Virus record (IMG/VR): IMGVR_UViG_3300023257_000007
Location: 284,223-348,222 of that record
Length of the DNA stretch: 64,000 nt
Reading direction: 5' to 3' (one strand)
The first letter of the stretch is position 1. Every line of letters begins with the position of its first letter. This document shows positions 1 to 64,000 of the stretch, in pieces. Under the pieces are notes generated by a model that saw only the letters and a list, made by a program, of their open reading frames with translations, had not been told where the DNA came from and made no database searches. A program made the position numbers and the translations under genes.

Positions 1-255
1 TAACAATAATTCGTCTCTTTTATAATCATATTCAGTTTGATATAATTCAACATAAATCTCTCTAATTGCTTCTTTTTTAAAATCAAATTCAACTAATGAA
101 AATTTTTCATAACTCGATCCAGATTCCCATTTTTTGCGTAAAGACTTATAGTTTTTATCTAAAAAACCATCTTTAATTAAGTTTTTAATTAAAATATCAT
201 ACTCTTCTAAAGATGCACAATCAATTCCAATATTTTTCAATTTTGCATAATTCAT
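1..255 (-). CDS. hypothetical protein, partial (runs off window start)
   Basis: ATG at 255 (MNYAKLKNIGIDC...), open to the window edge. Confidence 0.55.
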   Translation of the reverse strand, partial: MNYAKLKNIGIDCASLEEYDILIKNLIKDGFLDKNYKSLRKKWESGSSYEKFSLVEFDFKKEAIREIYVELYQTEYDYKRDELLL

Positions 256-335
256 ACTTTAATATACAAATTATATTCTGAAAATAAAAAATCGTTTAAA
301 TTTTTGAAAAATTATCATTAATATATATTTATTAG

Positions 336-716
336 ATGAAATTTTTAAAAACATATGAAACATATAAAGAACCAATTTGGATGCAAGAAATTTATAAATT
401 GCAAAAGAAATGTGATGATTATTATCATTCAAATTCAAAAGAAATAGATTTAGATCCATTTGCAACAATACCTATTAACATAGAACATAAAGGAATTAAG
501 TATAATTATTTAACAATAACAGAATTTGGTTATTATTTAACAGATGACGATAAATTTTTATCTCTTGATAATGCTAATTCTAATTGGTCAGATTTTTCTT
601 TTAAAGAACATTATGTTAGAGAAAATCCAATATTAATACAAAAATTATTTGATTTAATGAATATTGATTATAATATTATCATAGATATTGAATCTGAAAA
701 ATTAGGTGTTTTGTAA
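336..716 (+). CDS. hypothetical protein with N-terminal leader and C-terminal GL-type tail
   Basis: MKFLKTYETY... ends EKLGVL. Confidence 0.8.
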   Translation: MKFLKTYETYKEPIWMQEIYKLQKKCDDYYHSNSKEIDLDPFATIPINIEHKGIKYNYLTITEFGYYLTDDDKFLSLDNANSNWSDFSFKEHYVRENPILIQKLFDLMNIDYNIIIDIESEKLGVL

Positions 717-731
717 AATGGAGAATTATTA

Positions 732-741
732 TTAATATATA
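732..741 (+). promoter_or_regulatory. putative phage late-promoter motif TTAATATATA (representative copy)
   Basis: Exact intergenic copies oriented toward a start codon 5-44 nt downstream at 732+, 9962-, 11130-, 22216-, 27384+, 29868-, 29912+, 32856-, 33303+, 45844-, 48377+, 51421+, 58669+; analogous to T4 TATAAATA. Confidence 0.6.
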
Positions 742-766
742 TCTGTAAGAAAAATAATATCTTTTA

Positions 767-2152
767 ATGATCAAGAAATACAATGATTTTATTCAACCTA
801 TAAATGAATCAAGAGTTAAAACTTTTGGTTTTCCAAATGAAGTTAATAATGAATTAAGTAAGAATGATATTAAATCTTTGAAAGAAGTAAAATATGGTGG
901 TAAAGGTAAAAAATTATTATCTCAGAAAATTATTAATATTGTTAATAATAAAGAATCTATTGTAATTGAAAATAAAAAGAATAATGAATATCTAATTCTT
1001 ATACCTAAAAGTCAAGGGTTTACAATTTATTATTATAATGGTATTAGAATTCTACCACCACAAACATTAAAAACAAGTCCAGTAAATCAAGATATAACAT
1101 TATTATTTAGTAGAATGTATGAAAAAGAAATCGTACAAATTCCTACACATACAAGCTTTATTAATCAATTCAATCCTAAATATGATCAGTTAAATGTTTA
1201 TGCTACAAAGGATGTAAAGAACATTGAAACATTTGATTATGTTCAAGTAAAGATAGATAAAAATGTTGCAGACAAAGTTAATAGATTGACCAAGGGTATG
1301 GGTTTTGATATAAGAAGCAATCTAAGAGCAAAAATTTCATTCTTAGCTGATCCATTAAAATGGAAAAATAATCCATTAGATCCAAATACATTACTAACGG
1401 TTCAGAATAAAGTTTCATCTATAATATTATTAGATTATTTAGCTGAAATAAAAGATAATTTTGTTCCATCATCAAGTGGATTTTTATTCGAATCATTCAT
1501 AGCAGGCCTTATTGGAGGACACGTAGTTGAAGACAATACCCAAGTTGATATTTACCTACCAGGTAAAGGACCTTATAAATCTAAAAATTATCAATTAAAA
1601 TTATATGATAGGGGTTCAATGTCTAATCTCAATGTTATAAAGAATAACACTACAAGTTTACAAAAAGTAATTAATGGTATGCCTATAAGCCAACAAAATT
1701 TCATATTGATAGGGTTAAAAATAGATGAAAATATAGAAATGTATTTAGTACCTTTTAATGAAGAATTTGAACAATTAATGGAAGATGAAGGATTTTTACC
1801 AAACCAACCTAAATTAACACCTACATTTTTAAGATCATTTAAAACAAAAAAAGCTTTTTCATCAAATATAACTGACAATTTTCAAGAAAGGGGTATTGAA
1901 TATCTTGGTACTTTAAGATTTGGTAATTTTACCAATAAAATAAATAGTGTTAAAAAAGATCTTGGGGATTCTCTTAAAGATGTCTGGGAATCAGTAAAGG
2001 CACTACATGATGAAATTGACACTTTAGTAACTGGTATAAGTGCTAAGAAAAGAAAAATATCAGATAAAACAAGGGTGTTAAAACAATCAAAAAAAGTTGA
2101 TTCTAAAGTTAAAAAATTGTATAAAACAATTATTACAACAGAAGAAGAATAG
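767..2152 (+). CDS. leader-bearing protein with putative PD-(D/E)XK nuclease-like domain
   Basis: Starts MIKKYNDFIQPINE; GFLFESFIAG...VDIY...YQLKLY resembles the E-x-D-x-(Q/E)xK core. Confidence 0.5.
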   Translation: MIKKYNDFIQPINESRVKTFGFPNEVNNELSKNDIKSLKEVKYGGKGKKLLSQKIINIVNNKESIVIENKKNNEYLILIPKSQGFTIYYYNGIRILPPQTLKTSPVNQDITLLFSRMYEKEIVQIPTHTSFINQFNPKYDQLNVYATKDVKNIETFDYVQVKIDKNVADKVNRLTKGMGFDIRSNLRAKISFLADPLKWKNNPLDPNTLLTVQNKVSSIILLDYLAEIKDNFVPSSSGFLFESFIAGLIGGHVVEDNTQVDIYLPGKGPYKSKNYQLKLYDRGSMSNLNVIKNNTTSLQKVINGMPISQQNFILIGLKIDENIEMYLVPFNEEFEQLMEDEGFLPNQPKLTPTFLRSFKTKKAFSSNITDNFQERGIEYLGTLRFGNFTNKINSVKKDLGDSLKDVWESVKALHDEIDTLVTGISAKKRKISDKTRVLKQSKKVDSKVKKLYKTIITTEEE

Positions 2153-2160
2153 GTTCAATT

Positions 2161-2478
2161 TTATATAAACAACCCATAAACTTCTTCATAACATATAACA
2201 TCATACTCTTTTATATATTGTCTAGTCTTTGCAACTAAACCAATACTCTTAATTATAAAAGTGTGCACATAATAATCTAAATTATCAATCTCCTCTTTTT
2301 TAGGATCACCGCCATTATAACCAACCGCATGTTTTACTAAATCAACTAATTCCTCTTCCCACTCTTCCCATGTCAGATCATCTTCTTCATCTTTATCTAT
2401 TCCAAAATACTCAAATACATTATCAGGTACTTCATCAAGATTATTTATTCTTTTTAACTTCTTTTTAAATATATTCAT
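2161..2478 (-). CDS. hypothetical protein
   Basis: 105-aa ORF in a co-oriented run. Confidence 0.7.
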   Translation of the reverse strand: MNIFKKKLKRINNLDEVPDNVFEYFGIDKDEEDDLTWEEWEEELVDLVKHAVGYNGGDPKKEEIDNLDYYVHTFIIKSIGLVAKTRQYIKEYDVICYEEVYGLFI

Positions 2479-2490
2479 AATTTTCTTTAT

Positions 2491-2850
2491 TTACAACCAA
2501 AAGTCATCTAATTCTTCTTTTTCTACAATATATTCTTCTGGAACTTTTGTTATTACTTCTATATTTTTAATATCTACTTGAAGGTTTTCTGAATCTTTTA
2601 ATTTCATGAACTCAGTTAGAAACTCATCTATTGTCAAGGTGGTAAAATCAAAATCAGAATTATGGGGTATGACAACAAACTCAAATATATCACATCTTTC
2701 ATCTGAATGATCTTGATTCCATTCCCAAAGTAAATAATTGAGGGATTCGACGTGTATATTGATAGATTCTTGGGGTTTAGAATTTATTTCAAGTATTCTA
2801 AACTCTTTATTCTTTATCTTTTTATATATTTGATTGAAATAGTTTTTCAT
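2491..2850 (-). CDS. hypothetical protein
   Basis: 119-aa ORF, overlaps the upstream stop. Confidence 0.7.
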   Translation of the reverse strand: MKNYFNQIYKKIKNKEFRILEINSKPQESINIHVESLNYLLWEWNQDHSDERCDIFEFVVIPHNSDFDFTTLTIDEFLTEFMKLKDSENLQVDIKNIEVITKVPEEYIVEKEELDDFWL

Positions 2851-3179
2851 TGTTTTATTCTATCTAATTTTAATTTTCTTTGTTTTCTAATATATTCTTT
2901 ATTAAAACCTTCTTTTGAAATACAATTATATACCCACTCATCCAACTTCTCAATAACATTTTCATCAACATCTTGTCCCTGTACATCTAAATCTGTTAAT
3001 TCAATAATACTATCACCAATATTTTTTATTAATTGTGAATAGTTATAATGGAAATGAAATGTTATTCCTTTTTTCATAAACCACAAATGAACATAATTCG
3101 TAACTTCTGGATGATCATTTAATTCAACTTTTATACAATATTCTTCTGAATATTTTTTACTTAATTCATTTACATTCAT
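2847..3179 (-). CDS. hypothetical protein with basic RKxKL tail
   Basis: Ends RKQRKLKLDRIKQ. Confidence 0.75.
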   Translation of the reverse strand: MNVNELSKKYSEEYCIKVELNDHPEVTNYVHLWFMKKGITFHFHYNYSQLIKNIGDSIIELTDLDVQGQDVDENVIEKLDEWVYNCISKEGFNKEYIRKQRKLKLDRIKQ

Positions 3180-3994
3180 TATTCAAATCTTCTTTCTTTT
3201 TCCATTCTCCTTAAACATTCTAATGGGGTTTCATTATTTTTAATATTATAACCACATCCTAAAGTACCACCTTTCCATGAGCCTGTTCTTTCTCCTACTT
3301 CACTACTAAATTCTATACTTATATCCTTACTAACCTTAGCAAATAACTTAGTCCATTTAAACCATCTTGGTCTCCATTCTCTTTCTTCAACTGTAATTGT
3401 AGCATTAACTTTTTGCACTGTTGTATTACTTTTAATTATAATAGAATCACCTATTTTTTGTTCTGATTTTCTTTTCATAACATATTCATATGGATATGTT
3501 TCTATAAACACTAATTTAGGATCTTTCCATTTATTATCATAAAAAGATTTTCTATCTTTTTTTGTTTCGTGTTCCCATGTGTCATCTCTTAATAATAAAG
3601 ATGTTCTAATCCAATCATATTGCCAAGGCATATCAATTGTTTTCCATTTAGTACCCCCTTCAAAATTCCCTGCACCTCCAATATAAAACCATAAAGTATT
3701 ACCATGATAGTTTATTCCCCATGAGGCACTATCACAATCTTGTATTCCTGTCTTAATAGGTAAATTGATATACATTTTACCATAACCATAAAAAATTAAA
3801 GGCAATAAAAATAATGCATTTAATGTGAATATCAATAATATAGGTATTAACAACATAAAAAATAATTGTGTTGCACTAATTATAATATTAGGTCTTTCAT
3901 CAAAATAACCTGCCTTGTCTAACTGAAAACCAAAATTGAATAACTTGTATATTCTTACCCAGCCTTTATTTTCTGTTAAGTATTTTCTTTTCAT
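3179..3994 (-). CDS. hypothetical Trp-rich protein with one hydrophobic segment
   Basis: 271-aa ORF. Confidence 0.75.
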   Translation of the reverse strand: MKRKYLTENKGWVRIYKLFNFGFQLDKAGYFDERPNIIISATQLFFMLLIPILLIFTLNALFLLPLIFYGYGKMYINLPIKTGIQDCDSASWGINYHGNTLWFYIGGAGNFEGGTKWKTIDMPWQYDWIRTSLLLRDDTWEHETKKDRKSFYDNKWKDPKLVFIETYPYEYVMKRKSEQKIGDSIIIKSNTTVQKVNATITVEEREWRPRWFKWTKLFAKVSKDISIEFSSEVGERTGSWKGGTLGCGYNIKNNETPLECLRRMEKERRFE

Positions 3995-4020
3995 ATATTT
4001 TCTTTTAATATTTTTATCAT

Positions 4021-4710
4021 TTAATATTTCATTTCTTCTATTGCATATGATGGTATAAAATCATATGTGTAAAATGCATCAACACCTGGATATTTTGGAT
4101 CAGTATATAATCTGAGTTGGTTTAATTTTTTCACATTTATTTTCAATATTAACGGTTTAAACGTATAATCTAAATCAATTTTTTCTTCAATGAAATTATC
4201 AATATATTCTAAAGTATCAAAAAAATAAATCCTTTCTGGTTGATTTTCTAATGTATTTTTAGATTTTATAGTTAATCCACTTTTCAATATTTTGTCTTTA
4301 TGTTTTTGATCTGAAACATGATATAATACGGTTTTTATCCCTTTATCTTCAAAATCAAAATTCTTATTGATAATAATAGAAAGTTTATTATTATTAAAAT
4401 AATCTTTTATAGTTAGATTTCCTTTAATGAATTTGTTATCATCTCCTTTATATTTTGATATATAATAACCAGATATATTTAATAATGAATGTAAATCATC
4501 AAAAAATTCTTTTGTTTTAATATTTGTAAAATTTACAATAACACCATTATTGATTGATATATCATATAATATATGATATTTTTTAAACAAATTTTCAATT
4601 TTCTGTTTTAATTTATCATAAGTAAAAGAATATATTAAACCCTCTACTATTAAAGTGTTTGGTATACCTTTTATATGATCATAATTACGATACTCATTAT
4701 AAGTTTTCAT
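4021..4710 (-). CDS. ADP-ribosyltransferase-fold (Tpt1/KptA-like) protein with leader
   Basis: LYHVS...ILKSGL...ERIYF...YTDPKY; paralog of 4774 and 31125. Confidence 0.55.
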   Translation of the reverse strand: MKTYNEYRNYDHIKGIPNTLIVEGLIYSFTYDKLKQKIENLFKKYHILYDISINNGVIVNFTNIKTKEFFDDLHSLLNISGYYISKYKGDDNKFIKGNLTIKDYFNNNKLSIIINKNFDFEDKGIKTVLYHVSDQKHKDKILKSGLTIKSKNTLENQPERIYFFDTLEYIDNFIEEKIDLDYTFKPLILKINVKKLNQLRLYTDPKYPGVDAFYTYDFIPSYAIEEMKY

Positions 4711-4773
4711 TTTTTAATCTATTTTTTTATTTTTCTATTCTCAATTTCAGTGATAGTCCACTTTTTGGGCAAT

Positions 4774-5508
4774 TTAATATAATTCATAATTTCCATTTTC
4801 TTCATCAATTATTGTTATTAAATTTTTAGGTATATTATCAACACAGTAAAATCCTTTATCTTCATAATTTGGATCTTCGAAAATATCAATGTTACTATTA
4901 GTTAAATCAATTTCGTAAATAATCCATTTATCATTAATTTTGGATTTTGATCTTTTTTTATAATTATATTCTAATTTCATTCTTGGTATTAATGAATAAC
5001 AATCATTTACATCTTTACATATATAAATTCTATCTAAATGTTTAGATAATTTTGATTTTGATTTTGGTATAAGTCCTTTATTTATTATCTTTTCTTTATA
5101 TTCTTGAATAGATATGTGATAATATATGTCATTTGCAACTTTTTTATCATATTTAGCTTCATAAGTTATAGAAACTTGTTCTAAATATTCAGCATTTTCA
5201 ATTAAATAATCTTCATTATATGACAATTCATTTTCATTTTCTGATAAATTGACTAAATACATTTTAGATGGGAACCATCCATGTCTATCTATCATCAGAG
5301 AATCTAAATATTCTAAGGTAATTGGTATATTTTTAATAAATCTAAAACCATGTAAGTTAATAGTAATTGTATTATTCTGAGATTGTATTGAAAAATCATA
5401 ATTTAATAAATTAAGTTCACTTTTAACATTTTTAATGGTTGAATTTAATTCATGTGTTTTAAGTGTTTCATTTAAAATATATTCTGAATATGTGTTAATC
5501 TTTTTCAT
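4774..5508 (-). CDS. ADP-ribosyltransferase-fold (Tpt1/KptA-like) protein with leader
   Basis: YYHIS...IINKGLIPK...DRIYI...EDPNY; starts MKKINTYSEYILNE. Confidence 0.55.
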   Translation of the reverse strand: MKKINTYSEYILNETLKTHELNSTIKNVKSELNLLNYDFSIQSQNNTITINLHGFRFIKNIPITLEYLDSLMIDRHGWFPSKMYLVNLSENENELSYNEDYLIENAEYLEQVSITYEAKYDKKVANDIYYHISIQEYKEKIINKGLIPKSKSKLSKHLDRIYICKDVNDCYSLIPRMKLEYNYKKRSKSKINDKWIIYEIDLTNSNIDIFEDPNYEDKGFYCVDNIPKNLITIIDEENGNYELY

Positions 5509-5511
5509 GTT

Positions 5512-5778
5512 TTATAATAATCCTAATTTTATTGAAGATATTTTTGAATCTAAATCTTTATCTAAAAAATAATTGAATTTTTCACTGTTATTTATACTAT
5601 CATAAACACATATCCATGCTTGTTCTTCACTTAGTCCAAACGGGACAGCAATTTCATGAAAACCTACGGTAAAAGATGACCAATCTTCATATATTGGATT
5701 AAATTCAAACCTACTTTTATTAGTATTTTTAATACAATCATACATTTGTTTTAATCTATTATAATTATTCATATTCAT
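5512..5778 (-). CDS. hypothetical protein with GL-type tail
   Basis: Ends SIKLGLL. Confidence 0.7.
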   Translation of the reverse strand: MNMNNYNRLKQMYDCIKNTNKSRFEFNPIYEDWSSFTVGFHEIAVPFGLSEEQAWICVYDSINNSEKFNYFLDKDLDSKISSIKLGLL

Positions 5779-5781
5779 ATC

Positions 5782-6375
5782 TTACCAAATGTATAATCCT
5801 TTATCGTTAATAAAACCATCGCAATAAAGCATTTCTATATTATAATCAGGAAAAACTAATAATAAAAAGTTTTTATATAATTTAATTTTAGATTTTAAAG
5901 TTGTATCACCAATAATATAGTATTTTGGAATATCTATTCTGTTTAAAATGTCACCAATTCTTAATAAAACTTCTCTTGTTTCATCTAATTTGGTTAATTC
6001 CTCATAAGATTCATCATATATAGAATTATCTTTTAACGTAAATGAAATACTCCAAATAAATTCAGAATCTATTTTCATATTATAATTAATCATTGGTATC
6101 AAATCAACCCTATATTCAGTATCAGAATCAGTTTTAAAAAATATTTGATAACCGTGGCCATTATTATAATTTGAGAATTTATCTCCGAAAACATATTTAC
6201 TTATACTAAATTTAGTGTTTGGATACAATTTGTCAAAAGATTCAAAAACTGATTCTCTAAATTTTTTGTAAGTGTAAATTTTCAAAAATTTGTCTAATCT
6301 CTCACTATTATTCTCTTTAATGTAATTATTATAAGTAATATGTGAAACCATTATATTATCAACTTTAATTCCCAT
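5782..6375 (-). CDS. hypothetical protein, paralog family with 9212 and 31817
   Basis: Shared FxTDSxTEYRxDL...SFxLKD...YExLT...YxIG...KxY pattern. Confidence 0.75.
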   Translation of the reverse strand: MGIKVDNIMVSHITYNNYIKENNSERLDKFLKIYTYKKFRESVFESFDKLYPNTKFSISKYVFGDKFSNYNNGHGYQIFFKTDSDTEYRVDLIPMINYNMKIDSEFIWSISFTLKDNSIYDESYEELTKLDETREVLLRIGDILNRIDIPKYYIIGDTTLKSKIKLYKNFLLLVFPDYNIEMLYCDGFINDKGLYIW

Positions 6376-6379
6376 AATT

Positions 6380-6586
6380 CTAAAATTTTAAATCCAATAT
6401 CCATGATGAATCATCTTTTAAGACTTCTAATGAAATTTCAATATATAACTCATTATCATTCATTTGGATTTCGTTTAAATAGTAATCTACATATAAATCA
6501 TCAAGTATTATATATTCTTTATTATTTAAACTACTAAACTCTTCAAATGGATCTAATGGTTCATAAAAAGAATTATAGGTTAACAT
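6380..6586 (-). CDS. hypothetical protein
   Basis: 68 aa, leader-like start MLTYNSFYE. Confidence 0.55.
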   Translation of the reverse strand: MLTYNSFYEPLDPFEEFSSLNNKEYIILDDLYVDYYLNEIQMNDNELYIEISLEVLKDDSSWILDLKF

Positions 6587-6675
6587 TGTTTTTTCACCTG
6601 ATGTTAAATTCTATTATAACTTTCTTTATTTCATTATACTTTTTCATTTTGTTATTTGTTTTTTAATTGTTTATA

Positions 6676-6870
6676 TTAGTAAAGTCCCATTTTATTTGCA
6701 TTATAAAGGTCTGGATTTTCTTTTTTCCACCATTCCCAATAACCATCTAAATTATTATAAGGTAATTGGTTTGTATCACAATATAATGCTTTTAATCCTT
6801 TAGGCAATTCTGGCAACACATTAAATTTATTGTTAATACAATTTAAATCTCGTAAATATTCTAATATCTT
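6676..6870 (-). pseudogene. 3' remnant of an LRR gene (last repeats, cap and tail)
   Basis: Frame reads ...LPELPKGLKALYCDTNQLPYNNLDGYWEWWKKENPDLYNANKMGLY*, near-identical to the end of 47218..47877; in-frame stops upstream and no ATG start. Confidence 0.75.
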
Positions 6871-6919
6871 TTACTATTAATTTTTAATTTTATGTTTTTG
6901 AATAATTTACGTATACACA

Positions 6920-8884
6920 TTATATCTCTTTTATTGTTGAAGGTGTTACATCTACGATATTACCAAATTTATCTTTAATGCGAACCTTAGTTTTAAGTTG
7001 TTTAATAATTTTAACTTCCTTAGTAGTTATCTTCTTACTACGACCAGTATATTCATATACCTCACCAATTTTGAAAAGTTTACTATTTGTGTTGATATTT
7101 GCACCTATAGATTTTTCAATTTTAACAGGTTTTTTATTATAATATTCAGGTATAGATTCGTCTATAAACTTCCATTCTTCGTCTGTTATCTTAAAATGTT
7201 TTATTAGTTTTTCATCAGTCCACTCTTTTGTAAAATCTAACCAAGGAACAGATTCTAATTCTCCACCATGTAAAGTTTGACTAGTTTTAAATAAACTCAA
7301 TGAAAATCTTGCAATTTTAGTCATTAAATAATTTCTGAAATTTTCACTCTCGATTTGAGTATCAAAACCATATTTTAATTTGTATTTTGTGGTTTTCCCT
7401 ATATGTTCAAAAGGTTTTCTAATTTGTAAAAATGTATAATAATCATCCTTGAGAAGTTTTTGATTATCTTTTTCAAAAACGTGACCTCGAATTGGACTAA
7501 AACCAACTTCATATTTTTTATTATTTGTCGTTTTTGTCCCGTTATATATTCTTTTACATCTATCTCCCCAAAGATGACCTTTTTTACAATGTTTTAAAAT
7601 CTTCAACTTAATATTATTAAATATTTCCCCGTTACCATGCATATTTATTTTTCCAATTGAATCTACAAAATATTCTTCATTTTTCATTTTATTTAATACT
7701 TTGATATTTGAAACTTTATCAGCTAAATAAGTTATTGAACATGGATAAAATAGACCAATATTAAAAATAGGATTACCATTAAACAACGTTACTTTATTTA
7801 ATCTCTCATAAACATGATCTCTAGTTTCTTTAAAAATTTTATTTTTACCTTTTTTATCAATTATCCAAATTGAAGGATGAATATATAAAATTTTATCAGA
7901 AATATCATAACTTTTTGTTAAAAATTTTAAATCTATATTTTGTGTATATGGGGGATTACCCACAACAATATCAAATTTCTCAATTCCCCATTCTTTCATT
8001 TTATCATCAAATCCTTTTTCAAGAAAAGATCCGAAATGGTAATTCATGTTATATTTGTGTTCTCTATCAAATAAATTTAAATAAATAAACATATTCTTTG
8101 TACTAATATCACAAACATAAATCATATTCTCCATTATATGTTTATATCTTTTTTCAGCATTACTTTCCCAATCTTTTAAACCTTCCATAAGCCTTTGTAC
8201 TATTACAACCGGGAAATTACCAATTCCATTGCAATTGTCAAGTATCTTAAAATCAGGGTTAGACCATGTTTCCTGTGGAAGTACGTCTAAGACCTCTGAT
8301 ACCAACGATCCGGGCGTAAAAACTTCACCAAATTCTTTCTTCTCAGCCACCGAAATACCAATATAACTATCAATTCTTTCAATTATTTTATTTAGCTCCG
8401 CCACTCTTTTTTCTAAGTCATTTTTGTCAGAATCTAATATCTTATTTAGTTCTGAATCATCCAATAAATTCTTATTTAGGAAATCATTCTTAACACAATG
8501 AATAAAAAAGTCCTCTATTGCTTTAAACTTCTCATTTATATATTGAATTTTAGAATTAGTTTTAAAAATTAAAAAACTATTTACGAAAAGCTCTTTATCC
8601 TCTACGTTATCGAAAATATCCTCAATTCCACCTTTCATATCAATACCTAACAACGAAGAACACATAGATTTTCTCCAAGGTTTATTTTGAATAAAATCTT
8701 CCCAATTCTCTAATAAAAATACAATAGACTCCTTATATTCATCATTGTTTCTCAATGATAAAGAATCGTTAAATTTCTCAATAAGTTTAGGGTATATTTT
8801 ATCATGTGATAACTTTACCTCATATTCATCACAAACATCAAATATATTCTGTATTTTGTTTTCTATTATGTCTTTTCTAATCAT
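6920..8884 (-). CDS. N6-adenine DNA methyltransferase (Eco57I-like, gamma class)
   Basis: GEVFTP, motif I DNCNGIGNF, motif IV GNPPY. Confidence 0.85.
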   Translation of the reverse strand: MIRKDIIENKIQNIFDVCDEYEVKLSHDKIYPKLIEKFNDSLSLRNNDEYKESIVFLLENWEDFIQNKPWRKSMCSSLLGIDMKGGIEDIFDNVEDKELFVNSFLIFKTNSKIQYINEKFKAIEDFFIHCVKNDFLNKNLLDDSELNKILDSDKNDLEKRVAELNKIIERIDSYIGISVAEKKEFGEVFTPGSLVSEVLDVLPQETWSNPDFKILDNCNGIGNFPVVIVQRLMEGLKDWESNAEKRYKHIMENMIYVCDISTKNMFIYLNLFDREHKYNMNYHFGSFLEKGFDDKMKEWGIEKFDIVVGNPPYTQNIDLKFLTKSYDISDKILYIHPSIWIIDKKGKNKIFKETRDHVYERLNKVTLFNGNPIFNIGLFYPCSITYLADKVSNIKVLNKMKNEEYFVDSIGKINMHGNGEIFNNIKLKILKHCKKGHLWGDRCKRIYNGTKTTNNKKYEVGFSPIRGHVFEKDNQKLLKDDYYTFLQIRKPFEHIGKTTKYKLKYGFDTQIESENFRNYLMTKIARFSLSLFKTSQTLHGGELESVPWLDFTKEWTDEKLIKHFKITDEEWKFIDESIPEYYNKKPVKIEKSIGANINTNSKLFKIGEVYEYTGRSKKITTKEVKIIKQLKTKVRIKDKFGNIVDVTPSTIKEI

Positions 8885-9046
8885 TTAATATGATTTTAAG
8901 GGGGGTGAGTAATTATTATTTATCTGTTAGAATTGGTGTTTTCTTTTTATTTTTTTGCCTTTTAACGAATTCTTCATGTTTTTTGTCAAAAATATAACCA
9001 TTTTTTTCGATCTTTTTAATGATATGTTTTTCTGCATCATCTAACA

Positions 9047-9194
9047 TCTTTTGTTTTCTTTCTTCTATCATAGTTTTTATTTTCTTTTTATTATGATTTC
9101 ATCATAAATTTATCCAACAATCTTTTGTTTTCTTTCTTCTATCATAGTTTTTATTTTCTTTTTATTATGATTTCATCATAAATTTATCCAACAA
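9047..9194. repeat. perfect tandem duplication, 2 x 74 bp
   Basis: 9047-9120 equals 9121-9194; includes the start of a small ORF (MIEERKQKMLDD...) paralogous to one near 10000-10168. Confidence 0.9.
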
Positions 9195-9211
9195 TCTCGA
9201 TCAACTCATTA

Positions 9212-9802
9212 TTATTTCATATTTTTAAGATGTAAAAAGCAGTTCTCATCTAACTTTATTTTTTTTATATTTTCATTTTGAATTTTTTCTTTTACTAAAA
9301 AATATGCTGTGCCTTTTTCATCATTTGAATCAGTATAAAAAGAAGAAGGTCCAGTAAGGACGGTAAATTCTTTAAAATGTTTTCTATAATTGTTATAAAA
9401 ATTAATTTTCTTATCACCTAACTCACCTACAGAATAAGTTGTATAATTATGTTTATTTATATAATTAAAAATTATATATACAACTTTACCCATAACTTCT
9501 AAGTATTCTTTTTTGTTAGTTAATTTGTCAAAGTTTTCACCAAAACCTCTCTCACTAATAGAAAAGAATATTGTTGGTATTTTATCTAATTCTGTATATT
9601 CAGATAAATATTTACCATTAGATAATTTCTCATCATCTTCTTCAGTTATCATAAAATAAACACTATATAAATTATTGTTTTTAGAAGTAAATTGTTTTTC
9701 TTCTACTTCTATATCTCGCAATTCCTTATAATTTGTAATATATTCTGTTTCTATTAAATTAAATTCAATTTCTTTTATAAATTCATCATATTTAGTTTTC
9801 AT
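9212..9802 (-). CDS. hypothetical protein with leader, paralog of 5782/31817
   Basis: Starts MKTKYDEFIKE; LTNKKEYLEVMGKV...YSVG...KINFY. Confidence 0.75.
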   Translation of the reverse strand: MKTKYDEFIKEIEFNLIETEYITNYKELRDIEVEEKQFTSKNNNLYSVYFMITEEDDEKLSNGKYLSEYTELDKIPTIFFSISERGFGENFDKLTNKKEYLEVMGKVVYIIFNYINKHNYTTYSVGELGDKKINFYNNYRKHFKEFTVLTGPSSFYTDSNDEKGTAYFLVKEKIQNENIKKIKLDENCFLHLKNMK

Positions 9803-10202
9803 CTATTATTTATTTTTAAATTCCAATTCTTTTCCTTTTAATTCTTGGCTTCGTTTTTTCAAATTTTTCAGAAAACGATTAACACGGGGCAAGGAAAATG
9901 TTTCTCCAATAGATTCTTTACGTTTTGGTATAGTTTTCATAATATTTTATTTCCTTTTCTTTATATATTAATTGATTCTTTAGGTATGTTTTTCATTTTC
10001 ATTTATCTTCTTTTTCTTCTGTAGAATTGTTGTTTGTTTTTAATTTTTCTGCCTTTTAACAAATTCTTCATGCTTTTCATCAAAAATATAACCATCTTTT
10101 TTAATCTTTTCAAGAATATGTTCTTCAACATTATCTAACATTTTTTGTTTTCTTTCTTCTCTTGTCATAATTATGATTTTCTTTTTATTATTATATTTTT
10201 CT

Positions 10203-11111
10203 TTAATCTTTTATTTTATTTCTATAATCTTCATTAAAAGGTCTGTTACCATTCAAATCTTCGATAACTTCTTTAACAATAAATCTAAATTTCTTTATGT
10301 GTTTTTCTGATTTTTTATTAAAATAAGATGCAAAATCATCATATAATGATTTAACATCATCTAGGTTACTAACATCTTTTATAAAAGATAATAACTTAGA
10401 ATGTTTATTTAAATTAAACTGTTTAAACTTTTTAACTAAATCATTTGTAATCTTGATTAATCCTTCTAAATTAATTTCACTTATATTATCTTCTATGAAA
10501 TTATCAACATTAAAGTTATTTAACATTTCCATATATTTCCAATTTTGATGTTCTTTAAGTTTTTCAAATAAATCATCTTCATCATTAATATTTAATTCAT
10601 ATAAATAGTGATACACTTGAGATATTCTCGCATTCATTTCGGTATCTAGTGATAAATATAACAAATATATAAATTTATAATAACTTTTATCCTTATCTAT
10701 TTTTAGGTTAGAATAAATATTCCTAATTTTAATATAATGTGGTTTAATATCAACTCCTGTTTTCTCAATATTTTTTTGGATTTCGAAAAACTCTTTTATG
10801 TGTGTTAATTCATGTGATAAAATACCTTTGATTTTTATTAGATCGACATTATTTTTATCAATTTCAATTGTTATTAATATATCATGTAATTTATTTTTCT
10901 TAATAGATGAAAAACTTGGATCACACACTGAATGGTATCTATCTGTTAAAATATATTCTATTCGTAAGTCTATTAATGGAAAATTACCATAATCTAAATC
11001 TAATTGAAATTTATCATTTTTATTTTCAAACAATGATGTAATAAAGTCTGAATATTCCTTTATTTCATCGGAAATTCCTCTACCCTCAAGAAATGATTTA
11101 AAAGTTTTCAA
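10203..11111 (-). CDS. leader-bearing putative zincin metallopeptidase-like protein
   Basis: HELTH (HExxH) with downstream E in EMNAR; TTG start, MKTFKSFLE. Confidence 0.55.
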   Translation of the reverse strand: MKTFKSFLEGRGISDEIKEYSDFITSLFENKNDKFQLDLDYGNFPLIDLRIEYILTDRYHSVCDPSFSSIKKNKLHDILITIEIDKNNVDLIKIKGILSHELTHIKEFFEIQKNIEKTGVDIKPHYIKIRNIYSNLKIDKDKSYYKFIYLLYLSLDTEMNARISQVYHYLYELNINDEDDLFEKLKEHQNWKYMEMLNNFNVDNFIEDNISEINLEGLIKITNDLVKKFKQFNLNKHSKLLSFIKDVSNLDDVKSLYDDFASYFNKKSEKHIKKFRFIVKEVIEDLNGNRPFNEDYRNKIKD

Positions 11112-11153
11112 AAATAATTCTTTTTCTTTTATATATTAAAATTCTTAATTGGT

Positions 11154-11765
11154 TTAATAATATTCCTCCACACTACTATCAACATAATCTCTAACAACAT
11201 TCCAAAATGGAATATTACTATCCAATAATGTTCTCATCATTTCTTTATCAATAATTCTTGATTTACCTGATAAAACCCTTTCACCAGTAATCCAATGTAA
11301 ACCAGTAGTACTGAAAATAATCAAATTTCCACTATCATTAACGTCTACACCATATTTAGCATAAGATATTCCTTGAAAATTATGTAAATCTTTGATGGTT
11401 AATTCTTTTTCTTCATCAGTTCTAAATTTAGCTTGAATAGTACAAGGTTTATCATCTATACCTTTACCAAATCCATCTACACCATAATCATCAAAATTCT
11501 CAACTTCATAGCCATAAACACCTACCCTATTATCAGATCCAAGTATCTTGAAAAACAATTCAGCAAAGATTTCAAATAGATCACCTATCATCTTATCCCT
11601 ACCTTGTTCTTCATTATATCCAAATTTCTTCCAATTTTTAGATTCTTTTTGAATTTTATTGATAAAAGTGTTCACCAATTTACATTTTCCAAATATTCTT
11701 TCAAATATTTCTTCATCTTTGTTATATAGTTCTATAAAACTATCATGTGTTATATAATTTTTCAT
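11154..11765 (-). CDS. Mrr-like restriction endonuclease domain protein
   Basis: GDLFE...DYGVDG...IQAKFR (D-x-QxK). Confidence 0.7.
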   Translation of the reverse strand: MKNYITHDSFIELYNKDEEIFERIFGKCKLVNTFINKIQKESKNWKKFGYNEEQGRDKMIGDLFEIFAELFFKILGSDNRVGVYGYEVENFDDYGVDGFGKGIDDKPCTIQAKFRTDEEKELTIKDLHNFQGISYAKYGVDVNDSGNLIIFSTTGLHWITGERVLSGKSRIIDKEMMRTLLDSNIPFWNVVRDYVDSSVEEYY

Positions 11766-11768
11766 AAT

Positions 11769-12092
11769 TTATAGTATATTCATTTTTAAGCTTTCTAATT
11801 TATATTCTAATTCTTTTTCTTTCAACCAATTCTTAAAATCTATACTTTTAGCCGTCATAATATTTAATCTCGTATATAACCAAAGTGCGGGACCACCATA
11901 AATAAAAATTATGGAAAGAGTAAAAGATTCAGTTTTTTTTGTTGACGATAAAAGATTCACCATATCGATATCATAACCCACCCCATAATATTCACTCAAT
12001 ATATCAAGAGCAAATATACATTCATTTGGTTTCACATTACAAAAATTCTCATATTCAAAATCTCTCATTATAGTATGTTCAAAATCTCTCAT
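11769..12092 (-). CDS. hypothetical protein
   Basis: Ends SLKMNIL (tail variant); short N-terminal duplication MRDFE x2. Confidence 0.65.
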   Translation of the reverse strand: MRDFEHTIMRDFEYENFCNVKPNECIFALDILSEYYGVGYDIDMVNLLSSTKKTESFTLSIIFIYGGPALWLYTRLNIMTAKSIDFKNWLKEKELEYKLESLKMNIL

Positions 12093-13732
12093 TATAGTAA
12101 GTTTATTGCATCATCAAGTGATTGACAATCATCTAATTTTTCTCTAAATTCCATCCTTTCAGATGATTCTTGTTCTAATTTATCTAATTTCTCAATTTCA
12201 TTCAATATATCTTCTATATATTCTGACTTTGGTTTACGGTTCTTTTTGTTTAATCCTGGTAAACCCTCATCTTCTTTAGATTTTGATATATCTTTACCCT
12301 CTGAAACATAAAAAGCAGGATCATAACCATAATCATCCCTCATGTCTTTAATTGTCTTACTAATAACATTCTTAGTTTGAATGCTTTGTATGTCCATAAC
12401 TGGAACTATAACAGCACAATATGGTTTAATCCACAAACTATAATCATCAGTATCAATTTCACCACTTCTTAATCTTAAAGAATCTAAATCATGCTTACGT
12501 GTTGACCTGCCTGTGTTTTGAACAATCTTAGATTTTGTTGGTAAAATATCATTAAGAAATAAAACTCCTGTAATGCCTGGTACGTTAATACCTTCCGATA
12601 GAATATCATAATGTAGTATAATTGCACCTTCATCAGATTCCATATCCTTCATTTTTCCTAAAAATTCACCTCTATCTTTAATACCTTCATCATTAAAATA
12701 ATGTAGTTCACCTCTATCATGTCTAGAAGCACCAGCTAAAACATTAACATCTAATAATTCAAAATAATCTAAGGCTCTCTCATGTAAATCCCATATATGA
12801 TCAACAGAGGCACATTTAATTAATAATTTAGGTTCTATATTATCTGGTTCAGCTGAATTTTCTTTTAACCATGTCTTATGTGCATCGTAAACTTCTGTAA
12901 CGAATTTTAACAGGTTTTCACCTGATTTACCAAAATCTTTCCCATCTTCATAATTTGATGGAGTTGCAATATGCATGATAGGTTTTATTATATAACCTCT
13001 TTCTACACTATCTTTAAAAGTAAGTCCGTGTCTTTCTCCGAAAATATTTTCATTATTCATTAAAAATGAATCTGTTTCTTCACTGATAGCATCTCTAGGC
13101 GTTGCTGTAAAGAAATAAGATTTTTCAAAATCTAAACATTCAAAATTCCTTCTAAACTCTGAACTATTCATTTCAGATGCTAATAAATGGGCTTCATCGC
13201 AGTATATTGTATTTAGGTGTATATTCTTCATTTTAAATAAAGAGTGATATGTACTTATAATAACAACATCTCTATTTTCTTTTATATGTTTATCAACAAT
13301 AGAATTTACTTCTTTTTCTGAAATAGTAAAATTAATAATGTCTCCATAATTTAATCCAAGTTCTTTTAATTTTTTATTATTTTGCTTAGTTCTAAATTTA
13401 TCTAAACAAATCCTAGAACTACCAACAAAAACAAATCCTATATGTCCTATAATTGTTTCATATTGTTTAAATAAATCAATCGTATGTTGTTCATTTAACA
13501 TCAATCTATGAGATGCAATTGCACATATATCAATAGATGGTTCTTTAAATGTTCTAATTAAATCTGAATATATAATTAATGATTTACCTGTGCCTGTTGG
13601 TTGGAATATTGTGGCTTTATCATTTTTGGATAGAAATTCTAATGCTTCTTTTTGGTCAGGGTATAACTTATTTTGCAATCTTTTATAATAAGACTTAAAA
13701 GTCTTTGATTCAAATATTTCTTGTTTTTTCAT
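12092..13732 (-). CDS. SF2 (DEAH) helicase, restriction Res-subunit-like
   Basis: PTGTGKS, DEAH, TATP, SEGINVP, QNTGRSTR. Confidence 0.9.
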   Translation of the reverse strand: MKKQEIFESKTFKSYYKRLQNKLYPDQKEALEFLSKNDKATIFQPTGTGKSLIIYSDLIRTFKEPSIDICAIASHRLMLNEQHTIDLFKQYETIIGHIGFVFVGSSRICLDKFRTKQNNKKLKELGLNYGDIINFTISEKEVNSIVDKHIKENRDVVIISTYHSLFKMKNIHLNTIYCDEAHLLASEMNSSEFRRNFECLDFEKSYFFTATPRDAISEETDSFLMNNENIFGERHGLTFKDSVERGYIIKPIMHIATPSNYEDGKDFGKSGENLLKFVTEVYDAHKTWLKENSAEPDNIEPKLLIKCASVDHIWDLHERALDYFELLDVNVLAGASRHDRGELHYFNDEGIKDRGEFLGKMKDMESDEGAIILHYDILSEGINVPGITGVLFLNDILPTKSKIVQNTGRSTRKHDLDSLRLRSGEIDTDDYSLWIKPYCAVIVPVMDIQSIQTKNVISKTIKDMRDDYGYDPAFYVSEGKDISKSKEDEGLPGLNKKNRKPKSEYIEDILNEIEKLDKLEQESSERMEFREKLDDCQSLDDAINLL

Positions 13733-13734
13733 CT

Positions 13735-14142
13735 TTAAATGTAATAAATTTGTTCTAAACTAAAAAATTCACCTTTTGGAGCTATAATAGGTGGTGGTTT
13801 ACTCCCTTTAGGTAATTCAGGCAATTCAGTTAATTTGTTATTACCACAATATAATATTTTTAACCCTTTAGGTAATTCAGGTAATTCAGTTAATTGGTTA
13901 TAATCACAATCTAATATTAATAATCCTTTTGGTAATTCAGGTAATTGTGTTAATTGGTTATTAGAACAATATAATGTTTCTAATCCTTTAGGTAATTCAG
14001 GTAATTCAGGTAATTCAGTTAATTTGTTATTACCACAATACAAATATTTTAATCCTTCAGGTAATTCAGGTAATTCAGTTAATTTGAAATTACCTAAATC
14101 CAATGTTTTACCATCATTACTTAAATGGTTTTTTATATTCAT
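13735..14142 (-). CDS. leucine-rich repeat protein (20-aa LPELP type) with an aberrant C-terminus
   Basis: Repeats LTELPELPKGLxxLxCxxNx; lacks the cap seen in 47218. Confidence 0.85.
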   Translation of the reverse strand: MNIKNHLSNDGKTLDLGNFKLTELPELPEGLKYLYCGNNKLTELPELPELPKGLETLYCSNNQLTQLPELPKGLLILDCDYNQLTELPELPKGLKILYCGNNKLTELPELPKGSKPPPIIAPKGEFFSLEQIYYI

Positions 14143-14223
14143 TGTTTAACCCTTTCCAATTTTCTTTTTCTTTGCAATCTTTTATAAATCTTTCTAACTC
14201 ATTTATTGAATCGCATCAATCAT

Positions 14224-16386
14224 TTAACACATATTTTCATTCTCATCATGAAACATAAATATTTGTTCTTGGTACCACATAACATCATCATAATGATGTC
14301 TTTCATTTTTAGTAAAATCTTCAACTAAACTATCAATTCTACTTCTCTGACCACCATCTTTATCACCAAATATGTCTTTATGCCAAAAATTCATATAACA
14401 ATAAGTATATCCAATTTCACTTAACATTAATTGTCTTAATTCTTTAATATTATCTGGTAATTGTTTGTATGTTTTAGGATCATCTAAATCCACTTCATTT
14501 CCATGAAAACTACAAGTAAATTTTCTCATACTTCTTTTTTTTATTTATCAATTTTACCAATAACAGAACTCTCAATATCCTGTATAACATTACTAGGAGA
14601 ACAACAACAAACACTATTATCAACTGACTGATCAACAAATAAGTTATCATGGGTAGAATATTGTAAATCCCTTGGAGTGTATGGGACAGATACGAAATTA
14701 AAATTACCATTAGCAACTTTAAAACCTATAAAAGCCTCATCACCTTTAATATGAAACACTTCTAAATCTGTAGCATCAGCTGGTATTGTTGTTTGACTTT
14801 TACTTAATCTTCTAATTACACCATTTTTAGCCTCATACCATATATCATTATATTGAAATTCAAAACCTGTATCTCTCATACAAATTCCAAACTCTTCTTT
14901 ATCTTTTGTTACTAATAGTATACCAGAATATATTTCTTCTAATATATGTTCGTATTTTTCACTAATGCTTATTTTCATCTTTTTAATTTATTTTTTGTAA
15001 TGGTACGTCATCAGTTGACATAGGTCCTAATTCACCGTTATGTTTGTCATCATAACCTGTTTCTAATAAATGATGCCCTGTATATACATTTTGTATTGTA
15101 CCGAAAAATCCTTTGTGATCAAAATGAATTCTATGTGTTACCTTTATTATTTGATCTCTATTAAATTTTACAGTTTCTTGTAATGATATAGACCATACCA
15201 ATGTGCCTGCTGGTACTACTCTTAATTCACCAATTTTAGCAATTGGATCTTTCATATCGGGTACATATGTCTGACATATTGGTAATATTGGTAATGGTTT
15301 TTTATGTTGTAAATTCATTTCTTTATTTTTTATGTTCAATAACAATTTATTTTATTCATCCTTAACCCTTTCCAATTTTAATTTTCTCTGTTTTCTTAAT
15401 AAAGCCTTTTTATATTTTTCATAATCATTTCTATTAACAGTTTGATTATAAAAATTACCATATTCTTCACTTATTAAGTCTTCTTTAAAAATAACATACA
15501 AAAGCATTACATAATTATCTTCAAGTATACCAATTACTTCACCCTTTTTTGAAAGTTTATCTACATATTTTTCAAATAATTCTACATCTATATCAATCAA
15601 AACATTGCGAATATTTTCTAAATCATCTATTAAAGGTTGATTCCAATTATCCAAAGTCATTTTGTTTTTTGAATGATTAATGAACTTATCTAAAATTTCT
15701 TTACTGTTTACCATTTTTAACATTTACGTTTATTCATCAAATACACCTAATCTTTTAAGTATTTTAAATTCTATTTCATGTAAATTAAAAAGATCTATTA
15801 GATTTTCAATCTTTTTCTTCGCATTATTTAATTTACATCCAACCATCTTATTCTAAAATTGTATCAACTTCTTCAATACGCCAATCTTCAAAACGACCAA
15901 ATTTAAAAGGTATGTCTTCATTTTCATATATTTTATCCCATTCGGCTTTTTCTTTATCTTTATGTTCTTTCATTGCTTTTTCGGCACCTTCTTTAGTCTT
16001 ATGAATACTCATAGTTACATAACCACTTTCTTCTGTCATTGGATTATAAAGAAATTCATATAATTTAATATTATCTTTCATCCAATTAGCACCATCAATA
16101 ACAAGTTGTTTAAGTTCATTAATATCTATGTCATAGACATCATTTGCTCTTTTTTCTGCGTATTCTTCTAATTTCATATTTTTTCTAATTTTTTCATTGG
16201 ATAAGATACATCAAAGTAAAATTTACCACAATCAACATCACCAAGATCTATTAAAGGTGAATAATTATCACATTTTTGATCTCTGAAATCTTGATCTAAT
16301 ACTTCTTTAGACCAAAAAATTCCTAATTGATAGCAAATATATTTACCATTTTCATTTCCACCATGTTCGCAATTAATACATTTCAT
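14224..16386 (-). other. run of small hypothetical genes (14224-14529, 14541-14978, 14983-15345, 15352-15723, 15848-16177, 16174-16386)
   Basis: Tightly packed co-oriented ORFs; 15352 ends RKQRKLKLERVKDE. Confidence 0.7.
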
Positions 16387-16838
16387 TATAATTCAGTTTG
16401 ATTTTTCTTTAAATTTTTATTTTCTTCTTTCAATTTCTTATTTTCTTTTACAAGATTTTCTTGTTTTTGTTTTTCTTCTTTTTCTTTTTCTTTCTTACTC
16501 TCCAAAAAATTTTGAACACCTTTTGTATTTTGCATTTCAAATACTTTATCCAAACAATCTTCAGTATTCTCTGAAGCTTCAGAACCATCTTTAACATCAT
16601 AATAATCAAATTTATTATATGTATACCATTGATCACCATCAATACCTAAAACCCAAAAACCTTTCCCTTTTTCTGGTTTTTCCCATCTAATAGTAGATTC
16701 TTGAATCTCACTCCTATAATATGTTGGTATTAAATACATATATACTGGTATTAATGCAGCTAAAGCTATACTAGTCAAAAATGTTGTTATTCCTCCATTC
16801 CAATACCACCATTTTCCAAATTTCGTTTTTTTACTCAT
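16386..16838 (-). CDS. membrane-anchored hypothetical protein with coiled-coil C-terminus
   Basis: N-terminal hydrophobic helix, K/E-rich tail. Confidence 0.7.
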   Translation of the reverse strand: MSKKTKFGKWWYWNGGITTFLTSIALAALIPVYMYLIPTYYRSEIQESTIRWEKPEKGKGFWVLGIDGDQWYTYNKFDYYDVKDGSEASENTEDCLDKVFEMQNTKGVQNFLESKKEKEKEEKQKQENLVKENKKLKEENKNLKKNQTEL

Positions 16839-16857
16839 TTTTTTTATTTATTTTAAT

Positions 16858-17190
16858 TTATATTAATCCTAATTTATAACCATCAAAGAAATATTGTAAA
16901 TCATGTTCTTCAATAAATTCATCAAACCACCTCAATATATGTCCTGGATGATTAATCCGAGTTAAATCTATAGCATTTGTTCTACCAGAAGATTCAAAAC
17001 AAGAAACTGTATGTTTTTCATCAACGAACAAAACAAGTGGAAAGTACTTTCTACTTAACAATGGTTTAACAAATAATGATCGCCACAAATGTGTATGTTC
17101 ATATTTCATATGATCAAACCATTTAAGAATATTTAAAAGTTCTTCATTATTTTCAATGACTACATTTAATATATGTCTTGATTCTTTCAT
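16858..17190 (-). CDS. hypothetical protein with GL-type tail
   Basis: Ends DGYKLGLI. Confidence 0.7.
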   Translation of the reverse strand: MKESRHILNVVIENNEELLNILKWFDHMKYEHTHLWRSLFVKPLLSRKYFPLVLFVDEKHTVSCFESSGRTNAIDLTRINHPGHILRWFDEFIEEHDLQYFFDGYKLGLI

Positions 17191-17585
17191 TATAATAATT
17201 TTAAATGACCTGTTATTTTATCAATCTTATCTGCTCTATAAGGACCAATTGCAATACAAGTTTTAGTAGCAACACCATCAAATTCAGTTAAACCTGCATC
17301 AGTTATCAATACACAAGGCATATTATTTACTTCTGCAAGTCTATATAGTTCTAAGAGTTCTTCTTCACTATCACAAGACACACATATCTTAGTAAAATTA
17401 CCATTTAACCATTTATCCCAATATGAACCTGATTCAAACTTAAAATTATATTCATTTTCAGATTTTTGCATAGCGTTCAAAATTACAGCCAGTGAGGCGT
17501 GACTACCTTGGGCTATTTCCTTACCCCGCCTCATTTTCAAGTCTTTGCGCATTACTATTACTTGTTTTACTTTATAATCACTCAT
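17190..17585 (-). CDS. pth2: peptidyl-tRNA hydrolase, Pth2 family
   Basis: KQVIVMRKDLKM..GK..AQ.SHAS, KI.V, DAG.TE, TCIAIGP, IDKITGHLKLL. Confidence 0.92.
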   Translation of the reverse strand: MSDYKVKQVIVMRKDLKMRRGKEIAQGSHASLAVILNAMQKSENEYNFKFESGSYWDKWLNGNFTKICVSCDSEEELLELYRLAEVNNMPCVLITDAGLTEFDGVATKTCIAIGPYRADKIDKITGHLKLL

Positions 17586-17599
17586 CTTCTTCTAATTCT

Positions 17600-17952
17600 T
17601 TATAATACTCCTAATTTAATCGAATCAATTATTTCTCTTATTAATTTACATGCTTCAATAAGACCTGCCTCTAGTGCTTCTTCGTAGGTTTTATATTCAC
17701 CTACTACATCTGTTGGATAACTAGAACCATTATCACTTTGTTCACCTATTTTATAACCATATTTAGTACAATTAAATTGAGCATTAACATCTAATTTGTA
17801 TTTTTTTCTTTAAATATATGATATTTTTCCATGATTCTTTCAACAATTAATTCTCTTAACTCATAATAACTAATTTGTAATTTTTTGTCTTCAATTGTGA
17901 GTAAATCTTCCCATGTTGTTGCTTCTCTTAAGGCTTTTTTCATATTTTCCAT
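17600..17952 (-). pseudogene. frameshifted or fused gene
   Basis: 5' frame stops near 17791; a startless second frame (17809-17600) reads RKKYKLDV...YKTYEEALEAGLIEACKLI...SIKLGVL*; the switch is at an A7 run. Confidence 0.55.
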
Positions 17953-18003
17953 TTTTTCATTTGTTTTTATTCTTATTTAGAATCATTCCAAATAAGATCA
18001 TTT

Positions 18004-18660
18004 TTATTTTCTAATTCTTTCTATTTTATATTTTCTAAGTTTTCTTACAGTTTTCTTATTATGGGTTTCAATTTGTTCTGGAGTAAAACCAATCCATAAA
18101 TCAACATCTACAGGAATTAAAATACCTTCTAATTGAGACCAATTATCACATGATAAATATTTTAAACTTTTAGGTAATTTTGGTAACCTTTTAATTGGAT
18201 TATCATAACATTGTAAATCTTCTAAATCTTCTGGTAATACTGGTAATTCTTTCAATAAATTTGTATCACAATATAAATATTTAAGTGTTTTTGGTAAATC
18301 AGGTAATTCAGTTAATTCATTTTCATAACAATATAAATGTGCTAAATCTTCTTTTAATTCAGGTAACTTTTTTAAATCTTTTCTCTCAAACACATCTTTA
18401 GCTAATGAACCATATTTTTCAATCAATTCAACAGCTCCTTCAAGTTCTTTTATCAATACATTAAATTGTGTTTCATTCCTAATACTTTTATATTTATTGT
18501 AATATACTTTAAACATATCATCATATTCTTTAAATTTAACATACAATATAAAATAATAATATACATTGATGTGTATTTTTTCAATATATTCAATATATTC
18601 AAAAAGTTTATTAAAATTATCTGTATTATATTTATGTCTCACCCTTTCCAATTTACTCAT
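18004..18660 (-). CDS. LRR protein (LPELP type) with basic RK tail
   Basis: Four LxxLxCxxNxLxxLPxLP repeats; ends RKLRKYKIERIRK. Confidence 0.85.
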   Translation of the reverse strand: MSKLERVRHKYNTDNFNKLFEYIEYIEKIHINVYYYFILYVKFKEYDDMFKVYYNKYKSIRNETQFNVLIKELEGAVELIEKYGSLAKDVFERKDLKKLPELKEDLAHLYCYENELTELPDLPKTLKYLYCDTNLLKELPVLPEDLEDLQCYDNPIKRLPKLPKSLKYLSCDNWSQLEGILIPVDVDLWIGFTPEQIETHNKKTVRKLRKYKIERIRK

Positions 18661-18665
18661 AAGGT

Positions 18666-19004
18666 TTAATCACTCATCTTCAGGTTTTTCTTCACTAAGA
18701 AATTTATTGCTAAATTTATTAATTTAGAATTATAATTTTTAAATTGTTCTAATACTAACTTATTTATTTCTTCAGTTTGATGTTTATCTATAACATTAAT
18801 TTCAATCATTCCATATTCAAAATTATATCTAATGTAGTAATTAACAAAATAATTAATTATTACATTACCTAATTCTAAATTATAAAGATTAGCATTAGTT
18901 TCTTTAGTTACTTTATAACTTTCTTTATTAAGAGATTTTATAATCTCCTTTAATAAATCTTTTTCTAAATTTTTCATTTCCGTTTGTTTATTCATTTTAT
19001 TCAT
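18666..19004 (-). CDS. hypothetical protein
   Basis: 112-aa ORF. Confidence 0.6.
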   Translation of the reverse strand: MNKMNKQTEMKNLEKDLLKEIIKSLNKESYKVTKETNANLYNLELGNVIINYFVNYYIRYNFEYGMIEINVIDKHQTEEINKLVLEQFKNYNSKLINLAINFLVKKNLKMSD

Positions 19005-19147
19005 TATTTTTTAAATACTCATTTACACATTCTGATAAAGACTCAGATTCAAATTTAACAACAAATTCACCTAATTCTCTTGAATAATGTATTTGGTTAT
19101 TAATGGTTAAAGATTGATATAACACCAATATTTGACCTTCGTTTTCA

Positions 19148-19438
19148 TTAGTACACATATTTTATATCTATTGGTTCAAAGACACTAAATTGCCAACAAT
19201 ATTGACCTTCTGGTGGATTAAAACCATAATTATCATGAGGTTTTCCTCTTGGTTCGTATTCTACTTCTAATAATACATTACCATAACTATCTCCAAAATC
19301 ATCTGGTGATAAATAAGTGTGTCTATAGTTAAAAGTTACTCCCCATAATACTCCTTCTTGTTGTATTTTATCCCAATTTTCTTGTGTTGTTCTGTGATAA
19401 AATTTATAACTCATTATAATATAACTTTTAAAGTTCAA
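19148..19438 (-). CDS. small ART-fold-like protein
   Basis: FYHRT...IQQEG...TYLS...YG.VLLEV pattern. Confidence 0.45.
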   Translation of the reverse strand: MNFKSYIIMSYKFYHRTTQENWDKIQQEGVLWGVTFNYRHTYLSPDDFGDSYGNVLLEVEYEPRGKPHDNYGFNPPEGQYCWQFSVFEPIDIKYVY

Positions 19439-19444
19439 AATTAT

Positions 19445-19669
19445 TTAAACTTCTTCTTCATTTGCTTCTCGAAAATTATTTGTATGATACATACCAATAA
19501 TTTTACCGGTTTTTAAATCTCCTAATATACAATGACCTGGCGCTTGTGGAACTTCTCCAAAAAATATAAATAATTTCTCACCAAATAAATCTTTGTAATA
19601 TTTTTCGTATGTTTCATCTGTGCAAGTAGTTCTATCAAAAACTACAAACGCGTTTTGTCTAATCTTCAT
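19445..19669 (-). CDS. hypothetical protein
   Basis: 74-aa ORF, GEVPQAPGHC motif. Confidence 0.7.
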   Translation of the reverse strand: MKIRQNAFVVFDRTTCTDETYEKYYKDLFGEKLFIFFGEVPQAPGHCILGDLKTGKIIGMYHTNNFREANEEEV

Positions 19670-20073
19670 TTTCTTCTTCTCTTTTTATTAATGTATAACC
19701 TACCGTATATCCTTTATGATATACGTTTCTTTCTCTTTCATTTGAAACAATTACAAAAGCATTTGAATCCATATCTGGTTCAAATTCTTGGTTGAAACCA
19801 GTCTTCAAAAAAGTATCATCTCGATCTATTAAATTTATATTGATAATATCTGTTCTTCTTTTAGGATATATAGGCACATTAAATTCATATTCTGAATTAC
19901 CTTTATATATGATCAATGTATCTTGGTCTTTAAATTTACTAATTATAGAATCTCTACATTTCTCAATATATTCTCCATATGCGTCACGTCCCAAACATGC
20001 ACAATTTACTAATTATTTTAAGATCATTATATATTTCATTTGCAATTTTCTCTCTTAATTCTTTTTCATCCAT
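19659..20073 (-). pseudogene. hypothetical gene with an apparent one-base frameshift near 19995
   Basis: MDEKELREKIANEI...CM joins LGRDAYGEY... if one T is removed. Confidence 0.5.
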
Positions 20074-20236
20074 ATTATTCTTAGTTTTATTATTTATACC
20101 AAAAAGCTGTTACATCCTGATAACTTGTAATGATAAAATCATCCTCAGGATTTTCAATCATTCCTTTTATTTTTGATTCAGTTATACAAAAAGTAAATTT
20201 CATATTCATCGTGGCAATATTTTCTCATATTTTGGT

Positions 20237-20380
20237 TCATAATACTATCCAACTTAATAGTAAATAAATAATTGCTGATGCACCAAACGAAAAGAATGTT
20301 AAAAATATAAATATAAATCTATATATCCAAGCATCTACATTTGTCTCACTTCCTAAGTGTTCACATAATCCTGTAATCAT
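20237..20380 (-). CDS. PspC-like small membrane protein (47 aa, not in ORF track)
   Basis: MITGLCEHLGSETNVDAWIYRFIFIFLTFFSFGASAIIYLLLSWIVL fits the PspC pattern GxCxxLxxxxxxDxxxxR-hydrophobic-Y. Confidence 0.55.
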   Translation of the reverse strand: MITGLCEHLGSETNVDAWIYRFIFIFLTFFSFGASAIIYLLLSWIVL

Positions 20381-20382
20381 AA

Positions 20383-20913
20383 TTAATCTCCTTTTTTAAA
20401 ATGTTTTTTTATTTTATTAATTGTATATTCAGACAAAATCCATGGAAATGTATATCCACTTTCTTTTTCTAATTTATCTGATTTTTCGTTTAAAAATCTT
20501 TCATTGCCTGGTATTTCTACAAAATATTTAATATCTTCATAATTAAAGTTTGAAACTACACCTGAACAAACATCCCATTTTGAATATTGTGTCCTGAGTT
20601 TTATTTCTCCAAGAACGGGATTCAACTCAACCAATTTTTCATAATGAAAATCAGCAACTCTAACATCATTTAAATGATATGGTGATATATTAAATAATTC
20701 TGGAAAAGTTTTCCAATCTCCGCATATGTTTATATCTAAATATTCTGAATAGTCTTGAGCGGGTTTTTGCTCTATATTCTCAATTCCAAAACAAACCCAC
20801 ACATCACCATTATGGTATTCAGTTATTTTTTCTAATATTGATGTACCAATTTCTATTCTATCTTCTACTGATTTTGTATAACCAAAATCACAGGCACCTG
20901 ATTTTTTATTCAA
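20383..20913 (-). CDS. hypothetical protein
   Basis: 176-aa ORF, TTG start. Confidence 0.65.
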   Translation of the reverse strand: MNKKSGACDFGYTKSVEDRIEIGTSILEKITEYHNGDVWVCFGIENIEQKPAQDYSEYLDINICGDWKTFPELFNISPYHLNDVRVADFHYEKLVELNPVLGEIKLRTQYSKWDVCSGVVSNFNYEDIKYFVEIPGNERFLNEKSDKLEKESGYTFPWILSEYTINKIKKHFKKGD

Positions 20914-20989
20914 TTTTTATAATATTCTTTTTTGTGGTTATGTCTTTTTCAACTATAAACAGTAAACTGTTTTAAAAAATATACATTTT

Positions 20990-22186
20990 TTAATTTGAAC
21001 CAATAGTTATTAATTCTGGATGAACAGCACACCCTCTATCCCATTTAAATTCTGGGACTACTTTTTTTAATATATTATATGATGCGTTTAAATCAGCATT
21101 TATTAATATGTTTTCTTTACTTTTAAACATACCCCTTGAAACCCTTTTACCACAATATTCTTTATGTTTTTTTAATTCTTCACCATCAATAAAAGAACAT
21201 TTACTTGTGAAACTTTCTTCATTTAATTTAACATTCAAACCTTCTTTTAATGCTTTATATTCAATCATTTGAATTAATTTATAAAAAGGTATTTGAACAA
21301 AATTTTGATTATTCTTCTTACCCATATTTACATTTTGTTTCCAACTTTTATTATAACCAATAATTATTGTATTTAAATCATTTTTTAAACAAAAATCAAC
21401 CAAATATTTAGATGCATTATGTAAGTAATTATTTATTTTATTATTTCTTTTTTCAGTTAATAAATATAACCTTTTACTTATAAAAGTTTTCTTTGGTAAT
21501 TTTGATTGTAATTTAGACAACTTTTTATTATAATATTGATTAATTGATTTTAATGGTCTACCGTTAATGATTATAGGTTTTACAACCTTTTCATTTGAAG
21601 TTATAGCCATTAAATTATTTACACCTAAATCAACACTACAATATTTACTATTGTCTAACTTTAAAGGTTTTTCATCATATTTATATACTATATTTATTTT
21701 ATATTTTTTTGTTTTAAGTGGTTTTACCTGAACCTCAATTATTTTTTTACTTTTATTTTGAAATGGTAATTTAATACCTGTTTTATATAATTCTATATAA
21801 CCTTCCTTTTCAAGATTTTTAGTTTTTACAGCATTATCCACCAAAATGGCTGTAAATTTACTATTTTTAGGTAAATATTTAGGTAAATTTGGTTTACCAG
21901 TAAATCTATTTGGATTCTTTTTCCATTCTTTCATAGCGTTAAAAAAACTTTTCCAATTTGCATTAAGTATTCTTAGTGTTGGTCTAGCAATTCTAGATAA
22001 TAAATCTTTATATTCTACGTGATCTTTCATAATGGTATACATATCATATACTGTAATATAATTACCATGATTAATAAATTCCTGTCTGATAATGTAGTTA
22101 GCTTTATTGTAAAGATTTTTGGTTTTAACACAAATATCGTTTAAATTATTGTTATTTTTAATTATATGTGATTCAATTAAATACAA
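20990..22186 (-). mobile_element. tnpB: TnpB RNA-guided endonuclease (IS200/IS605-type, no TnpA nearby)
   Basis: RuvC I SVDLGVNN, EESFTSKCS, RuvC III INADLNASYNI; N-terminal KNLYN.ANY..RQ. Confidence 0.9.
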
Positions 22187-22264
22187 TTTGTGTAGAAATA
22201 ATTTTTCTTTACACCTATATATTAAAAATAAAAAGTCAAGATAATATTTTTTATGGTTTTAATA

Positions 22265-22549
22265 TCATTTATTACATAAATGTACCAAACGTACTATGGT
22301 TTTAATATCATTTTTATTAAATCCGTTAATTTTAATTCTACCTCCTGTTGTTTTAAATAATAATCCGTCTCCAAATAAACCACCTTCAACTGTTATTTCA
22401 ACAATATTTTTTATTAGAATAACTGTTTCGTTTATTGATATTAAATTACCATCTCTTTTTTTATAAATCACTTCTGAATCAGTGATAGTTATGTGGTCAG
22501 GTCTTAATAAATTGCCTCCGCACCAAAATTGTGATTTGAATTTTTTCAT
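22265..22549 (-). CDS. bacterial PH-domain-like protein
   Basis: 94 aa beta-rich: IxITxxxVxYxK...IxxIxVExGLFG. Confidence 0.45.
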   Translation of the reverse strand: MKKFKSQFWCGGNLLRPDHITITDSEVIYKKRDGNLISINETVILIKNIVEITVEGGLFGDGLLFKTTGGRIKINGFNKNDIKTIVRLVHLCNK

Positions 22550-22557
22550 ACTTAATT

Positions 22558-23142
22558 TTAATTTAATTTTATTATATTATTTTTATTTTTCTTTTTTTCT
22601 TTTCCAATATAAATTGTGGTATCTTCACCCGCAATTTCATTAATAACTTTTGTTTCTGAAATTATTAATTTAACACCATCTGACTTTTCTGGATTCTTAT
22701 ATTCTTTTGTAATTATTTCATCAGGTTTTGTCTCAACTTCAGGATTAGTATAACTTATACCACCATTGTCTCCAATTCCAAAATGGTCAAAAGTTTCATA
22801 ATGATTCCATGTTGTATTTTTAGTAAATATACTATCAAACTCATGTATATTTACTTCAGTATATTCTTGTATGTGATTTTCACCATCATACTTATAATTT
22901 ACAATAACAATCTCTTTTGTCTTATTATATTCAATTACTGGATATATTTGAGATGTTTCTGTTTTCCAATCAATCAAAAGACCTACAACTGATGAAGCAA
23001 AAATAACACAAAGAAAAGCAAACATAAATCCAGCTCCAACCGAAAAATCATTGTAATAATTTTTCTTCTTCCACGTTGTAAAAATTGAACATATTAATAA
23101 TATAAAGGCAATACTACTTGCAACAATCAACAGTGTACTCAT
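22558..23142 (-). CDS. two-TM membrane protein, paralog array member
   Basis: Two TM helices, IYP motif, ends NIIKLN. Confidence 0.8.
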   Translation of the reverse strand: MSTLLIVASSIAFILLICSIFTTWKKKNYYNDFSVGAGFMFAFLCVIFASSVVGLLIDWKTETSQIYPVIEYNKTKEIVIVNYKYDGENHIQEYTEVNIHEFDSIFTKNTTWNHYETFDHFGIGDNGGISYTNPEVETKPDEIITKEYKNPEKSDGVKLIISETKVINEIAGEDTTIYIGKEKKKNKNNIIKLN

Positions 23143-23144
23143 AA

Positions 23145-23676
23145 TTAATTTAATTTTATAATGTTAAACTTCTTTTTCTCTTTTTTTGTTTCTTCCTTCT
23201 TTTTCTCTTTAGGTTTTTCCTTAGGTTCTTCTTTTTTATATGATATCTCTCTGATTTTTGTTGAATCAACTATTTCAGGTGTCTCAAATTTTAAATTATG
23301 TTCTATAATTTTACCAAAATGATTTATTTCTTCTTTCACATAAAATACAGTATTCTCATTAAAATTAGTTTCAAACTCTTTATTTGTATATTTCTTTGCA
23401 AATGTTGTTGTCCAATTACTTAATTTATAATCATAAGTTGCTTTAACAACAAGAGTTTCTTCATTGTAAATAATATCAGGATAAGCATCAATATCATTTC
23501 TTTTCCATCCAGTAAAATAACCAATTAAAAATGTTGCAATAATAACAACTATAAACCACACACAAACAAGTACCAGTACTCCACTCATGATAACCACCAT
23601 CATCCCATGGTGTAAAAATCATAAATATTAAAAGTATTAAGGCTATACTTCCACCAATCCATATTAATAAACTCAT
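23145..23676 (-). pseudogene. two-TM paralog frameshifted at a (TG)4 tract
   Basis: ORFs 23494-23676 and 23145-23603 join into one paralog (..STGTCLCVWFIVV..) if the tract at 23557-23564 gains one unit. Confidence 0.7.
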
Positions 23677-23678
23677 AT

Positions 23679-24179
23679 CTAATTTATTTTTATAATATTT
23701 TTTTTATCTGTAATTTTTACAGTATCTTTCTCTTCTTTTATATTGTTAATTGAACGCAATAAATCTTTTTCTTCTTTTATATTTGAATAATTTTTATATT
23801 CGTAATCACTTTTCTGTTGAAATGTAACTTTTATATCCTTTTTATGTCCAAATAAATTTTTATCAAAAACAATATACCATTGTATATCATTTGTTAATTT
23901 ATCATATTTAATATTAACACCATCTTCATAATCTTTACCATCATATTGATAAATGGCAGTTACTTGATAATTCGTTTTATTGTGTCTTATTTTAGGATAT
24001 ATCTGGTGTGTTTCATTGCTATAACTTATAGAAGCGTAAAACCAAAATATAATTGAACAAATTAAAGTACAAATCAATGCACCATACCAATGTTCAGTTG
24101 CTTTACCAATCCATCCAAATATTAAACCTAATATACAAGCCGAACATATACATATCATAACTATTACACTTACACTCAT
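23679..24179 (-). CDS. two-TM membrane protein, paralog array member
   Basis: IYP motif, ends NIIKIN. Confidence 0.8.
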   Translation of the reverse strand: MSVSVIVMICICSACILGLIFGWIGKATEHWYGALICTLICSIIFWFYASISYSNETHQIYPKIRHNKTNYQVTAIYQYDGKDYEDGVNIKYDKLTNDIQWYIVFDKNLFGHKKDIKVTFQQKSDYEYKNYSNIKEEKDLLRSINNIKEEKDTVKITDKKNIIKIN

Positions 24180-24180
24180 A

Positions 24181-24666
24181 TTACAATTCTATTAAATTAC
24201 TTTTTATTTTTTCTTTTATTTCAGGGTCTTTTTTCTTTTCTTCTGTTTTTTCTTCTGTTTTCTTAGAATAATCAACGCTTTTAACTATATTTTTAGGTTT
24301 TTTAAATACTATTGTAGATTTATTAAGTTTATAACCATAAAAATTCATATTATATTCAACATACCACTCTAAACCAGGTTTAAGATCATTGAAATTAACA
24401 TTAATCTTTTCTGTTTTTTCTTCACCTTTATATTCATAAATAGCATAAACAATTTGATTATTTTCATCATAATCTATTCTAGGATAGATTCTTTCAGATA
24501 CTTTATCAAACACATTACCCATAAATATAAATATGATAACAAATGAAATAACACCAATAATAAGACTCGGTACTCCAAGACCGACCAAATCTTTTTTTAT
24601 CGAATAAATAAATCCCAATAAACATAATGGGAATATAAATAAATTTATTAAAGCAATTATACTCAT
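24181..24666 (-). CDS. two-TM membrane protein, paralog array member
   Basis: IYP motif, ends NLIEL. Confidence 0.8.
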   Translation of the reverse strand: MSIIALINLFIFPLCLLGFIYSIKKDLVGLGVPSLIIGVISFVIIFIFMGNVFDKVSERIYPRIDYDENNQIVYAIYEYKGEEKTEKINVNFNDLKPGLEWYVEYNMNFYGYKLNKSTIVFKKPKNIVKSVDYSKKTEEKTEEKKKDPEIKEKIKSNLIEL

Positions 24667-24667
24667 T

Positions 24668-25318
24668 TTAGTTAAATATTTTATTAATTAATTTTTTGGC
24701 AATATCATCTTTGCCATTACATTTCACATAATTTTTCTCTGTATCAATAATATAAGCAATATGTTCTTTTGCTATTTGCATTTCTAATTTATCATTAGCA
24801 ATAACAAAATCACTATTGTTTCTAGTCATTGATTCATAAGCAATGTCAATCAAATTATTCAAAGATTGACCAACTTCAAACTTAAAACTAACAAGTTTAA
24901 TTTCTGGATTCCACTTCTTAATATAAGAAATAACTTTGGGATTCTTTTTAATTCTTGATCTTAAAGAATCAATAAAGGCTTGTGGACTATCGCTTTTTAA
25001 TTTTTCATTTAAAGATTCAAAACCAAAATCACTAATAGCCATTGAATGAATCACCACATCCATTTTTGGTATTAATTTTTCCATTTCTTCCATAACTTCT
25101 TCAACAGAGTCAGCATATATTATATTGCCTTTGTAGAATATTTCAGGAATTACTGAATATTTAGAGCATAAATAATAACAATCTTGAATTTTGACTGATT
25201 TACTCATGAGCAAATTGTCAGCAATCTTTGCTCCTAATTTACCTGTACTAATATTAGTTAATACTCTTACATCATCTAAATATTCTCTAGTTCCACCCGC
25301 TGTAATTAAAATCTTCAT
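24668..25318 (-). CDS. coaB: phosphopantothenate-cysteine ligase
   Basis: ILITAGGTRE.LD.VR.LTN.STGKLG, HSMAISDF, FKFE, VIAND. Confidence 0.9.
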   Translation of the reverse strand: MKILITAGGTREYLDDVRVLTNISTGKLGAKIADNLLMSKSVKIQDCYYLCSKYSVIPEIFYKGNIIYADSVEEVMEEMEKLIPKMDVVIHSMAISDFGFESLNEKLKSDSPQAFIDSLRSRIKKNPKVISYIKKWNPEIKLVSFKFEVGQSLNNLIDIAYESMTRNNSDFVIANDKLEMQIAKEHIAYIIDTEKNYVKCNGKDDIAKKLINKIFN

Positions 25319-25329
25319 ATTTTTATATT

Positions 25330-25921
25330 TTATATTTTGTCATAAATTATTATATCTACACTATTAACATAACTACTTTCTTTCTTTGAAGCAAACACTT
25401 TAATGTCTATCAATCTTCTTTCTTTACACCATATATCTAACCATTCATTGACTTGATTTTTTATATCCCATCTTCCAATAGATAGTAAAGTGTCTATTCT
25501 TTTAGTTTCTTCTATACTATTTAAACTCATATTATATCATATATTATTAGTATATCTTTATCCCATTCACTACCTTTAGATAATGTAATTTTTATATCAA
25601 TAATTTTATATTTTTCTTTATTCTCATTGATCCACTCATTAATTCTTGTTTGAACTTGAGTTTGTCTAATATCATATAAAAACTTAACCTGTAATGTTTC
25701 TTCTGTTTTATTTAAACTCATATTATATCATATATTATTAGTATATCTTTTCTAAACTCATATTCTTCATCAGAAGACGATGCAATTATATTTATATCTA
25801 TAATTTTATAATTAGATTTATTTTTCTCAATCCAATTGTTTATTTTCTTTGATACCTTTTTTTGTTTAATATCATATAAATAATGGACTCTCTTTGTTTC
25901 GTCTATTTTATTTAGGTTCAT
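25330..25921 (-). other. three tandem paralogs of about 65 aa (25330-25530, 25527-25721, 25718-25921)
   Basis: Shared MSLN..EET...INEW...IIDIK...ILIIYD pattern. Confidence 0.8.
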
Positions 25922-26024
25922 AAATTATCAGTATTGATTTGTAAGAACTAGAATAACTACCACCAGTAGAATTTGATATTATTTTAATATTTATTAATTC
26001 AATATCCTCATTTTCCTTTAACCA
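25908..26024 (-). pseudogene. 3' half of a fourth small paralog, fused out of frame to coaC
   Basis: Startless frame WLKENEDIELINIKIIS...SILIIYEPK* matches the three downstream paralogs. Confidence 0.75.
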
Positions 26025-26478
26025 TTAAACCTTTAACAGGTGATATAATATGTGTATTATCCATAGATGCGACCAATCCTTCATTGAATTGATATTGAAC
26101 ACTTTCATACATTTTAGTATTCATTGCAGGACATATAATTCTAGGAGTTTCTTTTGGAAGAGCGATAAATGTACTAGTCACGAAATCATCAGCGATTCCA
26201 TGTGCAAATTTAGCCATAATATTAGCAGTTGCTGGTACACAGATAAAAGCATCACAATTTTGTGCTTCCACAATATGTGATACTATATTTGGATCATCAT
26301 TCGTAATATAATTACCTGATATAGTTCCTATAACTGTGGGAGTTATAAAATTTAGAGCATTTTTAGTTGTCATAACTCTAACAATATAACCAGAGGCTTT
26401 TAAACCTGAAATAACATCAGCAACTTTATAGGCTGATATACCACCACTAATGGCTATTAATATTGTTTTTGTGTTCAT
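26008..26478 (-). pseudogene. coaC: phosphopantothenoylcysteine decarboxylase, C-terminally truncated
   Basis: SGGISAYK, PATAN.MAK.A.GIADD, PAMN.KM; ends PVKGLMVKGK where the ACG motif with the catalytic Cys is expected. Confidence 0.8.
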
Positions 26479-26641
26479 TTATAAGTTCTTTATGCGATTT
26501 AATTTCAAAATAATCATCGAGAAATTTAATCAATTCTTTATATTATATTTTTCATCACCACTACTACTATATACTGTGAAAGATTTAACCGTAGATAAAT
26601 TAAGTCTTTTGTTCTTTACTTTTATCCAAAGATCTTGTTTA

Positions 26642-27145
26642 TTATTCATATTCTTCTATTGCCTCCTCAACTGTTCTTACATCAAAATATTTATTTAGGA
26701 AATCAACGAATTTCTTTCTATCATCTTCATTTCCAAACCAACAATCATGACATTCTTTTTCATAATCATAGAGTTCAATACAAAATGGCCCACTACCATA
26801 TTTTTTAAAGTATCTAATATTCTTTAAATTTATAGTATGCCCATTTTCCCCCTTCTCATTTAATTTAATCCAATAATCTTGTTCATTTAACGACATATCT
26901 TACATTTTAGGGTAAATAAATTCTTTTCTAACTTTAGTCTCTATAGTTACATAATTATCAGACAATTCAACAATTCTACCATCCATTCCATCTGAAAGTT
27001 GATTAAATTTAACATCATCACCTTTTCTCATACATTTTCTATATTTTCGAGCAATTCTCTCTTTTTTAACTGATTTTATAATTCTATAAAATATATAACC
27101 TATAATACAAATTATACCTATTGCAAATAATATTTTTATTGTCAT
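26642..27145 (-). other. two small hypothetical genes (26642-26896; 26900-27145, single-TM, YajC-like layout)
   Basis: ORF track; the second has a TM helix followed by KGDDV...GRIVEL..VTIE. Confidence 0.6.
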
Positions 27146-27300
27146 AATAATCCTAAATCTTTTCCATTAAGATAATCAGCTAATCTTTCTTTTAATATAT
27201 CGGCCAATTCATCTTCTGTTAATATTTCTCTTAATTTACTCATGATAATATCGTAATTTAATGGTTCATCAATACTACAAAAATCTTCATCATTACTCAT
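27142..27300 (-). CDS. 52-aa protein with GL-type tail (not in ORF track)
   Basis: MSNDEDF...YLNGKDLGLL*. Confidence 0.65.
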   Translation of the reverse strand: MSNDEDFCSIDEPLNYDIIMSKLREILTEDELADILKERLADYLNGKDLGLL

Positions 27301-27416
27301 TTATTCATTTATTTTTTAATCAACTGTAATATACAAAAAAATTTTAAATAAAAAAACGTGTTATAAAAATTAAGAAGTTTATTTTAATATATATTTCAAA
27401 AGATCTTAATAGTTTA

Positions 27417-27452
27417 ATGAAAAATTACGAACAATTTATTAAAGAAATATAA
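27417..27452 (+). other. stand-alone leader mini-ORF MKNYEQFIKEI
   Basis: Follows TTAATATATA at 27384; sequence matches the leader consensus. Confidence 0.45.
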
Positions 27453-27456
27453 AATA

Positions 27457-27858
27457 ATGAAACATTTAAAAACATATGAAAATATAAAAGATTTTGACAA
27501 AAATAAAGAAGATCTAATAAAAATGACAGTTAAATATCGAAATGAAATTGCTGATAAAATTTATAGTCTTGAAAAATATACCAAATCTAGAATAATAGAA
27601 ATACCATTTAATTCTCATCCTAAATATGATTTAATAAGAATTGAATGGTGTGATGTTGAAAAGATGACAAGTTTTGATATTGATATTGATATTTGTGCTG
27701 TTGGTGAAGGTTTAAACCACCTTGTTTTTTGGTTAAACCAAGGAAAAATTACTAAATCTCGTAATTTTAATAAGAAAGTTTACGATGAAATTATAAAAAC
27801 TATAATGGACGATAATTTAGAACAATATTTAATATCAAATAGAATGGGATTATTATGA
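27457..27858 (+). CDS. hypothetical protein with leader and tail
   Basis: MKHLKTYEN... ends SNRMGLL. Confidence 0.8.
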   Translation: MKHLKTYENIKDFDKNKEDLIKMTVKYRNEIADKIYSLEKYTKSRIIEIPFNSHPKYDLIRIEWCDVEKMTSFDIDIDICAVGEGLNHLVFWLNQGKITKSRNFNKKVYDEIIKTIMDDNLEQYLISNRMGLL

Positions 27859-27859
27859 T

Positions 27860-28342
27860 TTATAATAAACCCATTTTTCTAGCTTCAAGTTTTTCTTCAA
27901 TATCAAAATCAGGATCGAATAAAATATCATATATTTTCAATATTAGATACTTCTGAATTTTATGTCCAAAATCATCTATATTATACTCATCATCACCTAT
28001 TTCATTCACAATTGATATGTGCCATAATTCTTTGATTTCAAAATCATCTTGTTTTTGTCCCATATAATGTTCATTTTTCCAAAATAAAATATATTTTATA
28101 TCCTTATTAAATCCTTCTTCTTCTAATTTAAATGGTTTTATTGGAATAAATACTTCGTAATCATTACCTTTTTTAATATGATATTTTGTGAATATTTTAG
28201 TAGCTTTATTGTAAAGTTTTTCTAATCAATCTTCAACAAGATCAATCATCTCTTTTTCACTTTTTTTCAATTTCTCCTTAGCATCTGCAACAATACTAAT
28301 ATATTCATCATATTTCTTTAATTTATTTCTTAATTCACTCAT
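27860..28342 (-). pseudogene. leader- and tail-bearing gene with one in-frame TGA
   Basis: MSELRNKLKKYDEYI...VED*LEKL...ARKMGLL; TGA at 28226-28228, 161 codons in one frame. Confidence 0.7.
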
Positions 28343-28358
28343 ATTATTATTTATTAAA

Positions 28359-28384
28359 AAAGGTTACTATTAATAGTAACCTTT
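28359..28384. terminator. perfect 26-bp palindrome, putative terminator
   Basis: aaaggttactattaatagtaaccttt. Confidence 0.55.
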
Positions 28385-28422
28385 GAAGTAAAGTCTTTAT
28401 GACTTGGCTTTAATCACCACGA

Positions 28423-28812
28423 TTAAAGGGTGTCTTTTTCCCAAGGAAGAACAGGATCTACCTTAATTGAATCTGGGATAATATCAAATGCTTTTACTAT
28501 ATTTTTCATAACTGAAGTAGATTCTTTATCATCATATGCTCTAAAATTAAAAGCATAAAATGTAGCTTGTCCTTCTTTTACTGTATCATTTACTTCACTA
28601 AGGTCTTGCCAATCAAAATTATCATTTTTAATATCATAATAATTTAATAATTTTTTAAGATTCTTAGTATTTTCCTCTTGTGAAGTAGTAATATTATTCA
28701 CCACAAAATTTACTTTATATAAATCACCACCGTCACCATCATTTTGACGAAATCCTATTTTACTACCGGGACCTTTATATTCATTTATAAAATCATTAAA
28801 TGTTGTTTTCAT
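28423..28812 (-). CDS. hypothetical protein with leader
   Basis: Starts MKTTFNDFINE. Confidence 0.8.
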   Translation of the reverse strand: MKTTFNDFINEYKGPGSKIGFRQNDGDGGDLYKVNFVVNNITTSQEENTKNLKKLLNYYDIKNDNFDWQDLSEVNDTVKEGQATFYAFNFRAYDDKESTSVMKNIVKAFDIIPDSIKVDPVLPWEKDTL

Positions 28813-28829
28813 TTTAATTGTTTAATTTT

Positions 28830-29054
28830 TTATGATTCAAATTTACATTTTACACCAAAAGGTTTAGCAATTTTTTTATATTTGTTTATTGTTTCTTCAT
28901 CACCAGAAATCATAAATATAACTTTTGAACTATCATCTTTTTCTAGGTTTTTATTATTATATTTTTTTTGTATTTCTTTTTTAAATCCAGATAAATCACC
29001 ATCTGTACAAACAAGGAAATCTTCATTTATAAAATCATTAAATGTTGTTTTCAT
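28830..29054 (-). CDS. hypothetical protein with an identical leader
   Basis: Starts MKTTFNDFINE; 38 nt identical to the start region of 28423. Confidence 0.75.
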   Translation of the reverse strand: MKTTFNDFINEDFLVCTDGDLSGFKKEIQKKYNNKNLEKDDSSKVIFMISGDEETINKYKKIAKPFGVKCKFES

Positions 29055-29088
29055 TTTAAATTGTATATTTTATCTATATATTGAATTT

Positions 29089-29862
29089 TTAAATTAGAAA
29101 TTCTTTATAAGATTTTATTTCATGAGTTGGAATAGTTGGACTTAATGTAGGTCTCTTTCTCTCTTTATTTTCTTTAGGTTCAACAGAATTATAAAAAAAT
29201 ACACTTAATCTATGTCTAATAAAATCTTTAGCATTTGATAATTTATCTGTTTCTCTATAATCACTAAAATCATCTTCAAGAGAATCAACATCAGATTTTT
29301 TCTTATATGTCATATCTGAATAATCATATAAATAATCATATTCAGGTAAAAATTTTATTTCAATATCTTTAGTAAATTCACCATTAATTTTGAAAACATT
29401 CATTTTATCATTCAAATCCATCAACTTTTCATAATCTTCCTTCTTTTTATTCCTATTAGTATAATATAAAACTAATGTACCATCAGTCATTGTAGATTTT
29501 TTACTATCATATTGCAATTTAATACCTTTATCTTTTAACCAAGCTTCTATAACTTCTGTTTCTAAAGGTTCAATAGCAACATCATAAAACAAATCATCAA
29601 TATTTTTTGATGTAACTTCACTATATGTCATTAATATTTCATCCTTTAAATCATTAATGAAATTCTTATATTTATCTTTTTGTTCTTTACTCCAATTTAT
29701 TAAAGGTTTTTCTTTCATAGGGTTAAATTTTTTATGTAATTTATACATTAAATTATTCCATTTACCATAAAGATTCTTAGAACCTAAAACTCTTAGGTCA
29801 CCATTCTTATAAAATTTTCTAAAATCTGTTTTCTCTGAATAATTTTCAAATCTGTAAATCAT
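29089..29862 (-). CDS. hypothetical protein
   Basis: Starts MIYRFENYSE; ends with leader-like IKSYKEFLI. Confidence 0.8.
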   Translation of the reverse strand: MIYRFENYSEKTDFRKFYKNGDLRVLGSKNLYGKWNNLMYKLHKKFNPMKEKPLINWSKEQKDKYKNFINDLKDEILMTYSEVTSKNIDDLFYDVAIEPLETEVIEAWLKDKGIKLQYDSKKSTMTDGTLVLYYTNRNKKKEDYEKLMDLNDKMNVFKINGEFTKDIEIKFLPEYDYLYDYSDMTYKKKSDVDSLEDDFSDYRETDKLSNAKDFIRHRLSVFFYNSVEPKENKERKRPTLSPTIPTHEIKSYKEFLI

Positions 29863-29965
29863 GAAGCTATATATTAAATTTTTAAAGCAAATTCATTTAA
29901 TATATTAAAATTTAATATATAAAATAATCTAAACCTTTTTCTTAATTAAAATTAGTAAGTAAATA

Positions 29966-30676
29966 ATGAAAATTTGTAGTAAATGTAAAGAAGAGAAACC
30001 AAAAGAAAATTTCTATAAATGTCTGAGTTCAAAAGATGGATATACATATAACTGCAAAGATTGCAAAAGATTGTTAGGTATCGAATATAGGGAGAAGAAT
30101 AAGGAAAAATTGAAAGAGTATAAGAAAGAGTATAATAAAAAAGCTAGAAAAAATTACCCAGAAAAGCACCAAGAATGGTTAAGAAATTATAGAAAGAATA
30201 ACAAAGAAAAAGTCAATTTAAATCAAAGAGAATATAGAAAGGATAATTCAGAATTGAAGGAGAAAAGAAATATCTATATGAAAGAAAAGAAAAAGAATGA
30301 TCCTGTTTTTAAATTAAAACACAGAATTAGGATAAATATTGTAACATCAATTAAAAATGGTGGTTATGTGAAGAAAAATAAAACAGAAGAAATACTAGGA
30401 TGTTCTTTTGAAGAATTTAAAAATCATATAGAATCACAATTCAAAGAATGGATGACTTTTGAAAATCATGGTAAATATAACGGTGAATTTGAAAATGGCT
30501 GGGATTTAGATCATATAATACCACTATGTATAGCTAAAACTGAAGAAGAAACCATAAAATTAAATCATTTTACAAATTTTCAACCATTGTGTAGTAAAAT
30601 CAACAGAGATGTTAAAAAAGGTAAAATTTTAAATCTCCCTACTCATCTCATCACACTCACAAAATTTTACCAATAA
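29966..30676 (+). CDS. HNH-type homing endonuclease with N-terminal Zn finger
   Basis: CSKC...CKDC; WDLDHIIPL...NHFTNFQPL...N; inverted relative to neighbours. Confidence 0.8.
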   Translation: MKICSKCKEEKPKENFYKCLSSKDGYTYNCKDCKRLLGIEYREKNKEKLKEYKKEYNKKARKNYPEKHQEWLRNYRKNNKEKVNLNQREYRKDNSELKEKRNIYMKEKKKNDPVFKLKHRIRINIVTSIKNGGYVKKNKTEEILGCSFEEFKNHIESQFKEWMTFENHGKYNGEFENGWDLDHIIPLCIAKTEEETIKLNHFTNFQPLCSKINRDVKKGKILNLPTHLITLTKFYQ

Positions 30677-31120
30677 ATCAAAATATGGTTTATCTTCTAA
30701 AGCTTTTCTTTTAAATGGTCTTGACATCTTCTTAGAGTTATATAAGTGAATTCTCATGTGATCTTGGCAAACACCATAAACTGTTTCTTTATCAGTAGTT
30801 ATATCAGAAAACAAATCAAAATATTTATCAATATACTTTAATCCTGCTCTTTCATGCCCATAATTAGTTATCTTTCTCTTACCATTATCTAATTCAGTTA
30901 TTCTTTGAGTCTCTGGTTTACCTAAATCATGTAATATCGCACATACTAATAACTCAGGATGTTCAGGAAAATATTTTTTAGCGTGTTCAAACACTAACCT
31001 GTTATGTATATCAACCGGTCCTTCGGGGTGCCATTTTGGGTCTTGCTCACAATTAGCACACGCATCCCTTAATAATTTTGGGATTCTTTCCCATAATTCT
31101 TCAAACGTATAGTTTTTCAT
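30629..31120 (-). CDS. HD-domain phosphohydrolase (CCA-enzyme-type HD domain)
   Basis: WHPEG.V..H, LHDLGKP, GHE, H...H, final D. Confidence 0.85.
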   Translation of the reverse strand: MKNYTFEELWERIPKLLRDACANCEQDPKWHPEGPVDIHNRLVFEHAKKYFPEHPELLVCAILHDLGKPETQRITELDNGKRKITNYGHERAGLKYIDKYFDLFSDITTDKETVYGVCQDHMRIHLYNSKKMSRPFKRKALEDKPYFDLLVKFCECDEMSREI

Positions 31121-31124
31121 AGTT

Positions 31125-31805
31125 TTATAAGTTTTCTTTTAAAATTTCAATTTTATCTGGGCTTATATTATCATAAGTAAAATAACCTAATCTATAATTT
31201 GGATCAGTATGTAATATTAACCTATCTTTATTGCAATCAATTTTTAATAAAAGGTAATTTTTATCATTTAAATCAGTATTTTTAAGTTTTTTCAAAAGAT
31301 TTTGATATTCATCAACTTCATCAAATAAATATAATCTTTCTGGATGTGCGGATAATCTCTTTTTAGATTTTGGATACAAACCTTTAGATAAAATACTCTT
31401 TTTATTTTTTTGTGGTGACAAGTGATATAATATATCTGGACAAATTATTGTATTTTTATATAACCCATCATCATATTTAGATTCATATTTAATTATAACC
31501 TCTTTAGTATTTGATGGTAATTTATCAATTTCCTTAAAACTATTCTTTTTATTATCTTTAAGTATAACCCAATAATATGAAGGAAAATATCCAAGAACAT
31601 AACATTGATGATTTGCTAATTCAACAATCTCAAAATCGTTAATATGTAAAGTTAAATTAAAATCTAATTTATCTATTATTTCTAATTCATATTTAACACC
31701 TATTTGATCTAAATAAGTAGTTAAAGTTGACTTATATATGTTTATATTATGAGTTGTTATTAACCCTTCTTTTATTTTTTCTATAAAATTCTCATACGTT
31801 TTCAT
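31125..31805 (-). CDS. ADP-ribosyltransferase-fold (Tpt1/KptA-like) protein with leader
   Basis: Starts MKTYENFIE; LYHLS...ILSKGLYPK...ERLYL...TDPNY. Confidence 0.55.
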   Translation of the reverse strand: MKTYENFIEKIKEGLITTHNINIYKSTLTTYLDQIGVKYELEIIDKLDFNLTLHINDFEIVELANHQCYVLGYFPSYYWVILKDNKKNSFKEIDKLPSNTKEVIIKYESKYDDGLYKNTIICPDILYHLSPQKNKKSILSKGLYPKSKKRLSAHPERLYLFDEVDEYQNLLKKLKNTDLNDKNYLLLKIDCNKDRLILHTDPNYRLGYFTYDNISPDKIEILKENL

Positions 31806-31816
31806 AATATTAATTT

Positions 31817-32353
31817 TTAAATTTTAAAATATAACGCCCAACCTAATTCATAAATATCTGTGTCTCTTTTATCCCAACTATCAACATATTTCATCATATA
31901 TTGATATATCTTATCTTTTTTCTCAATTCCAGTAGCACCTATACAATATTCATCAACATCTAATATTGTATCTAGGTCTTGTAATATATATGACAACTTA
32001 CCAAAAACTTCCAAAGATTCATTAAGATGTGTTAGATATTCATAATTATCTTTATTAGAATCTTTTAAAGAAAATGATAGATGATATATTTTAGTATTTA
32101 GTTCTTTAAATAAATCAAACCTGTATTCTGTATTAGAATCCGTTATAAAGAAAATTTCATATTTATTATCTTTATTTTCTAATGTATATTTTGTTTTAAT
32201 ACCATCAAACATTTCATTAACTTTAACAAAATTGTTTAACAGTGTAGATTTACTATTAGAATGTATTGAATATTTATTTTTCTTATCAAGATAATAAGTA
32301 TCATATTTTTCTTGATAAGACATAAAATGTTCAAATTTAACTAATATATTCAT
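31817..32353 (-). CDS. hypothetical protein, paralog of 5782/9212
   Basis: FITDSNTEYRFDL...SFSLKD...YCIG. Confidence 0.75.
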   Translation of the reverse strand: MNILVKFEHFMSYQEKYDTYYLDKKNKYSIHSNSKSTLLNNFVKVNEMFDGIKTKYTLENKDNKYEIFFITDSNTEYRFDLFKELNTKIYHLSFSLKDSNKDNYEYLTHLNESLEVFGKLSYILQDLDTILDVDEYCIGATGIEKKDKIYQYMMKYVDSWDKRDTDIYELGWALYFKI

Positions 32354-32356
32354 ATT

Positions 32357-32836
32357 CTATTTAATCTGTTTTTCTTCTTTTGGGTCATCTTCAATCCTAA
32401 TTGGTACAAACAAATCATAACCATTATCATCTTCAAAATGGTTAATTTTGTCTTGTCTCCAACCAAATTTATATCTCATATATTGAAATTCTTGACCATC
32501 CCACATAGCAACATCACTGTTTCTACATTTACCATAATAATAAACACCAATCTGTAATTCATCTTTTGGTATTGATCCACATTCAATTAATTTATCAACT
32601 TGATATTGTTCAATAGGATTAGGAAGATTTGGTATATCTTCTTCAACTTTAAAAGGTTTAAGATTATCCCAATATTCTTTTAATATTCTTTTATTTTCTA
32701 TTTTTTGCCCTTCTTTAGTTTTTTGTAATACAATTGCTCTTATTTCAGGTTCAGCATCTTTTAATGATGTCATTCGATCTCCATATGACATATTCATATA
32801 TTTATCAACTTGTTCCATAGTTTTAATTTTATTCAT
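32357..32836 (-). CDS. hypothetical protein
   Basis: 159-aa ORF. Confidence 0.75.
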   Translation of the reverse strand: MNKIKTMEQVDKYMNMSYGDRMTSLKDAEPEIRAIVLQKTKEGQKIENKRILKEYWDNLKPFKVEEDIPNLPNPIEQYQVDKLIECGSIPKDELQIGVYYYGKCRNSDVAMWDGQEFQYMRYKFGWRQDKINHFEDDNGYDLFVPIRIEDDPKEEKQIK

Positions 32837-32870
32837 TTTCGGTCATTTTTATTTTTATATATTAAAAATT

Positions 32871-32899
32871 TAAAATGGTGTAAAAATTACACCATTTTA
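32871..32899. terminator. intrinsic terminator-like hairpin
   Basis: taaaatggtgtaa-aaa-ttacaccatttta. Confidence 0.6.
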
Positions 32900-32901
32900 T
32901 A

Positions 32902-33240
32902 TTATTCCGTTACTTCATCATATATATCTTCCACGTATTCTTTAGTTGGTTTAATTACATTTTCTTTCGTGTAATCTACACCTTTCCTAATTTTACTTCC
33001 AACTGTATCAGCGTTTAACGTGTTTCCCACATCTTCTTTAATTTTATTAATGTTTGAATCATTATCCCATGCATCTTTAAAAGCAGGAACAACTTCAGTT
33101 TTAAACTTGTTAACAGCTTCATTTAATTCTCTTTTCGTTTCTTTTGACATTATTTTCTTTTCTTCAGGATTTCCCAAATCAACGTACCAAAAAAGTAATA
33201 CAACAAGTATAAGTCCAGCGATTCCTAATATTTTTTTCAT
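32902..33240 (-). CDS. membrane-anchored or secreted helical protein
   Basis: N-terminal signal/TM segment. Confidence 0.7.
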   Translation of the reverse strand: MKKILGIAGLILVVLLFWYVDLGNPEEKKIMSKETKRELNEAVNKFKTEVVPAFKDAWDNDSNINKIKEDVGNTLNADTVGSKIRKGVDYTKENVIKPTKEYVEDIYDEVTE

Positions 33241-33317
33241 AGTTTTTAGTTTTTGTAGTTTATATTATCATAATATAAGAAATTTGTTCTTAAATAAAAA
33301 ATTTAATATATAGAACC

Positions 33318-34587
33318 GTGAAATATCTAAAAAAATATGAACTACTCTCTAAAGATGAAAAAATCAAAGAGTGGGAAAAAATGCAGAATAATGTAGATTT
33401 AGTAAAAAAATTATTAAATCATGAAAAATTTCATTATCACATAAAAGATTTAATATTAAAAGATTTAAATACACAAATAAAAGACAGATTAGTTATAGTT
33501 GTGGCTGGTATATCACCAGGTATAGATGGTTGTGATATTCAAGTATCATTCCAGACAAATCCTTCAATAGGCGCATTTTATGGTAGACCTATTAACATGA
33601 ATGATGTTAAAAGTATATTAAAAAATATTGATAATGTTTCAGATGATGTGTTTCATTCACAACCATCATTTTTTATGAGTGAAGAAGATCTTATTTTTGT
33701 ATATAAATTTAGATTTGATGAATTTATTAAAAATAATAAGTGGATAACAGAAGGAGAGAATCTAGGATTAATGTAATGAAATATCTAAAGAAATATGAAT
33801 CATGGTATGATGAAAAACCTATACCAGAAATATACGACAAATGTATGTTACTTAAAAAATATGCAAAAGTTGACCACGAAGGTTTACATATTATAAAAAT
33901 ACCAATACCTATTCATATAGAAGATCAATCTTTTAATAATGTTTATTTAATTTATGATAATAGAAAAATTCATATATTTGCATCAGATGATTGGTGGAGA
34001 GATAAAGATAGTAAAGAATTAATCTGCTTAGGTTTAACTGTTGATGATAAATATCAAAAACCAAGAATACACCATTGGTCAACAATAGATTTGAAAAAAG
34101 TATTACCAGCCTTAGAAGAATATATGAAAAATAATGATATAATAAAATATGCAGAAGCAAACAATTTAGGACTATTATGAAAAATTACATAACATTTTTA
34201 AATGAGGGTTATTCTAATATTGAACAGAAAGTTTTAAATATATTGCAAAAATTAGAAAAGTATGCAATAGTTTTAAGCGAAGAAAAATATGAATTATCAG
34301 AAATATTAATAAAAAAACCATATACAGTAGATAATAGTAAACAACATGAATTTAAATATTTATCAATACAATATAAATACAATAAATTTAATGGTACAAA
34401 TTATATAATTGTATATGGTATACAAAAATGTGATGTTAATGATATAATATTAGCATTTAAATTGGGTACTCATGATATTAGAACAGAAGTTTTAGAACAA
34501 GAAAAAGAATTATACCCTTTATACGATTACCTTTCATCAGACGATATTGTTCCACTAATACAATCAAGTAGACTTGGATTAATGTAA
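33318..34587 (+). other. operon of three leader- and tail-bearing genes (33318-33776, 33776-34180, 34177-34587)
   Basis: Starts MKYLKKYE/MKYLKKYE/MKNYITFLNE; ends GENLGLM/ANNLGLL/SSRLGLM; overlapping stop-start junctions. Confidence 0.8.
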
Positions 34588-34611
34588 AAATCCCAATTAA
34601 AATTGGGATTT
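34588..34611. terminator. bidirectional terminator-like hairpin
   Basis: aaatcccaatt-aa-aattgggattt between convergent genes. Confidence 0.65.
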
Positions 34612-34627
34612 AATTATAGAAAATATT

Positions 34628-34732
34628 TTATTTTCCTTTGTTTGTTTTTTTAGGTGTTTTACAACCACCACGTCCTGCATTTTGACCAGTTCCTTTACCT
34701 GAACCATCTTGTTTTGGTACTCCTTTTGCCAT
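34628..34732 (-). CDS. 34-aa Gly/Lys-rich peptide (not in ORF track)
   Basis: MAKGVPKQDGSGKGTGQNAGRGGCKTPKKTNKGK; TATATA motif upstream, hairpins on both sides. Confidence 0.55.
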   Translation of the reverse strand: MAKGVPKQDGSGKGTGQNAGRGGCKTPKKTNKGK

Positions 34733-34797
34733 AATTTTTGTTTTTTATTTATAACTATATATAAAAAAATCCCATGGGATTTTTATAATTTTTGTTT

Positions 34798-35187
34798 TTA
34801 TTTTTTCTTTTTTCGACTATCATACTTAAATTCATCACCACCTGGTTGAACTTGTTCAATACCGAATTCTTTTAATTTTTTATATGCGTCTATTATAGCA
34901 TCAGGATCATCAGACATTTGATCTGCAATCTTTTGTAAAACGTCAGGATCTATCTCATTAACAATTTCAACAGATTTTAACAAGGCTTGAACACCATCAT
35001 AATCTTCTTCTGTTAATACAACTTCACCGCATTTAGGACATTTTTTATTTACCCATTGTTCATAATCTTCCACAGGAATAGTCATATCTTCCCAATCACA
35101 ATCTGGATTATCACACATTAAACCACCACTGCTTGATATTTGAACATTTTCTTCATTCAATTCATTAAACTTTTTAATTCTTTTCAT
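34798..35187 (-). CDS. Zn-ribbon protein with leader
   Basis: Starts MKRIKKFNELNE; CDNPDC...CPKCG. Confidence 0.75.
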   Translation of the reverse strand: MKRIKKFNELNEENVQISSSGGLMCDNPDCDWEDMTIPVEDYEQWVNKKCPKCGEVVLTEEDYDGVQALLKSVEIVNEIDPDVLQKIADQMSDDPDAIIDAYKKLKEFGIEQVQPGGDEFKYDSRKKKK

Positions 35188-35194
35188 ATCTTTA

Positions 35195-35947
35195 TCATAT
35201 TTTAAAAGATTTAAAATCCAGTATTCTAGATTCTGTTCTCATTAAAAGATCAATATGTTCTTTGTCTTTTATATCTTGTTTTGATTGTTTTTGTTTCCTA
35301 ACACGATCACGATTACCAACCATTTTTATTTTTTCTAATTGATCTTCTGTAATGTAAAAATTATGACCATGTATTTGTAATAAAGTTTTATCTTCTTCTA
35401 AACTAATATCAATAAGTAAATACATCTTGAATATTGAATCAATAAAAGCTATAGAATAAAAATATATATATTTGAAAGAAGCATACGAGGTATCATGTTT
35501 CCCTTTACAATACTCTACAGCAAAATCGAATGTTCCATCTCTTTTCCAGTAAGTTAATATTCCATTCAAAGTGTCATTTATATATGTTTCTTTTAAAAAA
35601 ATATTTCCATTTTTTCGAAAACTCATAAATGAACCATTTGCCATATTATTTATATAATGCCCAACTGATAAAACTTTTCCATTTTTTTTATACCAAGTAA
35701 ATTCTCCATCTTTTATTTCTGGGTTAATAGAAATATACGAACCAACCATTTGTAATTGTTCATTAATATAATAATCTCTAACTATAAAATGTGTGTTAAG
35801 TTTTTCAATAATCCTGTAATATTTCGCATTATTATGACAAACTTTATCCCAATCTTTATTAAAATATATAGTATCCTGACTTACTTGTCCTTTAGAATGC
35901 TTGTTAATAAAAATAAAACTCAATATGATTAATATGTATATCTTCAT
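35195..35947 (-). CDS. MORN-variant (YwqK-like) repeat protein with signal peptide, possibly chimeric C-terminus
   Basis: DTIYFNKDW...YYR...GEFTWYKKNG...G.Y.N...NG repeats. Confidence 0.7.
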   Translation of the reverse strand: MKIYILIILSFIFINKHSKGQVSQDTIYFNKDWDKVCHNNAKYYRIIEKLNTHFIVRDYYINEQLQMVGSYISINPEIKDGEFTWYKKNGKVLSVGHYINNMANGSFMSFRKNGNIFLKETYINDTLNGILTYWKRDGTFDFAVEYCKGKHDTSYASFKYIYFYSIAFIDSIFKMYLLIDISLEEDKTLLQIHGHNFYITEDQLEKIKMVGNRDRVRKQKQSKQDIKDKEHIDLLMRTESRILDFKSFKI

Positions 35948-36000
35948 TTAATAATAACTAATATCAGTTTCTATTATTTTCTTAACTTTTACTTATTTTT

Positions 36001-36145
36001 CACCACTGCCGAATCCTTTCGTGTGGTATATTTAATATCTTTTTGTTTTTATTTTTATTTCTTTTTTCATTCAATATTTATTTTTAAAACATAAATCATT
36101 CCTCCTCTTTCCTCACCACACGAAAGGATTCGTGCGGTAGCGGGG
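36001..36145. repeat. inverted pair of REP-like hairpins
   Basis: 18-bp perfect inverted repeat cgaatcctttcgtgtggt (36010-36027) / accacacgaaaggattcg (36115-36132); each copy is internally palindromic. Confidence 0.7.
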
Positions 36146-36187
36146 TCAACTCCAAAACATTTAGTAATTGTATCAGTTTAAATGCCT

Positions 36188-39100
36188 CTAATTTTTAATT
36201 ATTTTTTTTGTAAATATGTTATCTCCTGAAGTTAATACAATCATATACATTGCAGGAGGCAATTTTGATAAATCTATTGATGATATTTCTGCATTTTGAT
36301 ACTCATATTCCATTATTATTTGTCCATAATGATTGAATAGTTCTACATTTATTTTGTCTGTTTTATCAAAGTTTTCAAGATATATATAAATAATATCTCT
36401 AAATGGGTTAGGATAAATCACAACAGATTGATTTGCCGTTGTTTGATTACAAGAAGCCTGAATAAAATTGTAAGTTTTCGAAGTTCCGTCATAATCAACT
36501 TGAGTGAGTCTGTAATAGTTAATCCCGTCTGAGAAATTTGGATCTTTGAAGATGTAGTTTAATAAATTATTAGAATTTCCATTACCATCAATTTTTCCAA
36601 TCTGATCAAAATCCTTTGCGTTTGACGATCTTTCGATAGTGAAATAATCGTTATTTATTTCGCTAGCAGTTGTCCACTGAATATCTATGTTTCCATTATT
36701 GCAATCGGCTTCAAATTTCACAAGATTAACAGGCAAAGGATTTTCGTTACTCTTTGATCCGAAAGTAATTATTTTATTTGACTTTGCTCCAAAAGTAACA
36801 GGAAAACGAGATCTTATAAAGCCTGCATCGTGTGTAAAGCTTGTCAATAGAGGATCACTGTTGAAATCAATATTTGCCCACATAGAACCATTCCAATAGG
36901 CTACAAGTAAATCACTGGCAACAAAATCACCTGAAATCCCATCGTCAAAACCATGAACACAGATGGCGTCGTCAACATGAGTATTGTCGAACCAATATAG
37001 AGTTACAGGCATATCTTGGTCAGAATTAACTACCCAATTTTCTCTATTGCTGACATGATGCAAATTAAGGTCCATATTTCCGCCATGTTCCCACCAATCT
37101 GGCATGTAGGTATTTGAGAAATTATACTGAGCAGTAACAGTAACAGTTGATGCTCCTGTTGGATGTATTCCTAATGCTCCTGCAATGGCATATTCTACAG
37201 ATCCGTTGCCATCAAAATCTTGGATGCTAACATCACCTGTTGGGAAAATAAATTCATTTATCCCAGTTTTAGTAATCATTCCATCAACAAAACTATTGTT
37301 TGAAGAAACATTTGCTGTTGCTGAATTTATAAATGTAAGTGAACCTCCACCAGAATAATAAACAATACCATGGGTAAATGTTGCAGTTCCTTCTATTGTC
37401 ATAGGTGAAGTTATTTCAATATCAGCATGATTACCAAACGAGTTATCAAATAATATATTATTAAAATTACCTACACCTGCATTAATAGTCTGTAATCCAC
37501 TACCGTTAAATGCAACTGTTCCATTTCCGGCATTAAATGTTCCAGAGTTATTCCAATCACCTGTTACTTCTAATGATGACAATCCGCCCAAAGTCAATCC
37601 TGTGCCGATATTCATATCTTCGCAATAAACTGTGGAACTTGCTGTAGTTACAGCATTTGTAGTTGCACAAGTTCCAGCGTCGTAAGATTGAATAAATACA
37701 TTGCTGGTTGCAGAAGGTAATAGAGTTGCAACAGAGTATAGTGTGCCGTTATAATATAACCAGTTTGTAACATCGTCCCAACTATTACCGTTTGCTCCAG
37801 TCCAAAAGTAGTCGCCAGTGCCAATACCACCAGGTGTAGGTGCTGTTGTAACTGTTACTACCCAGCTTCCACCTGCCACTTCGAAACCTGTGTTACAAGT
37901 TCCATCATGTGCCCAACGTCTATAAGTTGTAGTTACTGTTAATCCTCCAGGAGGGTTGTAACTTGCAGAAGTCGCACCAGAAATATCTACTCCGTTAGCT
38001 TGCCATTTATATGTGATAGTATTATCACCACCGCTTGCTACAGCAGTAGAGCTAATATTTGCAGGATCTGTTCCCTGACAGATTGTTTCGCCTGTAGATA
38101 GAATTGTTCCAGCTGTGAAATCTGGTCGAACTGTAACAGTCCATGTTCCTGTTGCAGTTTCACCAGAACAGTTGTTGTTACTGTTAACCGTCATGGTGAG
38201 GGTAACTGTGTTTCCGGCATCACCTGCTGCTGGAGTGTAAGTTGGTGTTAATGTTGTTGCTCCGGATGTGATTGAACCTGCACCGTCTTCTGTCCAAGCA
38301 ATCGTACCGTTAGAAGCACTTGCTCCACTGACTGTCGCAGTTTCATTAACACAAATGTCCTGCGATCCGCCAGCCGAAGCTGTTGGTAATGGATCAACAT
38401 TCACGGTGTATGTTGCTGTTGCTATTTGAGGTGTACAAGCATTATCACTTGTTACAGTCATTGTAAGAGTAATTGTTCCACTGGCATCACCAGCAGCTGG
38501 AGTGTAAGTTGGTGTTAATGTTGTTGCTCCCGATGTGATAGAACCTGCACCGTTTTCTGTCCAAGCAATCGTACCGTTAGAAGCACTTGCTCCACTGACT
38601 GTCGCAGTTTCATTAACACAAATGTCCTGCGATCCGCCAGCCGAAGCTGTTGGTAATGGATCGACATTCACGGCTACATTATCACTTACTCCGCAACCAC
38701 TGGCTGTGGCTGTCATGGTGTAAGTTGTTGTTGATGATGGAGTTGCTACTGGATTTAAAATATTTGGATTACTTAAACCAGTAGTAGGAGACCAAGAGCA
38801 GGTTGGTTGTGCTTGTACGTTATAATGAACGATTCCATTAAACGCTCTAGGTGAACATACACTTGAAAATTGACCACATAATCCAATACCAGCTGTTAAT
38901 GTTAAATAAGAATCTGAATATGTTGTGTTTGCTGTAAGGGTAGTATATTTAGCATTGAAGTTAACATATATACCATAAGTCTGATTTGCCGGTATTATAA
39001 GATTGGCAATATCAAGATAATATTGAGTGCTTGTAACACCATTAATAGAATATGTCCCTAAAAGAATCCAAGAACCACTTGTTGTTTCACTACCTACATA

Positions 39101-41023
39101 GCTTCCCGATTTATAATATACATTAACGGTTTGGGTAGCAGTACTACCAGGTAAAATTGTAAATGCATCAATTTCAATAGGATTTGCACCAGTTGTTAAA
39201 TCAAACATATTTCCTCCACCACATCCATTACCTGCTGCAAAAGTAGTTGTTAAACTACAACTAACAGTACTAAGATTAGCACTTCCACTCAATTGCGAAC
39301 TCGACCCATTACAAATTGTCACATCACTTCCGGCCGAAACTCCTGTTGGTAAAGGATTTACTGTAACTGCCACACTTGCAGCAGCACTCCATGCTCCATC
39401 GCCGGTTCGGTACGATCTAATGTAATACGTTCCTGATGTTGTTACATTATATGTTGAGCCACTGCTTGTCGTAGATGTTCCACTGGCAGAGGTTTGCCAA
39501 TACCATGTTTCTCCAGAAGGAGGTGTGCCGTTTGCGGTGATTGTTACACTGCCGCAACCTGGAGAGTTTGAAGTTGGTGTGTTTGGGGTAATAGGTAGAA
39601 TAACGGCAACGGCAACAATACAAGTATAATCTTCCGTTTCACCATAAGTAAGTGCAGCACATGGATCGGTAGGCGTAGTAGTTCCATAATAATCTGAACG
39701 TATACGCATTTTGTGTGAACCCAGTGTAGCACCAACCGGAATTGTAAAACTTGTGTTTACGGCCGTAGTATTAGAAGGATTAACATAAGTAAGAACCTTC
39801 TCACCTGCGGAAAATGTCAGATCATCATTAAAATCAATCCACACAACATGATCCATACCATAACTCTGAGTGGTGAGACTCAAATTAACAACACCTCCTT
39901 GTACCTGCGATACAGAATAGGTGCCACTATAATCGGTATAAGAGGTTGATGAACAACCTGAGGTACTATTAAAGTTGGTCAGCCCACCTGATGTGGTAAC
40001 ATTTGTTATCCACATATAATTGCAAGGATAAGAAGAAACAATCGGGCTGCAGGGTGGAGCTACAGCTTCTATAATCTCTATATCATCAATAGACATATCG
40101 CTTGTGTATGATGTAGATGTAAGCCCTCTAAAACGCAATTGAACACTACTGTTACCAGCATATGTGCTAAGATCTACATTCGCAGTATGCCATGAGTTAC
40201 CTTGGTCGCCACTTAGGCTCCATACGGTATTCCATGTACCACAATTGTCACCGGATGCTTCAAGATACAATGTTCCCATAACTGCACCGTACATATGGTA
40301 TTGAAAGCTCATATCTATTCCCCCCATAGACGAGAAATCGAGACATGGTCCATACATTGTTGCTGTTTTATTGGAATAATTTGGTGTAGATGATTCCGTG
40401 TACATGTAGTAGCTACCTTCTGCTGCTGCGCTTGGTCCGGTACCGCCTGAGCTAGTGCCTCCGGTTTGTCTTGTCCAATCGAAATCATCCCCGGGTCTAT
40501 TCTCCCAATATCCCATTCCTGTTTCAAATCCTTCTGAGTAAGGAAATGTGCTTACTATTGCAGGGCATGAGCAGGGTGGTGCTCCACCACTAGAAACAAA
40601 TGTAATCGTAGTGGTAACGCAACCAGTATTCGTTCCACAAGATGAATTTGTATTCCAATGTGCATAATATGTTCCTGAACTTGTCGCAGTCCATTGTAAA
40701 GGACTGGTTCCGTGAGCAACCACAGCTCCATTATATGAGCCAGATCTGATTGTAACATATCCTCCCGTACTAATTGCACAACTGTATGTAGTTCCTGAAA
40801 CTACACTATTTATTGTACTATACTCTGTTTGAAAACTACATGTGCTAAAAGTTTCACTTCCAGATGTAGGTGCAGTTGCACTTCCATAAGAAGAAGAATT
40901 TGTACATTGAGCTTGCACCTTGTTAATTGTAAATAACATGCTTATTGCCAATAAAAGCACATAAATCCCTTTGATATTCGATAACTTATTCAGCAATACT
41001 GAAAATGTATAATTTTCTTTCAT
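36188..41023 (-). CDS. T9SS cargo adhesin-like protein (MAM, GEVED, Ig-like repeats, type A CTD)
   Basis: Signal peptide; MAM (DFDW...GP..A.EG.YYMY.E...YHMYG); GETEDY; LPV.L..F.A..W.TASE.NND.F.IERS; IYPNPF...L....Y.I...TKKIIK; visibly higher GC than flanks. Confidence 0.9.
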   Translation of the reverse strand: MKENYTFSVLLNKLSNIKGIYVLLLAISMLFTINKVQAQCTNSSSYGSATAPTSGSETFSTCSFQTEYSTINSVVSGTTYSCAISTGGYVTIRSGSYNGAVVAHGTSPLQWTATSSGTYYAHWNTNSSCGTNTGCVTTTITFVSSGGAPPCSCPAIVSTFPYSEGFETGMGYWENRPGDDFDWTRQTGGTSSGGTGPSAAAEGSYYMYTESSTPNYSNKTATMYGPCLDFSSMGGIDMSFQYHMYGAVMGTLYLEASGDNCGTWNTVWSLSGDQGNSWHTANVDLSTYAGNSSVQLRFRGLTSTSYTSDMSIDDIEIIEAVAPPCSPIVSSYPCNYMWITNVTTSGGLTNFNSTSGCSSTSYTDYSGTYSVSQVQGGVVNLSLTTQSYGMDHVVWIDFNDDLTFSAGEKVLTYVNPSNTTAVNTSFTIPVGATLGSHKMRIRSDYYGTTTPTDPCAALTYGETEDYTCIVAVAVILPITPNTPTSNSPGCGSVTITANGTPPSGETWYWQTSASGTSTTSSGSTYNVTTSGTYYIRSYRTGDGAWSAAASVAVTVNPLPTGVSAGSDVTICNGSSSQLSGSANLSTVSCSLTTTFAAGNGCGGGNMFDLTTGANPIEIDAFTILPGSTATQTVNVYYKSGSYVGSETTSGSWILLGTYSINGVTSTQYYLDIANLIIPANQTYGIYVNFNAKYTTLTANTTYSDSYLTLTAGIGLCGQFSSVCSPRAFNGIVHYNVQAQPTCSWSPTTGLSNPNILNPVATPSSTTTYTMTATASGCGVSDNVAVNVDPLPTASAGGSQDICVNETATVSGASASNGTIAWTENGAGSITSGATTLTPTYTPAAGDASGTITLTMTVTSDNACTPQIATATYTVNVDPLPTASAGGSQDICVNETATVSGASASNGTIAWTEDGAGSITSGATTLTPTYTPAAGDAGNTVTLTMTVNSNNNCSGETATGTWTVTVRPDFTAGTILSTGETICQGTDPANISSTAVASGGDNTITYKWQANGVDISGATSASYNPPGGLTVTTTYRRWAHDGTCNTGFEVAGGSWVVTVTTAPTPGGIGTGDYFWTGANGNSWDDVTNWLYYNGTLYSVATLLPSATSNVFIQSYDAGTCATTNAVTTASSTVYCEDMNIGTGLTLGGLSSLEVTGDWNNSGTFNAGNGTVAFNGSGLQTINAGVGNFNNILFDNSFGNHADIEITSPMTIEGTATFTHGIVYYSGGGSLTFINSATANVSSNNSFVDGMITKTGINEFIFPTGDVSIQDFDGNGSVEYAIAGALGIHPTGASTVTVTAQYNFSNTYMPDWWEHGGNMDLNLHHVSNRENWVVNSDQDMPVTLYWFDNTHVDDAICVHGFDDGISGDFVASDLLVAYWNGSMWANIDFNSDPLLTSFTHDAGFIRSRFPVTFGAKSNKIITFGSKSNENPLPVNLVKFEADCNNGNIDIQWTTASEINNDYFTIERSSNAKDFDQIGKIDGNGNSNNLLNYIFKDPNFSDGINYYRLTQVDYDGTSKTYNFIQASCNQTTANQSVVIYPNPFRDIIYIYLENFDKTDKINVELFNHYGQIIMEYEYQNAEISSIDLSKLPPAMYMIVLTSGDNIFTKKIIKN
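38228..38674. repeat. near-identical internal direct repeat, 267-bp period
   Basis: DPLPTASAGGSQDICVNETATVSG...TPAAGDA occurs twice. Confidence 0.85.
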
Positions 41024-41112
41024 AGACTTAAGATTTTTATTAAGGTGGGTTCTAAAAATTCATTTTTTCAAGATAAATCGTAGAACCCATTAACGATTAT
41101 CTTAAATCAATT

Positions 41113-41120
41113 CAAAATTA
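41113..41120 (-). promoter_or_regulatory. Bacteroidota -7 promoter element TAATTTTG upstream of the T9SS gene
   Basis: Matches TAnnTTTG; no clear -33 element. Confidence 0.35.
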
Positions 41121-41292
41121 ATACTTTTTTTCTAAATAATCATAATTCATTATCATTAAAAGCATTTACAGGATTAATCCTGTCGAATTCTGGTATTTTA
41201 TATTTTAAATCAGTATCTCCATATATGTATATTTGATGTACAAAATTGCCTGATTAGAATTTTCTTGATATGTCCTTAAATATTTCACAATT

Positions 41293-42369
41293 TTATATAT
41301 TAAACTCCAAATCCAATTTTTCTAAAATATTTTCATCGTATCTAATTCTTAATAAATCAATACCATTATCATTACAATATTTGGTTTTTATTAAATCATT
41401 CTCTTGCCTATATTTGAGTCCTTCATCGCCATTCCAATATTCAACAGACTTAAAATGTTGAGCACCATCATATTCAACACACATATTTAATAAAGGTAAA
41501 TAAAAATCAAATGGTAAAGGTTTTATATTCCTACAATCATCAAACCTTTTTTGAGATTCATATTCAATATTATTATCTTTTAAATATTTTTCAATCAATA
41601 ACTCCTTCTTACTTAACCTACATTTTGGACAACCATTACCTGTTAAATGTTCATAAGGAACTTGTTCAAAAATACCATGAGTAGAACATGTTATTTTAAC
41701 TTTTGTATTAGCATTTTTATAATCAACTAAAGAATAATTATACCTTAAATCATGTTTTTTATTAGCCTTTTCTATAAACTCTTCAGTCGTAAATCGTACA
41801 TTATTAGCACATTTAGGACAACCAGTTTTTTTATTAATATGGTTATCAGGTGTTTGTTCAAAAACTCCATGTTCTTCACAAATAATTTTAATCTTTGTTG
41901 TAGTATTCTTATATTCAACTAAAGAATAATCATATTTATCTCCATGTATATCAATGGCTTTTTCTATAAATTCTTCTGTCGTTAATTTTTTATTACCAGA
42001 ACAACTAGGACAACCTCTTCCAAATAAATGTGATTTTGGAATTTGTTCAAAAACACCATGTTCTTTACAAATAATTTTAACTTTTGTAATATTATTTTTA
42101 TAATCAACTAAAGAATAATCATATCTATTGCCATGTGTTTTAATAGATTTTTCTATGAAATCTGTAGACCTTTTAGAATCTATACCACATTTAATACAAT
42201 TTTTACCACTTAAATGACTACTTGGTTTTTGTTCAAAAACACCATGAACTTTACAAATAATTTTAATTTTTTTATTCGCACCAATATAATTAACTAAAGA
42301 ATAATCGTACCTATCTCCGTACAATTTCTTGGCTTTTTCTATAAATTTTTCTGTCGTTAATTTTCTCAT
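41293..42369 (-). CDS. homing-type endonuclease: four Zn-binding repeats plus PD-(D/E)XK/Vsr-like domain
   Basis: Repeated YDYSLV.Y...KIIC..HG.FEQ.P..H..G..C..C; FDFYLP...VEYDG.QHF. Confidence 0.85.
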   Translation of the reverse strand: MRKLTTEKFIEKAKKLYGDRYDYSLVNYIGANKKIKIICKVHGVFEQKPSSHLSGKNCIKCGIDSKRSTDFIEKSIKTHGNRYDYSLVDYKNNITKVKIICKEHGVFEQIPKSHLFGRGCPSCSGNKKLTTEEFIEKAIDIHGDKYDYSLVEYKNTTTKIKIICEEHGVFEQTPDNHINKKTGCPKCANNVRFTTEEFIEKANKKHDLRYNYSLVDYKNANTKVKITCSTHGIFEQVPYEHLTGNGCPKCRLSKKELLIEKYLKDNNIEYESQKRFDDCRNIKPLPFDFYLPLLNMCVEYDGAQHFKSVEYWNGDEGLKYRQENDLIKTKYCNDNGIDLLRIRYDENILEKLDLEFNI

Positions 42370-42380
42370 ATATCTTATAT

Positions 42381-42410
42381 AAAAAATCCCACCTAAAAGA
42401 TGGGATTTTT
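42381..42410. terminator. intrinsic terminator hairpin
   Basis: aaaaatccca...tgggattttt. Confidence 0.65.
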
Positions 42411-42428
42411 ATTAATTTTATTCTAAGA

Positions 42429-43865
42429 TTACATCTTATCAATCAATATACGCTTTCCAAATGTTAAATTACTAGGATCATCATTATGGGAAACAATCCA
42501 AATTACTCTATTGCTGAAAGTACTGTAGCGTCTTCTGTCAGGACAATCCCCAAGAGCATCTGTAAAATATATCATAAATGCTGGTTGCAGTCCCTTCTTT
42601 ACCAAGTTATCCTGAATCCAGTCAAACGGGGGAGTAAATCTTGTTCCACCGAAACCTTGAGGTCTTAATTTATCAATTTTAAATTTATTTCTTGTACTAA
42701 ATTCTTGTACACCACAAATATCATAATCACACCATATAACATGACATTTTTTAATACCTCTATTCTTAAAAATAGCATGTATTTCAGATGCAAACTTATC
42801 TAAATCATCTTCACTAATAGATCCAGATGTATCAATAGCAATAACAACGTTATTGTAATCTGATTTTTTCTTATTTAATCCCCATAAATAATCACCTCTA
42901 CTAATAGCACGTCTCTGTGGTAGTTTATGTTTTAATTTACTATAAATATTAGCAACAAATTTTCTTAATTCTGCTTGCCAATTTACTTTAGGTTTTGAGA
43001 TTTTTCTTAAAAATCTCTGCATATTAGCACTACCGAAACCTTGATTCTTAGATGAAGCATCTCTTACGATTTCACCCCATACTTGTTTCATTTTTTCATC
43101 ATTTCCTTTAGCGCCTTGTAATTCTTTGTTTCCTGATTGTCCAGCAGTTCCACCACCTTGTCCAGGTTTTCCTTTTCCTTTTCCTTTTCCTTGTCCGTTT
43201 CCTTCGCCTTCGCCTTCTCCTTCACATTCTCCTTCACATTCTCCATCATCATAAATATCAATACCACCACTTAATGAACCAGGGGCTTGAATATCAGAAC
43301 CAAGACCATCCATAAGTTGTTTAATAAGTTCTTTCTTTTTTTGTTTGTTTTTTTCCCATTCTGGTTCTAATTCAGCATAAATTTGTTCAGTACTCCAATC
43401 TTTATATTTTTCTTCATAAAGAACTTTCTCTGGCATTTTACCAATACCTTCTAATAATAGGTTAATAGCATAATCACCTGAAATATTCCATAATTCAGGA
43501 TCTCTGCCTAAACCTCTATCAAAATGGAATAATGCATTATGCATAATTTCATGACATAGAACAAATACACATTCTTCTTCACTTAATTCATTAGCAAAGT
43601 CACTATTATACATGATTGATAAACCATCAGTTGCCATAGTTGTAATTCTAGGGTCTGTGGCTTGTTTAATTTTAAGATTAAATAATAAATCAGCAAAGAA
43701 ACCGTAGTTTGCTACGATAACCATAATACATTTTCTTATCTTTTTCCAAGCTCTATCATCTAATTTTTTCTTCTTATCATCTGATTTTTTTTGCTTATCT
43801 TCTTCTTTATCTTCTTTTCCTTCAACAATAGAAGCAAATTTGCAATATCGTTCTAATTTTCCCAT
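42429..43865 (-). CDS. metallopeptidase-like plus VWA domain protein (DUF2201-like)
   Basis: TMATDG, HEIMH, D.AIN, Gly-rich linker, MIDAS DTSGS, GGT.F, FTD. Confidence 0.88.
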   Translation of the reverse strand: MGKLERYCKFASIVEGKEDKEEDKQKKSDDKKKKLDDRAWKKIRKCIMVIVANYGFFADLLFNLKIKQATDPRITTMATDGLSIMYNSDFANELSEEECVFVLCHEIMHNALFHFDRGLGRDPELWNISGDYAINLLLEGIGKMPEKVLYEEKYKDWSTEQIYAELEPEWEKNKQKKKELIKQLMDGLGSDIQAPGSLSGGIDIYDDGECEGECEGEGEGEGNGQGKGKGKGKPGQGGGTAGQSGNKELQGAKGNDEKMKQVWGEIVRDASSKNQGFGSANMQRFLRKISKPKVNWQAELRKFVANIYSKLKHKLPQRRAISRGDYLWGLNKKKSDYNNVVIAIDTSGSISEDDLDKFASEIHAIFKNRGIKKCHVIWCDYDICGVQEFSTRNKFKIDKLRPQGFGGTRFTPPFDWIQDNLVKKGLQPAFMIYFTDALGDCPDRRRYSTFSNRVIWIVSHNDDPSNLTFGKRILIDKM

Positions 43866-43930
43866 ATTTTTAGTTTTATTTTCTTAAAGATATATATTAT
43901 TTTTTAAAATTAAAAATGTTCAAAATAATA

Positions 43931-44230
43931 TTATTTAGTTACTTTATCTACTAATTTATTTTTTTCTTCTTGATTTAAGTTAGCAAGAATTTCATCATAT
44001 TCATCACTCCACATCTTAATAATTTTCATCATCAATTCATTACCATCTTTTTCAAATGAATTTAAAGATTTTAATATTTTTTTAATTTCTTTAGTTGAAC
44101 CAACAAAATCATTATTTTGAAATATATCAATAACTTTATCTTTTATAATTTCTTCTTTTGAATAAAGACCCATATCAGAAAATGTTTTTTCCTGTTGTGT
44201 GAATTCTTCAAATAATTTTACTTTTTTCAT
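43931..44230 (-). CDS. hypothetical protein with leader
   Basis: Starts MKKVKLFEEF. Confidence 0.7.
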   Translation of the reverse strand: MKKVKLFEEFTQQEKTFSDMGLYSKEEIIKDKVIDIFQNNDFVGSTKEIKKILKSLNSFEKDGNELMMKIIKMWSDEYDEILANLNQEEKNKLVDKVTK

Positions 44231-44240
44231 AATTTATATA

Positions 44241-44269
44241 AAAAAAGCCTGTTTAACAGGCTTTTTTTT
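44241..44269. terminator. intrinsic terminator hairpin
   Basis: aaaaaagcctgtttaacaggctttttttt. Confidence 0.7.
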
Positions 44270-44291
44270 AAATATCTAATTTTTACTTCTA

Positions 44292-45806
44292 TTATGGATT
44301 TAAAATGTCAGCAAATTTGTTATACCATTTCTTAATTGAAGGTACCCAAATTTTCTTCCAAGGATCATCAGTTGTTACATAAGCATGTGTCTTTTTAACA
44401 TATTGTAGTAACGATGTTGCAACTTCCATATTCTCAATTCTTCTTGCATATGTAATTAAATTTTCAAGTTCCTTTGCAGTTAATTTCTCACCTTTTTTAG
44501 CCATACCAATAGCAGCAGTTACCGCTCTAGATCTATCGATTCTTTTTGGTGGCATAGGAGCTTCTTCTGGTTTCTTGTATACAAGAGCAATATCTTTTGG
44601 TGGAAATACTGCCAATAAATCAAGATATTCTGCAAACTGAACAGCTGCAGTATTACCAACATGAGAATTAAATAACTTTTTAATTGCTTCTTTAGATAAC
44701 TGATTTCCTGATGCTTCTTTAGCTTCTGTATATTCTAATGATGCACTTGCCCAAGAACGTGGAGATGGCCAGTTAGGAGTTTCTTTATCAGGATCTAAAT
44801 GATGAAGTATGTCTTTATTGAAATCAATATAACCAATTACGTCAGGATCCATATAATCTTGTTTAATAGCCCATGTCACCCATTCATCTTTTGTTGTAAT
44901 AAGATTATAGTGAGTAAAACGGTTAGCTAGAGCAGTACCTAAATCAGTTACTGTTGGTTCTTCTTCACGTCTATTACCAGCAGCAATAATTAACCATTTA
45001 TCAGGTAATTTATATTCACCAACTTGACCATCAAGACATAGTTGAAGTGAAGCTGATAATACATGCTCATTAGCACGGTTCAATTCATCAAAAAACATAA
45101 TACCACCTTTTCCATTTTCACCATTATCACTAGGGAAAATCTTAGGTAATCTAAATGTCGTTCTTCTTGAAGTGTCTCCTTCAACTTTTACACCAGCAGC
45201 ATCTTTAGTATCTCTACCTTTAACAACTTCAATTTCTGGAAGGCCAATAAAATCAGTAGGCTCAATTGTTGCTAAATGCCATACTAAACAATCAACTTGA
45301 AGTTCTTTGGCTGTTGCATTAATAACATCTGTTTTACCAATACCTGGAGCACCCCAAATAAATGTAGAAAACATTTTATTTGGATATTTTGTCTTCATTT
45401 TAAACTTACGAACAAGAATATTACTCATTTCTGAAGGAACATAATTACCTACTTCTGGATTAGGATGCTCTAAAGGCACCTTATCCTCGTTCATAGCTAA
45501 TTTTGCATCTTCAATTGATAATTCTTCTGTTTCTTCTTCTTCAGAAAGATTATCAATTTCTTTTTCTATTCCTGATATTTTACTTTCATCTGGTTTACTA
45601 CCATATGGAAAAATATCTACTTTACCTTCTAATGCGCCTTTCTTCTTCAAGAAGAGAGCATAATATAACCAAGCAGCTTTTTTAAATTTCTTTTCAAAGA
45701 AATCCCATACTTTGTCGACCATACCACTTATCCAATTTTCGTTAAGTTCGCTATCGTACATGTGCTTTTCGTTTAAAAAGTTCTTGTAATTTACTAATTT
45801 TTTCAT
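44292..45806 (-). CDS. MoxR/dynein-related AAA+ ATPase with leader
   Basis: GAPGIGKT, FFDELNRA, AAGNR, ALANRF, PSPRSW; starts MKKLVNYKNFLNE. Confidence 0.9.
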   Translation of the reverse strand: MKKLVNYKNFLNEKHMYDSELNENWISGMVDKVWDFFEKKFKKAAWLYYALFLKKKGALEGKVDIFPYGSKPDESKISGIEKEIDNLSEEEETEELSIEDAKLAMNEDKVPLEHPNPEVGNYVPSEMSNILVRKFKMKTKYPNKMFSTFIWGAPGIGKTDVINATAKELQVDCLVWHLATIEPTDFIGLPEIEVVKGRDTKDAAGVKVEGDTSRRTTFRLPKIFPSDNGENGKGGIMFFDELNRANEHVLSASLQLCLDGQVGEYKLPDKWLIIAAGNRREEEPTVTDLGTALANRFTHYNLITTKDEWVTWAIKQDYMDPDVIGYIDFNKDILHHLDPDKETPNWPSPRSWASASLEYTEAKEASGNQLSKEAIKKLFNSHVGNTAAVQFAEYLDLLAVFPPKDIALVYKKPEEAPMPPKRIDRSRAVTAAIGMAKKGEKLTAKELENLITYARRIENMEVATSLLQYVKKTHAYVTTDDPWKKIWVPSIKKWYNKFADILNP

Positions 45807-45989
45807 AATTATGATTGATTGCTTTTTTATTTTAATATAAATCTATATATTAAAAAATAAATCCTTTTTTCTATGTTTTAAAAATTTTATTAAAATTTAC
45901 ATTTTAATTGGTAAAAACAGTTACCCTAGATTTAAAACTTAAACTATATTTTTTATTAAAATAAAAAGAAAAATAAATTTTAATTAAAA

Positions 45990-46790
45990 ATGAATAATAC
46001 ACCGGAATACTTCGGCATAAAAGATTACAAAACTAACAGTGATGGAAGTATAAATGTTTACCAAAATGTTGATATGTCATGTATGGATTTAGTAGAAATT
46101 CCTATTAAATTCAACATAGTAGAAGGCTCATTTAATATCAGACAAAATCACTTAAATTCTCTTAAAAACTCACCAAAAGAAGTATTTGGGGATTTTGATT
46201 GCTCTCATAATATAATAAAATCTTTAAAGGATGGTCCAATTTATGTATTAGACTCATATCGAGCACATAATAATTCATTAACTGAAATAAACAGCAAATT
46301 TGAATGTGGATTTAATTTAATGTTAGATTTTAATAGATTAGAAAAATTAGATTCAATACAAGAATATATTGAGGGTAGTTTAAGTTTATCACACAATAAA
46401 TTAAAAACATTAAAAGGAAGTCCAAAAGAAATTGAAACAAGTTTTTATGTAAGTAAAAACAACTTATATAGTTTACAAGGTTGTCCACAAACAATAGGTT
46501 GTAATTTTGAATTTTCACATAATAAAGTAATAGACCTATATCATTTTCCAGAAAAAATTGGTGGTTCAATTAATATGGATTATAACGATTTATATGAATT
46601 ACCATCAGGCTATTCAATCTTAAATATGAGTTGGAAATATAATAATATAACAGAAGAAATATTAGATCCATTATATGAAATAGAATTAAAAAAAGACCCT
46701 TATTTATTAAAATCAATAAAAGATAAAGTTTCTGAAAAACTTGTTGAAAAATATAAATGGGTTATTGATGCAAATAAACTTGGTTTATAA
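45990..46790 (+). CDS. LRR protein (LxSLxGxP type) with GL-type tail
   Basis: Repeats G.F..S.N.L.SL.G.P; ends ANKLGL. Confidence 0.8.
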   Translation: MNNTPEYFGIKDYKTNSDGSINVYQNVDMSCMDLVEIPIKFNIVEGSFNIRQNHLNSLKNSPKEVFGDFDCSHNIIKSLKDGPIYVLDSYRAHNNSLTEINSKFECGFNLMLDFNRLEKLDSIQEYIEGSLSLSHNKLKTLKGSPKEIETSFYVSKNNLYSLQGCPQTIGCNFEFSHNKVIDLYHFPEKIGGSINMDYNDLYELPSGYSILNMSWKYNNITEEILDPLYEIELKKDPYLLKSIKDKVSEKLVEKYKWVIDANKLGL

Positions 46791-46794
46791 TTAC

Positions 46795-47218
46795 TTACAA
46801 GAGTCCCATTTTATCGCCTTATGTGTCTATATTCTTTTAAGATATCTTCATTAATAAAATCAATATTTTTTTTATATATATTTATTAAATCTTTTATATA
46901 TCCTCGTTCTACATAATTTTTTTGAAATTTATAAGATTTTAAACTATTTACAATATTATTATAAACTTCGTCACTTATTTTCATATAATTTTCATAATCA
47001 GTTTCAAAATTGGTTACTCTAATTGTATTTGAAGCGATTATTATAGAATTATCGTCATTTTTTAATGTTATTAAACGGTCAATATTTAAGTGGTTTATAT
47101 TAACATCTAATTCTGAAATTTTGATATAATTATTAAGTATATCATTGATTTGTTGTTTAATTTTCTTTTTAAAAAAATTATCAATAATCAAATTTTCATA
47201 TGTTTTTAAATACTTCAT
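46795..47218 (-). CDS. leader-bearing protein; GDKMGLL tail present but out of frame
   Basis: ORF 46811-47218 ends HIRR*; ggc gat aaa atg gga ctc ttg taa at 46818-46795 lies in another frame. Confidence 0.65.
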
Positions 47219-47877
47219 TACATCAATCCCATTTTATTTGCATTATAAAGGTCAGGATTTTCTTTCCAAAACCATTCCCAATAACCATCTAAATTATAAT
47301 AAGGTAATTGGTTATCATGACAATATAATTCTCTTAATCCTTTAGGTATTTCAGGTAATTTAGTTAATTGGTTATTATCACAATATAATTCTTTTAATTC
47401 TTCAGGCAATTCAGGTAATTCAGTTAATTGGTTATCACCGCAATATAATTGTATTAATTCTTTAGGTAATTCAGGTAATTCAGTTAGTTGGTTATTAGAA
47501 CAATATAATGTTTTTAATTCTTTAGATAATTCAGGTAATTCAGTTAATTGGTTATTAGCACAATATAGTCCTTTTAATCCTTTAGGTAATTCAGGTAATT
47601 CTGTTAATTTGTTATTAGCACAATCAAATTCTTCTAATTCTTTAGGTAATTCGGTTAATTCAGTTAGTTGGTTATAATGACAATATAATATTTTTAATCC
47701 TTTAGGTAATTCAGGTAATTTAGTTAATTTGTTATCATCACAATATAAATAAATTAACCCTTTTGGCAATTCAGGTAATTTAGTTAAACCTAAACCATTT
47801 AAATTTAATGTTTTACCATCAACACTTAAATGGTCTTTAATTAATTTATTTTCTGAATATGTTTTCAAATACTTCAT
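47218..47877 (-). CDS. LRR protein (about eight 20-aa LPELP repeats) with leader and tail
   Basis: 60-nt tandem units; starts MKYLKTYSE; ends ANKMGLM. Confidence 0.9.
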   Translation of the reverse strand: MKYLKTYSENKLIKDHLSVDGKTLNLNGLGLTKLPELPKGLIYLYCDDNKLTKLPELPKGLKILYCHYNQLTELTELPKELEEFDCANNKLTELPELPKGLKGLYCANNQLTELPELSKELKTLYCSNNQLTELPELPKELIQLYCGDNQLTELPELPEELKELYCDNNQLTKLPEIPKGLRELYCHDNQLPYYNLDGYWEWFWKENPDLYNANKMGLM

Positions 47878-48359
47878 TATAACAATTCTTTTAAGATACT
47901 AAATTGACCATCTTCGATTAATTTCTCAGCATTTTTCTTCTTAAAGAACTTCACATCATAAATCTCTTTAGATCTATAATAATTTTTCTTTATTTGATTC
48001 TTATTCTTTCTTAAATAAGGTATTAATTCTTCCTTGCTCATTATAATTACAAAATATTTGAGTTTCTTAATAGTACCAGATTTTCTATAATAAATTATAG
48101 ATTTATTTTTCATTCTAGATTGAGCAAAATCTTTACTTAATTTAATACCTGTTTCTTCTTCCAATTCTTTGAGAGCAGTATCAAAATTTTTTTGTTTTTT
48201 CTCAACGTGTCCTTTAGGTATAGACCATTTATCATCATATTTCTTAAATTTCCTAGGTTGTACTAATAATATTTTATTATTGACAATTATTACAATTCCG
48301 GCTAAATCATCAACTTTAGATTCTAATAGAAAGTCTTCGTAAGATATTATATTGTTCAT
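47877..48359 (-). CDS. NUDIX hydrolase with leader
   Basis: PKGHVE.......ALKELEEETG Nudix box. Confidence 0.88.
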   Translation of the reverse strand: MNNIISYEDFLLESKVDDLAGIVIIVNNKILLVQPRKFKKYDDKWSIPKGHVEKKQKNFDTALKELEEETGIKLSKDFAQSRMKNKSIIYYRKSGTIKKLKYFVIIMSKEELIPYLRKNKNQIKKNYYRSKEIYDVKFFKKKNAEKLIEDGQFSILKELL

Positions 48360-48391
48360 GAATTTATATATTTATTTTAATATATACATTT

Positions 48392-49111
48392 GTGGAAAGG
48401 TTAAAATCATATAAATTATTTACTGAATCAACAACTGTAATTGGAAATTATATAAGACCAGATAAATTATCAGAAGAAGGTGAAAAATTAAATCACTATT
48501 TGCAAAATAAAGTTAAAGAAATTAAGGGCATATATCCTATTAAAAACTTTAGAGAAACTTGGTCAAATGGAGTTATAGACAAGTATATTTTCACAATACA
48601 TACATTTGACAAATTTAAAATCAAAGATATTACTGATAAATTCAAATATCTTAATATTGAACCAGAAATAGACCAAAATACTTATGATAAGTATGTAACA
48701 TACACTTTTAATAAAGGTGAATTGGATTGGATTTTTGATGCTAATAAAATGGGATTACTTGAAAATAATAGTGAAAATAATAGTGAAAATATTGAAGATA
48801 TATTAGAAAATTGGTTATTAAGTATGTTTCCATTTATGGATGAACGTGATGTTTACATAAATGAATTATATTATGGTGGATATTCAGTAGAAATATGGAT
48901 GGCAGGTTTTGATCCTGATGAAGATATCAAATTGTTAGAAGATTGGTTTGAAGAAACATTAGACGAATTAGAAAAATTAAAAATTGGTGATAGTTTGCGA
49001 TCTGTTATTGATATTGAAGATGGTCAATTTACAATCAATTTTGAATTTGATGAAGATAACAAAGATATATGGAATTGGGCCGTTGAAGGCGATAAAATGA
49101 ATTTATTTTAA
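48392..49111 (+). CDS. two-module fusion protein with internal and terminal tails
   Basis: Internal DANKMGLL then ENNSENNSEN; ends GDKMNLF. Confidence 0.75.
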   Translation: MERLKSYKLFTESTTVIGNYIRPDKLSEEGEKLNHYLQNKVKEIKGIYPIKNFRETWSNGVIDKYIFTIHTFDKFKIKDITDKFKYLNIEPEIDQNTYDKYVTYTFNKGELDWIFDANKMGLLENNSENNSENIEDILENWLLSMFPFMDERDVYINELYYGGYSVEIWMAGFDPDEDIKLLEDWFEETLDELEKLKIGDSLRSVIDIEDGQFTINFEFDEDNKDIWNWAVEGDKMNLF

Positions 49112-49903
49112 ATGAAACATTTAAGAAGAATAAACGAAAGTAAATATAGTATAACAAATAAAGGTGTGACTGAAATACTTAATAGAGCATCTTATGAATT
49201 TGGTAAAAACGAATTTGATGAAGAATATTATACATCATTATTAAAATCAATCATCAACAATGCAGACCAATCTCAATTAGATTTTATAATAGAAGAAATT
49301 TTAAAAAATGAAGATTTAGTTATTGCATATATTTACAATCTAATTGATATATTTATTAAAGATAAATCAGAAAAATCATTTAAAAAATTAACAGAGACAT
49401 TAAAATCTACACCTAAAAAAGAATGGCAACATATTGTTGATTATCTTATTAATATTGATTTTAATAACGAAGTTAAAAAAATATGTGAATTTTTATTTAA
49501 CAATGGTTTTGATATTAATACCCCTTATATGACAAATGGTCAAAACCTTATATTTTGTGCTTTTTACATGCCAAAAGAAACATTAGAATATTTAATTAGT
49601 AAAGGTTTAAACATTCACCATACTGATAATAAAGGTGATAATGTTTTATGTTATCAAGAATTAGATCACCACACATTAGATTTATTAATTAACAATGGAA
49701 TTAAAATACCAGACAAATTTTTAGATAATAGTTTTTATGTAGTTGCTGATGATAAAGGAACTAAATTATGGGCTAGTACTATATTATTAATGTTGAAAAA
49801 AAATCCAGAAATCTATATTAAGATTAAAGACAAATTAAAAGATTCAATACTTAAAAAAATACCTAACTATATTAAAAATGCATCAAATTTAGGAATTTTA
49901 TAA
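49112..49903 (+). CDS. ankyrin-like repeat protein with leader and tail
   Basis: G.DIN....GQ.L, GLNIHHTDNKGDNVL; ends ASNLGIL. Confidence 0.65.
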   Translation: MKHLRRINESKYSITNKGVTEILNRASYEFGKNEFDEEYYTSLLKSIINNADQSQLDFIIEEILKNEDLVIAYIYNLIDIFIKDKSEKSFKKLTETLKSTPKKEWQHIVDYLINIDFNNEVKKICEFLFNNGFDINTPYMTNGQNLIFCAFYMPKETLEYLISKGLNIHHTDNKGDNVLCYQELDHHTLDLLINNGIKIPDKFLDNSFYVVADDKGTKLWASTILLMLKKNPEIYIKIKDKLKDSILKKIPNYIKNASNLGIL

Positions 49904-49933
49904 TCCTTATTTTTTATTTTTCATATAATCTTT

Positions 49934-50832
49934 ATGAAAATATTACAACGTAAATTTGTAACGAGATTAATAGGAGTTCCTAATTGGAAATATTATGGTT
50001 ATGAATATTGGGATGTTGTTCCTGATATTCATAAACAAACTTTAGAAATTGAACATAATACAAGAAGTGGTAAATTCAGAATTTATATTGACAGAGATGA
50101 AATTGAAGTAATAAAATACGAAGAAGAATTAGAAGCTATCATAAAAGCTTATAGAAAATATTTAAATGATGATAAAATTAGATAAAGATTATGTGATAAT
50201 TTGGGGTGCAAGAACTCATAATGGTTATGTGTATCGTAAAGAAGAATTTCCAGTTGATATTGAGAAAGAATTTTATGTCATGTCTGAATATTCTAATGAT
50301 TTTAAATTAAAAAATATATGTGCAATGACAAATGTATGTATTGATAATATTGGTTTTTATGTAGAAAATTTCAGATTTATAGATACACAAATAGGCAAAA
50401 TATGTAAAAAACTTGGTGGTTTAGGTATAAAACAATATATTCATACACAATCTATGGGTTCACATTATAGTGATACAACAACGGTTCACAAATTAATTGG
50501 TTTTTATATATCACCGGTTTCAATGTATGATAATTTACCAGCTAAAATAATAAAGAAACAAAGAAAATTAAAATTAAATAGAATTAAAAATGCATAAAAT
50601 TGGAAATTTTTTTAGAATTATATTAAATATTAAAGTAGAATATCACTTTGAGTTTTTTATTTATTTAGATGAACAAACAGGAGAAATCGTAGAAGATGAA
50701 ATAACTGGACATATTAAATGGATGGATAAATTCTCAATAAGATCAACTACTAGAAACAAAGCTCAAAAATTAGCTTGGTGTAAAGTAAATGCAAAGTTTC
50801 CTGATTTAGTAAATAAATTGTGGATGTTTTAA
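49934..50832 (+). other. three hypothetical genes (49934-50185, 50166-50597 with RK tail, 50590-50832)
   Basis: Overlapping ORFs; 50166 ends KKQRKLKLNRIKNA. Confidence 0.7.
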
Positions 50833-51388
50833 ATCAATCCCATGTTACTTCCTTGAAAAAACCAATGTGGATCTGACATTATTTTATCTAAATCTAATTG
50901 TATCATATAATGATGCAAATCTTCTTCTTCATATAATTTAATACAAGTAAATTCATCAAGAATTTCTAATAGTTTATTAAGATCAACATCACAATCTACA
51001 CGTACTATACCACTTACAGTAGAATATATATTGGGTATTTCATCTTTATCATATATTTCAACACCAATTTTTGTAAATTCTTGTCTTAGATATAAGACAA
51101 ATTGAGATATTCTTTCAACATATTCTTCGTTTCCTGTATCATTTGCTACAGCAGTCCATTTTTGTAGATTTTCATATATTTTCAAATATTTCATTTTGAA
51201 CCTTCTAATTCTTTAAGACTTATTAAAAAAATATCATCTTTTAATAAATAATCAATATCTTCTACACTATAATATTCATCTTCAATATAAATAGTCATCC
51301 CCTGAGCAGGTACAAAATTTAAACTTACAGATATATCATTTATATCATCATCTATATAAGTTTTTAAATCAAAAATAATTGCAAACAT
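50829..51388 (-). other. two hypothetical genes (50829-51194 with leader and tail; 51191-51388)
   Basis: MKYLKIYEN...GSNMGLI. Confidence 0.7.
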
Positions 51389-51444
51389 AATTTTAAGTTT
51401 ATTTATATTATATATTTATTTTAATATATAGCTTTATAATATAT

Positions 51445-53317
51445 TTGAAATCATATAAAACCTTTGAATGGAGAGAATCTGAAGTGGTTTGTTTACCAAT
51501 TGAAGTATTTAGTGAATATTCAAATTCTATGGGCCAATCACAAAAAATAAATATTGATGTTCAAGAATATTTAAAATCAAAAGGATTAAAAACACTTTCA
51601 GGTAATGACATGGTAGTCAGTTCTTTTACAAATTTTATTGTTATTATATTTGAATCTAAAAGAACATATTATACTTTTTATGATACTATTGAAGGTATTA
51701 AAGGAGTTTACAACAATCCAGAAATATTAGATACAGTAACATCTAATGAATTATTAAATGGCGATTTAGATTATATGTTTGATGCAAATAAATTAGGATT
51801 ATTATGAAATATTTAAAAACATATGAAAATCTTATAGAACCAGATTATGATAATATTGATTTTATAAAAGTAATGGACCAAAATAATAATCAAATTAATG
51901 GTTTAACATATAAATTTAAAGCTACACGTTCACGTTTAAAAAAAATATCCAGCTTTTACGACCATGATGAATCACTAAAATTAAAAATATTACTAAAAGA
52001 AATGAAAATGAAAATACATAAATTATTTTTAACTAACATAAAACTAAAAGAAGAATATTATAAAAGAAACCCAGATATTAAAGCTGGTGAAGATTTAGGA
52101 TTATTATGAAACATTTAAAAACATATGAAGGGTTTAGTAAACCTAAAATGGTAGAAAAACCAGAACAAATTTATTTCACAAACATCAAAGCCAATGATAT
52201 TTTTGAAGCATGGAAAATTCTTGAAAAACATTTCAATATACCAAAAGTTGATAGTTCTCTTAATATTGATTCAAATCTTTTTCTAAAATCAATTAAAAAT
52301 AAACAATATAAAGAAATGTATATTCGACACATGGAAGAACATGGTAAACATTTTACAACTAAAGCTATTGTATATGATAAACATAACAATACACCCTTTA
52401 CAGTTGTTAATATAAATGACGTTAATTTTGGATATGAAAATTTTAATTTTTATGATTGGGCTGAAGAGAACGGTTATAGTTATATTCTTCAAGGAAATGA
52501 TCTAGGATTATTATGAAAAACAATTCAATATGAAATACTTAAAAACAAAAAAAATATTCGAAAACCAATCCAAAGAAATATCTGCACTTTTAAATGATAT
52601 CAATGTTAATAATATTAAAGGTATTCAAGAATATATTGATAAAGGTTATGATTTAGATTATAAAGATGAAGATGGTGATTTTGCTTTAATATATGCTACT
52701 TTAAATTATATAATAAATATTAGTGATGGTCCAAATAATTCTAAAGGTGAATTTTCAACAATAGAATTTTTAATTGACGCTGGTGCTAATTGGAATATTA
52801 AAGATAACGATAATAAAACATTTTGTGATTATTTAGAAGATAAAGATAAAGAAAAACTAAAAGATAAATATCCTGATAAATATGGACAATATATATCAAG
52901 TAAATTAGGACTATTATAATGATATATTTAAAAACATATAAAGAATCCAAAGAGGATTTTGATACTTTTAAACGAATTGAAGTTTGGAGTAAACTTAGAC
53001 CTTATTACAATAAATATGGTTCATTTGAATTAAATGTTAATATTACATTTAAGTTTGGTTTTGAAGAAGATGAAGTAAAAGATTACATATTTACTAGAAA
53101 CATAAAGAAAATAAAATATACATCACTAGATTATATTGAATTACATTCAACATTGACAGTTATAGATAAAGATGGTGGTACAAGAAGTGAAGAACAAGTA
53201 AGAAATTTTAGAAGTTGTGATAATAAATCTTTAAACGAAGTATTTAAATATATTAAAAATATATCAAATGAAGACATCATTTCATATATAGAATCAAATA
53301 GAATGGGCTTATTATAA
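51445..53317 (+). other. array of five leader- and tail-bearing genes (51445, 51804, 52106, 52530, 52919)
   Basis: All end [K/D/R][L/M]GLL; junctions of the form ggattattatgaaa.atttaaaaacatatgaa. Confidence 0.85.
52530..52919 (+). CDS. ankyrin repeat protein with leader and tail
   Basis: G.DLDYKDEDGDFALIYA...FLIDAGANWNIKDND. Confidence 0.75.
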   Translation: MKYLKTKKIFENQSKEISALLNDINVNNIKGIQEYIDKGYDLDYKDEDGDFALIYATLNYIINISDGPNNSKGEFSTIEFLIDAGANWNIKDNDNKTFCDYLEDKDKEKLKDKYPDKYGQYISSKLGLL

Positions 53318-53320
53318 ATA

Positions 53321-53348
53321 AAAAAGCCACTTTTTGAGTGGCTTTTTT
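53321..53348. terminator. bidirectional terminator
   Basis: aaaaagccact-tttt-gagtggcttttt between convergent genes. Confidence 0.75.
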
Positions 53349-53368
53349 AATATCTTTACAGTTAAAGA

Positions 53369-53647
53369 TTACACATTAACTGCTTCAGCTAGCCCTTTAC
53401 CAGCTTTAAATCTAACGACATTCTTTGCAGGAATATCAATTGATTCGCCAGTTCTCGGGTTTCTACCTTTACGTGCTTTTCGAGCAACTACTTTAAAGGA
53501 ACCAAAGTTCACAAGTTTCACATCTTCGCCTTTTGCAAGGGATTCTTTAATCACTTCCATGATTACGTTAATTACTTCTTTGCTAGCTTTTTTTGTATTG
53601 CCTGTAGCTTCGGCAACTGCATTTGTTAGGTCTTTTTTATTCGCCAT
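53369..53647 (-). CDS. hup: HU family DNA-binding protein
   Basis: NKKDL...FGSF...RKARKGRNPRTGE.I.IPA..V.RFKAGK; TATCTTTG (-7-like) at 53693-53700. Confidence 0.95.
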   Translation of the reverse strand: MANKKDLTNAVAEATGNTKKASKEVINVIMEVIKESLAKGEDVKLVNFGSFKVVARKARKGRNPRTGESIDIPAKNVVRFKAGKGLAEAVNV

Positions 53648-53861
53648 AATTCAAATTTTAAGGGTTAAACATTAATTTATAATTTCTTACTTCAAAGATA
53701 AGGAACTTTCTACCTGAAAAAAAATATTTCGTAAATTATTTTCACATTTTATTTTCACATTCATCTCGTAAGTATAAAAATAATATCAAGAAAATCCGAA
53801 TTTGTTTAATAAAAATTCAATAAAAATCAAAGAAATTTTAAATTGTTTATTGGAGATACTT

Positions 53862-54765
53862 TTATATGAGACCTAGTTTGTTTCCTTCTAAATAATATTT
53901 TATTTCTTCAACATTATCAAATTCCATACAATTTCTTTGACTACCATCTTCATTTTTTTTATTAACGCGAAAAAAAAATACTTTTTCTCATTGTTTCAAA
54001 ATATAATACAGCATATAAAGTTGAATGTATATTATAACCTTCATAAGAAGGTATATTATGAACCCAATTAAATCCTAATTTATTAAGTTTCTTATATAAA
54101 TCAATACCTTCATCAACAGTATCATAATTAAACTTAAAAGCAATGGAATTAGAAATATTAGATTCATTTAAAACTGGTTCTATTTCTTCTATTATATCTT
54201 GTATAAAATGTTGAGCTTCAAATACAGTTAAATCACCCATATCATTGCCTTTAGGAACGGTAAAAGCATAATCACCATATTTAATAAGCTTTTTTCCACC
54301 TGGATCATTATCTAACTTATCATTATCATATATAACCACCTTAATCTGTGGCAAAATATCAAACCATTGTTTTAAGTTTGAAGGATCATTACAAAAAACA
54401 GCAATAGCAGGATAACCAGATTGATGTATTCTAGCAGCATCAAAAATACCTTCAACTATAAACAAATATTTATCACCAGGTTTTATTGATTCTATACCCC
54501 ACGCACCAATTTTCTTACCTTTATATTCTTCACCAAAGTAAGTATAATACTTAGTATCAGGTTTATTCATTCCTTGTGATATATTCTTAGGGAAATTTGG
54601 ATTGTATTTTTGATAACCAACCATTTGACCAGACATATTATAAATATTAAAATATACATCACCTTTATCATTAATGAAAACATCATTGTGTTCAGGATCT
54701 ATACCTCTTTCTCTTAAATGAGATTTAGTATCAACTAATTCATTATATGTCTTTAAATATTTCAT
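53862..54765 (-). CDS. Toprim/primase-like protein with leader; tail reached only by a frameshift in a T9 run
   Basis: FIVEGIFDA...YDND...DMGD; ORF stops at 53962, but with T8 it continues to EGNKLGLI*. Confidence 0.7.
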
Positions 54766-55762
54766 TATAATAAATCCATCTTTTTACTTTCAATCCATTG
54801 TTTCATTTCTTTACTGAAAAAATATTTATATAAAGGAATCAATTGTTTCGTTCTTTTTAATTTATCTAAATTTTCTTTTTTTAAAATATTATCTCTTTCA
54901 AATATACCAGACTTTCTTACAGTAAAAATATTGTCATTATTATTATACATTGATACCTCACAAATATGTATCCAAGGCCAATTATTTACAATCTGAACTT
55001 GACGAATACCATCACCCCAATCTACATATTGATCAAATATAATATTACTACCAATATATTTTCTCATAGAAATAATTAATTCAGACATTTCATCAAACAT
55101 CTTTTGTTCAATATCATCTAATTTCTCTTTTTGTTTAATATAATCTTCGTAAGTTTTCATTAAATCAATCCCATTTTATTACCATCAAATATATAAGAAT
55201 ATTTCTTTTTTATATCAGATCGAACTTTCAATTCTCTAAATCTTTCAGGATTTTTTATAAGAAATTCATCTTGAAATAAATAAGTGTTAATGATGTGTCT
55301 ATATATATTATCATTTGAAAAATCTATATCATCAATATTTTTATTAAAATATAAAAACAATTTAATATAAAGATTAGCATATACTCTAGACGTATAAGCA
55401 ATAGATAATATTTCTTGTAAAATATTAGTTTTGCTAAAATCAAAACCTAATTCAATTAAATATTCAAACATATCAATAAAACCTTTTTGATCTTTTATGA
55501 TGTCATCATTTGTTCTGTATATTGTATGTTTTATTATTGGTAATTTGTCAATTTGTGCATCTTTTCCAAACTCATCATATATTCTCTTAGCTAATTTTTT
55601 AGATTCTTCCCAGTTTTCATTTTTATATTCACCTTTATTAGTATAATTATAATATCTAGGATTTAATAAACTTGAGAATTTTCCTTTCAAAAATTGAGGA
55701 TGGTCTTCATATTCTGAAAGTTTAGTAAATTCTAATTCTTCATATGTTTTTAGGTATTTCAT
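54765..55762 (-). other. two leader- and tail-bearing genes (54765-55160, 55160-55762)
   Basis: MKTYEDYI...SKKMDLL; MKYLKTYEE...GNKMGLI. Confidence 0.8.
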
Positions 55763-55795
55763 ATTATTCCATATATATAAAAAATCTAAACTAAT

Positions 55796-56422
55796 TTGAA
55801 AAAATCAAATAAAAATACTATGAAATTATATAAACCAAAAGAAGGTGAAACAGTTTATTACAATGATAGAAAGGCTATCTGTTGTTATGTATATGATGGT
55901 GATTATATTAGAATTCAATATGATAATTCTTTAGATGATGAAAAAGATACTGATTATGTACTTTTCTGGTTATTAGAAACCATGAAACAAAACAGAAAAA
56001 AGAAACTAGACAGAGTTAAAATGAAAAATGATAATATTGGTGAAATCAACTTTTTTAAACATTATGATTTAATAAGAGATAATAAAACGGTGAACAACAC
56101 TTTAAATAAACATGTATCTGAAGCTTCAGATCAATTTAATGAAGAATTTAAAGATCTTAGTTCACAATTAAAATATAATCTTGTTGGTGAAGAATTAGAA
56201 ATAAGATTTGTAATAGGAAAGTCAATTGAACATTATAATGATTTTACATATGAATTATTTTCATGTTTACAACACATAGAAGGTGGAGAATCAGCAACAT
56301 TCAAAATTAAAGATGAAATATTTAAAACTGATGATATTGAACAATACTTAATAGATATGTTTGGTAGCGATAAATTTAGTACAATTGTTCATCATTTACA
56401 ATTAATAAATACAATAAAATAA
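55796..56422 (+). CDS. hypothetical protein, likely a fusion with an internal RK tail
   Basis: Internal RKKKLDRVK. Confidence 0.65.
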   Translation: MKKSNKNTMKLYKPKEGETVYYNDRKAICCYVYDGDYIRIQYDNSLDDEKDTDYVLFWLLETMKQNRKKKLDRVKMKNDNIGEINFFKHYDLIRDNKTVNNTLNKHVSEASDQFNEEFKDLSSQLKYNLVGEELEIRFVIGKSIEHYNDFTYELFSCLQHIEGGESATFKIKDEIFKTDDIEQYLIDMFGSDKFSTIVHHLQLINTIK

Positions 56423-56425
56423 AAT

Positions 56426-57145
56426 ATGAAAATTAGAAACGGATTTGTAAGTAACAGTTCTTCTAGTAGTTTTATTATACATGGTGTAAAAATTACAAAC
56501 AAAGAAGACATTGAAAAATTAACTAAATTATCTTGGCCTGAACAAAGTGAACTTGGTCTTGAATTAGAAGAAGATAGATATTTCTTTGGTGGTAATGATA
56601 AAGATAACGATTATATAGTTGGTTTAAATGGTGGTAATCTTGAAGATGGTGTCATCGCTGAAATTAAACCATTAACTGAATCAAATAAAGAAAAATTGGT
56701 TAAAATATTAAAAACATTAGATATTAAGATAAATATTGATAATATTAAAACATATGCTCAATATATAAGCAATGATAATTATTAAACAATAAATTATAAA
56801 AATATGAAAATAAGAAACGGATTTGTAAGCAACTCAAGTAGCAGTAGCTTCATGATTGAAAATAAAACAGATAAAGATTTAACATTAGTGGATTTTATAA
56901 CTGAACAACCTAATTTAATACAAGAATATGTAGATGAATATGATAGAGATGATCCTGAATACACTCAAGAAAATCTTTTAATCTCAGCAAAATTAAATAA
57001 TGTTACATTTAAAGCAAAGACAGAAGAAGCTTATACTTTTGGTGATGATGATGGAACATTAATTGGTAAGATACTTGATTATATGTTAAGAGATAATTGG
57101 GAAACAGAAAGTTTCAAGTGGAAATTTCATAGTTCAAATAGATAA
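56426..57145 (+). other. tandem pair of MKIRNGFVSNSSSSSF-family proteins (56426-56785, 56804-57145)
   Basis: Identical first 16 aa with synonymous differences; divergent bodies. Confidence 0.85.
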
Positions 57146-57147
57146 AT

Positions 57148-57462
57148 ATGTTAATATTTGATGATTATAATGATTTTGTCAAAGGAGTTAAAAAACATTT
57201 TCCTAATGCAAAAGATTATCCAAACGCAAAAGATATTTGTAAATATAGTTACATAATCTTACATCTAAATACAGATGAAAAAATGATGAAAATTGTTGAA
57301 AAACATGCCAAAAATAAAGAAATTAATGAATATTTACCAGTGTATTGTTTATATAATGAAACTAAAAAATGTGAAGAATATTGTTGGTTAAACAATAAAT
57401 GTAAAAAATCTATAAATAGATTCGAAAGAAAAAGAAAAATAAAAAGAATAAAATATGAATAA
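57148..57462 (+). CDS. hypothetical protein with RK tail
   Basis: Ends RKRKIKRIKYE. Confidence 0.7.
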   Translation: MLIFDDYNDFVKGVKKHFPNAKDYPNAKDICKYSYIILHLNTDEKMMKIVEKHAKNKEINEYLPVYCLYNETKKCEEYCWLNNKCKKSINRFERKRKIKRIKYE

Positions 57463-57817
57463 AAAAGTATATATTGCATCACCATACACAAAAGGTAATC
57501 AACTAGAAAATGTAAATGTTCAAATGGATATGTATTATGAATTAGTACAATTAGGATTTCTACCATTTACACCATTATACTCACACTACGTACATGAAAG
57601 AAATCCAATATCTTATGATAAATGGATGGAAATTGATTATAAATGGATTGACGTATGTGATTATATTTTAAGATTGCCTGGTGAAAGTAAAGGTGCAGAT
57701 TTAGAAATTGAATATGCTAAGAACCAAAACAAAATAGTATTTTATAGCGTTGAAGAATTAACAAATTATATTGAACCTAAACATTTAGATGAAGGTGACA
57801 TACATATAAGTTGTTAA
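57455..57817 (+). CDS. nucleoside 2-deoxyribosyltransferase-like (DUF1937/DUF4406-type) protein
   Basis: KVYIASPYT...PFTP...W...D...CD...ESKGA..E. Confidence 0.7.
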   Translation: MNKKVYIASPYTKGNQLENVNVQMDMYYELVQLGFLPFTPLYSHYVHERNPISYDKWMEIDYKWIDVCDYILRLPGESKGADLEIEYAKNQNKIVFYSVEELTNYIEPKHLDEGDIHISC

Positions 57818-57833
57818 AAAATAAAAAAAGATA

Positions 57834-58376
57834 ATGATTAGAGGATTTGAAATTGTTTCTGATGAACACAGAAAACATGAAAATGTACAACTACCATTAA
57901 GGGGTAGTGAAGATTCAGCTGGATATGATTTTTATTCAAATGAAACACATATAATAGAACCAGGTGATCAAAAAGTTTTTTGGACTGATATCAAAGCTTA
58001 CATGCAAAAAGGTGAAGTTCTTAAAATATATGTTAGAAGTTCGATTGGTATTAAAAAAGGACTTAGATTAGCAAATCAAACTGGGGTAATTGATTGTGTT
58101 CCAAAAGGAACTAAAATTAAAATTAAAGATGGTGAAATAAATGTTGAAGATTTATTGGACAAAAAAAAAATTATTATATCTTATAATGAAGAAGAAGATG
58201 AAATAGAAGAAGATGAATTAAAAGAAATATGGATCGTAGATGATCTGGAATTATTAGAAATTGAGACAGAAGAAGGTGACTCAATTAAAATACCCTTTGA
58301 AAAAGAGGTATATACTGAAAGAGGATGGATTAAAGCAAAAAATCTAACTCTTGATGATAAAATATTAACATATTAA
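57834..58376 (+). CDS. dut: dUTPase N-terminal part (87 aa) fused to split intein N-fragment (93 aa)
   Basis: AGYD, RSS, GVID followed by intein block A CVPKGTKI (Cys1 at 58095) and TERGW.KA..L...D.I. Confidence 0.92.
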   Translation: MIRGFEIVSDEHRKHENVQLPLRGSEDSAGYDFYSNETHIIEPGDQKVFWTDIKAYMQKGEVLKIYVRSSIGIKKGLRLANQTGVIDCVPKGTKIKIKDGEINVEDLLDKKKIIISYNEEEDEIEEDELKEIWIVDDLELLEIETEEGDSIKIPFEKEVYTERGWIKAKNLTLDDKILTY

Positions 58377-58640
58377 ATGGAAAACAAAAAATTAAATAAT
58401 CTAACAAATGCAGCTAATGATTATAATAAAGGTTTAAACGATTGTGCAATAGTCGATATTAATTCAAATTTAGATTTAATTGAAAAAATTGAATTAGATA
58501 AAAGTATTAAAGAATCTTTAATACATGCACACAAAAGATTAATAGACATTTTAAATGGTGAAATAGACTTGAATGAAGAAGATTATTTGATCTATATTTC
58601 ATATATACAAGAAATAATTGCAGATTATAGATTAAATTAA
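58377..58640 (+). CDS. hypothetical helical protein inside the fractured dut locus
   Basis: 87-aa ORF starting directly after the IntN stop. Confidence 0.7.
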   Translation: MENKKLNNLTNAANDYNKGLNDCAIVDINSNLDLIEKIELDKSIKESLIHAHKRLIDILNGEIDLNEEDYLIYISYIQEIIADYRLN

Positions 58641-58701
58641 AAAATTAACATAATTCCAGTATTAATGTTTAATATATATTATTAAATAAATAATTTTAAC
58701 G

Positions 58702-59748
58702 ATGGAAATATTATGTAAAAATTGTGGTAAATCTTTTAAAGTTGCCAACTGGCAAATTAAAAAAGGAACAAAATATTGTTCTCATGAGTGTTATTGGGAA
58801 GATAAAAGAGGCGGTAAGAAAAAAGAAGAAAAGGTATGTATAGAATGTGGTGAGAAATTCTTACAAGAAACTTGGGAAAGTAAAAGAAAATTTTGTTCTC
58901 ATGAATGTTACTGGAAAAATAAAAAAAAACTAAAAGATATTGATTGTTTGAATTGTGGTAAAACATTTGAGCCATATAATTTAAAAACAAAATTTTGTTC
59001 TAAAAAATGTTCAGGTGAATATATAAGAAAACAAAACAATAAAATCTGTATTCAATGTGGAAAAGAATATCATCCATTAATTAAAACTTCTCAATATTGT
59101 AGTAGAGAATGTTATTGGAATTATAGAAGAGAAAACAAAGGTGTAATAATACAAACGAATCAAGGTGATTTTAGAACAAAATTAATATGTAATAATTGTG
59201 GAAAAGAATATTTAGAACATAAATATAGATTAAAAGTTTCTAAGTTTTGCTCAATGAAATGTCATTTTGAATCTAAGAGATTAAAGAAAAAATGTCCAAC
59301 ATGTGAAAAATATTTTGAAGTTCCAAATCACTTAGCACATCGAATTTTTTGTAGTAAAGATTGTGTAGATTTTACAAATAAATCTAAAAAAGAAAATGAC
59401 TTTTATAAATTTGTTAACAACATAATAAATGTAGAACAAAATAAAAAGGTTATATATGACAAAGTTTATTTTCCAGATTTAATGAATGAAGAAAACAAAA
59501 TAATAATTGAATTTTTTGGCGATTATTGGCATTGCAATCCTAATTTCTATGAAGATGAATATTATAATTCAAAAACAAGAAAACATGCACACGAAATGTG
59601 GAGCGATGATCAATTAAGATTAGAAAAATTAGAAGGATTAGGATATGATGTTAATATTATTTGGGAAAATGAATGGGAAACTGATTTAGAATTAGTTAAA
59701 ACAAAAATATTAAAAATAAAAGATAAATATGAAATACGTAAAAATTAA
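58702..59748 (+). CDS. free-standing homing endonuclease (CxxC...[F/Y]CSxxC repeats plus Vsr-like domain)
   Basis: About six Zn-finger repeats; PDL...IIEFFGDYWH...D..R...LGY....WE. Confidence 0.85.
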   Translation: MEILCKNCGKSFKVANWQIKKGTKYCSHECYWEDKRGGKKKEEKVCIECGEKFLQETWESKRKFCSHECYWKNKKKLKDIDCLNCGKTFEPYNLKTKFCSKKCSGEYIRKQNNKICIQCGKEYHPLIKTSQYCSRECYWNYRRENKGVIIQTNQGDFRTKLICNNCGKEYLEHKYRLKVSKFCSMKCHFESKRLKKKCPTCEKYFEVPNHLAHRIFCSKDCVDFTNKSKKENDFYKFVNNIINVEQNKKVIYDKVYFPDLMNEENKIIIEFFGDYWHCNPNFYEDEYYNSKTRKHAHEMWSDDQLRLEKLEGLGYDVNIIWENEWETDLELVKTKILKIKDKYEIRKN

Positions 59749-60028
59749 AAGAATAGAAAAATGTGAATCAGAACCGATTTATCATTTAACAATTAAAAAT
59801 AATCACAATTTTTTTGGTAATAATTTATTGTTACACAACTGCGATTATTTTGGAAATTCCAAAAATGACGGAAATATTGGTGCTTGTTTATGGAACCCAA
59901 CAAACGAACCAATTACTATTAAAAAAGGTGAAAGAATAGTTCAAGGTATATTTGAATTGTTCTTAGAATCTGATAACTGTAACACCAAAAAAGAAAGAGA
60001 CGGTGGAATCGGTTCAACAAATAAATAA
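59729..60028 (+). CDS. dut: split intein C-fragment (37 aa) fused to dUTPase C-terminal part (62 aa)
   Basis: ...HNFFGNNLLLHN|CDY, then KGERIVQGIF and R.GG.GST (dUTPase motifs 4 and 5). Confidence 0.92.
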   Translation: MKYVKIKRIEKCESEPIYHLTIKNNHNFFGNNLLLHNCDYFGNSKNDGNIGACLWNPTNEPITIKKGERIVQGIFELFLESDNCNTKKERDGGIGSTNK

Positions 60029-60034
60029 CAAAAT

Positions 60035-60733
60035 ATGAAAAACGGAAGTATTTTAGGAAAACTCTTTCCTACACAAAATGATTTAATGAATCATCTATCT
60101 GAATATGGAATGTTAACAGATAAACAAATAATTGAGCGATCATCCCAAGGTGGTGGATTAAATACAGAAGAAGCGTTAATGCTTACTTTGGAAAGAGATT
60201 TCTGCAAAGATGTTATTGATAATATAATCAATAAAAAATAAATAACAAAATATGAAAACAGAACAAATAATTACAGAATTGAGTAAAGCATCAGAAAATG
60301 AAGACTACAAACGAGGCTGGATTGCGAATATAGCAATGTCTCAATTAGATAATGAACGTTGGTATAGAGAAAAACATAATAAAGTTGGTAAATATTTAAA
60401 TAGTAAAGACAAACATGCTATTGCAAACTTAGGTGCAGAATATTTTATTGAATTACTTACAAAAAAATAATAATTATGAAACTAAAAAAATTTATTGAAA
60501 AGTTTGTTGAACCTAATACATTAATTAGGTTACAATACAAAATAAAAGGTGGACACGAAGAAGTAGGTAATCTAGGAATGGAATGGGAGTTAAAGGATGG
60601 ACTGTTTGCTAACCATAGAGTTGTAGGTATAACAGACATACTTGTACGTGGTAATTACACAGAAGCAGTTAATTTGGTTATTAAAAGAAAAAACAAAATA
60701 AATAATTATGTATATATTTTCATACGGGAGTAA
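60035..60733 (+). other. three small hypothetical genes (60035, 60252, 60476)
   Basis: Co-oriented ORFs. Confidence 0.65.
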
Positions 60734-61127
60734 CATGAATGTTAATAGAATGAACGAAAGAGGAGTTAAATTCTCTAAAATAATTCCAGTAGTTTTAGAT
60801 GATTTTATTCTGAAATTCAATAAAGTCTCTAAAAAACAAGGAGCAGTTGCAAATATACAATTTTATAAAGGTGGTATTGTTGAAGGTATCTTATATGAAG
60901 TTGAATCTTTAGAACAGATGGATCGATACGAGGGCTTTCCTAATCACTATAATAGAGTTAAAATGGATATCGAAGGTTATGATGCATGGGTTTATATCGC
61001 ACAACCTCAATATATTCAAGAAGGTCTAAAACCTAAACAAGAATATTTGAATCACTTATTAGAAGGTAAACAATTTCTAAGTGATGAATATTATGAAAAA
61101 TTAATGATGATAAATGAGTCTTTGTAA
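60708..61127 (+). CDS. gamma-glutamylcyclotransferase family protein
   Basis: Y.FSYGSNM...V.GILY...MDRYEG...Y.R...AWVY. Confidence 0.85.
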   Translation: MYIFSYGSNMNVNRMNERGVKFSKIIPVVLDDFILKFNKVSKKQGAVANIQFYKGGIVEGILYEVESLEQMDRYEGFPNHYNRVKMDIEGYDAWVYIAQPQYIQEGLKPKQEYLNHLLEGKQFLSDEYYEKLMMINESL

Positions 61128-61286
61128 ATTATTTGGTCATAAATGGGATAAATCAGATTTATATACACAACCATGTAAAAGACTAGGTTGTAAAATCACT
61201 AGAGTTTTATTATTAACCAATCACAAATCAAATGGTTATATAGAACATGTTTATATAAAGAAAAAGAAAAAGTGATATATAAGATT

Positions 61287-61334
61287 AAAATGAAACCAGA
61301 AATTCACATAATTTGAATTTCTGGTTTCATTTTT
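61287..61334 (+). terminator. long hairpin terminator
   Basis: aaaatgaaaccagaaattca...tgaatttctggtttcatttt. Confidence 0.7.
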
Positions 61335-61363
61335 TAAGTATATAGAGAAAACAAATTTATATT

Positions 61364-61759
61364 ATGAAAAAACAAGAAATTCCACTTCAGTTGAAGATAC
61401 AAGTACCAAAACCTGAAGGTTTAAACAAAAAACAATTAAAAAAACAATTACAAGAACTACAATTTGAATATGATTCTCTTTTTGATAAATTTTACACTAA
61501 AATAGAGATTATATTCACATATTCAAAAGATAATTATTGCCATTTTGAAAAATTAGAGATTGATGAAAATATATTTGCATTTTTAATAAATGTTAAAGAT
61601 ATAACTAGACAACAAGCAGAACAACGATGTTGGGAAGTAATGAAGAATTATGAAAAATATGATGATTGTTTAATAATTTGGTTGCCATCTGTTATAGAAG
61701 AAGACAAAATTGTAAAACTTACAAACACCACAAAAAATATAGAACTATGTCATGATTAA
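61364..61759 (+). CDS. hypothetical protein
   Basis: 131-aa ORF overlapping the next gene. Confidence 0.7.
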   Translation: MKKQEIPLQLKIQVPKPEGLNKKQLKKQLQELQFEYDSLFDKFYTKIEIIFTYSKDNYCHFEKLEIDENIFAFLINVKDITRQQAEQRCWEVMKNYEKYDDCLIIWLPSVIEEDKIVKLTNTTKNIELCHD

Positions 61760-62651
61760 GAAAATAAAAGCAGTGACTAAAGATTATGTAAAAGAACATA
61801 AAGATCTTTATGATAAAGGTTTACCTAATAAATATATGGAATTATTCCATCAAAAAATTGAAGGTGTTAGAAAGGCAAAAATTGTGTATGGTTTTAGTCA
61901 AGCTGAAATGATTGAATATAGTAAATGTCAAAATGATATAATATATTTTATTGAAAAATATTGTTCAATATTAACACCTGATGGTATTGTTAAACCTAGA
62001 TTATATGATTATCAAAAAACAATGTTAGAAAATTATACAAATAACAGATTTAGCTTAAATATGATAAGTAGACAGATGGGTATTTCAAATATCATTGCAT
62101 GGTTTACTTTACATATGTTAACTTTCAATGAAAGCAAAAATGCAATATTCATGGATATAAAATCAGGGTACTGTAAAAGTTTATTAGAAAAAGTTAAAAC
62201 ATCATATAAAATGTTACCTTTCTTTCTTCAAAAAGGTGTCATAACATGGAACCAAAGATCTATAGTTTTAGAAGATTATAGTCGTATTACTACACAATCC
62301 TATTCTAAAGAACCGGTGATTAGCTCTGATATTCACTTATTATATATGGATAATTACTCTAGAACTACAACATCAGAAACATCATACAAATATTTATTAC
62401 CAACAATCACATCTACAAATGATTCTAGAATAATAATATCAGGTAAACCTAAAGGTTTTAACCACTTTATTAAACTACTTCATAATAGTGAATTACCTTC
62501 AAACCATCCAGACAAAAATATATTTGAATCTTTAAGAGTATATTGGTGGCAACATCCAAATAAAAATGAAGAATGGAAGAAACAGGAAATAGAAAATATT
62601 GGTCAACAAATGTTTGATCAAGAGTATGATTTAAAATTTACAAATAAATAG
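61752..62651 (+). CDS. T4 gp17-like terminase ATPase-domain paralog, catalytically degenerate, no nuclease domain
   Basis: KC..D..YFIE.YC, LYDYQ, SRQMGIS, LLYMDN, W.QHP...W, F.QEY...F. Confidence 0.75.
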   Translation: MIKKIKAVTKDYVKEHKDLYDKGLPNKYMELFHQKIEGVRKAKIVYGFSQAEMIEYSKCQNDIIYFIEKYCSILTPDGIVKPRLYDYQKTMLENYTNNRFSLNMISRQMGISNIIAWFTLHMLTFNESKNAIFMDIKSGYCKSLLEKVKTSYKMLPFFLQKGVITWNQRSIVLEDYSRITTQSYSKEPVISSDIHLLYMDNYSRTTTSETSYKYLLPTITSTNDSRIIISGKPKGFNHFIKLLHNSELPSNHPDKNIFESLRVYWWQHPNKNEEWKKQEIENIGQQMFDQEYDLKFTNK

Positions 62652-62678
62652 TAAAATAATAAATCAATATATAGTTAA

Positions 62679-62962
62679 ATGAACTACACATTAGCTAAAG
62701 ACTAATGTGTTTCAGGTTTCATAGACTCATCTAATGACAACGCCTCCACCTGTTTTTGTTTAATGTCCGACTCAATCCCTGAACCAGACAATATTTTTAA
62801 TCCTTGTTTTAATATGTTTTTAGCTGCATTAAAATCTCTATCATGATTGGTTTCACATGATGGACAAGTCCATTCTCTATCTTTTAATGTTAAATTTTGG
62901 TTTATCCAACCACAATTAGAACACATTTTACTTGATGGAAAAAATCTATCAATTTTTACATA
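62679..62962 (-). mobile_element. tnpB: IS200/IS605 remnant: TnpB C-terminal fragment plus intact right end
   Basis: [17 protein letters not shown]...WTCPSC...[11 protein letters not shown]; hairpin acacattag/ctaatgtgt (62686-62710) ending GTAGTTCAT. Confidence 0.8.
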
Positions 62963-63254
62963 TTGACTCGTATCCTCGTATTTTTCTTAACGTGAAGCGA
63001 GGTTGCTCATTGCATCCGAACGCTCGGTGACACTGCGGTTCAAAATAAAAATTATTCGTCTTTATCTTCTTTAGTAATATATTCTGAAACTTCATTCAGC
63101 CATTTGGCAAAATTCTTTTGTCTAATAAACATTATTACTAAAAGTATTGTCATTACGACATCTACATAAGATACTGAATTTTCAAACATGGTTTAAATTT
63201 TTATTTATTGATTAATACTACTAAATTACATTTTTGTCTACTCGATACGAAAAA

Positions 63255-63517
63255 GCATCGAACAGTGTGTATAACAAATGAACCTTGTGATGACAGATTC
63301 AACTCTCAGTCTTTAATTTTTAATTCTTTTCTTCTTTTTACTTCTTCATCCTTTTTGTGCCAAACTAAAAAATCTGTAAATTTATCCATTTGTTCTTTGT
63401 CTAATAAACATTCAAACGTTACTTGTAATTTCTTCCTCTCTTTCATGATTCCTATATATTTAAGCTAAAATTAAATTCTTTCGTTTCACTTGTCATACAC
63501 ACCGAGCGTTATGCAAC
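63255..63517 (+). mobile_element. attC-like site with a long loop containing a 46-aa ORF (63306-63446, minus strand)
   Basis: gcatcgAAC a gtgtgtataacaaatgaa ... ttcacttgtcatacacac cgagc GTTatgc; arms 16/18 complementary. Confidence 0.55.
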
Positions 63518-63814
63518 ATTTACTGCATCATAACTCTTGTTTGCTTCTCTTTTACGTTCCTTACTTAGTGTCCATCCATTTTCTGTCATAAACTCAATAT
63601 CGCCATTATAAAGCTGTTCTTCTGTGCATTCAATAAGCATCCATCTGTATCTATCATTTGTTCGTTTCTGGAAGCTGTGCACTCCTTTGTAATGGCTAAA
63701 CCATTTATATCCATTAAATACCATTCCTATATATTTTTCTGTATCAAAACGTTGCATAACAACACCTATATTTAATGCCTCGTTTTGTGGTAATTTATCA
63801 GTTTCTTTTTTCAT
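63509..63814 (-). CDS. cassette-borne hypothetical protein
   Basis: Start lies inside the loop of the next site; TAA overlaps the GTTA core at 63508. Confidence 0.75.
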   Translation of the reverse strand: MKKETDKLPQNEALNIGVVMQRFDTEKYIGMVFNGYKWFSHYKGVHSFQKRTNDRYRWMLIECTEEQLYNGDIEFMTENGWTLSKERKREANKSYDAVNVA

Positions 63815-63886
63815 TTCTAAAGTATTTAAGTTTATAAAATTTCGTGTATTTGTTCGGCACTAAACATAGCCCAACGTTACCTGCAA
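63751..63886 (+). mobile_element. attC-like site (about 130 bp)
   Basis: gttgcatAAC aacac ctatatttaatgcc ... ggcactaaacatag cccaac GTTacct; arms 12/14 complementary. Confidence 0.65.
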
Positions 63887-64000
63887 TGCCTCTCCACACT
63901 TGCGATAGTGTCGTGAATAGCCCCGCCATGTGAGAATAGTGCAATTCGCTCAACTGCAAAGCCTCTATTTTTACCCATCGTGTTGCTATGGTAGCCGAAT
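63877..64000 (-). CDS. 3' end of a gene, probably of a phage methyltransferase-like family (partial)
   Basis: ...FGYHSNTMGKNRGFAVERIALFSHGGAIHDTIASVERHCR*; stop overlaps GTTA at 63876. Confidence 0.5.
   Translation of the reverse strand, partial: FGYHSNTMGKNRGFAVERIALFSHGGAIHDTIASVERHCR

Follow-up and report, generated by a model that had tools for sequence, protein, structure and literature searches.

Because many proteins in one stretch of a huge-phage genome begin with similar short peptides, we asked whether these starts form a genuine set of leaders, and whether they might direct the proteins into the phage head as the capsid targeting sequence (CTS) of T4 does. The window analysed here comprises 64,000 nucleotides, positions 284,223 to 348,222 of the 348-kb contig IMGVR_UViG_3300023257_000007. 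A preliminary description of the window had claimed that about 35 proteins carry a T4-like leader and cluster behind a shared 10-mer, and had inferred that they are expressed late, packaged in the head and delivered at infection, possibly for anti-defence or host takeover. We found that the observation stands, whereas the interpretation is supported only in part.

Leaders and an upstream motif in the window

We recognized two kinds of leader. Class A is MK(Y/H)LKTY(E/N)E, and class B is [YF]xx[YF][ILV]xE, which is the pattern of the T4 CTS MKTYQEFIAE (PMC8442874). In the window we counted 14 class-A starts, 6 strict class-B starts and about 13 looser CTS-like starts (for example MKTYENFIEK, MKTFKSFLEG and MIKKYNDFIQPINE), for a total of about 33, in agreement with the earlier figure (Table 1). 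Across the parent contig, 77 of 550 ORFs begin with such a peptide.

We considered whether the similarity could be due to chance or to the composition of a 25% GC genome, since AT-rich codons favor K, N, Y, I, F and L, and MK is a common start. This explanation is excluded by the position of the peptides. On the 88-kb contig the tripeptide KTY occurs 21 times in the first 12 residues and 6 times in the other approximately 25,000 residues, and on the 348-kb parent contig [YF]xx[YF][ILV]xE occurs 22 times at N-termini and 30 times internally, a 14-fold enrichment (p = 8e-16). Enrichments at N-termini against the rest of the same proteome range from 14-fold to more than 40-fold, and exact MKYLKTYE occurs at ORF starts in 63 stretches of other viral contigs. 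The leaders are also portable: the 42 class-A leaders found with the strict pattern fall into 35 BLAST clusters (a broader pattern counts 56).

Of the domains that had been named on leader proteins, LRR, NUDIX, ankyrin (two proteins), AAA+ and Toprim/primase-like were confirmed by Pfam or PHROGs searches. The ART-like assignment is only a weak lead, the zincin-like DUF2201 protein has no clear leader, and no "nuclease-like" leader protein was identified.

Enrichment of the 10-mer, TTAATATATA, had been set beforehand as a test. The window holds 15 exact copies against 3.8 expected, and 0 of 100 shuffles reached 15. On the 348-kb contig there are 83 copies, of which 64 are intergenic although only 8.9% of the genome is intergenic, and 65 lie within 60 nt upstream of a same-strand start. 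By our reading, about 28–30 of the 33 leader genes lie in units headed by the 10-mer or a close variant. The blocks at 14–27 kb and 56–61 kb carry the motif only before the TnpB-like gene and a zinc-ribbon, endonuclease-like gene, as had been stated.

The motif is not specific to leader genes, and it heads many leaderless genes. Its core, AATATATA[AG], lies about 19–23 nt upstream of tail-spike, baseplate and other large virion genes in this contig, and it also lies upstream of portal, protease and capsid genes in a relative, G003 (described below). We conclude that it behaves as a late promoter. Of the class-A genes, 30 of 42 lie in motif-headed units, against 35% of other genes.

Table 1. 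Leader ORFs and motif copies in the window. "Tail" denotes the C-terminal signal described below.
Position	Strand	Feature	Sequence and context
336..716	+	class-A leader ORF	MKFLKTYETY; tail variant ...EKLGVL; TTAATATATA 8 nt upstream
767..2152	+	loose CTS-like leader ORF, 461 aa, no family hit	MIKKYNDFIQPINE; motif 25 nt upstream
4021..4710	-	loose leader ORF; paralogue of 4774-5508 and 31125-31805	MKTYNEYRNY
4774..5508	-	loose leader ORF	MKKINTYSEYILNE
9212..9802	-	class-B leader ORF	MKTKYDEFIKE
10203..11111	-	loose leader ORF, 302 aa	MKTFKSFLEG; motif 18 nt upstream
11154..11765	-	loose leader ORF; phrog_7683, function unknown	MKNYITHDSFIE
27457..27858	+	class-A leader plus tail ORF; orphan	MKHLKTYEN ... 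NRMGLL
28423..28812	-	class-B leader ORF	MKTTFNDFINE
28830..29054	-	class-B leader ORF	MKTTFNDFINE
29089..29862	-	loose leader ORF	MIYRFENYSEK; motif 5 nt upstream
31125..31805	-	loose leader ORF, closest to T4 by eye; possible ART-fold protein (lead only)	MKTYENFIEK
33318..33776	+	class-A leader plus tail ORF	MKYLKKYEL ... ENLGLM; motif 5 nt upstream
33776..34180	+	class-A leader plus tail ORF, start at an internal Met	MKYLKKYES ... NNLGLL
34177..34587	+	class-B leader plus tail ORF	MKNYITFLNE ... SRLGLM
34798..35187	-	loose leader ORF	MKRIKKFNELNEE
43931..44230	-	loose leader ORF	MKKVKLFEEFTQQE
44292..45806	-	class-B leader on an AAA+ (AAA_5, MoxR-like) ATPase	MKKLVNYKNFLNE
46811..47218	-	class-A leader ORF	MKYLKTYENLII
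47218..47877	-	class-A leader plus tail on an LRR protein (LRR_4, E 5e-42)	
47877..48359	-	class-B leader on a NUDIX hydrolase	MNNIISYEDFLLE; promoter variant 5 nt upstream
48392..49111	+	loose leader plus tail ORF	MERLKSYKLFTE ... DKMNLF; motif 5 nt upstream
49112..49903	+	class-A-like leader on an ankyrin protein	MKHLRRINE ... SNLGIL
50829..51194	-	class-A leader plus tail ORF	MKYLKIYEN ... SNMGLI
51445..51807	+	loose leader plus tail ORF, first gene of a five-gene late unit	MKSYKTFEWRE ... NKLGLL
51804..52109	+	class-A leader plus tail ORF	MKYLKTYENLIEP ... EDLGLL
52106..52516	+	class-A leader plus tail ORF	MKHLKTYEGF ... NDLGLL
52530..52919	+	class-A leader plus tail on an ankyrin protein	MKYLKTKKIFEN ... 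SKLGLL
52919..53317	+	class-A leader plus tail ORF	MIYLKTYKES ... NRMGLL
53962..54765	-	class-A leader on a Toprim/primase-like protein (phrog_849, E 7e-26)	
54765..55160	-	CTS-like leader plus tail ORF	MKTYEDYIKQKE ... KKMDLL
55160..55762	-	class-A leader plus tail ORF	MKYLKTYEELEF ... NKMGLI; promoter variant TTATATATATGG upstream
318..327	+	late-promoter motif	TTAATATATA
732..741	+	late-promoter motif	
9962..9971	-	late-promoter motif	
11130..11139	-	late-promoter motif	
22216..22225	-	late-promoter motif	before the IS605 OrfB/TnpB-like gene
27384..27393	+	late-promoter motif	
29868..29877	-	late-promoter motif	one of a divergent pair with 29912
29912..29921	+	late-promoter motif	
32856..32865	-	late-promoter motif	
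33303..33312	+	late-promoter motif	5 nt before the start codon
41294..41303	-	motif copy	about 270 nt upstream of the 1611-aa T9SS-tailed gene
45844..45853	-	late-promoter motif	before the AAA+ operon
48377..48386	+	late-promoter motif	5 nt before the start codon
51421..51430	+	late-promoter motif	heading the 51445-53317 unit
58669..58678	+	late-promoter motif	before a zinc-ribbon, endonuclease-like gene

Because many leader genes have the promoter core ending 4–8 nt before the ATG, or overlap the previous stop (TAATG or ATGA), we asked whether the conserved first 8–10 codons could instead be an mRNA-level requirement, allowing efficient initiation on leaderless transcripts or on tightly coupled ORFs in a host phylum that hardly uses Shine-Dalgarno sites, with the peptide as a by-product. 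Leaders are over-represented on genes whose promoter ends 9 nt or less from the ATG (12 of 22 against 10 of 46, p = 0.012), and Thr6 is ACA in 31 of 32 cases against 52% genome-wide; both hint at an RNA-level contribution. The tail glycine is likewise GGA in 73% against 29%. However, synonymous sites in K2, Y3, L4, K5, Y7 and E9 follow genome codon usage, and substitutions across phages are conservative at the amino-acid level (K/R, Y/H/F, L/I). Class-B leaders also occur behind promoters about 20 nt upstream, and the same peptide pattern occurs in the T4 CTS, in scaffold repeats and in the capsid propeptide, none of which lies at an mRNA 5' end. We therefore consider this explanation unlikely. 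In the AlphaFold2 model of one leader-plus-tail family, residues 1–9 have pLDDT below 50 while the domain is confident (mean pLDDT 83), such that the leader is predicted to be disordered.

Head genes in related phages and the interpretation of the leaders

The window's TerL fragment hits LR756501/3 and LR745206 best, at 37–39% identity, and the nearest GenBank relatives of the phage are the 634–735-kb Mahaphage genomes. Relative G003, whose TerL is 37–40% identical, carries the same leaders and tails. It encodes Portal_T4 (E 5e-67) and gp23 (E 6e-27), plus an 811-aa protein with an S77-like domain at 21.9 bits, a Pfam hit that is below the curated cut-off; a PDB sequence search did not find T4 gp21. 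Relatives carry a T4-type head module of gp20-like portal, S77-like protease fused to a scaffold, and gp23-like capsid protein. The 67 homologues of the protease–scaffold fusion carry 10–16 tandem repeats of N-I-x-Y-S-E-Y-[ILV]-A-E, and 52 of 63 capsid-protein N-termini in the clade contain Y-x-E within residues 21–60, which in the sequences printed lies in a conserved WM(A/S)EYAE. These presumed cleavage motifs resemble the leaders. In the 735-kb genome, three paralogues just upstream of the portal start with class-B leaders, although this complete genome has no MK[YH]LKTY at all. The 348-kb contig itself yielded no S77 or gp23 match and is rated 49% complete by CheckV, and therefore the link to a protease comes from relatives only.

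Taken together, we interpret the window as part of the accessory arm of a huge T4-related phage of Bacteroidota, from salt-lake metagenomes and probably about 700 kb in size, and the leaders as most likely cleavable capsid-targeting propeptides on an unusually large packaged cargo. We hold this view with moderate confidence, somewhat above even. Each leader is an amphipathic 8–15-residue extension that resembles one unit of the clade's tandem scaffold repeat (Y-S-E-Y-I/L-A-E). In this view the leader would let a late-made protein co-assemble with the scaffolding core of the prohead; an S77-type prohead protease, fused to the scaffold in relatives, would remove it by cutting after Glu, at [ILV]-x-E in class B and Y-x-E in class A; and the mature proteins would stay in the head and leave with the DNA at infection. 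Our data establish that the leaders are real, specific to N-termini, portable, under protein-level selection and, as judged from sequence, mostly transcribed from the same promoter type as virion genes. Packaging, cleavage, ejection and any anti-defence role are inferred only, from sequence and without virion proteomics or RNA data (no RNA run was listed), and the suggestion of anti-defence rests mainly on one neighboring Acb3 homologue. Class A lacks the canonical (I/L)xE site, the cargo would include a 504-aa AAA+ ATPase and a CCA-adding enzyme, which would be unusual, and a complex prediction gave no answer.

A conserved C-terminal tail

We additionally identified a signal that the preliminary description had missed and that complicates a simple CTS-only picture. 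Of the 550 ORFs, 105 end in a conserved helix plus K(M/L)GL(L/I). This tail is separate from the leader and lineage-specific, and it is shared by late leader proteins and by arrays of small genes outside late units: only 10 of 67 tail-only genes lie in motif-headed units.

This distribution is one reason to consider that the peptides are docking signals for a cellular or phage hub other than the capsid, such as a sliding clamp, an unfoldase or protease, or another machine, in which case the proteins would be ordinary intracellular effectors. The last five residues, K-[ML]-[GND]-L-[LIF], resemble C-terminal clamp-binding motifs (QLGLF, QLxLxL), the lineage-specific dialect fits a co-evolving common partner, and the phage encodes a ClpB/ClpC-like AAA+ protein. 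However, searches found no clamp and no ClpP, and the N-terminal leader, unlike the tail, matches the T4 CTS and the scaffold repeat and tracks the late promoter. We also infer that G/N at position -3 followed by a hydrophobic residue would fit a simple helix-capping motif. This possibility remains doubtful.

Alternatively, leader and tail could be the conserved ends of exchangeable gene cassettes, in which the roughly 45-nt tail–stop–start–leader junction would serve mainly as a homologous-recombination handle that shuffles accessory genes between co-infecting phages, with precedents in the T-even internal-protein loci and PeSL cassettes. Tandem arrays carry a repeated junction (for example ...AAAATGGGATTATTATAATGAAATATTTAAAAACATATGAA), and the same architecture, with ...K(F/Y)N(L/I)stop overlapping MK(Y/H)LK.., occurs in many other AT-rich viral contigs. 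Dialects are lineage-wide rather than family-specific, as concerted evolution would give, and the codon fixation at Thr6 and the tail glycine is in keeping with this idea. On the other hand, 53 of 97 tail genes have no adjacent downstream gene, tails and leaders often occur separately, synonymous variation in most codons argues against recent homogenization, and the tail is a confidently predicted helix in two different folds. We regard this explanation as unlikely, though it is compatible with the CTS reading.

Comparison with described systems

The closest system is the CTS on the T4 internal proteins IPI–III and Alt (Mullaney & Black 1996, as cited in PMC5694885 and PMC3012670). There too a 10–20-residue N-terminal peptide with the pattern aromatic-x-x-aromatic-[IL]-x-Glu is found on otherwise unrelated proteins that are transcribed together with head genes, and a T4-type portal, protease, scaffold and capsid protein are present in relatives of our phage. 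The phage described here differs in having tens of carriers per half genome rather than about four, a second dialect (MKYLKTYE) without (I/L)xE, and carriers that include LRR, ankyrin, NUDIX, AAA+ and Toprim proteins; in the relatives, protease and scaffold are fused and the scaffold consists of tandem cleavage-motif repeats. The parallel is drawn from sequence alone.

The ejection or inner-body proteins of the giant phages phiKZ, 201phi2-1 and SPN3US are likewise numerous head-internal proteins whose N-terminal propeptides are cut after Glu, by an S77-type protease at (S/A/G)-x-E (PMC5694885, PMC7411985). Those propeptides are mostly longer than 100 residues, are not a short shared leader, and belong to a different phage lineage with no T4-like scaffold identified. 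The Dar anti-restriction proteins of phage P1 are head-packaged, injected counter-defence cargo (PMC9024508, PMC12810830), but their incorporation goes through a protein hierarchy (Hdf/DarA) and not through a common cleavable leader.

For the K(M/L)GL(L/I) tail, a possible analogy is offered by the C-terminal cargo-loading peptides of encapsulins, in which a short conserved peptide containing a hydrophobic-Gly-x-Leu motif is found on diverse cargo of an HK97-fold shell. The analogy is one of sequence and not of demonstrated binding, and tail-only genes are mostly outside late units. The tail also includes a 12-residue helix that appears as a confident terminal helix of the protein's own model.

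Genomic context of the window

The window has 25% GC, with small, densely packed ORFs, and a tRNA scan of it found no tRNA genes. It covers bases 24,017–88,016 of an 88-kb record that is identical over 88,016 bases to the last 88 kb of a 348,222-bp IMG/VR contig, which CheckV rates 49% complete. We examined the whole contig, on which we called 550 ORFs. A megablast search with 24 kb against GenBank phages returned no match. Public runs that hold the window are salt-lake and marine metagenomes.

To place the phage we took advantage of its T4-type terminase fragment, whose best hits are the 735-kb and 634-kb "uncultured phage" genomes (LR756501/3 and LR745206, 37–39% identity), followed by ordinary T4-like phages. 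These are the Mahaphage genomes of Al-Shayeb et al. 2020, predicted to infect Bacteroidetes (PMC7162821). A 1611-aa protein with MAM, GEVED and type-IX-secretion (T9SS) sorting domains likewise points to a Bacteroidota host. Judged by best hits, host indication and size (348 kb at 49% estimated completeness), the phage fits the Mahaphage clade. Phages of 600–735 kb are known only from metagenomes, and most of their genes have no assigned function.

N-terminal leaders and the upstream motif

The preliminary description had claimed that about 35 proteins in the window carry an N-terminal leader like the T4 capsid targeting sequence (CTS), and our counts confirm that observation. Two related peptides occur. 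Class A is M-K-(Y/H)-L-K-T-Y-(E/N)-E; a strict pattern finds 42 on the 348-kb contig and a broader one finds 56. Class B is [YF]-x-x-[YF]-[ILV]-x-E within the first 15 residues, which is exactly the pattern of the T4 CTS MKTYQEFIAE (PMC8442874); depending on the order in which the two patterns are applied, 21 or 22 ORFs are class B. Class A is only partly similar to the T4 sequence, through its KTYE core. In the window we count 14 class-A starts, 6 strict class-B starts and about 13 looser ones, about 33 in all.

These similarities are more than chance. On the 88-kb record KTY occurs 21 times in the first 12 residues and 6 times in about 25,000 other residues, and on the 348-kb contig the class-B pattern occurs 22 times at N-termini and 30 times in about 97,000 internal positions, a 14-fold enrichment (p = 8e-16). 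The 42 strict class-A proteins fall into 35 BLAST clusters, of which only the LRR family is a real paralogue group. A PSSM built from the scaffold repeats described below was too strict to rank leaders, and a simple pattern was used instead. Pfam and PHROGs searches with about 40 leader proteins gave no family for most of them. The domains that were confirmed are LRR, NUDIX, two ankyrin proteins, an AAA+ ATPase and a Toprim/primase-like protein, whereas the ART-like assignment is only a weak feature and structure lead for the paralogues at 4021, 4774 and 31125. A homologue search with the protein encoded at 27457–27858 found only the protein itself, so that this protein is an orphan for which no alignment could be built. 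A full-text literature search for MKYLKTY and related strings found no relevant paper, and the Mahaphage paper does not mention such leaders.

We asked whether the leader is a peptide signal or a nucleotide signal. Synonymous sites of K2, Y3, L4, K5, Y7 and E9 follow the genome's codon usage; only Thr6 is fixed, as ACA in 31 of 32 cases against 52% genome-wide. Exact MKYLKTYE sits at ORF starts in 63 stretches from many other AT-rich viral contigs, and the variants seen in those contigs are conservative at the protein level (K/R, Y/H/F, L/I). An AlphaFold2 model of a 20-member family with both the leader and the C-terminal tail described below has a mean pLDDT of 83 but a pLDDT below 50 for residues 1–9; in this model the leader is therefore a flexible extension, not part of the fold.

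Enrichment of the upstream motif between genes had been proposed beforehand as a test, and it was found. TTAATATATA has 15 copies in the window against 3.8 expected. On the 348-kb contig there are 83 copies, of which 64 are intergenic although only 8.9% of the sequence is intergenic, and 65 lie within 60 nt upstream of a same-strand start, with spacings that form two classes, 5–9 nt and 16–26 nt. The core AATATATA(A/G) lies about 19–23 nt upstream of several large genes, which include a tail-spike-like gene and head the units that contain the baseplate hub and wedge genes. In a relative it also lies upstream of the portal, protease and capsid genes. On this sequence-level evidence alone, the motif is the late promoter of the phage, and leader genes would be expressed late with head genes. 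By unit, 30 of 42 class-A genes lie behind the motif, against 10 of 67 genes with the C-terminal tail only and 35% of other genes. In the window, by our reading, about 28–30 of the 33 leader genes are in such units when close variants are counted. The motif is not exclusive to leader genes.

The motif is not that of the T4-type late promoter, in which gp55/gp33/gp45-dependent TATAAATA lies about 10 nt upstream of late transcription starts: TATAAATA has 25 of 206 copies intergenic on the 348-kb contig, roughly chance, and the element here is (T)TAATATATA(A/G). A conserved 125-aa ORF beside the portal in relatives (..LYYEIVLSKGKG..) resembles the late sigma factor gp55, but PHROGs gave no hit for it and no copy was found in the 348-kb contig.

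Head genes in relatives and the reading of the leaders

The parent contig, which is only half a genome and ends just after the terminase, yielded no S77 protease or gp23 match. We turned to a relative, G003 (344 kb, TerL 37–40% identical), which carries the same MKYLKTY leaders, the same C-terminal tails and the same LRR family. G003 encodes a T4-type portal (E 5e-67) and a gp23-type capsid protein (E 6e-27), and between them lies an 811-aa protein whose N-terminus matches the T4 prohead protease family (S77) weakly, at 21.9 bits against a cut-off of 27. By TBLASTN this protein matches annotated prohead core protease/scaffold genes of E. coli jumbo phages and hits many cyanophage records, and its best hits are the 634–735-kb genomes at 50–56% identity. 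IMG/VR holds 348 relatives, including contigs of 640 and 676 kb.

The middle of this fusion is a run of 10–16 tandem 14-residue units, N-I-x-Y-S-E-Y-(I/L/V)-A-E-N-L-D, followed by a glutamine-rich spacer and a conserved C-terminal domain. Its only PDB sequence match is a designed coiled coil. In most of the capsid-protein sequences that we inspected directly, a conserved WM(A/S)EYAE lies about 30 residues from the first Met, and 52 of 63 capsid N-termini contain Y-x-E within residues 21–60. The probable cleavage context of this clade is thus (Y)-(S)-E-Y-(I/L)-A-E, which includes both [ILV]-x-E and Y-x-E. Class B has the first kind of site, whereas class A has the second, in 24 of the 42 strict members; class B also copies the whole unit. 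In the 735-kb genome, three paralogues directly upstream of the portal begin with class-B leaders, although that genome has no class-A leader at all.

The preliminary description had read the leaders as signals of late-expressed, head-packaged proteins delivered at infection, and we consider that interpretation partly supported. For the N-terminal peptide the evidence fits: it looks like a portable, flexible, protein-level signal that mimics a scaffold unit, sits on late-transcribed proteins, and occurs in a T4-related phage whose relatives have the matching putative protease–scaffold. In T4, all internal head proteins join the core through a 10–20-residue CTS, the CTS is removed by gp21, which cuts after Glu, and T-even internal proteins are diverse apart from this leader (PMC5694885, PMC3012670). 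The leaders and their N-terminal enrichment are results of the analysis, but presence in virions, packaging, cleavage and ejection are inferences from sequence. Three points give us pause. Leaders are over-represented on genes whose promoter ends 9 nt or less from the ATG, which probably gives leaderless mRNAs (12 of 22 against 10 of 46, p = 0.012); Thr6 shows codon fixation; and large enzymes are among the carriers. A single complex prediction, of the scaffold fusion plus a window cargo protein, returned no answer and counts neither for nor against the reading. The case is best described as a T4-type capsid-targeting system that differs from that of T4 in being greatly expanded, in a Mahaphage-related huge phage, together with a previously undescribed C-terminal signal. 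The scale would be new: 77 of 550 ORFs on half a genome, against a handful in T4.

If the leaders are capsid-targeting signals, a simple sequence rule would assign about 12–14% of the ORFs in this contig to a class of packaged and probably injected proteins, which would explain part of why such phages need huge heads. It would also point to a rich, easily mined source of counter-defence and takeover proteins, here LRR, ankyrin, NUDIX, AAA+, Toprim and possibly ART enzymes. The tandem-repeat scaffold suggests how a CTS could work, by mimicking a scaffold unit, a mechanism that is still unsettled in T4. A short portable leader could also be useful for loading foreign proteins into large capsids.

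A conserved C-terminal peptide and other features

The preliminary description missed a second signal. We found that 105 of 550 ORFs (about 19%), 20 of them in the window, end in a conserved peptide with the consensus (D/E)(L/I)xx(Y/L)(I/L)(E/N)(A/G/S)xK(M/L)GL(L/I)-COOH. The strict five-residue end occurs 96 times at C-termini and 13 times internally, and the carriers fall into 81 BLAST clusters. Of the 42 strict class-A proteins, 32 have the tail, whereas by our count few class-B proteins do. Long arrays of roughly 100-aa proteins carry the tail without a leader and lie mostly outside late units. Other AT-rich contigs carry a different dialect, ...K(F/Y)N(L/I)-COOH, and the same ankyrin family carries either dialect depending on the phage. 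As with Thr6 of the leader, one codon stands out while neighbouring synonymous sites drift freely: the tail glycine (codon -3) is GGA in 73% of cases against 29% genome-wide.

Two AlphaFold2 models of unrelated folds place a confident 12-residue C-terminal helix that ends at the Lys, followed by a short non-helical end; G or N followed by a hydrophobic residue fits a helix cap, by our inference. Fold searches with both models gave no significant match, the first being only SH3/chromo-barrel-like. In tandem units the stop overlaps the next start, which gives a conserved junction of about 45 nt. We considered whether the tail is purely a translational-coupling device and dropped this idea, because 53 of 97 tail genes have no adjacent downstream gene. 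We also dropped the idea that the tail mimics the scaffold's C-terminus (...FKNI, ...LKNL), as no co-variation was seen between scaffold ends and cargo tails across lineages.

The lineage-wide dialect suggests a common partner or concerted evolution, but no partner was identified. Compared with the beta-clamp-binding pentapeptide (Q-L-[SDG]-L-[FL]-like), positions -4 to -1 fit but -5 is Lys in 81 of 105; a search with the T4 clamp C-terminal domain was negative and no clamp gene was found, and a ClpP search was likewise negative. Clamp-binding, degron, cargo-loading and recombination-handle readings of this putative sorting or docking signal all remain possible. A more speculative reading, which we regard as unlikely but of considerable interest if true, is that a lineage of AT-rich huge phages runs a two-address system. 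In this view a cleavable N-terminal peptide that mimics one unit of the scaffold's tandem repeat would load dozens to more than 100 different proteins into the giant head, and the lineage-specific C-terminal helix and tail, shared by these packaged proteins and by arrays of small genes outside late units, would dock them onto one common hub in the newly infected cell. The phage would then deliver or express a very large, modular effector arsenal that converges on a single target.

Further features of the window, the parent contig and the relative G003 are collected in the table. In G003 the terminase match is also in two pieces, as in the window, and the gene may therefore be interrupted by a mobile element or intron. 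In addition to the mobile-element-type genes in the window, the parent contig holds a 10-member family of homing-endonuclease-like genes.

Coordinates of further features in the window, its parent contig and a relative
Location	Strand	Feature
Window 5512-55762 (20 ORFs, e.g. 27457-27858, 51445-53317, 55160-55762); 105 ORFs on the parent contig		Conserved C-terminal peptide (D/E)(L/I)xxY(L/I)E(A/G/S)xK(M/L)GL(L/I)-stop, with and without the N-terminal leader
Window 318-327, 33303-33312, 48377-48386 and others		Class of late-promoter copies ending only 4–8 nt before the start codon, which implies leaderless mRNAs; enriched for leader-peptide genes
Window 3179-3994	-	Clear homologue of the CBASS inhibitor Acb3 (Pfam PF25187, E 2e-37) with an extra N-terminal region of about 87 residues; directly downstream of two leader-bearing paralogues
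Window 17190-17585, 24668-25318, 26008-26478; 53369-53647	- (all)	N-termini that, by eye only, resemble peptidyl-tRNA hydrolase Pth2, CoaB-like and CoaC-like enzymes, and an HU-like DNA-binding protein
Window 20990-22186; 41293-42369; 58702-59748	-; -; +	Mobile-element-type genes, two behind a late-promoter copy: an IS605 OrfB/TnpB-like gene (22216) and a zinc-ribbon protein (58669); the third is a DUF723/treble-clef protein
Window 22558-24666	-	Four tandem paralogues of about 150–195 aa with hydrophobic N-termini and a shared ...NIIK(L/I)N end; probably membrane proteins
Window 36188-41023	-	1611-aa protein with MAM, GEVED and a T9SS C-terminal sorting domain, in a stretch of 35–42% GC against 25% elsewhere; looks host-derived; internal near-repeats around 38248-38667
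Window 42429-45806	-	Operon pairing a MoxR-like AAA+ ATPase carrying a class-B leader with a DUF2201 metallopeptidase/VWA protein; a 99-aa leader ORF lies between them
Window 61752-62651 and 62702-62926	+ and -	T4-type large terminase ORF that stops after its N-terminal domain, followed by a small zinc-ribbon ORF on the opposite strand
Parent contig (G001) L005:5936-8092, L005:1394-1939, L009:14075-15382	+, -, -	ClpB/ClpC-like double AAA+ protein without an N-domain, translation initiation factor IF3, and a tRNA nucleotidyltransferase, the last with a class-B leader behind a 5-nt-spaced promoter
Relative G003 L087:5467-7902, and 66 homologues (L094-L172)	- (G003)	Putative prohead protease fused to a scaffold of 10–16 tandem 14-residue units

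What the first reader, a model, noticed from the sequence alone, without database searches (positions are those of the whole stretch)
336..55762. About 25 unrelated proteins share a C-terminal xx[K/D/N/R][L/M]GL[L/I/M]-stop tail: candidate undescribed sorting, docking or degron signal
Seen: the tail ends ORFs at 336, 5512, 6676, 16858, 17600, 27142, 27457, 27860, 33318, 33776, 34177, 45990, 46795, 47218, 49112, 50829, 51445, 51804, 52106, 52530, 52919, 53862 and 55160, with variants at 11769, 48392 and 54765. The bodies are unrelated (two LRR classes, ankyrin, Toprim, orphans). Codons vary synonymously, which points to protein-level selection. The tail is predictive: it exposes otherwise hidden frameshifts at 46811 and 53962. 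It occurs both with and without the N-terminal leader. Inference: a phage-wide addressing code read by one receptor, such as a capsid or ejection channel, an AAA+ chaperone (possibly the MoxR/VWA pair here) or a protease. I know of no described function.
Basis: partly seen in the sequence, partly recalled or inferred. Interest (0 to 1): 0.82.

Follow-up and report, generated by a model that had tools for sequence, protein, structure and literature searches.

The report
Shared C-terminal tag on megaphage proteins
About a quarter of the genes in this stretch of a giant T4-related phage end in the same short tail (…K-L/M-G-L-L-stop) on otherwise unrelated proteins; it is a real, protein-level, portable tag that related phages carry in other "dialects", and it most likely addresses a large set of effector-like proteins to the assembling phage head.

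Summary
In all six frames, 22 of 24 matches to [KDNR][LM]G[LVI][LIM] lie directly before a stop; shuffles give 0.3. The motif is about 14 residues: an amphipathic helix, a G (rarely N or D) cap, then two hydrophobic residues. Codon usage shows selection on the protein, with two small dual-coding effects. With the termini trimmed, 84 tail-bearing ORFs from this phage and the related 166-kb contig fall into 72 BLAST clusters, including LRR, ankyrin and orphan bodies.

The tail is not private to this phage. Related AT-rich T4-superfamily phages use parallel dialects, K-[YF]-N-[IL]-stop and DS[DE]E[LI]GL[LI]-stop. These are usually paired with an N-terminal leader, MK[YH]LKT[YF]E or MKTFEQY, that resembles the T4 capsid-targeting sequence.

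T4-family prohead core protein gp68 ends in a conserved K-x-[LM]-G-L. In the K-Y-N-L lineage the gp21-like protease-scaffold ends K-L-N-S, and tagged genes sit inside head modules. AlphaFold2 models give a disordered leader and a confident terminal helix on two unrelated folds.

Best reading (about 0.4): a C-terminal prohead-targeting tag for packaged, probably co-injected, proteins. No receptor was identified, and I could not retrieve this phage's own head genes. No Pfam, PHROG or literature description was found.

The parts
336..716 (+). Tagged ORF, 126 aa. Leader MKFLKTYE, tail ...ESEKLGVL.
   Evidence: no Pfam or PHROG hit
5512..5778 (-). Tagged ORF, 88 aa. No leader, tail ...SSIKLGLL.
6676..6870 (-). 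LRR fragment without a start codon. Tail variant ...NANKMGLY. 81% DNA copy of the 3' end of 47218-47877.
   Evidence: repeat D5
11769..12092 (-). Variant-tail ORF, 107 aa, ...ESLKMNIL. N takes the G slot.
16858..17190 (-). Tagged ORF, 110 aa, ...DGYKLGLI.
17600..17809 (-). Tagged short ORF, ...DSIKLGVL. Start codon unclear.
27142..27300 (-). Tagged ORF, 52 aa, ...NGKDLGLL.
27457..27858 (+). Tagged ORF, 133 aa. Leader MKHLKTYE, tail ...ISNRMGLL. Converges on the next entry.
27860..28225 (-). Tagged ORF, ...EARKMGLL. Its tail codons and those of 27457-27858 form an inverted repeat.
33318..33776 (+). Tagged ORF, 152 aa. GTG start, leader-like VKYLKKYE, tail ...EGENLGLM.
33776..34180 (+). Tagged ORF, 134 aa. 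Leader MKYLKKYE, tail ...EANNLGLL.
34177..34587 (+). Tagged ORF, 136 aa, ...QSSRLGLM. Followed by a hairpin and no downstream gene.
45990..46790 (+). LRR-like ORF, 266 aa. Tail one residue short: ...DANKLGL.
46795..47218 (-). Leader-bearing ORF 46811-47218 that stops early. Its tail GDKMGLL-stop survives in the +1 frame at 46795-46812.
47218..47877 (-). LRR protein, 219 aa. Leader MKYLKTYS, tail ...NANKMGLM. AlphaFold2 model made. At least 9 paralogues in this phage and its close relative.
48392..49111 (+). Two tagged modules fused. Internal ...DANKMGLL at 48746-48760 is followed by GAA; terminal variant ...EGDKMNLF.
49112..49903 (+). Ankyrin-repeat protein, 263 aa, tail ...NASNLGIL.
50829..51194 (-). 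Tagged ORF, 121 aa. Leader MKYLKIYE, tail ...QGSNMGLI.
51445..53317 (+). Tandem array of five tagged ORFs: 51445-51807, 51804-52109, 52106-52516, 52530-52919 (ankyrin-like) and 52919-53317. Three of the four junctions have overlapping stop and start codons (ATGA or TAATG); 52106-52516 and 52530-52919 are separated by a 13-nt gap. A terminator hairpin follows the last ORF.
   Evidence: (D8, D9, D14)
53862..54765 (-). Leader-bearing ORF 53962-54765 that continues, after a T9 tract, in another frame to the tail ...EGNKLGLI (53862-53987).
54765..55160 (-). Variant-tail ORF, 131 aa. N-terminus MKTYEDY, tail ...ESKKMDLL.
55160..55762 (-). Tagged ORF, 200 aa. Leader MKYLKTYE, tail ...DGNKMGLI. No relative among 5.8 billion proteins.

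Best explanation
The tail is the C-terminal half of a two-part protein addressing code used by a clade of AT-rich, T4-superfamily phages.

Anatomy (shown). It is a portable module of about 14 residues: an amphipathic helix ([DE]-hydrophobic-x-x-hydrophobic-hydrophobic-E-[AGS]-x-K), a hydrophobic residue, a G or N helix cap, then one or two hydrophobic residues at the free carboxyl end. It is attached to bodies with no detectable similarity to each other (LRR, ankyrin and orphans here; ankyrin, methyltransferase, LPD29 and SH3-like barrels in relatives). It is often paired with a disordered N-terminal leader that resembles the T4 capsid-targeting sequence.

Function (inferred). The tail docks these proteins into the prohead, on the scaffolding core or the inner capsid surface. 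The docking site would be the one used by the phage's own core proteins: the gp68-type C-terminus, and the C-terminus of the protease-scaffold. A large and diverse set of small effector-like proteins would then be packaged and probably delivered with the DNA, like T4 internal proteins.

Lineage dialects (KLGLL, KYNL, ELGLL) would reflect co-evolution with a phage-encoded receptor.
For: Protein-level, terminus-specific and non-random:
- 22 of 24 six-frame matches precede a stop; shuffles give 0.3.
- K and L codons in the tail match body usage. L (TTA, CTA, CTT) alternates with M (ATG) at position -4.
- In the sister dialect, K, Y and N codons also match body usage.

Portable:
- 84 tagged ORFs (this phage plus the related 166-kb contig) fall into 72 BLAST clusters once the termini are trimmed.
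- Bodies include LRR and ankyrin. In relatives they include ankyrin, Methyltransf_24 and LPD29, a domain of injected polyvalent proteins (PMC7824862).

Dialects in relatives:
- 143 of 1278 ORFs in other AT-rich phage loci end K[YF][NG][ILV], and KYNI, KFNL, KFNI and KYNL are the four commonest endings.
- One contig has about 24 such genes in a 28-gene leader-bearing array.
- L219 has 10 ORFs ending DS[DE]E[LI]GL[LI].
- The logos align with a one-residue shift, with G and N in the same slot. hhalign chooses that register, P = 0.008.

T4 kinship:
- TerL is gp17-type.
- gp32, gp44, gp46, gp47, Portal_T4, Gp23 and a gp21-type protease occur in the related loci.

Leader resembles the T4 capsid-targeting sequence:
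- T4 IPII and IPIII start MKTYQEFIAE and IPI starts MKTFKEF. Here the leaders are MKYLKTYE, MKTYEDY and, in L219, MKTFEQY.
- Leader and tail co-occur: odds ratio 3.6, p = 0.001. In the KYNL lineages they are almost always together.

Tail resembles head-core C-termini:
- gp68 ends K-x-[LM]-G-L, plus 0 to 1 residues, in 6 of 7 diverse T4-like phages; the seventh (Acinetobacter AbTZA1) ends KSMYGLKP.
- In the N-dialect lineage the gp21-like protease-scaffold ends K-L-N-S. 45 of 120 homologues match K-hydrophobic-N-x at the C-terminus. Among large ORFs in the other two clades the pattern occurs in 0 of 37 and 1 of 132.
- The post-portal protein ends [FY]-I-N-x-I or KRNNL.

Tagged genes lie inside head modules in L319, L325 and L333.

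AlphaFold2: the leader has pLDDT below 50 in both models. The terminal helix has pLDDT about 90, and the last four residues are non-helical with pLDDT 63-78. This holds on an SH3-like barrel and on an LRR solenoid.

The T4 literature says that how core proteins other than IPII and IPIII are localised 'remains mysterious' (PMC9958956).
Against: - No direct evidence of packaging: no proteomics and no interaction model.
- I could not retrieve the head module of the window's own phage. The key covariation test, whether its gp68-like protein or protease-scaffold ends in [LM]-G-L, was therefore not done.
- The gp68 motif sits after a basic stretch, not an acidic amphipathic helix, and has one extra residue between K and [LM].
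- The resemblance between the protease-scaffold ending K-L-N-S and the cargo ending K-Y-N-L covers only 3 of 4 positions, and it was noticed post hoc.
- Packaging what could be 100 or more different proteins would be unprecedented.
- About three quarters of tagged ORFs in this phage lack the leader, whereas T4 needs only the N-terminal signal.
- Two 50-kb samples of the nearest published huge phages showed no repeated termini.
- The T4 late-promoter motif TATAAATA is not enriched in the window.
Confidence: 0.4

Rival explanations
1. Structural cap only. The tail is a self-sufficient C-terminal capping helix (a Schellman-type G/N cap with a hydrophobic staple) that stabilises small, fast-evolving proteins. 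It spreads by duplication and by recombination at gene junctions. Nothing reads it.
For: - AlphaFold2 gives the helix high confidence on two folds.
- G and N interchange at one slot, as expected for a left-handed cap position.
- Junction DNA is repeated at 72-97% identity and confuses assemblies, so recombination is plausible.
- The genes occur in long tandem arrays.
Against: - A purely structural cap would not need K at a fixed position (100% in the N dialect).
- It would not need a fixed distance to the carboxyl end, nor a uniform dialect within each phage across LRR, ankyrin and barrel folds.
- LRR and ankyrin domains have their own caps.
- The last 2-4 residues are the most conserved but the least confidently modelled.
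Confidence: 0.18
2. Degron or AAA+/protease docking tag. The hydrophobic C-terminus marks early proteins for timed removal or handling by a host or phage protease or unfoldase. The logic would be that of ssrA or non-polar C-terminal degrons, or of [LIV]-G-[FL] ClpP-docking loops.
For: - Four of the last five residues are non-polar and the end is free.
- [LM]-G-L resembles the [LIV]-G-[FL] docking tripeptide (from memory).
- Many carriers are small accessory-type proteins in arrays.
- A MoxR-like AAA+ gene lies next to one cluster.
Against: - The N dialect (K-Y-N-L) does not fit either known pattern.
- Dialects differ between closely related phages, which points to a phage-encoded reader rather than a conserved host protease.
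- The MoxR/VWA pair belongs to phage families that are widespread without any such tails.
- Tagged genes occur inside late head modules.
- This reading offers no explanation for pairing with a capsid-targeting-like leader.
Confidence: 0.15
3. Hub-binding motif of the replication or late-transcription machinery, in the manner of sliding-clamp-binding tails.
For: - T4 gp43 ends SLDFLFG and gp55 ends SLDFLYEAND. These are hydrophobic-[D/G/N]-hydrophobic-hydrophobic patterns near the C-terminus, like L-G-L-L.
- Bacterial clamp motifs such as QLGLF and QLVLGL look similar (from memory).
Against: - The motif differs in detail: no S-L-D-F-L and no Q.
- The carriers are LRR, ankyrin and orphan proteins, not DNA enzymes.
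- Their number, roughly one gene in four to five, is implausible for a clamp.
- No polymerase or sigma factor of these phages could be checked.
Confidence: 0.07
4. A nucleic-acid element. The conserved gene ends would be translation-coupling, promoter or recombination signals, and the peptide would be incidental.
For: - The tail Gly codon is GGA in 69% of cases. This compares with 29% in gene bodies and 42% before Leu.
- GGA reaches 83% when a start codon follows within -4 to +15 nt and 53% otherwise (p = 0.006).
- In the N dialect the last codon is A-ending because of ATGA overlaps.
- Junction repeats are present.
Against: - All other tail codons follow ordinary usage. Amino-acid classes are kept across non-synonymous codon families: TTA/CTN versus ATG, TAT versus TTT.
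- 34 of 75 tails have no downstream start. Some are followed by terminators or by convergent genes.
- The upstream helix is conserved only at the amino-acid level.
Confidence: 0.03

Closest known systems
T4 capsid-targeting sequence (CTS) of internal proteins IPI, IPII and IPIII
   Same: A short terminal peptide shared by otherwise highly diverse small proteins of T4-type phages. It suffices to load them into the prohead core for injection (PMC3012670, PMC9026906). The leader that accompanies the tail here resembles it: MKTYQEFIAE and MKTFKEF in T4 against MKYLKTYE, MKTYEDY and MKTFEQY here.
   Different: The CTS is N-terminal and is cleaved off. The feature under study is C-terminal, has a different sequence, is found on far more genes, and has not been shown to target anything.
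Conserved C-terminus of T4-family prohead core protein gp68
   Same: K-x-[LM]-G-L at or one residue from the carboxyl end in 6 of 7 diverse T4-like phages; the seventh ends KSMYGLKP. The tail here is K-[LM]-G-L-[LIM]. gp68 is a scaffolding-core component present at about 240 copies (PMC9958956).
   Different: In gp68 the motif follows a strongly basic stretch, not an acidic amphipathic helix. The spacing to K differs by one residue. The function of the gp68 end is itself unknown. No body homology to gp68 was detected.
C-terminal capsid-interior docking peptides of the HK97-fold lineage: scaffolding proteins, the HK97 protease tail, encapsulin cargo-loading peptides (recalled from memory, not tested)
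   Same: A short C-terminal peptide, portable between cargo proteins, that binds the inside of an HK97-fold shell. The gp21-like protease-scaffold of the sister lineage ends K-L-N-S, close to the cargo ending K-Y-N-L.
   Different: The sequences differ: encapsulin peptides are extended, G/S-rich L-x-I-G-S-L types. No binding or structure is available here. The number of putative cargo types is far larger.
Sliding-clamp-binding C-terminal motifs (T4 gp43 and gp55; bacterial QL[SD]LF)
   Same: A hydrophobic, turn, hydrophobic, hydrophobic pattern at the C-terminus, shared by several proteins that dock on one hub.
   Different: Different residues, different carrier types and far more carriers.

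Membership tests
T4 capsid-targeting sequence (CTS) | Located at the N-terminus, about 10 residues, MKT[YF]x[E]F-like | tested here: not met
   The tail is C-terminal. Only the separate leader on the same proteins resembles the CTS.
T4 capsid-targeting sequence (CTS) | Sufficient to load a foreign protein into proheads, and removed by the prohead protease at (L/I)-x-E | not testable with these tools
   Needs experiments. E at -8 followed by A, G or S occurs in 50% of tails, but the sister dialect has D or N there.
gp68-type prohead-core C-terminus | [LM]-G-L within the last 3-4 residues, preceded by K | tested here: met
   Tail logo K67%-[LM]99%-G89%-L85%-[LIM]96%, against six of seven gp68 ends; the seventh, AbTZA1, ends KSMYGLKP.
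gp68-type prohead-core C-terminus | Body homologous to gp68, with the gene between portal and protease | tested here: not met
   Bodies are unrelated to each other and have no PHROG or Pfam hit. In a relative, a tagged 97-aa gene does sit between portal and protease. This phage's own head module was not retrieved.
Encapsulin-type cargo-loading peptide | C-terminal, portable between unrelated cargo proteins | tested here: met
Encapsulin-type cargo-loading peptide | Binds a pocket on the interior of an HK97-fold shell protein | not testable with these tools
   No multimer prediction was available, and the capsid protein of this phage was not retrieved.
Clamp-binding motif (T4 SLDFL[FY]; bacterial QL[SD]LF) | Consensus residues present, and carried by replication or late-transcription proteins | tested here: not met
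   No Q and no S-L-D-F-L. The carriers are LRR, ankyrin and orphan proteins. Polymerase homologues were not found in the fetched loci.
T9SS C-terminal sorting domain | A beta-sandwich domain of about 75 residues (Por_Secre_tail) | tested here: not met
   The tail is about 14 residues and helical. A true Por_Secre_tail is present only on the 1611-aa protein at 36188-41023.
ssrA-like or non-polar C-degron | Non-polar last residues recognised by ClpXP, ClpAP, FtsH or Tsp, causing rapid turnover | not testable with these tools
   The hydrophobic end is present. The N dialect fits poorly. Turnover cannot be assessed.

The most novel reading that the evidence does not exclude
A clade of uncultured T4-related phages, including this genome of at least about 430 kb, uses a C-terminal cargo-loading peptide together with a T4-like N-terminal capsid-targeting leader. 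With these it packs dozens to more than a hundred different effector-like proteins (LRR, ankyrin, methyltransferase, polyvalent-protein domains and orphans) into the head and injects them with the DNA. This would be an 'injectable proteome' whose address label co-evolves with a head protein and differs between lineages.
Probability: 0.35. Interest if true: 0.88.

Novelty: new variant of a known kind. Interest (0 to 1): 0.72.

Why it matters
- It would give a sequence rule, readable from a genome alone, for which proteins a large group of environmental phages carry in their capsids. That would turn hundreds of orphan genes into candidate injected anti-defence or host-takeover effectors.
- It bears on an open question in T4 biology, namely how core proteins other than IPII and IPIII are localised. 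It points to the conserved gp68 C-terminus as a testable docking motif.
- A short portable C-terminal tag could be used to load foreign proteins into phage heads.
- Even if the receptor proves to be something else, such as a protease, a chaperone or a hub, a lineage-specific terminal code on about a quarter of a phage's genes is an unusual way to organise a proteome.

Tried and rejected
- Megablast of 20 kb against INPHARED phages: no match.
- tblastn of a K-Y-N-I family member against INPHARED: no match.
- Homologue search with the 200-aa tagged ORF: it found only itself.
- Pfam and PHROGs on tagged ORFs and on 28 K-Y-N-I proteins: only LRR and ankyrin hits.
- ESM Atlas searches: only unnamed viral clusters. 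There was one weak structural resemblance to a TriTu immunity protein, which I did not pursue.
- Foldseek against PDB: only weak SH3-like, chromo-barrel and CAP-Gly matches.
- T4 late-promoter motif TATAAATA: not enriched in the window.
- Two 50-kb samples of the nearest published huge phages, LR756501 and LR745206: no repeated termini.
- Isopeptide (Lys-Asn) stapling of the termini: rejected, because G replaces N in this phage and the leader is modelled as disordered.
- A -10 box (TATAAT) hidden in the K-Y-N codons: rejected, because F (TTT or TTC) is as common as Y and C-ending codons are not depleted.
- A Shine-Dalgarno-like GGA as the cause of the tail: demoted to a secondary effect.
- Retrieving this phage's portal, protease and capsid genes failed by three routes: a portal-profile scan, a degenerate portal-motif scan, and walking past the contig end. 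All assemblies break just after the TerL N-terminal ORF, next to a TnpB remnant.
- Cross-tabulating the protease-scaffold ending against cargo dialect per locus was uninformative, because head-module loci contain too few cargo genes.
- Literature searches for the leader strings and for conserved termini in jumbo phages found nothing.

Full report
WHAT THE WINDOW IS

The window has 25.8% G+C. It is the last 64 kb of the 348,222-bp viral contig IMGVR_UViG_3300023257_000007. Near-identical contigs of 344,634 and 88,478 bp come from a second sample. Shared loci place the 344-kb contig about 84 kb upstream of the 348-kb one, so the genome is probably at least about 430 kb. This is an inference from the coordinates.

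The large terminase is of the T4 gp17 type. Its best matches among deposited phages are uncultured 460-735 kb genomes at 34-39% identity, followed by classical T4-like phages. A 1611-aa protein carries a T9SS sorting domain, which points to a Bacteroidota host. The same sequence is present in several salt-lake metagenomes and one marine metagenome.

CHECKING THE OBSERVATION

Across all six frames the pattern [KDNR][LM]G[LVI][LIM] occurs 24 times, and 22 of these are followed directly by a stop. Shuffled sequence gives 0.3 on average and never more than 2. In ORFs of at least 50 aa there are 19 terminal occurrences and one internal. The internal one, at 48746-48760, is followed by GAA where a stop would be expected, and the ORF then runs on to a second, variant tail. 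This looks like two tagged genes fused.

The two 'hidden frameshifts' are visible in the sequence. GDKMGLL-stop lies one frame away from the end of ORF 46811-47218. After a T9 tract, ORF 53962-54765 continues in another frame to NKLGLI-stop. For the second of these, which lay inside the laid stretch (48200-54100), contigs of two runs (X1, X4) match the window with no differences across the site.

I could not confirm a 'Toprim' body.

ANATOMY OF THE TAIL

The conserved part is longer than five residues. I collected 84 distinct tagged ORFs from the window, from other loci of this phage and from the related 166-kb contig. The logo, counting back from the carboxyl end, is as follows:
- -14: D or E
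- -13: hydrophobic
- -10 and -9: hydrophobic
- -8: E (50%)
- -7: A, S or G (90%)
- -5: K (67%; otherwise N, R, Q or D)
- -4: L or M (99%)
- -3: G (89%; N 9%)
- -2: L (85%)
- -1: L, I or M (96%)

This is the pattern of an amphipathic helix ended by a Gly cap, followed by two hydrophobic residues.

PROTEIN OR NUCLEIC ACID?

Codons for K and L in the tail follow the usage of the gene bodies. L (TTA, CTA, CTT, TTG) alternates with M (ATG) at -4.

The one deviation is the Gly codon. GGA accounts for 69% of tail Gly codons, against 29% in gene bodies and 42% when a body Gly precedes Leu. The excess is concentrated in tails followed within -4 to +15 nt by the next start codon: 83% against 53%, Fisher p = 0.006. 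I read this as a secondary, Shine-Dalgarno-like or inherited dual-coding effect, not as the cause of the tail.

Thirty-four of 75 tails have no downstream start. Some are followed by hairpin terminators (after 34587 and 53317) or by a convergent gene (27858/27860).

ARE THE BODIES UNRELATED?

With 9-10 residues trimmed from the N-terminus and 9-16 from the C-terminus, the window's tagged proteins match each other only within the LRR group. The 84 tagged proteins fall into 72 BLAST clusters.

Pfam finds LRR (47218-47877), ankyrin (49112-49903 and, weakly, 52530-52919) and nothing else. PHROGs finds nothing. A search of 5.8 billion proteins with one 200-aa member found only itself.

The tag occurs with the leader on 17 ORFs and without it on 52. 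Leader and tail are nevertheless associated: odds ratio 3.6, p = 0.001.

BEYOND THE WINDOW

Scanning IMG/VR for one common DNA spelling of the tail recovered further regions of this phage, each with 8-15 tagged ORFs per roughly 10 kb. It also recovered a second contig of 166 kb with the same dialect.

Scanning for the leader gave at least 120 hits in many AT-rich viral contigs. In those with 22-26% G+C, leader-bearing small proteins end in a parallel tail, [SAT]-x-K-[YF]-N-[IL]-stop:
- 143 of 1278 ORFs carry it, and KYNI, KFNL, KFNI and KYNL are the four commonest endings.
- One NCBI metagenome-assembled contig has 28 leader-bearing small ORFs, 24 of which carry the K-Y-N-L-type tail, most in one run on the same strand.

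Lineages with 27-30% G+C have the leader (MKYLKTYK[IL]FES) but no common tail. A metagenome scan found a third dialect, DS[DE]E[LI]GL[LI]-stop, on 10 ORFs of one 14.6-kb contig. There the leader is MKTFEQYNKK.

The two main logos line up with a one-residue shift, with G and N occupying the same slot. A profile-profile alignment picks that register, but with weak statistics, P = 0.008.

In the K-Y-N-L lineages, codon usage again shows protein-level selection. The only exception is the last codon's third base, which is forced to A by ATGA stop/start overlaps.

Bodies carrying leader plus tail in these relatives include three ankyrin proteins, a Methyltransf_24 enzyme and an LPD29 domain. LPD29 belongs to the 'polyvalent proteins' that are thought to be injected with phage DNA (PMC7824862). 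They also include a large family of SH3-like barrels, with 86 homologues that are all unnamed.

LINK TO T4 HEAD ASSEMBLY

The related loci carry gp32, gp44, gp46, gp47, Portal_T4, Gp23 and a gp21-type protease.

T4 internal proteins are a diverse set that share only an N-terminal capsid-targeting sequence (PMC3012670, PMC9026906). From the T4 record, IPII and IPIII start MKTYQEFIAE and IPI starts MKTFKEF. The leaders here, MKYLKTYE, MKTYEDY and MKTFEQY, are close to these.

For the tail I found two resemblances among head proteins.

First, gp68, a T4 prohead core protein present at about 240 copies, ends in K-x-[LM]-G-L plus 0 to 1 residues in six of the seven diverse T4-like phages I fetched. 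The seven were T4, RB69, RB43, and Acinetobacter, Aeromonas, Vibrio and Shewanella phages; the Acinetobacter phage ends KSMYGLKP.

Second, I examined the head module of a K-Y-N-L-lineage phage (L311). Its gene order is:
- portal
- a 97-aa leader-plus-tail gene
- a 'post-portal' protein ending KRNNL; its relatives end [FY]-I-N-x-I
- a 794-aa gp21-like protease fused to a repetitive scaffold, ending VFDKLNS
- the Gp23 capsid protein

Of 120 protease-scaffold homologues, 45 end K-hydrophobic-N-x. Among large ORFs of the other two clades this ending occurs in 0 of 37 and 1 of 132. Tagged genes are embedded in the head module in three of thirteen loci examined.

A recent T4 review states that the mechanisms that localise core proteins other than IPII and IPIII 'remain mysterious' (PMC9958956).

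STRUCTURE PREDICTIONS

An SH3-like K-Y-N-I protein was modelled with a 73-sequence alignment (mean pLDDT 82). The window's LRR protein was modelled with nine paralogues (mean pLDDT 93). Both show the same picture:
- The leader is disordered (pLDDT about 50 or lower).
- The C-terminal helix is confident (about 90).
- The last four residues are non-helical, with pLDDT 63-78.

The same helix-plus-end module therefore sits on two unrelated folds. That fits a portable module presented at a free terminus. It does not, however, distinguish a module that docks to a partner from one that packs back on its own body.

INTERPRETATION

Shown:
- A terminus-specific, protein-level, portable module of about 14 residues sits on roughly a quarter of the genes in this region.
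- It has lineage-specific dialects in related T4-superfamily phages.
- It is statistically coupled to a leader that resembles the T4 capsid-targeting sequence.

Inferred, with confidence about 0.4:
- The tail is a prohead-targeting signal that uses the docking site of the phage's own core proteins.
- The tagged proteins are packaged and probably injected.

The main weakness is that I could not fetch this phage's own head genes to test whether their C-termini speak the same dialect. In addition, both head-protein resemblances are short and were noticed post hoc.

Rivals:
- A receptor-independent structural cap spread by duplication and junction recombination (0.18).
- A degron or AAA+/protease docking tag (0.15).
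- A clamp-like hub motif (0.07). T4 gp43 and gp55 end SLDFLFG and SLDFLYEAND.
- A nucleic-acid element as the primary cause (0.03).

About 0.17 is left for something not considered.

NOVELTY

No Pfam, PHROG or literature description was found for the tail or for the leader-plus-tail architecture. The concept it most resembles, short terminal capsid-targeting peptides, is known. I therefore rate it a new variant of a known kind. The scale, the C-terminal position and the dialects are the new elements.

Noticed in passing
window, N-termini of ORFs at 336, 27457, 33776, 47877(-), 51194(-), 51804, 52106, 52530, 52919, 55160(-), 55762(-); also L219: An N-terminal leader, MK[YH]LKTYE (MKTYEDY at 54765-55160; MKTFEQY in L219). 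It resembles the T4 capsid-targeting sequence, is modelled as disordered, and is widespread in AT-rich viral contigs (at least 120 hits). Lineages with 27-30% G+C have MKYLKTYK[IL]FE-S, which fits the T4 protease (L/I)-x-E rule.
   Followed up: partly
window 61752-62926 and 20990-22186: Only the N-terminal ATPase part of TerL (299 aa) is present as an ORF. A TnpB zinc-ribbon remnant (Cas12f1-like_TNB) follows on the other strand, and a full IS605-type TnpB lies at 20990-22186. Every public assembly breaks within about 2 kb after this point, so the terminase gene is probably interrupted by a repeated mobile element.
   Followed up: partly
window 36188-41023 (-): A 1611-aa phage protein with MAM, GEVED and a T9SS C-terminal sorting domain (Por_Secre_tail), plus a weak Hoc-like Ig match. 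It is a phage-encoded protein apparently addressed to the host's type IX secretion system.
   Followed up: no
window 57834-60028 (+): The dUTPase appears split. A dUTPase ORF (57834-58376) is followed by an HNH/zinc-ribbon endonuclease ORF (58702-59748) and a 99-aa ORF with weak intein-splicing and dUTPase hits (59729-60028). This suggests an intein or homing-endonuclease insertion.
   Followed up: no
window 27841-27877: The tail codons of two convergent tagged genes are reverse complements of each other (ATGGGATTATTAT / ATAATAAACCCAT). They form a hairpin that could act as a bidirectional terminator.
   Followed up: no
tail Gly codons, window and other loci of the phage: GGA is strongly preferred at the tail glycine when the next gene starts within a few bases (83% against 53%). 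This hints at a Shine-Dalgarno-like signal, which is unexpected for a phage of Bacteroidota.
   Followed up: yes
window 9046-9193: Two identical tandem copies of a 74-nt T-rich unit in an intergenic region, with degenerate copies at 10140 and 36018.
   Followed up: no
window 41293-42369 (-), 58702-59748 (+); L074 1788-3440; L311 12615-15877: Many DUF723/HNH-type homing endonuclease genes, with internal 190-nt repeats at 41647-42390. Two are inserted inside the head module of a relative.
   Followed up: no
contigs IMGVR_UViG_3300023257_000007 and 3300022868_000009 (L005/L023, L048/L036): Shared loci place the 344-kb contig about 84 kb upstream of the 348-kb one. The genome is therefore probably at least about 430 kb, larger than either contig.
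   Followed up: partly
L182 18000-20372 (NCBI GCA_043658615.1, JBIGLD010001262.1): The contig with the array of about 35 tagged genes ends in a G+C-rich stretch with unrelated ORFs. It may be a chimeric assembly or a junction with host DNA.
   Followed up: no
window 53369-53647 (-): An HU-type DNA-binding protein gene (Bac_DNA_binding) sits between tagged-gene clusters. A repeat at about 53394-53518 attracts contigs from elsewhere in the metagenomes.
   Followed up: no
L310 / T4 ipI (L186 18592-18879): T4 IPI ends ...IIAKNLL, which is loosely reminiscent of the K-hydrophobic-N-hydrophobic dialect. This is a single case and may be chance.
   Followed up: no

What the first reader, a model, noticed from the sequence alone, without database searches (positions are those of the whole stretch)
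35195..41290. Host-like island with an intact 1611-aa T9SS substrate inside a phage genome
Seen: a GC-richer gene with signal peptide, MAM, GEVED, Ig-like repeats and a T9SS CTD; a neighbouring MORN-variant gene; an intergenic REP-like inverted pair; and a TAnnTTTG element. At the right edge are a leader-only stub (41205-41288, MKYLRTYQEN...) and a perfect 16-bp palindrome (41168-41183). At the left edge the MORN gene changes to a phage-like C-terminus. Established: T9SS is essentially restricted to Bacteroidota and relatives. Inference: recent capture of chromosomal DNA into a phage gene. It points to the host and could let the phage remodel the host surface through the host secretion system.
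Basis: partly seen in the sequence, partly recalled or inferred. Interest (0 to 1): 0.62.

Follow-up and report, generated by a model that had tools for sequence, protein, structure and literature searches.

The report
Host T9SS gene captured by phage
A 5.7-kb piece of a Bacteroidota chromosome, carrying an intact giant cell-surface protein gene with a type IX secretion tag, was very recently pasted into a huge salt-lake phage; the donor locus, the uninterrupted phage site and the filled site are all recoverable from public metagenomes, which names the phage's host lineage but leaves any function for the phage untested.

Summary
Window 35421-41146 (5,726 bp) is bacterial DNA inside a huge phage: the window is the last 88 kb of a 348-kb IMG/VR record. 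Three states were recovered.
(1) Filled site: the exact gene with the same neighbours is on 6 contigs, and an independent run bridges the right junction.
(2) Empty site: two independent contigs join 41147 to 35420 with only 3 nt between.
(3) Donor: Bacteroidia chromosomal contigs (MiaB, FtsY, L33, L28 nearby) are 100% identical to window 36271-35419. They continue into a full-length 324-aa gene that the phage holds only as its first 175 codons.
The island's other end is the last 103 bp of an IS5-like element. So both ends are truncated bacterial features, and the direction was bacterium to phage, by illegitimate recombination (0-2 nt microhomology, 3 bp lost).
The 1611-aa gene (MAM, GEVED, Ig-like, type-A T9SS CTD) is intact. 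Its synonymous codon usage matches the donor, not the phage. Most of its excess GC is amino-acid composition.
TAnnTTTG is at chance level. The palindrome and the 'stub' are phage DNA outside the island.
Phage-encoded T9SS cargo has been reported before, so this is a new member of a known kind. Function for the phage is untested.

The parts
35421..41146 (-). The captured bacterial island (5,726 bp). It replaces 3 nt (GTA on the + strand) of the phage.
   Evidence: Empty-site contigs L081 and L082 join 41147 to 35420 with 3 nt between. The same joint is in a contig of run X6. Bacterial contigs are 100% identical up to 35419.
41044..41146 (-). Terminal 103 bp of an IS5-like insertion sequence, truncated at the island's edge. 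It contains the only upstream TAnnTTTG (41113-41120).
   Evidence: L084 713-820 and L083 5552-5656 equal window 41040-41147 at 100% and lie next to a 362-aa DDE_Tnp_1 + DUF772 transposase. Depth is several-fold higher, with many alternative outer flanks, in run X5. Only this fragment is present in the 348-kb phage.
41024..41043 (-). The 20 bp of native bacterial sequence just upstream of the start codon. They are shared with the IS-free bacterial allele L014.
   Evidence: Homology between L014 and the window starts at 41043. A loose end at 41043 in run X6 equals L014's upstream sequence.
36188..41023 (-). Intact 1611-aa T9SS type-A cargo gene (P0001): signal peptide, MAM, GEVED, Ig-like repeats, an all-beta region, and the C-terminal sorting domain.
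   Evidence: Bacterial alleles are 97.6-99.7% identical. GC3 matches the donor.
38143..38674 (-). Tandem duplication of a 267-bp (89-aa) Ig-like module. Bacterial allele L014 and an X6 contig have a single copy.
   Evidence: and 34 (joint 38287->38555 skips 267).
35948..36187 (-). Bacterial intergenic region holding the REP-like inverted pair (arms 36010-36027 and 36115-36132).
   Evidence: The pair occurs only here in the 348-kb phage and is at the same locus in all four bacterial contigs. Depth is raised, with loose ends at 36115/36145, in X5.
35421..35947 (-). First 175 codons (signal peptide plus MORN-like repeats) of a bacterial 324-aa gene, cut off by the capture.
   Evidence: P0124 is 100% identical over residues 1-176. 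Nucleotide identity to L077-L080 is 100% and ends at 35419.
35195..35420 (-). Phage-derived last 75 codons, now fused in frame to the truncated bacterial gene (the 250-aa chimeric ORF P0002).
   Evidence: Only the last 42 codons are called as a gene (P0132) in the empty-site contigs.
41147..41292 (-). Phage intergenic DNA on the other side of the insertion. It holds the terminator-like palindrome 41168-41183, the 27-codon 'stub' 41205-41288, and the start of the 111-codon open frame that ran through the site.
   Evidence: Unchanged in L081/L082. Hairpin scan. Frame analysis.
41293..42369 (-). Phage gene P0003, homing/HNH-endonuclease-like (DUF723/DUF4379 zinc-finger repeats plus a nuclease-like C-terminus), 146 bp from the insertion site.
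   Evidence: The family is scattered over many jumbo-phage and giant-virus contigs.

Best explanation
SHOWN. A huge phage picked up 5,726 bp of a Bacteroidia chromosome. The phage has 25% GC, and the window is part of a 348-kb IMG/VR record that CheckV rates about half complete. The donor has 28-30% GC and lives in the same salt-lake system.

SHOWN. The captured block is one contiguous stretch of that chromosome:
- the last 103 bp of an IS5-like element;
- 20 bp of native upstream sequence;
- a complete 1611-aa T9SS type-A cargo gene;
- an intergenic region with a REP-like inverted pair;
- the first 527 bp of the next gene.

SHOWN. The block replaced 3 bp of the phage, 146 bp downstream of a homing-endonuclease-like gene. 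There is at most 2 nt of microhomology, no target-site duplication, and no integrase or complete transposase.

INFERRED. The mechanism was illegitimate (end-joining type) recombination during an infection, so the donor lineage is a host of this phage.

INFERRED. The event is very recent: the flanks are 100% identical and the donor's codon usage has not been ameliorated.

INFERRED. The cargo gene is intact and keeps its signal peptide and sorting domain. If transcribed in an infected cell, its product would cross the inner membrane by Sec. The host's T9SS would then export it and attach it to the cell surface as an adhesin-like, non-enzymatic protein. Transcription could come from the IS end, from read-through of phage transcription, or from both.

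MY JUDGEMENT. It is at present more likely a tolerated passenger (about 0.6-0.7) than a selected phage function (about 0.3).
For: FILLED SITE IS REAL.
- G000 and the 348-kb G001 are identical over 88,016 bp.
- The exact protein is on 6 contigs of 50-348 kb with the same neighbours, among them an ENA assembly.
- A contig of run X4 (39430-41237) bridges the right junction with no mismatch. A contig of run X1 (35400-38258) bridges the left junction; X1 may be the window's own source sample.

EMPTY SITE. L081 (JGI 3300031601) and L082 (ENA ERZ27316756) match window 44102-41147 at 99.1-99.2%, then carry 3 nt, then match 35420-34603 at 100%. Run X6 shows the same joint.

DONOR.
- L077-L080 are 100% identical to window 36271/36145-35419.
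- They continue into the full-length 324-aa gene and then MiaB-like, FtsY, DUF4295, L33 and L28 genes.
- L014 carries a 98.5-99.7% identical allele behind a CHU_C/SprB gene.
- Run X5 holds the gene but no phage flank: depth is 0 at 41171-41350.

IS END..

CODON USAGE. GC3 is 0.235 in the gene, 0.216 in donor genes and about 0.145 in phage genes (z = 13).

JUNCTIONS..

PHAGE IDENTITY. Terminase, helicase, topoisomerase II, RNR and 25 tRNAs.

DOMAINS.. No enzyme domain or fold was found.
Against: - No bacterial contig shows the IS end and the cargo gene joined. The donor arrangement on the right side is inferred from the IS's identity and from the IS-free allele breaking at exactly the same base.
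- Logan contigs, not raw reads, were laid, so per-read coverage steps were not examined.
- No RNA data exist, so expression is unknown.
- The host inference assumes capture happened during infection of the donor lineage.
- The donor could not be named below class level: its FtsY is at most 79% identical to 400 sampled Bacteroidia genomes.
- Whether the insertion interrupted a real phage gene is open. The 111-codon frame has no canonical start and no family.
Confidence: 0.9

Rival explanations
1. Assembly chimera: a bacterial contig and a phage contig were wrongly joined by the assembler.
For: The gene contains internal repeats at which unitigs break (38143-38674), and short multi-copy elements sit near both ends. 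Such places can mislead assemblers.
Against: The same junctions appear, with no mismatch, in IMG/VR, ENA and Logan assemblies of different samples. The exact protein is on 6 long contigs with the same neighbours. The breakpoints are single-base precise and complementary to an independently assembled empty site. Both island ends fall inside bacterial features, not at repeat boundaries shared with the phage.
Confidence: 0.02
2. Opposite direction: the block is native to the phage and was transferred to the bacterium, or the bacterial contigs are prophage remnants.
For: Sequence identity alone is symmetric. An integrase gene lies about 5 kb from the locus in the bacterial contig L077.
Against: In the bacterium the MORN-like gene is complete (324 aa) and the IS is complete with its transposase. 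In the phage both are cut off exactly at the island's ends. Bacterial flanks are housekeeping genes with no phage homology. The gene's codon usage fits the bacterium, not the phage. A phage variant lacking the block exists. A run holds the gene without the phage (X5).
Confidence: 0.02
3. The captured gene is a selected phage function (a moron). The phage makes infected cells display an extra adhesin through the host T9SS, for example to mask a surface receptor against superinfection or to change attachment of infected cells.
For: The 4.8-kb ORF is intact, with signal peptide and CTD. The filled variant was assembled from several lake samples. Variable T9SS-tagged genes have been reported in another phage and interpreted this way (PMC7468147). 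Weak CTD-region matches occur in four other uncultured huge phages.
Against: The transfer is so recent (100% identical flanks) that an intact ORF says nothing about selection. The block carries obvious debris: a truncated IS and a truncated neighbour gene fused to phage sequence. That is what an accident looks like. It is the only Por_Secre_tail gene in the 348 kb. There are no expression data.
Confidence: 0.3
4. There is no foreign island: the gene is an old phage gene whose higher GC merely reflects its Thr/Ser/Gly/Ala-rich composition.
For: Codon position 2 carries most of the GC excess (0.52 vs about 0.27), and GC3 is still very low at 0.235.
Against: Synonymous GC3 is twice the phage expectation (z = 13). 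The empty site and the donor locus were both recovered.
Confidence: 0.01

Closest known systems
Phage-encoded T9SS cargo genes of 'Cryophage' (Bellas et al. 2020, Nat Commun, PMC7468147)
   Same: A phage of a Bacteroidota-type host carries genes ending in a type-A T9SS sorting domain. The genes sit in flexible regions that differ between phage variants, and hijacking of the host secretion system has been proposed.
   Different: There the cargo are enzymes or a PA14 protein (endoglucanase, GH39) in a far smaller phage, and no donor or empty site was shown. Here there is one giant adhesin-like gene in a huge phage, with donor locus, empty site and breakpoints all resolved.
Phage morons and host-derived auxiliary genes (e.g. 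lambda bor/lom; established knowledge)
   Same: A self-contained host-type gene inserted between phage genes. It is not needed for the phage life cycle and has a composition differing from the phage's.
   Different: Classical morons are old, ameliorated and have their own promoter and terminator. This block is un-ameliorated and carries truncated bystanders (an IS end and a neighbour gene), so it is at the stage before selection has acted.
Aberrant-excision or illegitimate-recombination capture of host DNA, as in specialised transducing phages (established knowledge)
   Same: Contiguous chromosomal DNA joined to phage DNA at non-homologous breakpoints with 0-2 nt of microhomology and a small loss at the target.
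   Different: There is no evidence that this phage integrates: no attachment site or integrase was found near the island. The block is an insertion within the phage, not a replacement next to an attachment site.
Giant T9SS-secreted surface adhesins of Bacteroidota (SprB/RemA-type and MAM/Ig-repeat CTD proteins)
   Same: Signal peptide, long arrays of Ig-like modules, binding domains (MAM, GEVED), a C-terminal sorting domain, and alleles that differ by gain and loss of repeat modules.
   Different: It has a type-A CTD (PF18962), not the type-B CHU_C of SprB. No function has been tested for this family member. This copy is encoded by a virus.

Membership tests
T9SS type-A cargo protein | C-terminal Por_Secre_tail / TIGR04183 sorting domain at the very end of the protein | tested here: met
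   PF18962 at residues 1536-1609 (47.3 bits, cut-off 27). TIGR04183 at 1536-1611 (44.5 bits, cut-off 23).
T9SS type-A cargo protein | N-terminal Sec signal peptide | tested here: inconclusive
   Read from the sequence only: a basic N-region, a hydrophobic core at residues 20-33, and an Ala-Gln junction at 38/39. No signal-peptide predictor was available.
T9SS type-A cargo protein | The producing cell has a T9SS machinery | not tested
   Indirect only. The donor chromosome encodes the same gene, and a CHU_C/SprB-repeat gene lies next to it. The core genes (porK/L/M/N, sov) could not be sought because no donor genome is held.
Host-to-phage gene capture (moron-type insertion) | A phage variant without the insert (empty site) | tested here: met
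   L081 and L082, from two assemblies, plus the contig joint in run X6.
Host-to-phage gene capture (moron-type insertion) | A donor locus in cellular context, colinear with the insert and extending beyond both of its ends | tested here: met
   Left end: L077-L080 continue into the full gene and housekeeping genes. Right end: the IS continues into its transposase (L083, L084). The IS-to-gene joint itself was not seen on a bacterial contig.
Host-to-phage gene capture (moron-type insertion) | Insert composition fits the donor, not the phage | tested here: met
   GC3 is 0.235 in the gene, 0.216 in donor genes and about 0.145 in phage genes (z = 13).
Transposon or integrase-mediated insertion | Target-site duplication, terminal inverted repeats at both ends, and a recombinase within the insert | tested here: not met
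   3 bp were lost rather than duplicated. Only one truncated IS end is present. The island has no transposase or integrase.
MORN repeat variant (PF07661) protein | Score above the Pfam gathering threshold | tested here: not met
   22.8 bits (P0002) and 23.2 bits (full-length P0124) against a cut-off of 29.6. The repeat pattern is visible by eye, but membership is not established.
REP (repetitive extragenic palindromic) element | Short palindromic unit dispersed in many intergenic copies of the genome | tested here: inconclusive
   Two inverted 18-nt units, each a small hairpin. Depth is raised with several alternative flanks in run X5. No further copy was found in about 40 kb of donor-lineage contigs, and no donor genome is held.
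IS5-family insertion sequence | DDE transposase with DUF772 N-domain; multi-copy with defined ends | tested here: met
   DDE_Tnp_1 at 91 bits and DUF772 at 71 bits. The identical end is seen in at least three contexts, each time beside TTAA. The terminal inverted repeat at the far end was not identified.

The most novel reading that the evidence does not exclude
The phage-borne copy is expressed during infection and routed through the host's own T9SS, so that infected cells display an extra or variant giant adhesin. This would be a virus reprogramming the Bacteroidota cell surface, for superinfection exclusion by receptor masking or for altered attachment. Under this reading, the flexible site next to the homing-endonuclease-like gene serves as a landing pad where such host surface genes are repeatedly sampled.
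Probability: 0.2. Interest if true: 0.65.

Novelty: new member of a known kind. Interest (0 to 1): 0.5.

Why it matters
- It gives a nucleotide-exact host link for an uncultured huge phage. These are usually assigned hosts only by weak signals.
- It is a rare natural snapshot of the first step of moron or auxiliary-gene birth. Donor, empty site, filled site and breakpoints are all known, and amelioration or trimming has not yet begun.
- It therefore offers a dated starting point for following, in a time series of the same lake system, whether a captured host surface gene is kept, trimmed or lost.
- It adds a second, independent case to the single published report of phage-encoded T9SS cargo.

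Tried and rejected
- Close donor in one genome per GTDB species: none found. The best hits were a Bacteroidales MAG at 50% over 190 aa and a Saprospirales MAG.
- The listing of cluster members gave no organism names.
- Junction pattern in IMG/VR: no hit. The empty site was found instead through the 42-aa gene call P0132.
- P0003 as a synteny marker for related phages: useless, because the family is mobile and scattered.
- Function of the unannotated parts of the protein: relaxed Pfam scans gave nothing meaningful. The ESM Atlas gave only 'hypothetical + Por_Secre_tail' clusters. An AlphaFold model of residues 1040-1535 (pLDDT 69) matched only FnIII/Ig-like accessory modules at TM below 0.2.
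- PHROGs: nothing for the cargo gene's N-terminal 480 aa, the chimeric ORF, P0004 or the interrupted 111-codon frame.
- Far-end inverted repeat of the IS: not found.
- No RNA run holds the region, so expression could not be addressed.
- Operators' notes: read laying was given 5,951 letters. No alternative genetic code was used.
Full report
WHAT THE WINDOW IS.
The window is bases 24017-88016 of an 88,478-bp IMG/VR virus record (G000, CheckV 32%). That record is identical, with no mismatch over 88,016 bp, to the last part of a 348,222-bp record, IMGVR_UViG_3300023257_000007 (G001, CheckV 49%, GC 25.2%).
- The window encodes a terminase large-subunit fragment, a helicase, endonucleases and a TnpB-like gene.
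- The larger record adds topoisomerase II, ribonucleotide reductase, a second terminase-like gene, a Lon-like protease and 25 tRNAs.
- Coding density under table 11 is 82-84%.
Calling it a huge phage is reasonable.

THE OBSERVATION.
The ORF at 36188-41023 (-) encodes 1611 aa with MAM (166-319), GEVED (393-468), a sub-threshold Ig_7 and a terminal Por_Secre_tail/TIGR04183 domain. It is the only Por_Secre_tail gene in the 348 kb.

GC rises to about 40% against 25%, but this is mostly codon position 2 (0.52 vs about 0.27), i.e. a Thr/Ser/Gly/Ala-rich protein. GC3 is 0.235 against 0.11-0.19 in other genes. Conditioned on amino-acid content, the gene still has 320 GC-ending codons where the phage's own usage predicts 162 (z = 13). 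No other gene exceeds z = 4. So a foreign synonymous signature is real, though far smaller than the raw GC plot suggests.

The smaller features:
- The inverted pair (36010-36027 / 36115-36132, 18 nt, perfect) and the 16-bp palindrome (41168-41183) are there.
- TAnnTTTG is at chance frequency: 120 found against 129 +/- 10 expected.
- The MORN label rests on about 23 bits against a cut-off of 29.6.

NOT A CHIMERA.
- The exact 1611-aa protein is on 6 contigs (five of 50-200 kb, one of 348 kb) with the same neighbours. One is an ENA assembly that is 100% identical over 24.8 kb.
- Twenty-four coded runs, each filed under its own study code, hold all or part of the region. Twenty-two are salt-lake metagenomes and two are marine.
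- With Logan contigs laid on 35400-41350, a contig of independent run X4 covers 39430-41237 without mismatch and so bridges the right junction.
- A contig of run X1 covers 35400-38258 and so bridges the left junction. X1 may be the window's own source.
- Contigs break only at the gene's internal 267-bp tandem repeat and at an A-rich stretch.

THE DONOR.
A 1883-aa protein (P0005, contig L014) is a 98.5-99.7% identical allele at the nucleotide level. Homology to the window runs from the stop codon to 20 bp upstream of the ATG (41043) and stops there. L014's upstream 777 bp are unrelated to the phage, have 31-37% GC, and end a gene with a CHU_C type-B T9SS domain and a SprB repeat.

On the other side, a search with the 250-aa 'MORN' ORF found P0124, a 324-aa protein that is 100% identical to its first 176 residues. 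P0124 lies on four shown bacterial contigs (L077-L080; the longest is 56 kb, GC 28-30%). There it is followed by a MiaB-like methylthiotransferase, FtsY, DUF4295 and ribosomal proteins L33 and L28.
- These contigs are 100% identical to window 36271-35419, and identity ends at 35419.
- L080 is colinear with the phage arrangement.
- L077-L079 carry an extra insert of about 790 bp with a 144-aa ORF at 36145.
- Donor housekeeping genes have a pooled GC3 of 0.216, matching the cargo gene.
- In run X5 the gene and the bacterial continuation are present, while the phage flank 41171-41350 has zero depth. The gene therefore exists without the phage.

THE EMPTY SITE.
The phage-derived C-terminal 74 aa of the chimeric ORF retrieved a 42-aa gene call (P0132) on two 3.75-kb contigs from different assemblies (L081, JGI 3300031601; L082, ENA ERZ27316756).
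- Both contigs match window 44102-41147 (99.1-99.2%), then have 3 nt, then match 35420-34603 (100%).
- A contig of marine run X6 shows the same joint: 35420 to 41147, skipping 5,726 bp, with GTA between. Its short 'side' of 21 nt is only because my laid stretch began at 35400.
- The island is therefore 35421-41146.
- A deletion of the island could not easily create the 3 extra letters, whereas an insertion with a 3-bp loss explains them. The empty form is therefore taken as ancestral.

THE RIGHT END.
The 103 bp at 41044-41146 are absent from L014 but had several-fold higher depth and many alternative outer flanks in X5. A metagenome scan with the sequence that continues beyond 41147 in X5 found two contigs (L083, L084). 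In both, window 41040/41043-41147 (100%) is the end of an element encoding a 362-aa DDE_Tnp_1 + DUF772 transposase, beside a TTAA.

So in the donor strain an IS5-like element sits 20 bp upstream of the cargo gene, and the capture breakpoint fell 103 bp inside it. The phage holds nothing else of this IS. The one step not directly seen is a bacterial contig joining this IS to the gene. It is inferred because the IS-free allele L014 diverges at exactly the IS end.

DIRECTION AND MECHANISM.
Both island ends cut through bacterial features that are complete in the bacterium: the IS and the 324-aa gene. This fixes the direction as bacterium to phage.

The junctions show at most 2 nt of microhomology ('TT' on the left), a 3-bp loss, no duplication, and no recombinase inside the block. 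This points to illegitimate recombination, presumably in an infected cell, and so makes the donor lineage a host.

The site lies 146 bp behind P0003, whose best PHROG families are homing/HNH/intron-encoded endonucleases and whose relatives are scattered over jumbo phages and giant-virus contigs. A nuclease-made break near its own gene is a plausible trigger, but that is speculation.

CONSEQUENCES IN THE PHAGE.
- The cargo gene is intact.
- The truncated neighbour gene is fused in frame to 75 phage codons, giving the 250-aa chimeric ORF.
- In the empty site, a 111-codon open frame runs through the insertion point. Such a run is expected by chance in well under 1% of cases in 25%-GC DNA (my estimate). 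However, it has no ATG/GTG/TTG before the last 42 codons and no relatives. 'Inserted into a phage gene' therefore stays open.
- The palindrome is a terminator-like hairpin behind P0003. It and the 27-codon 'stub' pre-exist in the empty site.

WHAT THE PROTEIN IS.
It has binding and adhesion modules only. No catalytic Pfam domain appears even at E = 1. Its nearest Atlas clusters are Bacteroidota 'hypothetical + Por_Secre_tail' proteins. A model of residues 1040-1535 (pLDDT 69, all-beta) matches only FnIII/Ig-like accessory modules at TM below 0.2.

Relatives are giant surface proteins of Flavobacteriales, Cytophagales, Chitinophagales and others. Alleles differ by whole modules. The phage allele lacks a 1,064-bp Ig_7/LTD-like segment present in L014, and it has a 267-bp module twice.

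By established knowledge of T9SS type-A cargo, the product would be exported by Sec and T9SS, its CTD would be removed, and it would be anchored to the cell surface.

COMPARISON AND NOVELTY.
- Host-gene capture by phages is well known.
- Phage-encoded T9SS type-A cargo has been described once, in 'Cryophage' (PMC7468147).
- Four uncultured huge-phage records in GenBank show weak matches to the CTD region.
- New here are the cargo type (a 1611-aa adhesin-like protein), the huge-phage setting, and above all the complete resolution of donor, empty site and breakpoints of an event so recent that nothing has been ameliorated or trimmed.
I rate it a new member of a known kind, with interest 0.5.

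LIMITS.
- The donor could be placed only in class Bacteroidia.
- No RNA data were available.
- Contigs, not raw reads, were laid.

Noticed in passing
G001 27139-27213 and 55154-55226 (L019:7139-7213, L020:15154-15226), outside the window: Two of the 25 tRNA genes of the 348-kb phage record have the amber-suppressor anticodon CTA. TAG is the rarest stop among ORFs of at least 100 aa (31 of 402). This could indicate partial TAG recoding, as reported for other huge phages.
   Followed up: no
window 41293-42369 (-): P0003 consists of four DUF723/DUF4379 zinc-finger repeats plus a nuclease-like C-terminus. It matches PHROG homing/HNH/intron-encoded endonuclease families, and its relatives at 35-56% identity are scattered over many jumbo-phage and giant-virus (GVMAG) contigs. 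It looks like a mobile gene, and it sits 146 bp from the insertion site.
   Followed up: partly
window 41147-41253 joined to 35195-35420 (L081:2832-3164): In the empty-site phage, a 111-codon frame stays open with no ATG/GTG/TTG until its last 42 codons. It overlaps the 27-codon GTG-started 'stub' (41205-41288), which is in another frame. It could be a gene with an unusual start, a frameshift, or nothing at all. No relatives were found.
   Followed up: partly
window about 13805-14147 and about 6640-6860; many places in G001 (e.g. 268467-268796, 331561-331851): A family of repeats of about 330 bp (81-85% identical) occurs in over a dozen copies across the 348-kb phage record.
   Followed up: no
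L077:128-917, L078 and L079 (bacterial contigs), corresponding to window 36145: Some donor-lineage strains carry an extra insert of about 790 bp with a 144-aa ORF of no known family, next to the REP-like element. Strain L080 and the phage lack it.
   Followed up: partly
window 39346-39367 and 38143-38674; L014:2473-3536: Alleles of the cargo gene differ by whole modules. A 1,064-bp Ig_7/LTD-like segment is present in bacterial allele P0005 and absent from the phage allele. A 267-bp module is duplicated in the phage allele and single in L014 and in an X6 contig.
   Followed up: partly
window 61752-62651 (+) and G001 50150-52477 (+): Terminase-large-subunit-like sequences occur at two distant places in the phage record (a 299-aa and a 775-aa ORF). 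This may be a split or a duplicated terminase.
   Followed up: no
window 20990-22186 (-): A TnpB/OrfB_IS605 gene with a Cas12f-like TNB domain lies inside the phage.
   Followed up: no
window 42429-45806 (-): A DUF2201 (VWA-like) gene is paired with a MoxR/AAA_5-like ATPase gene just beyond P0003. The DUF2201 gene differs by an 18-24-nt indel between the filled and empty phage variants.
   Followed up: no
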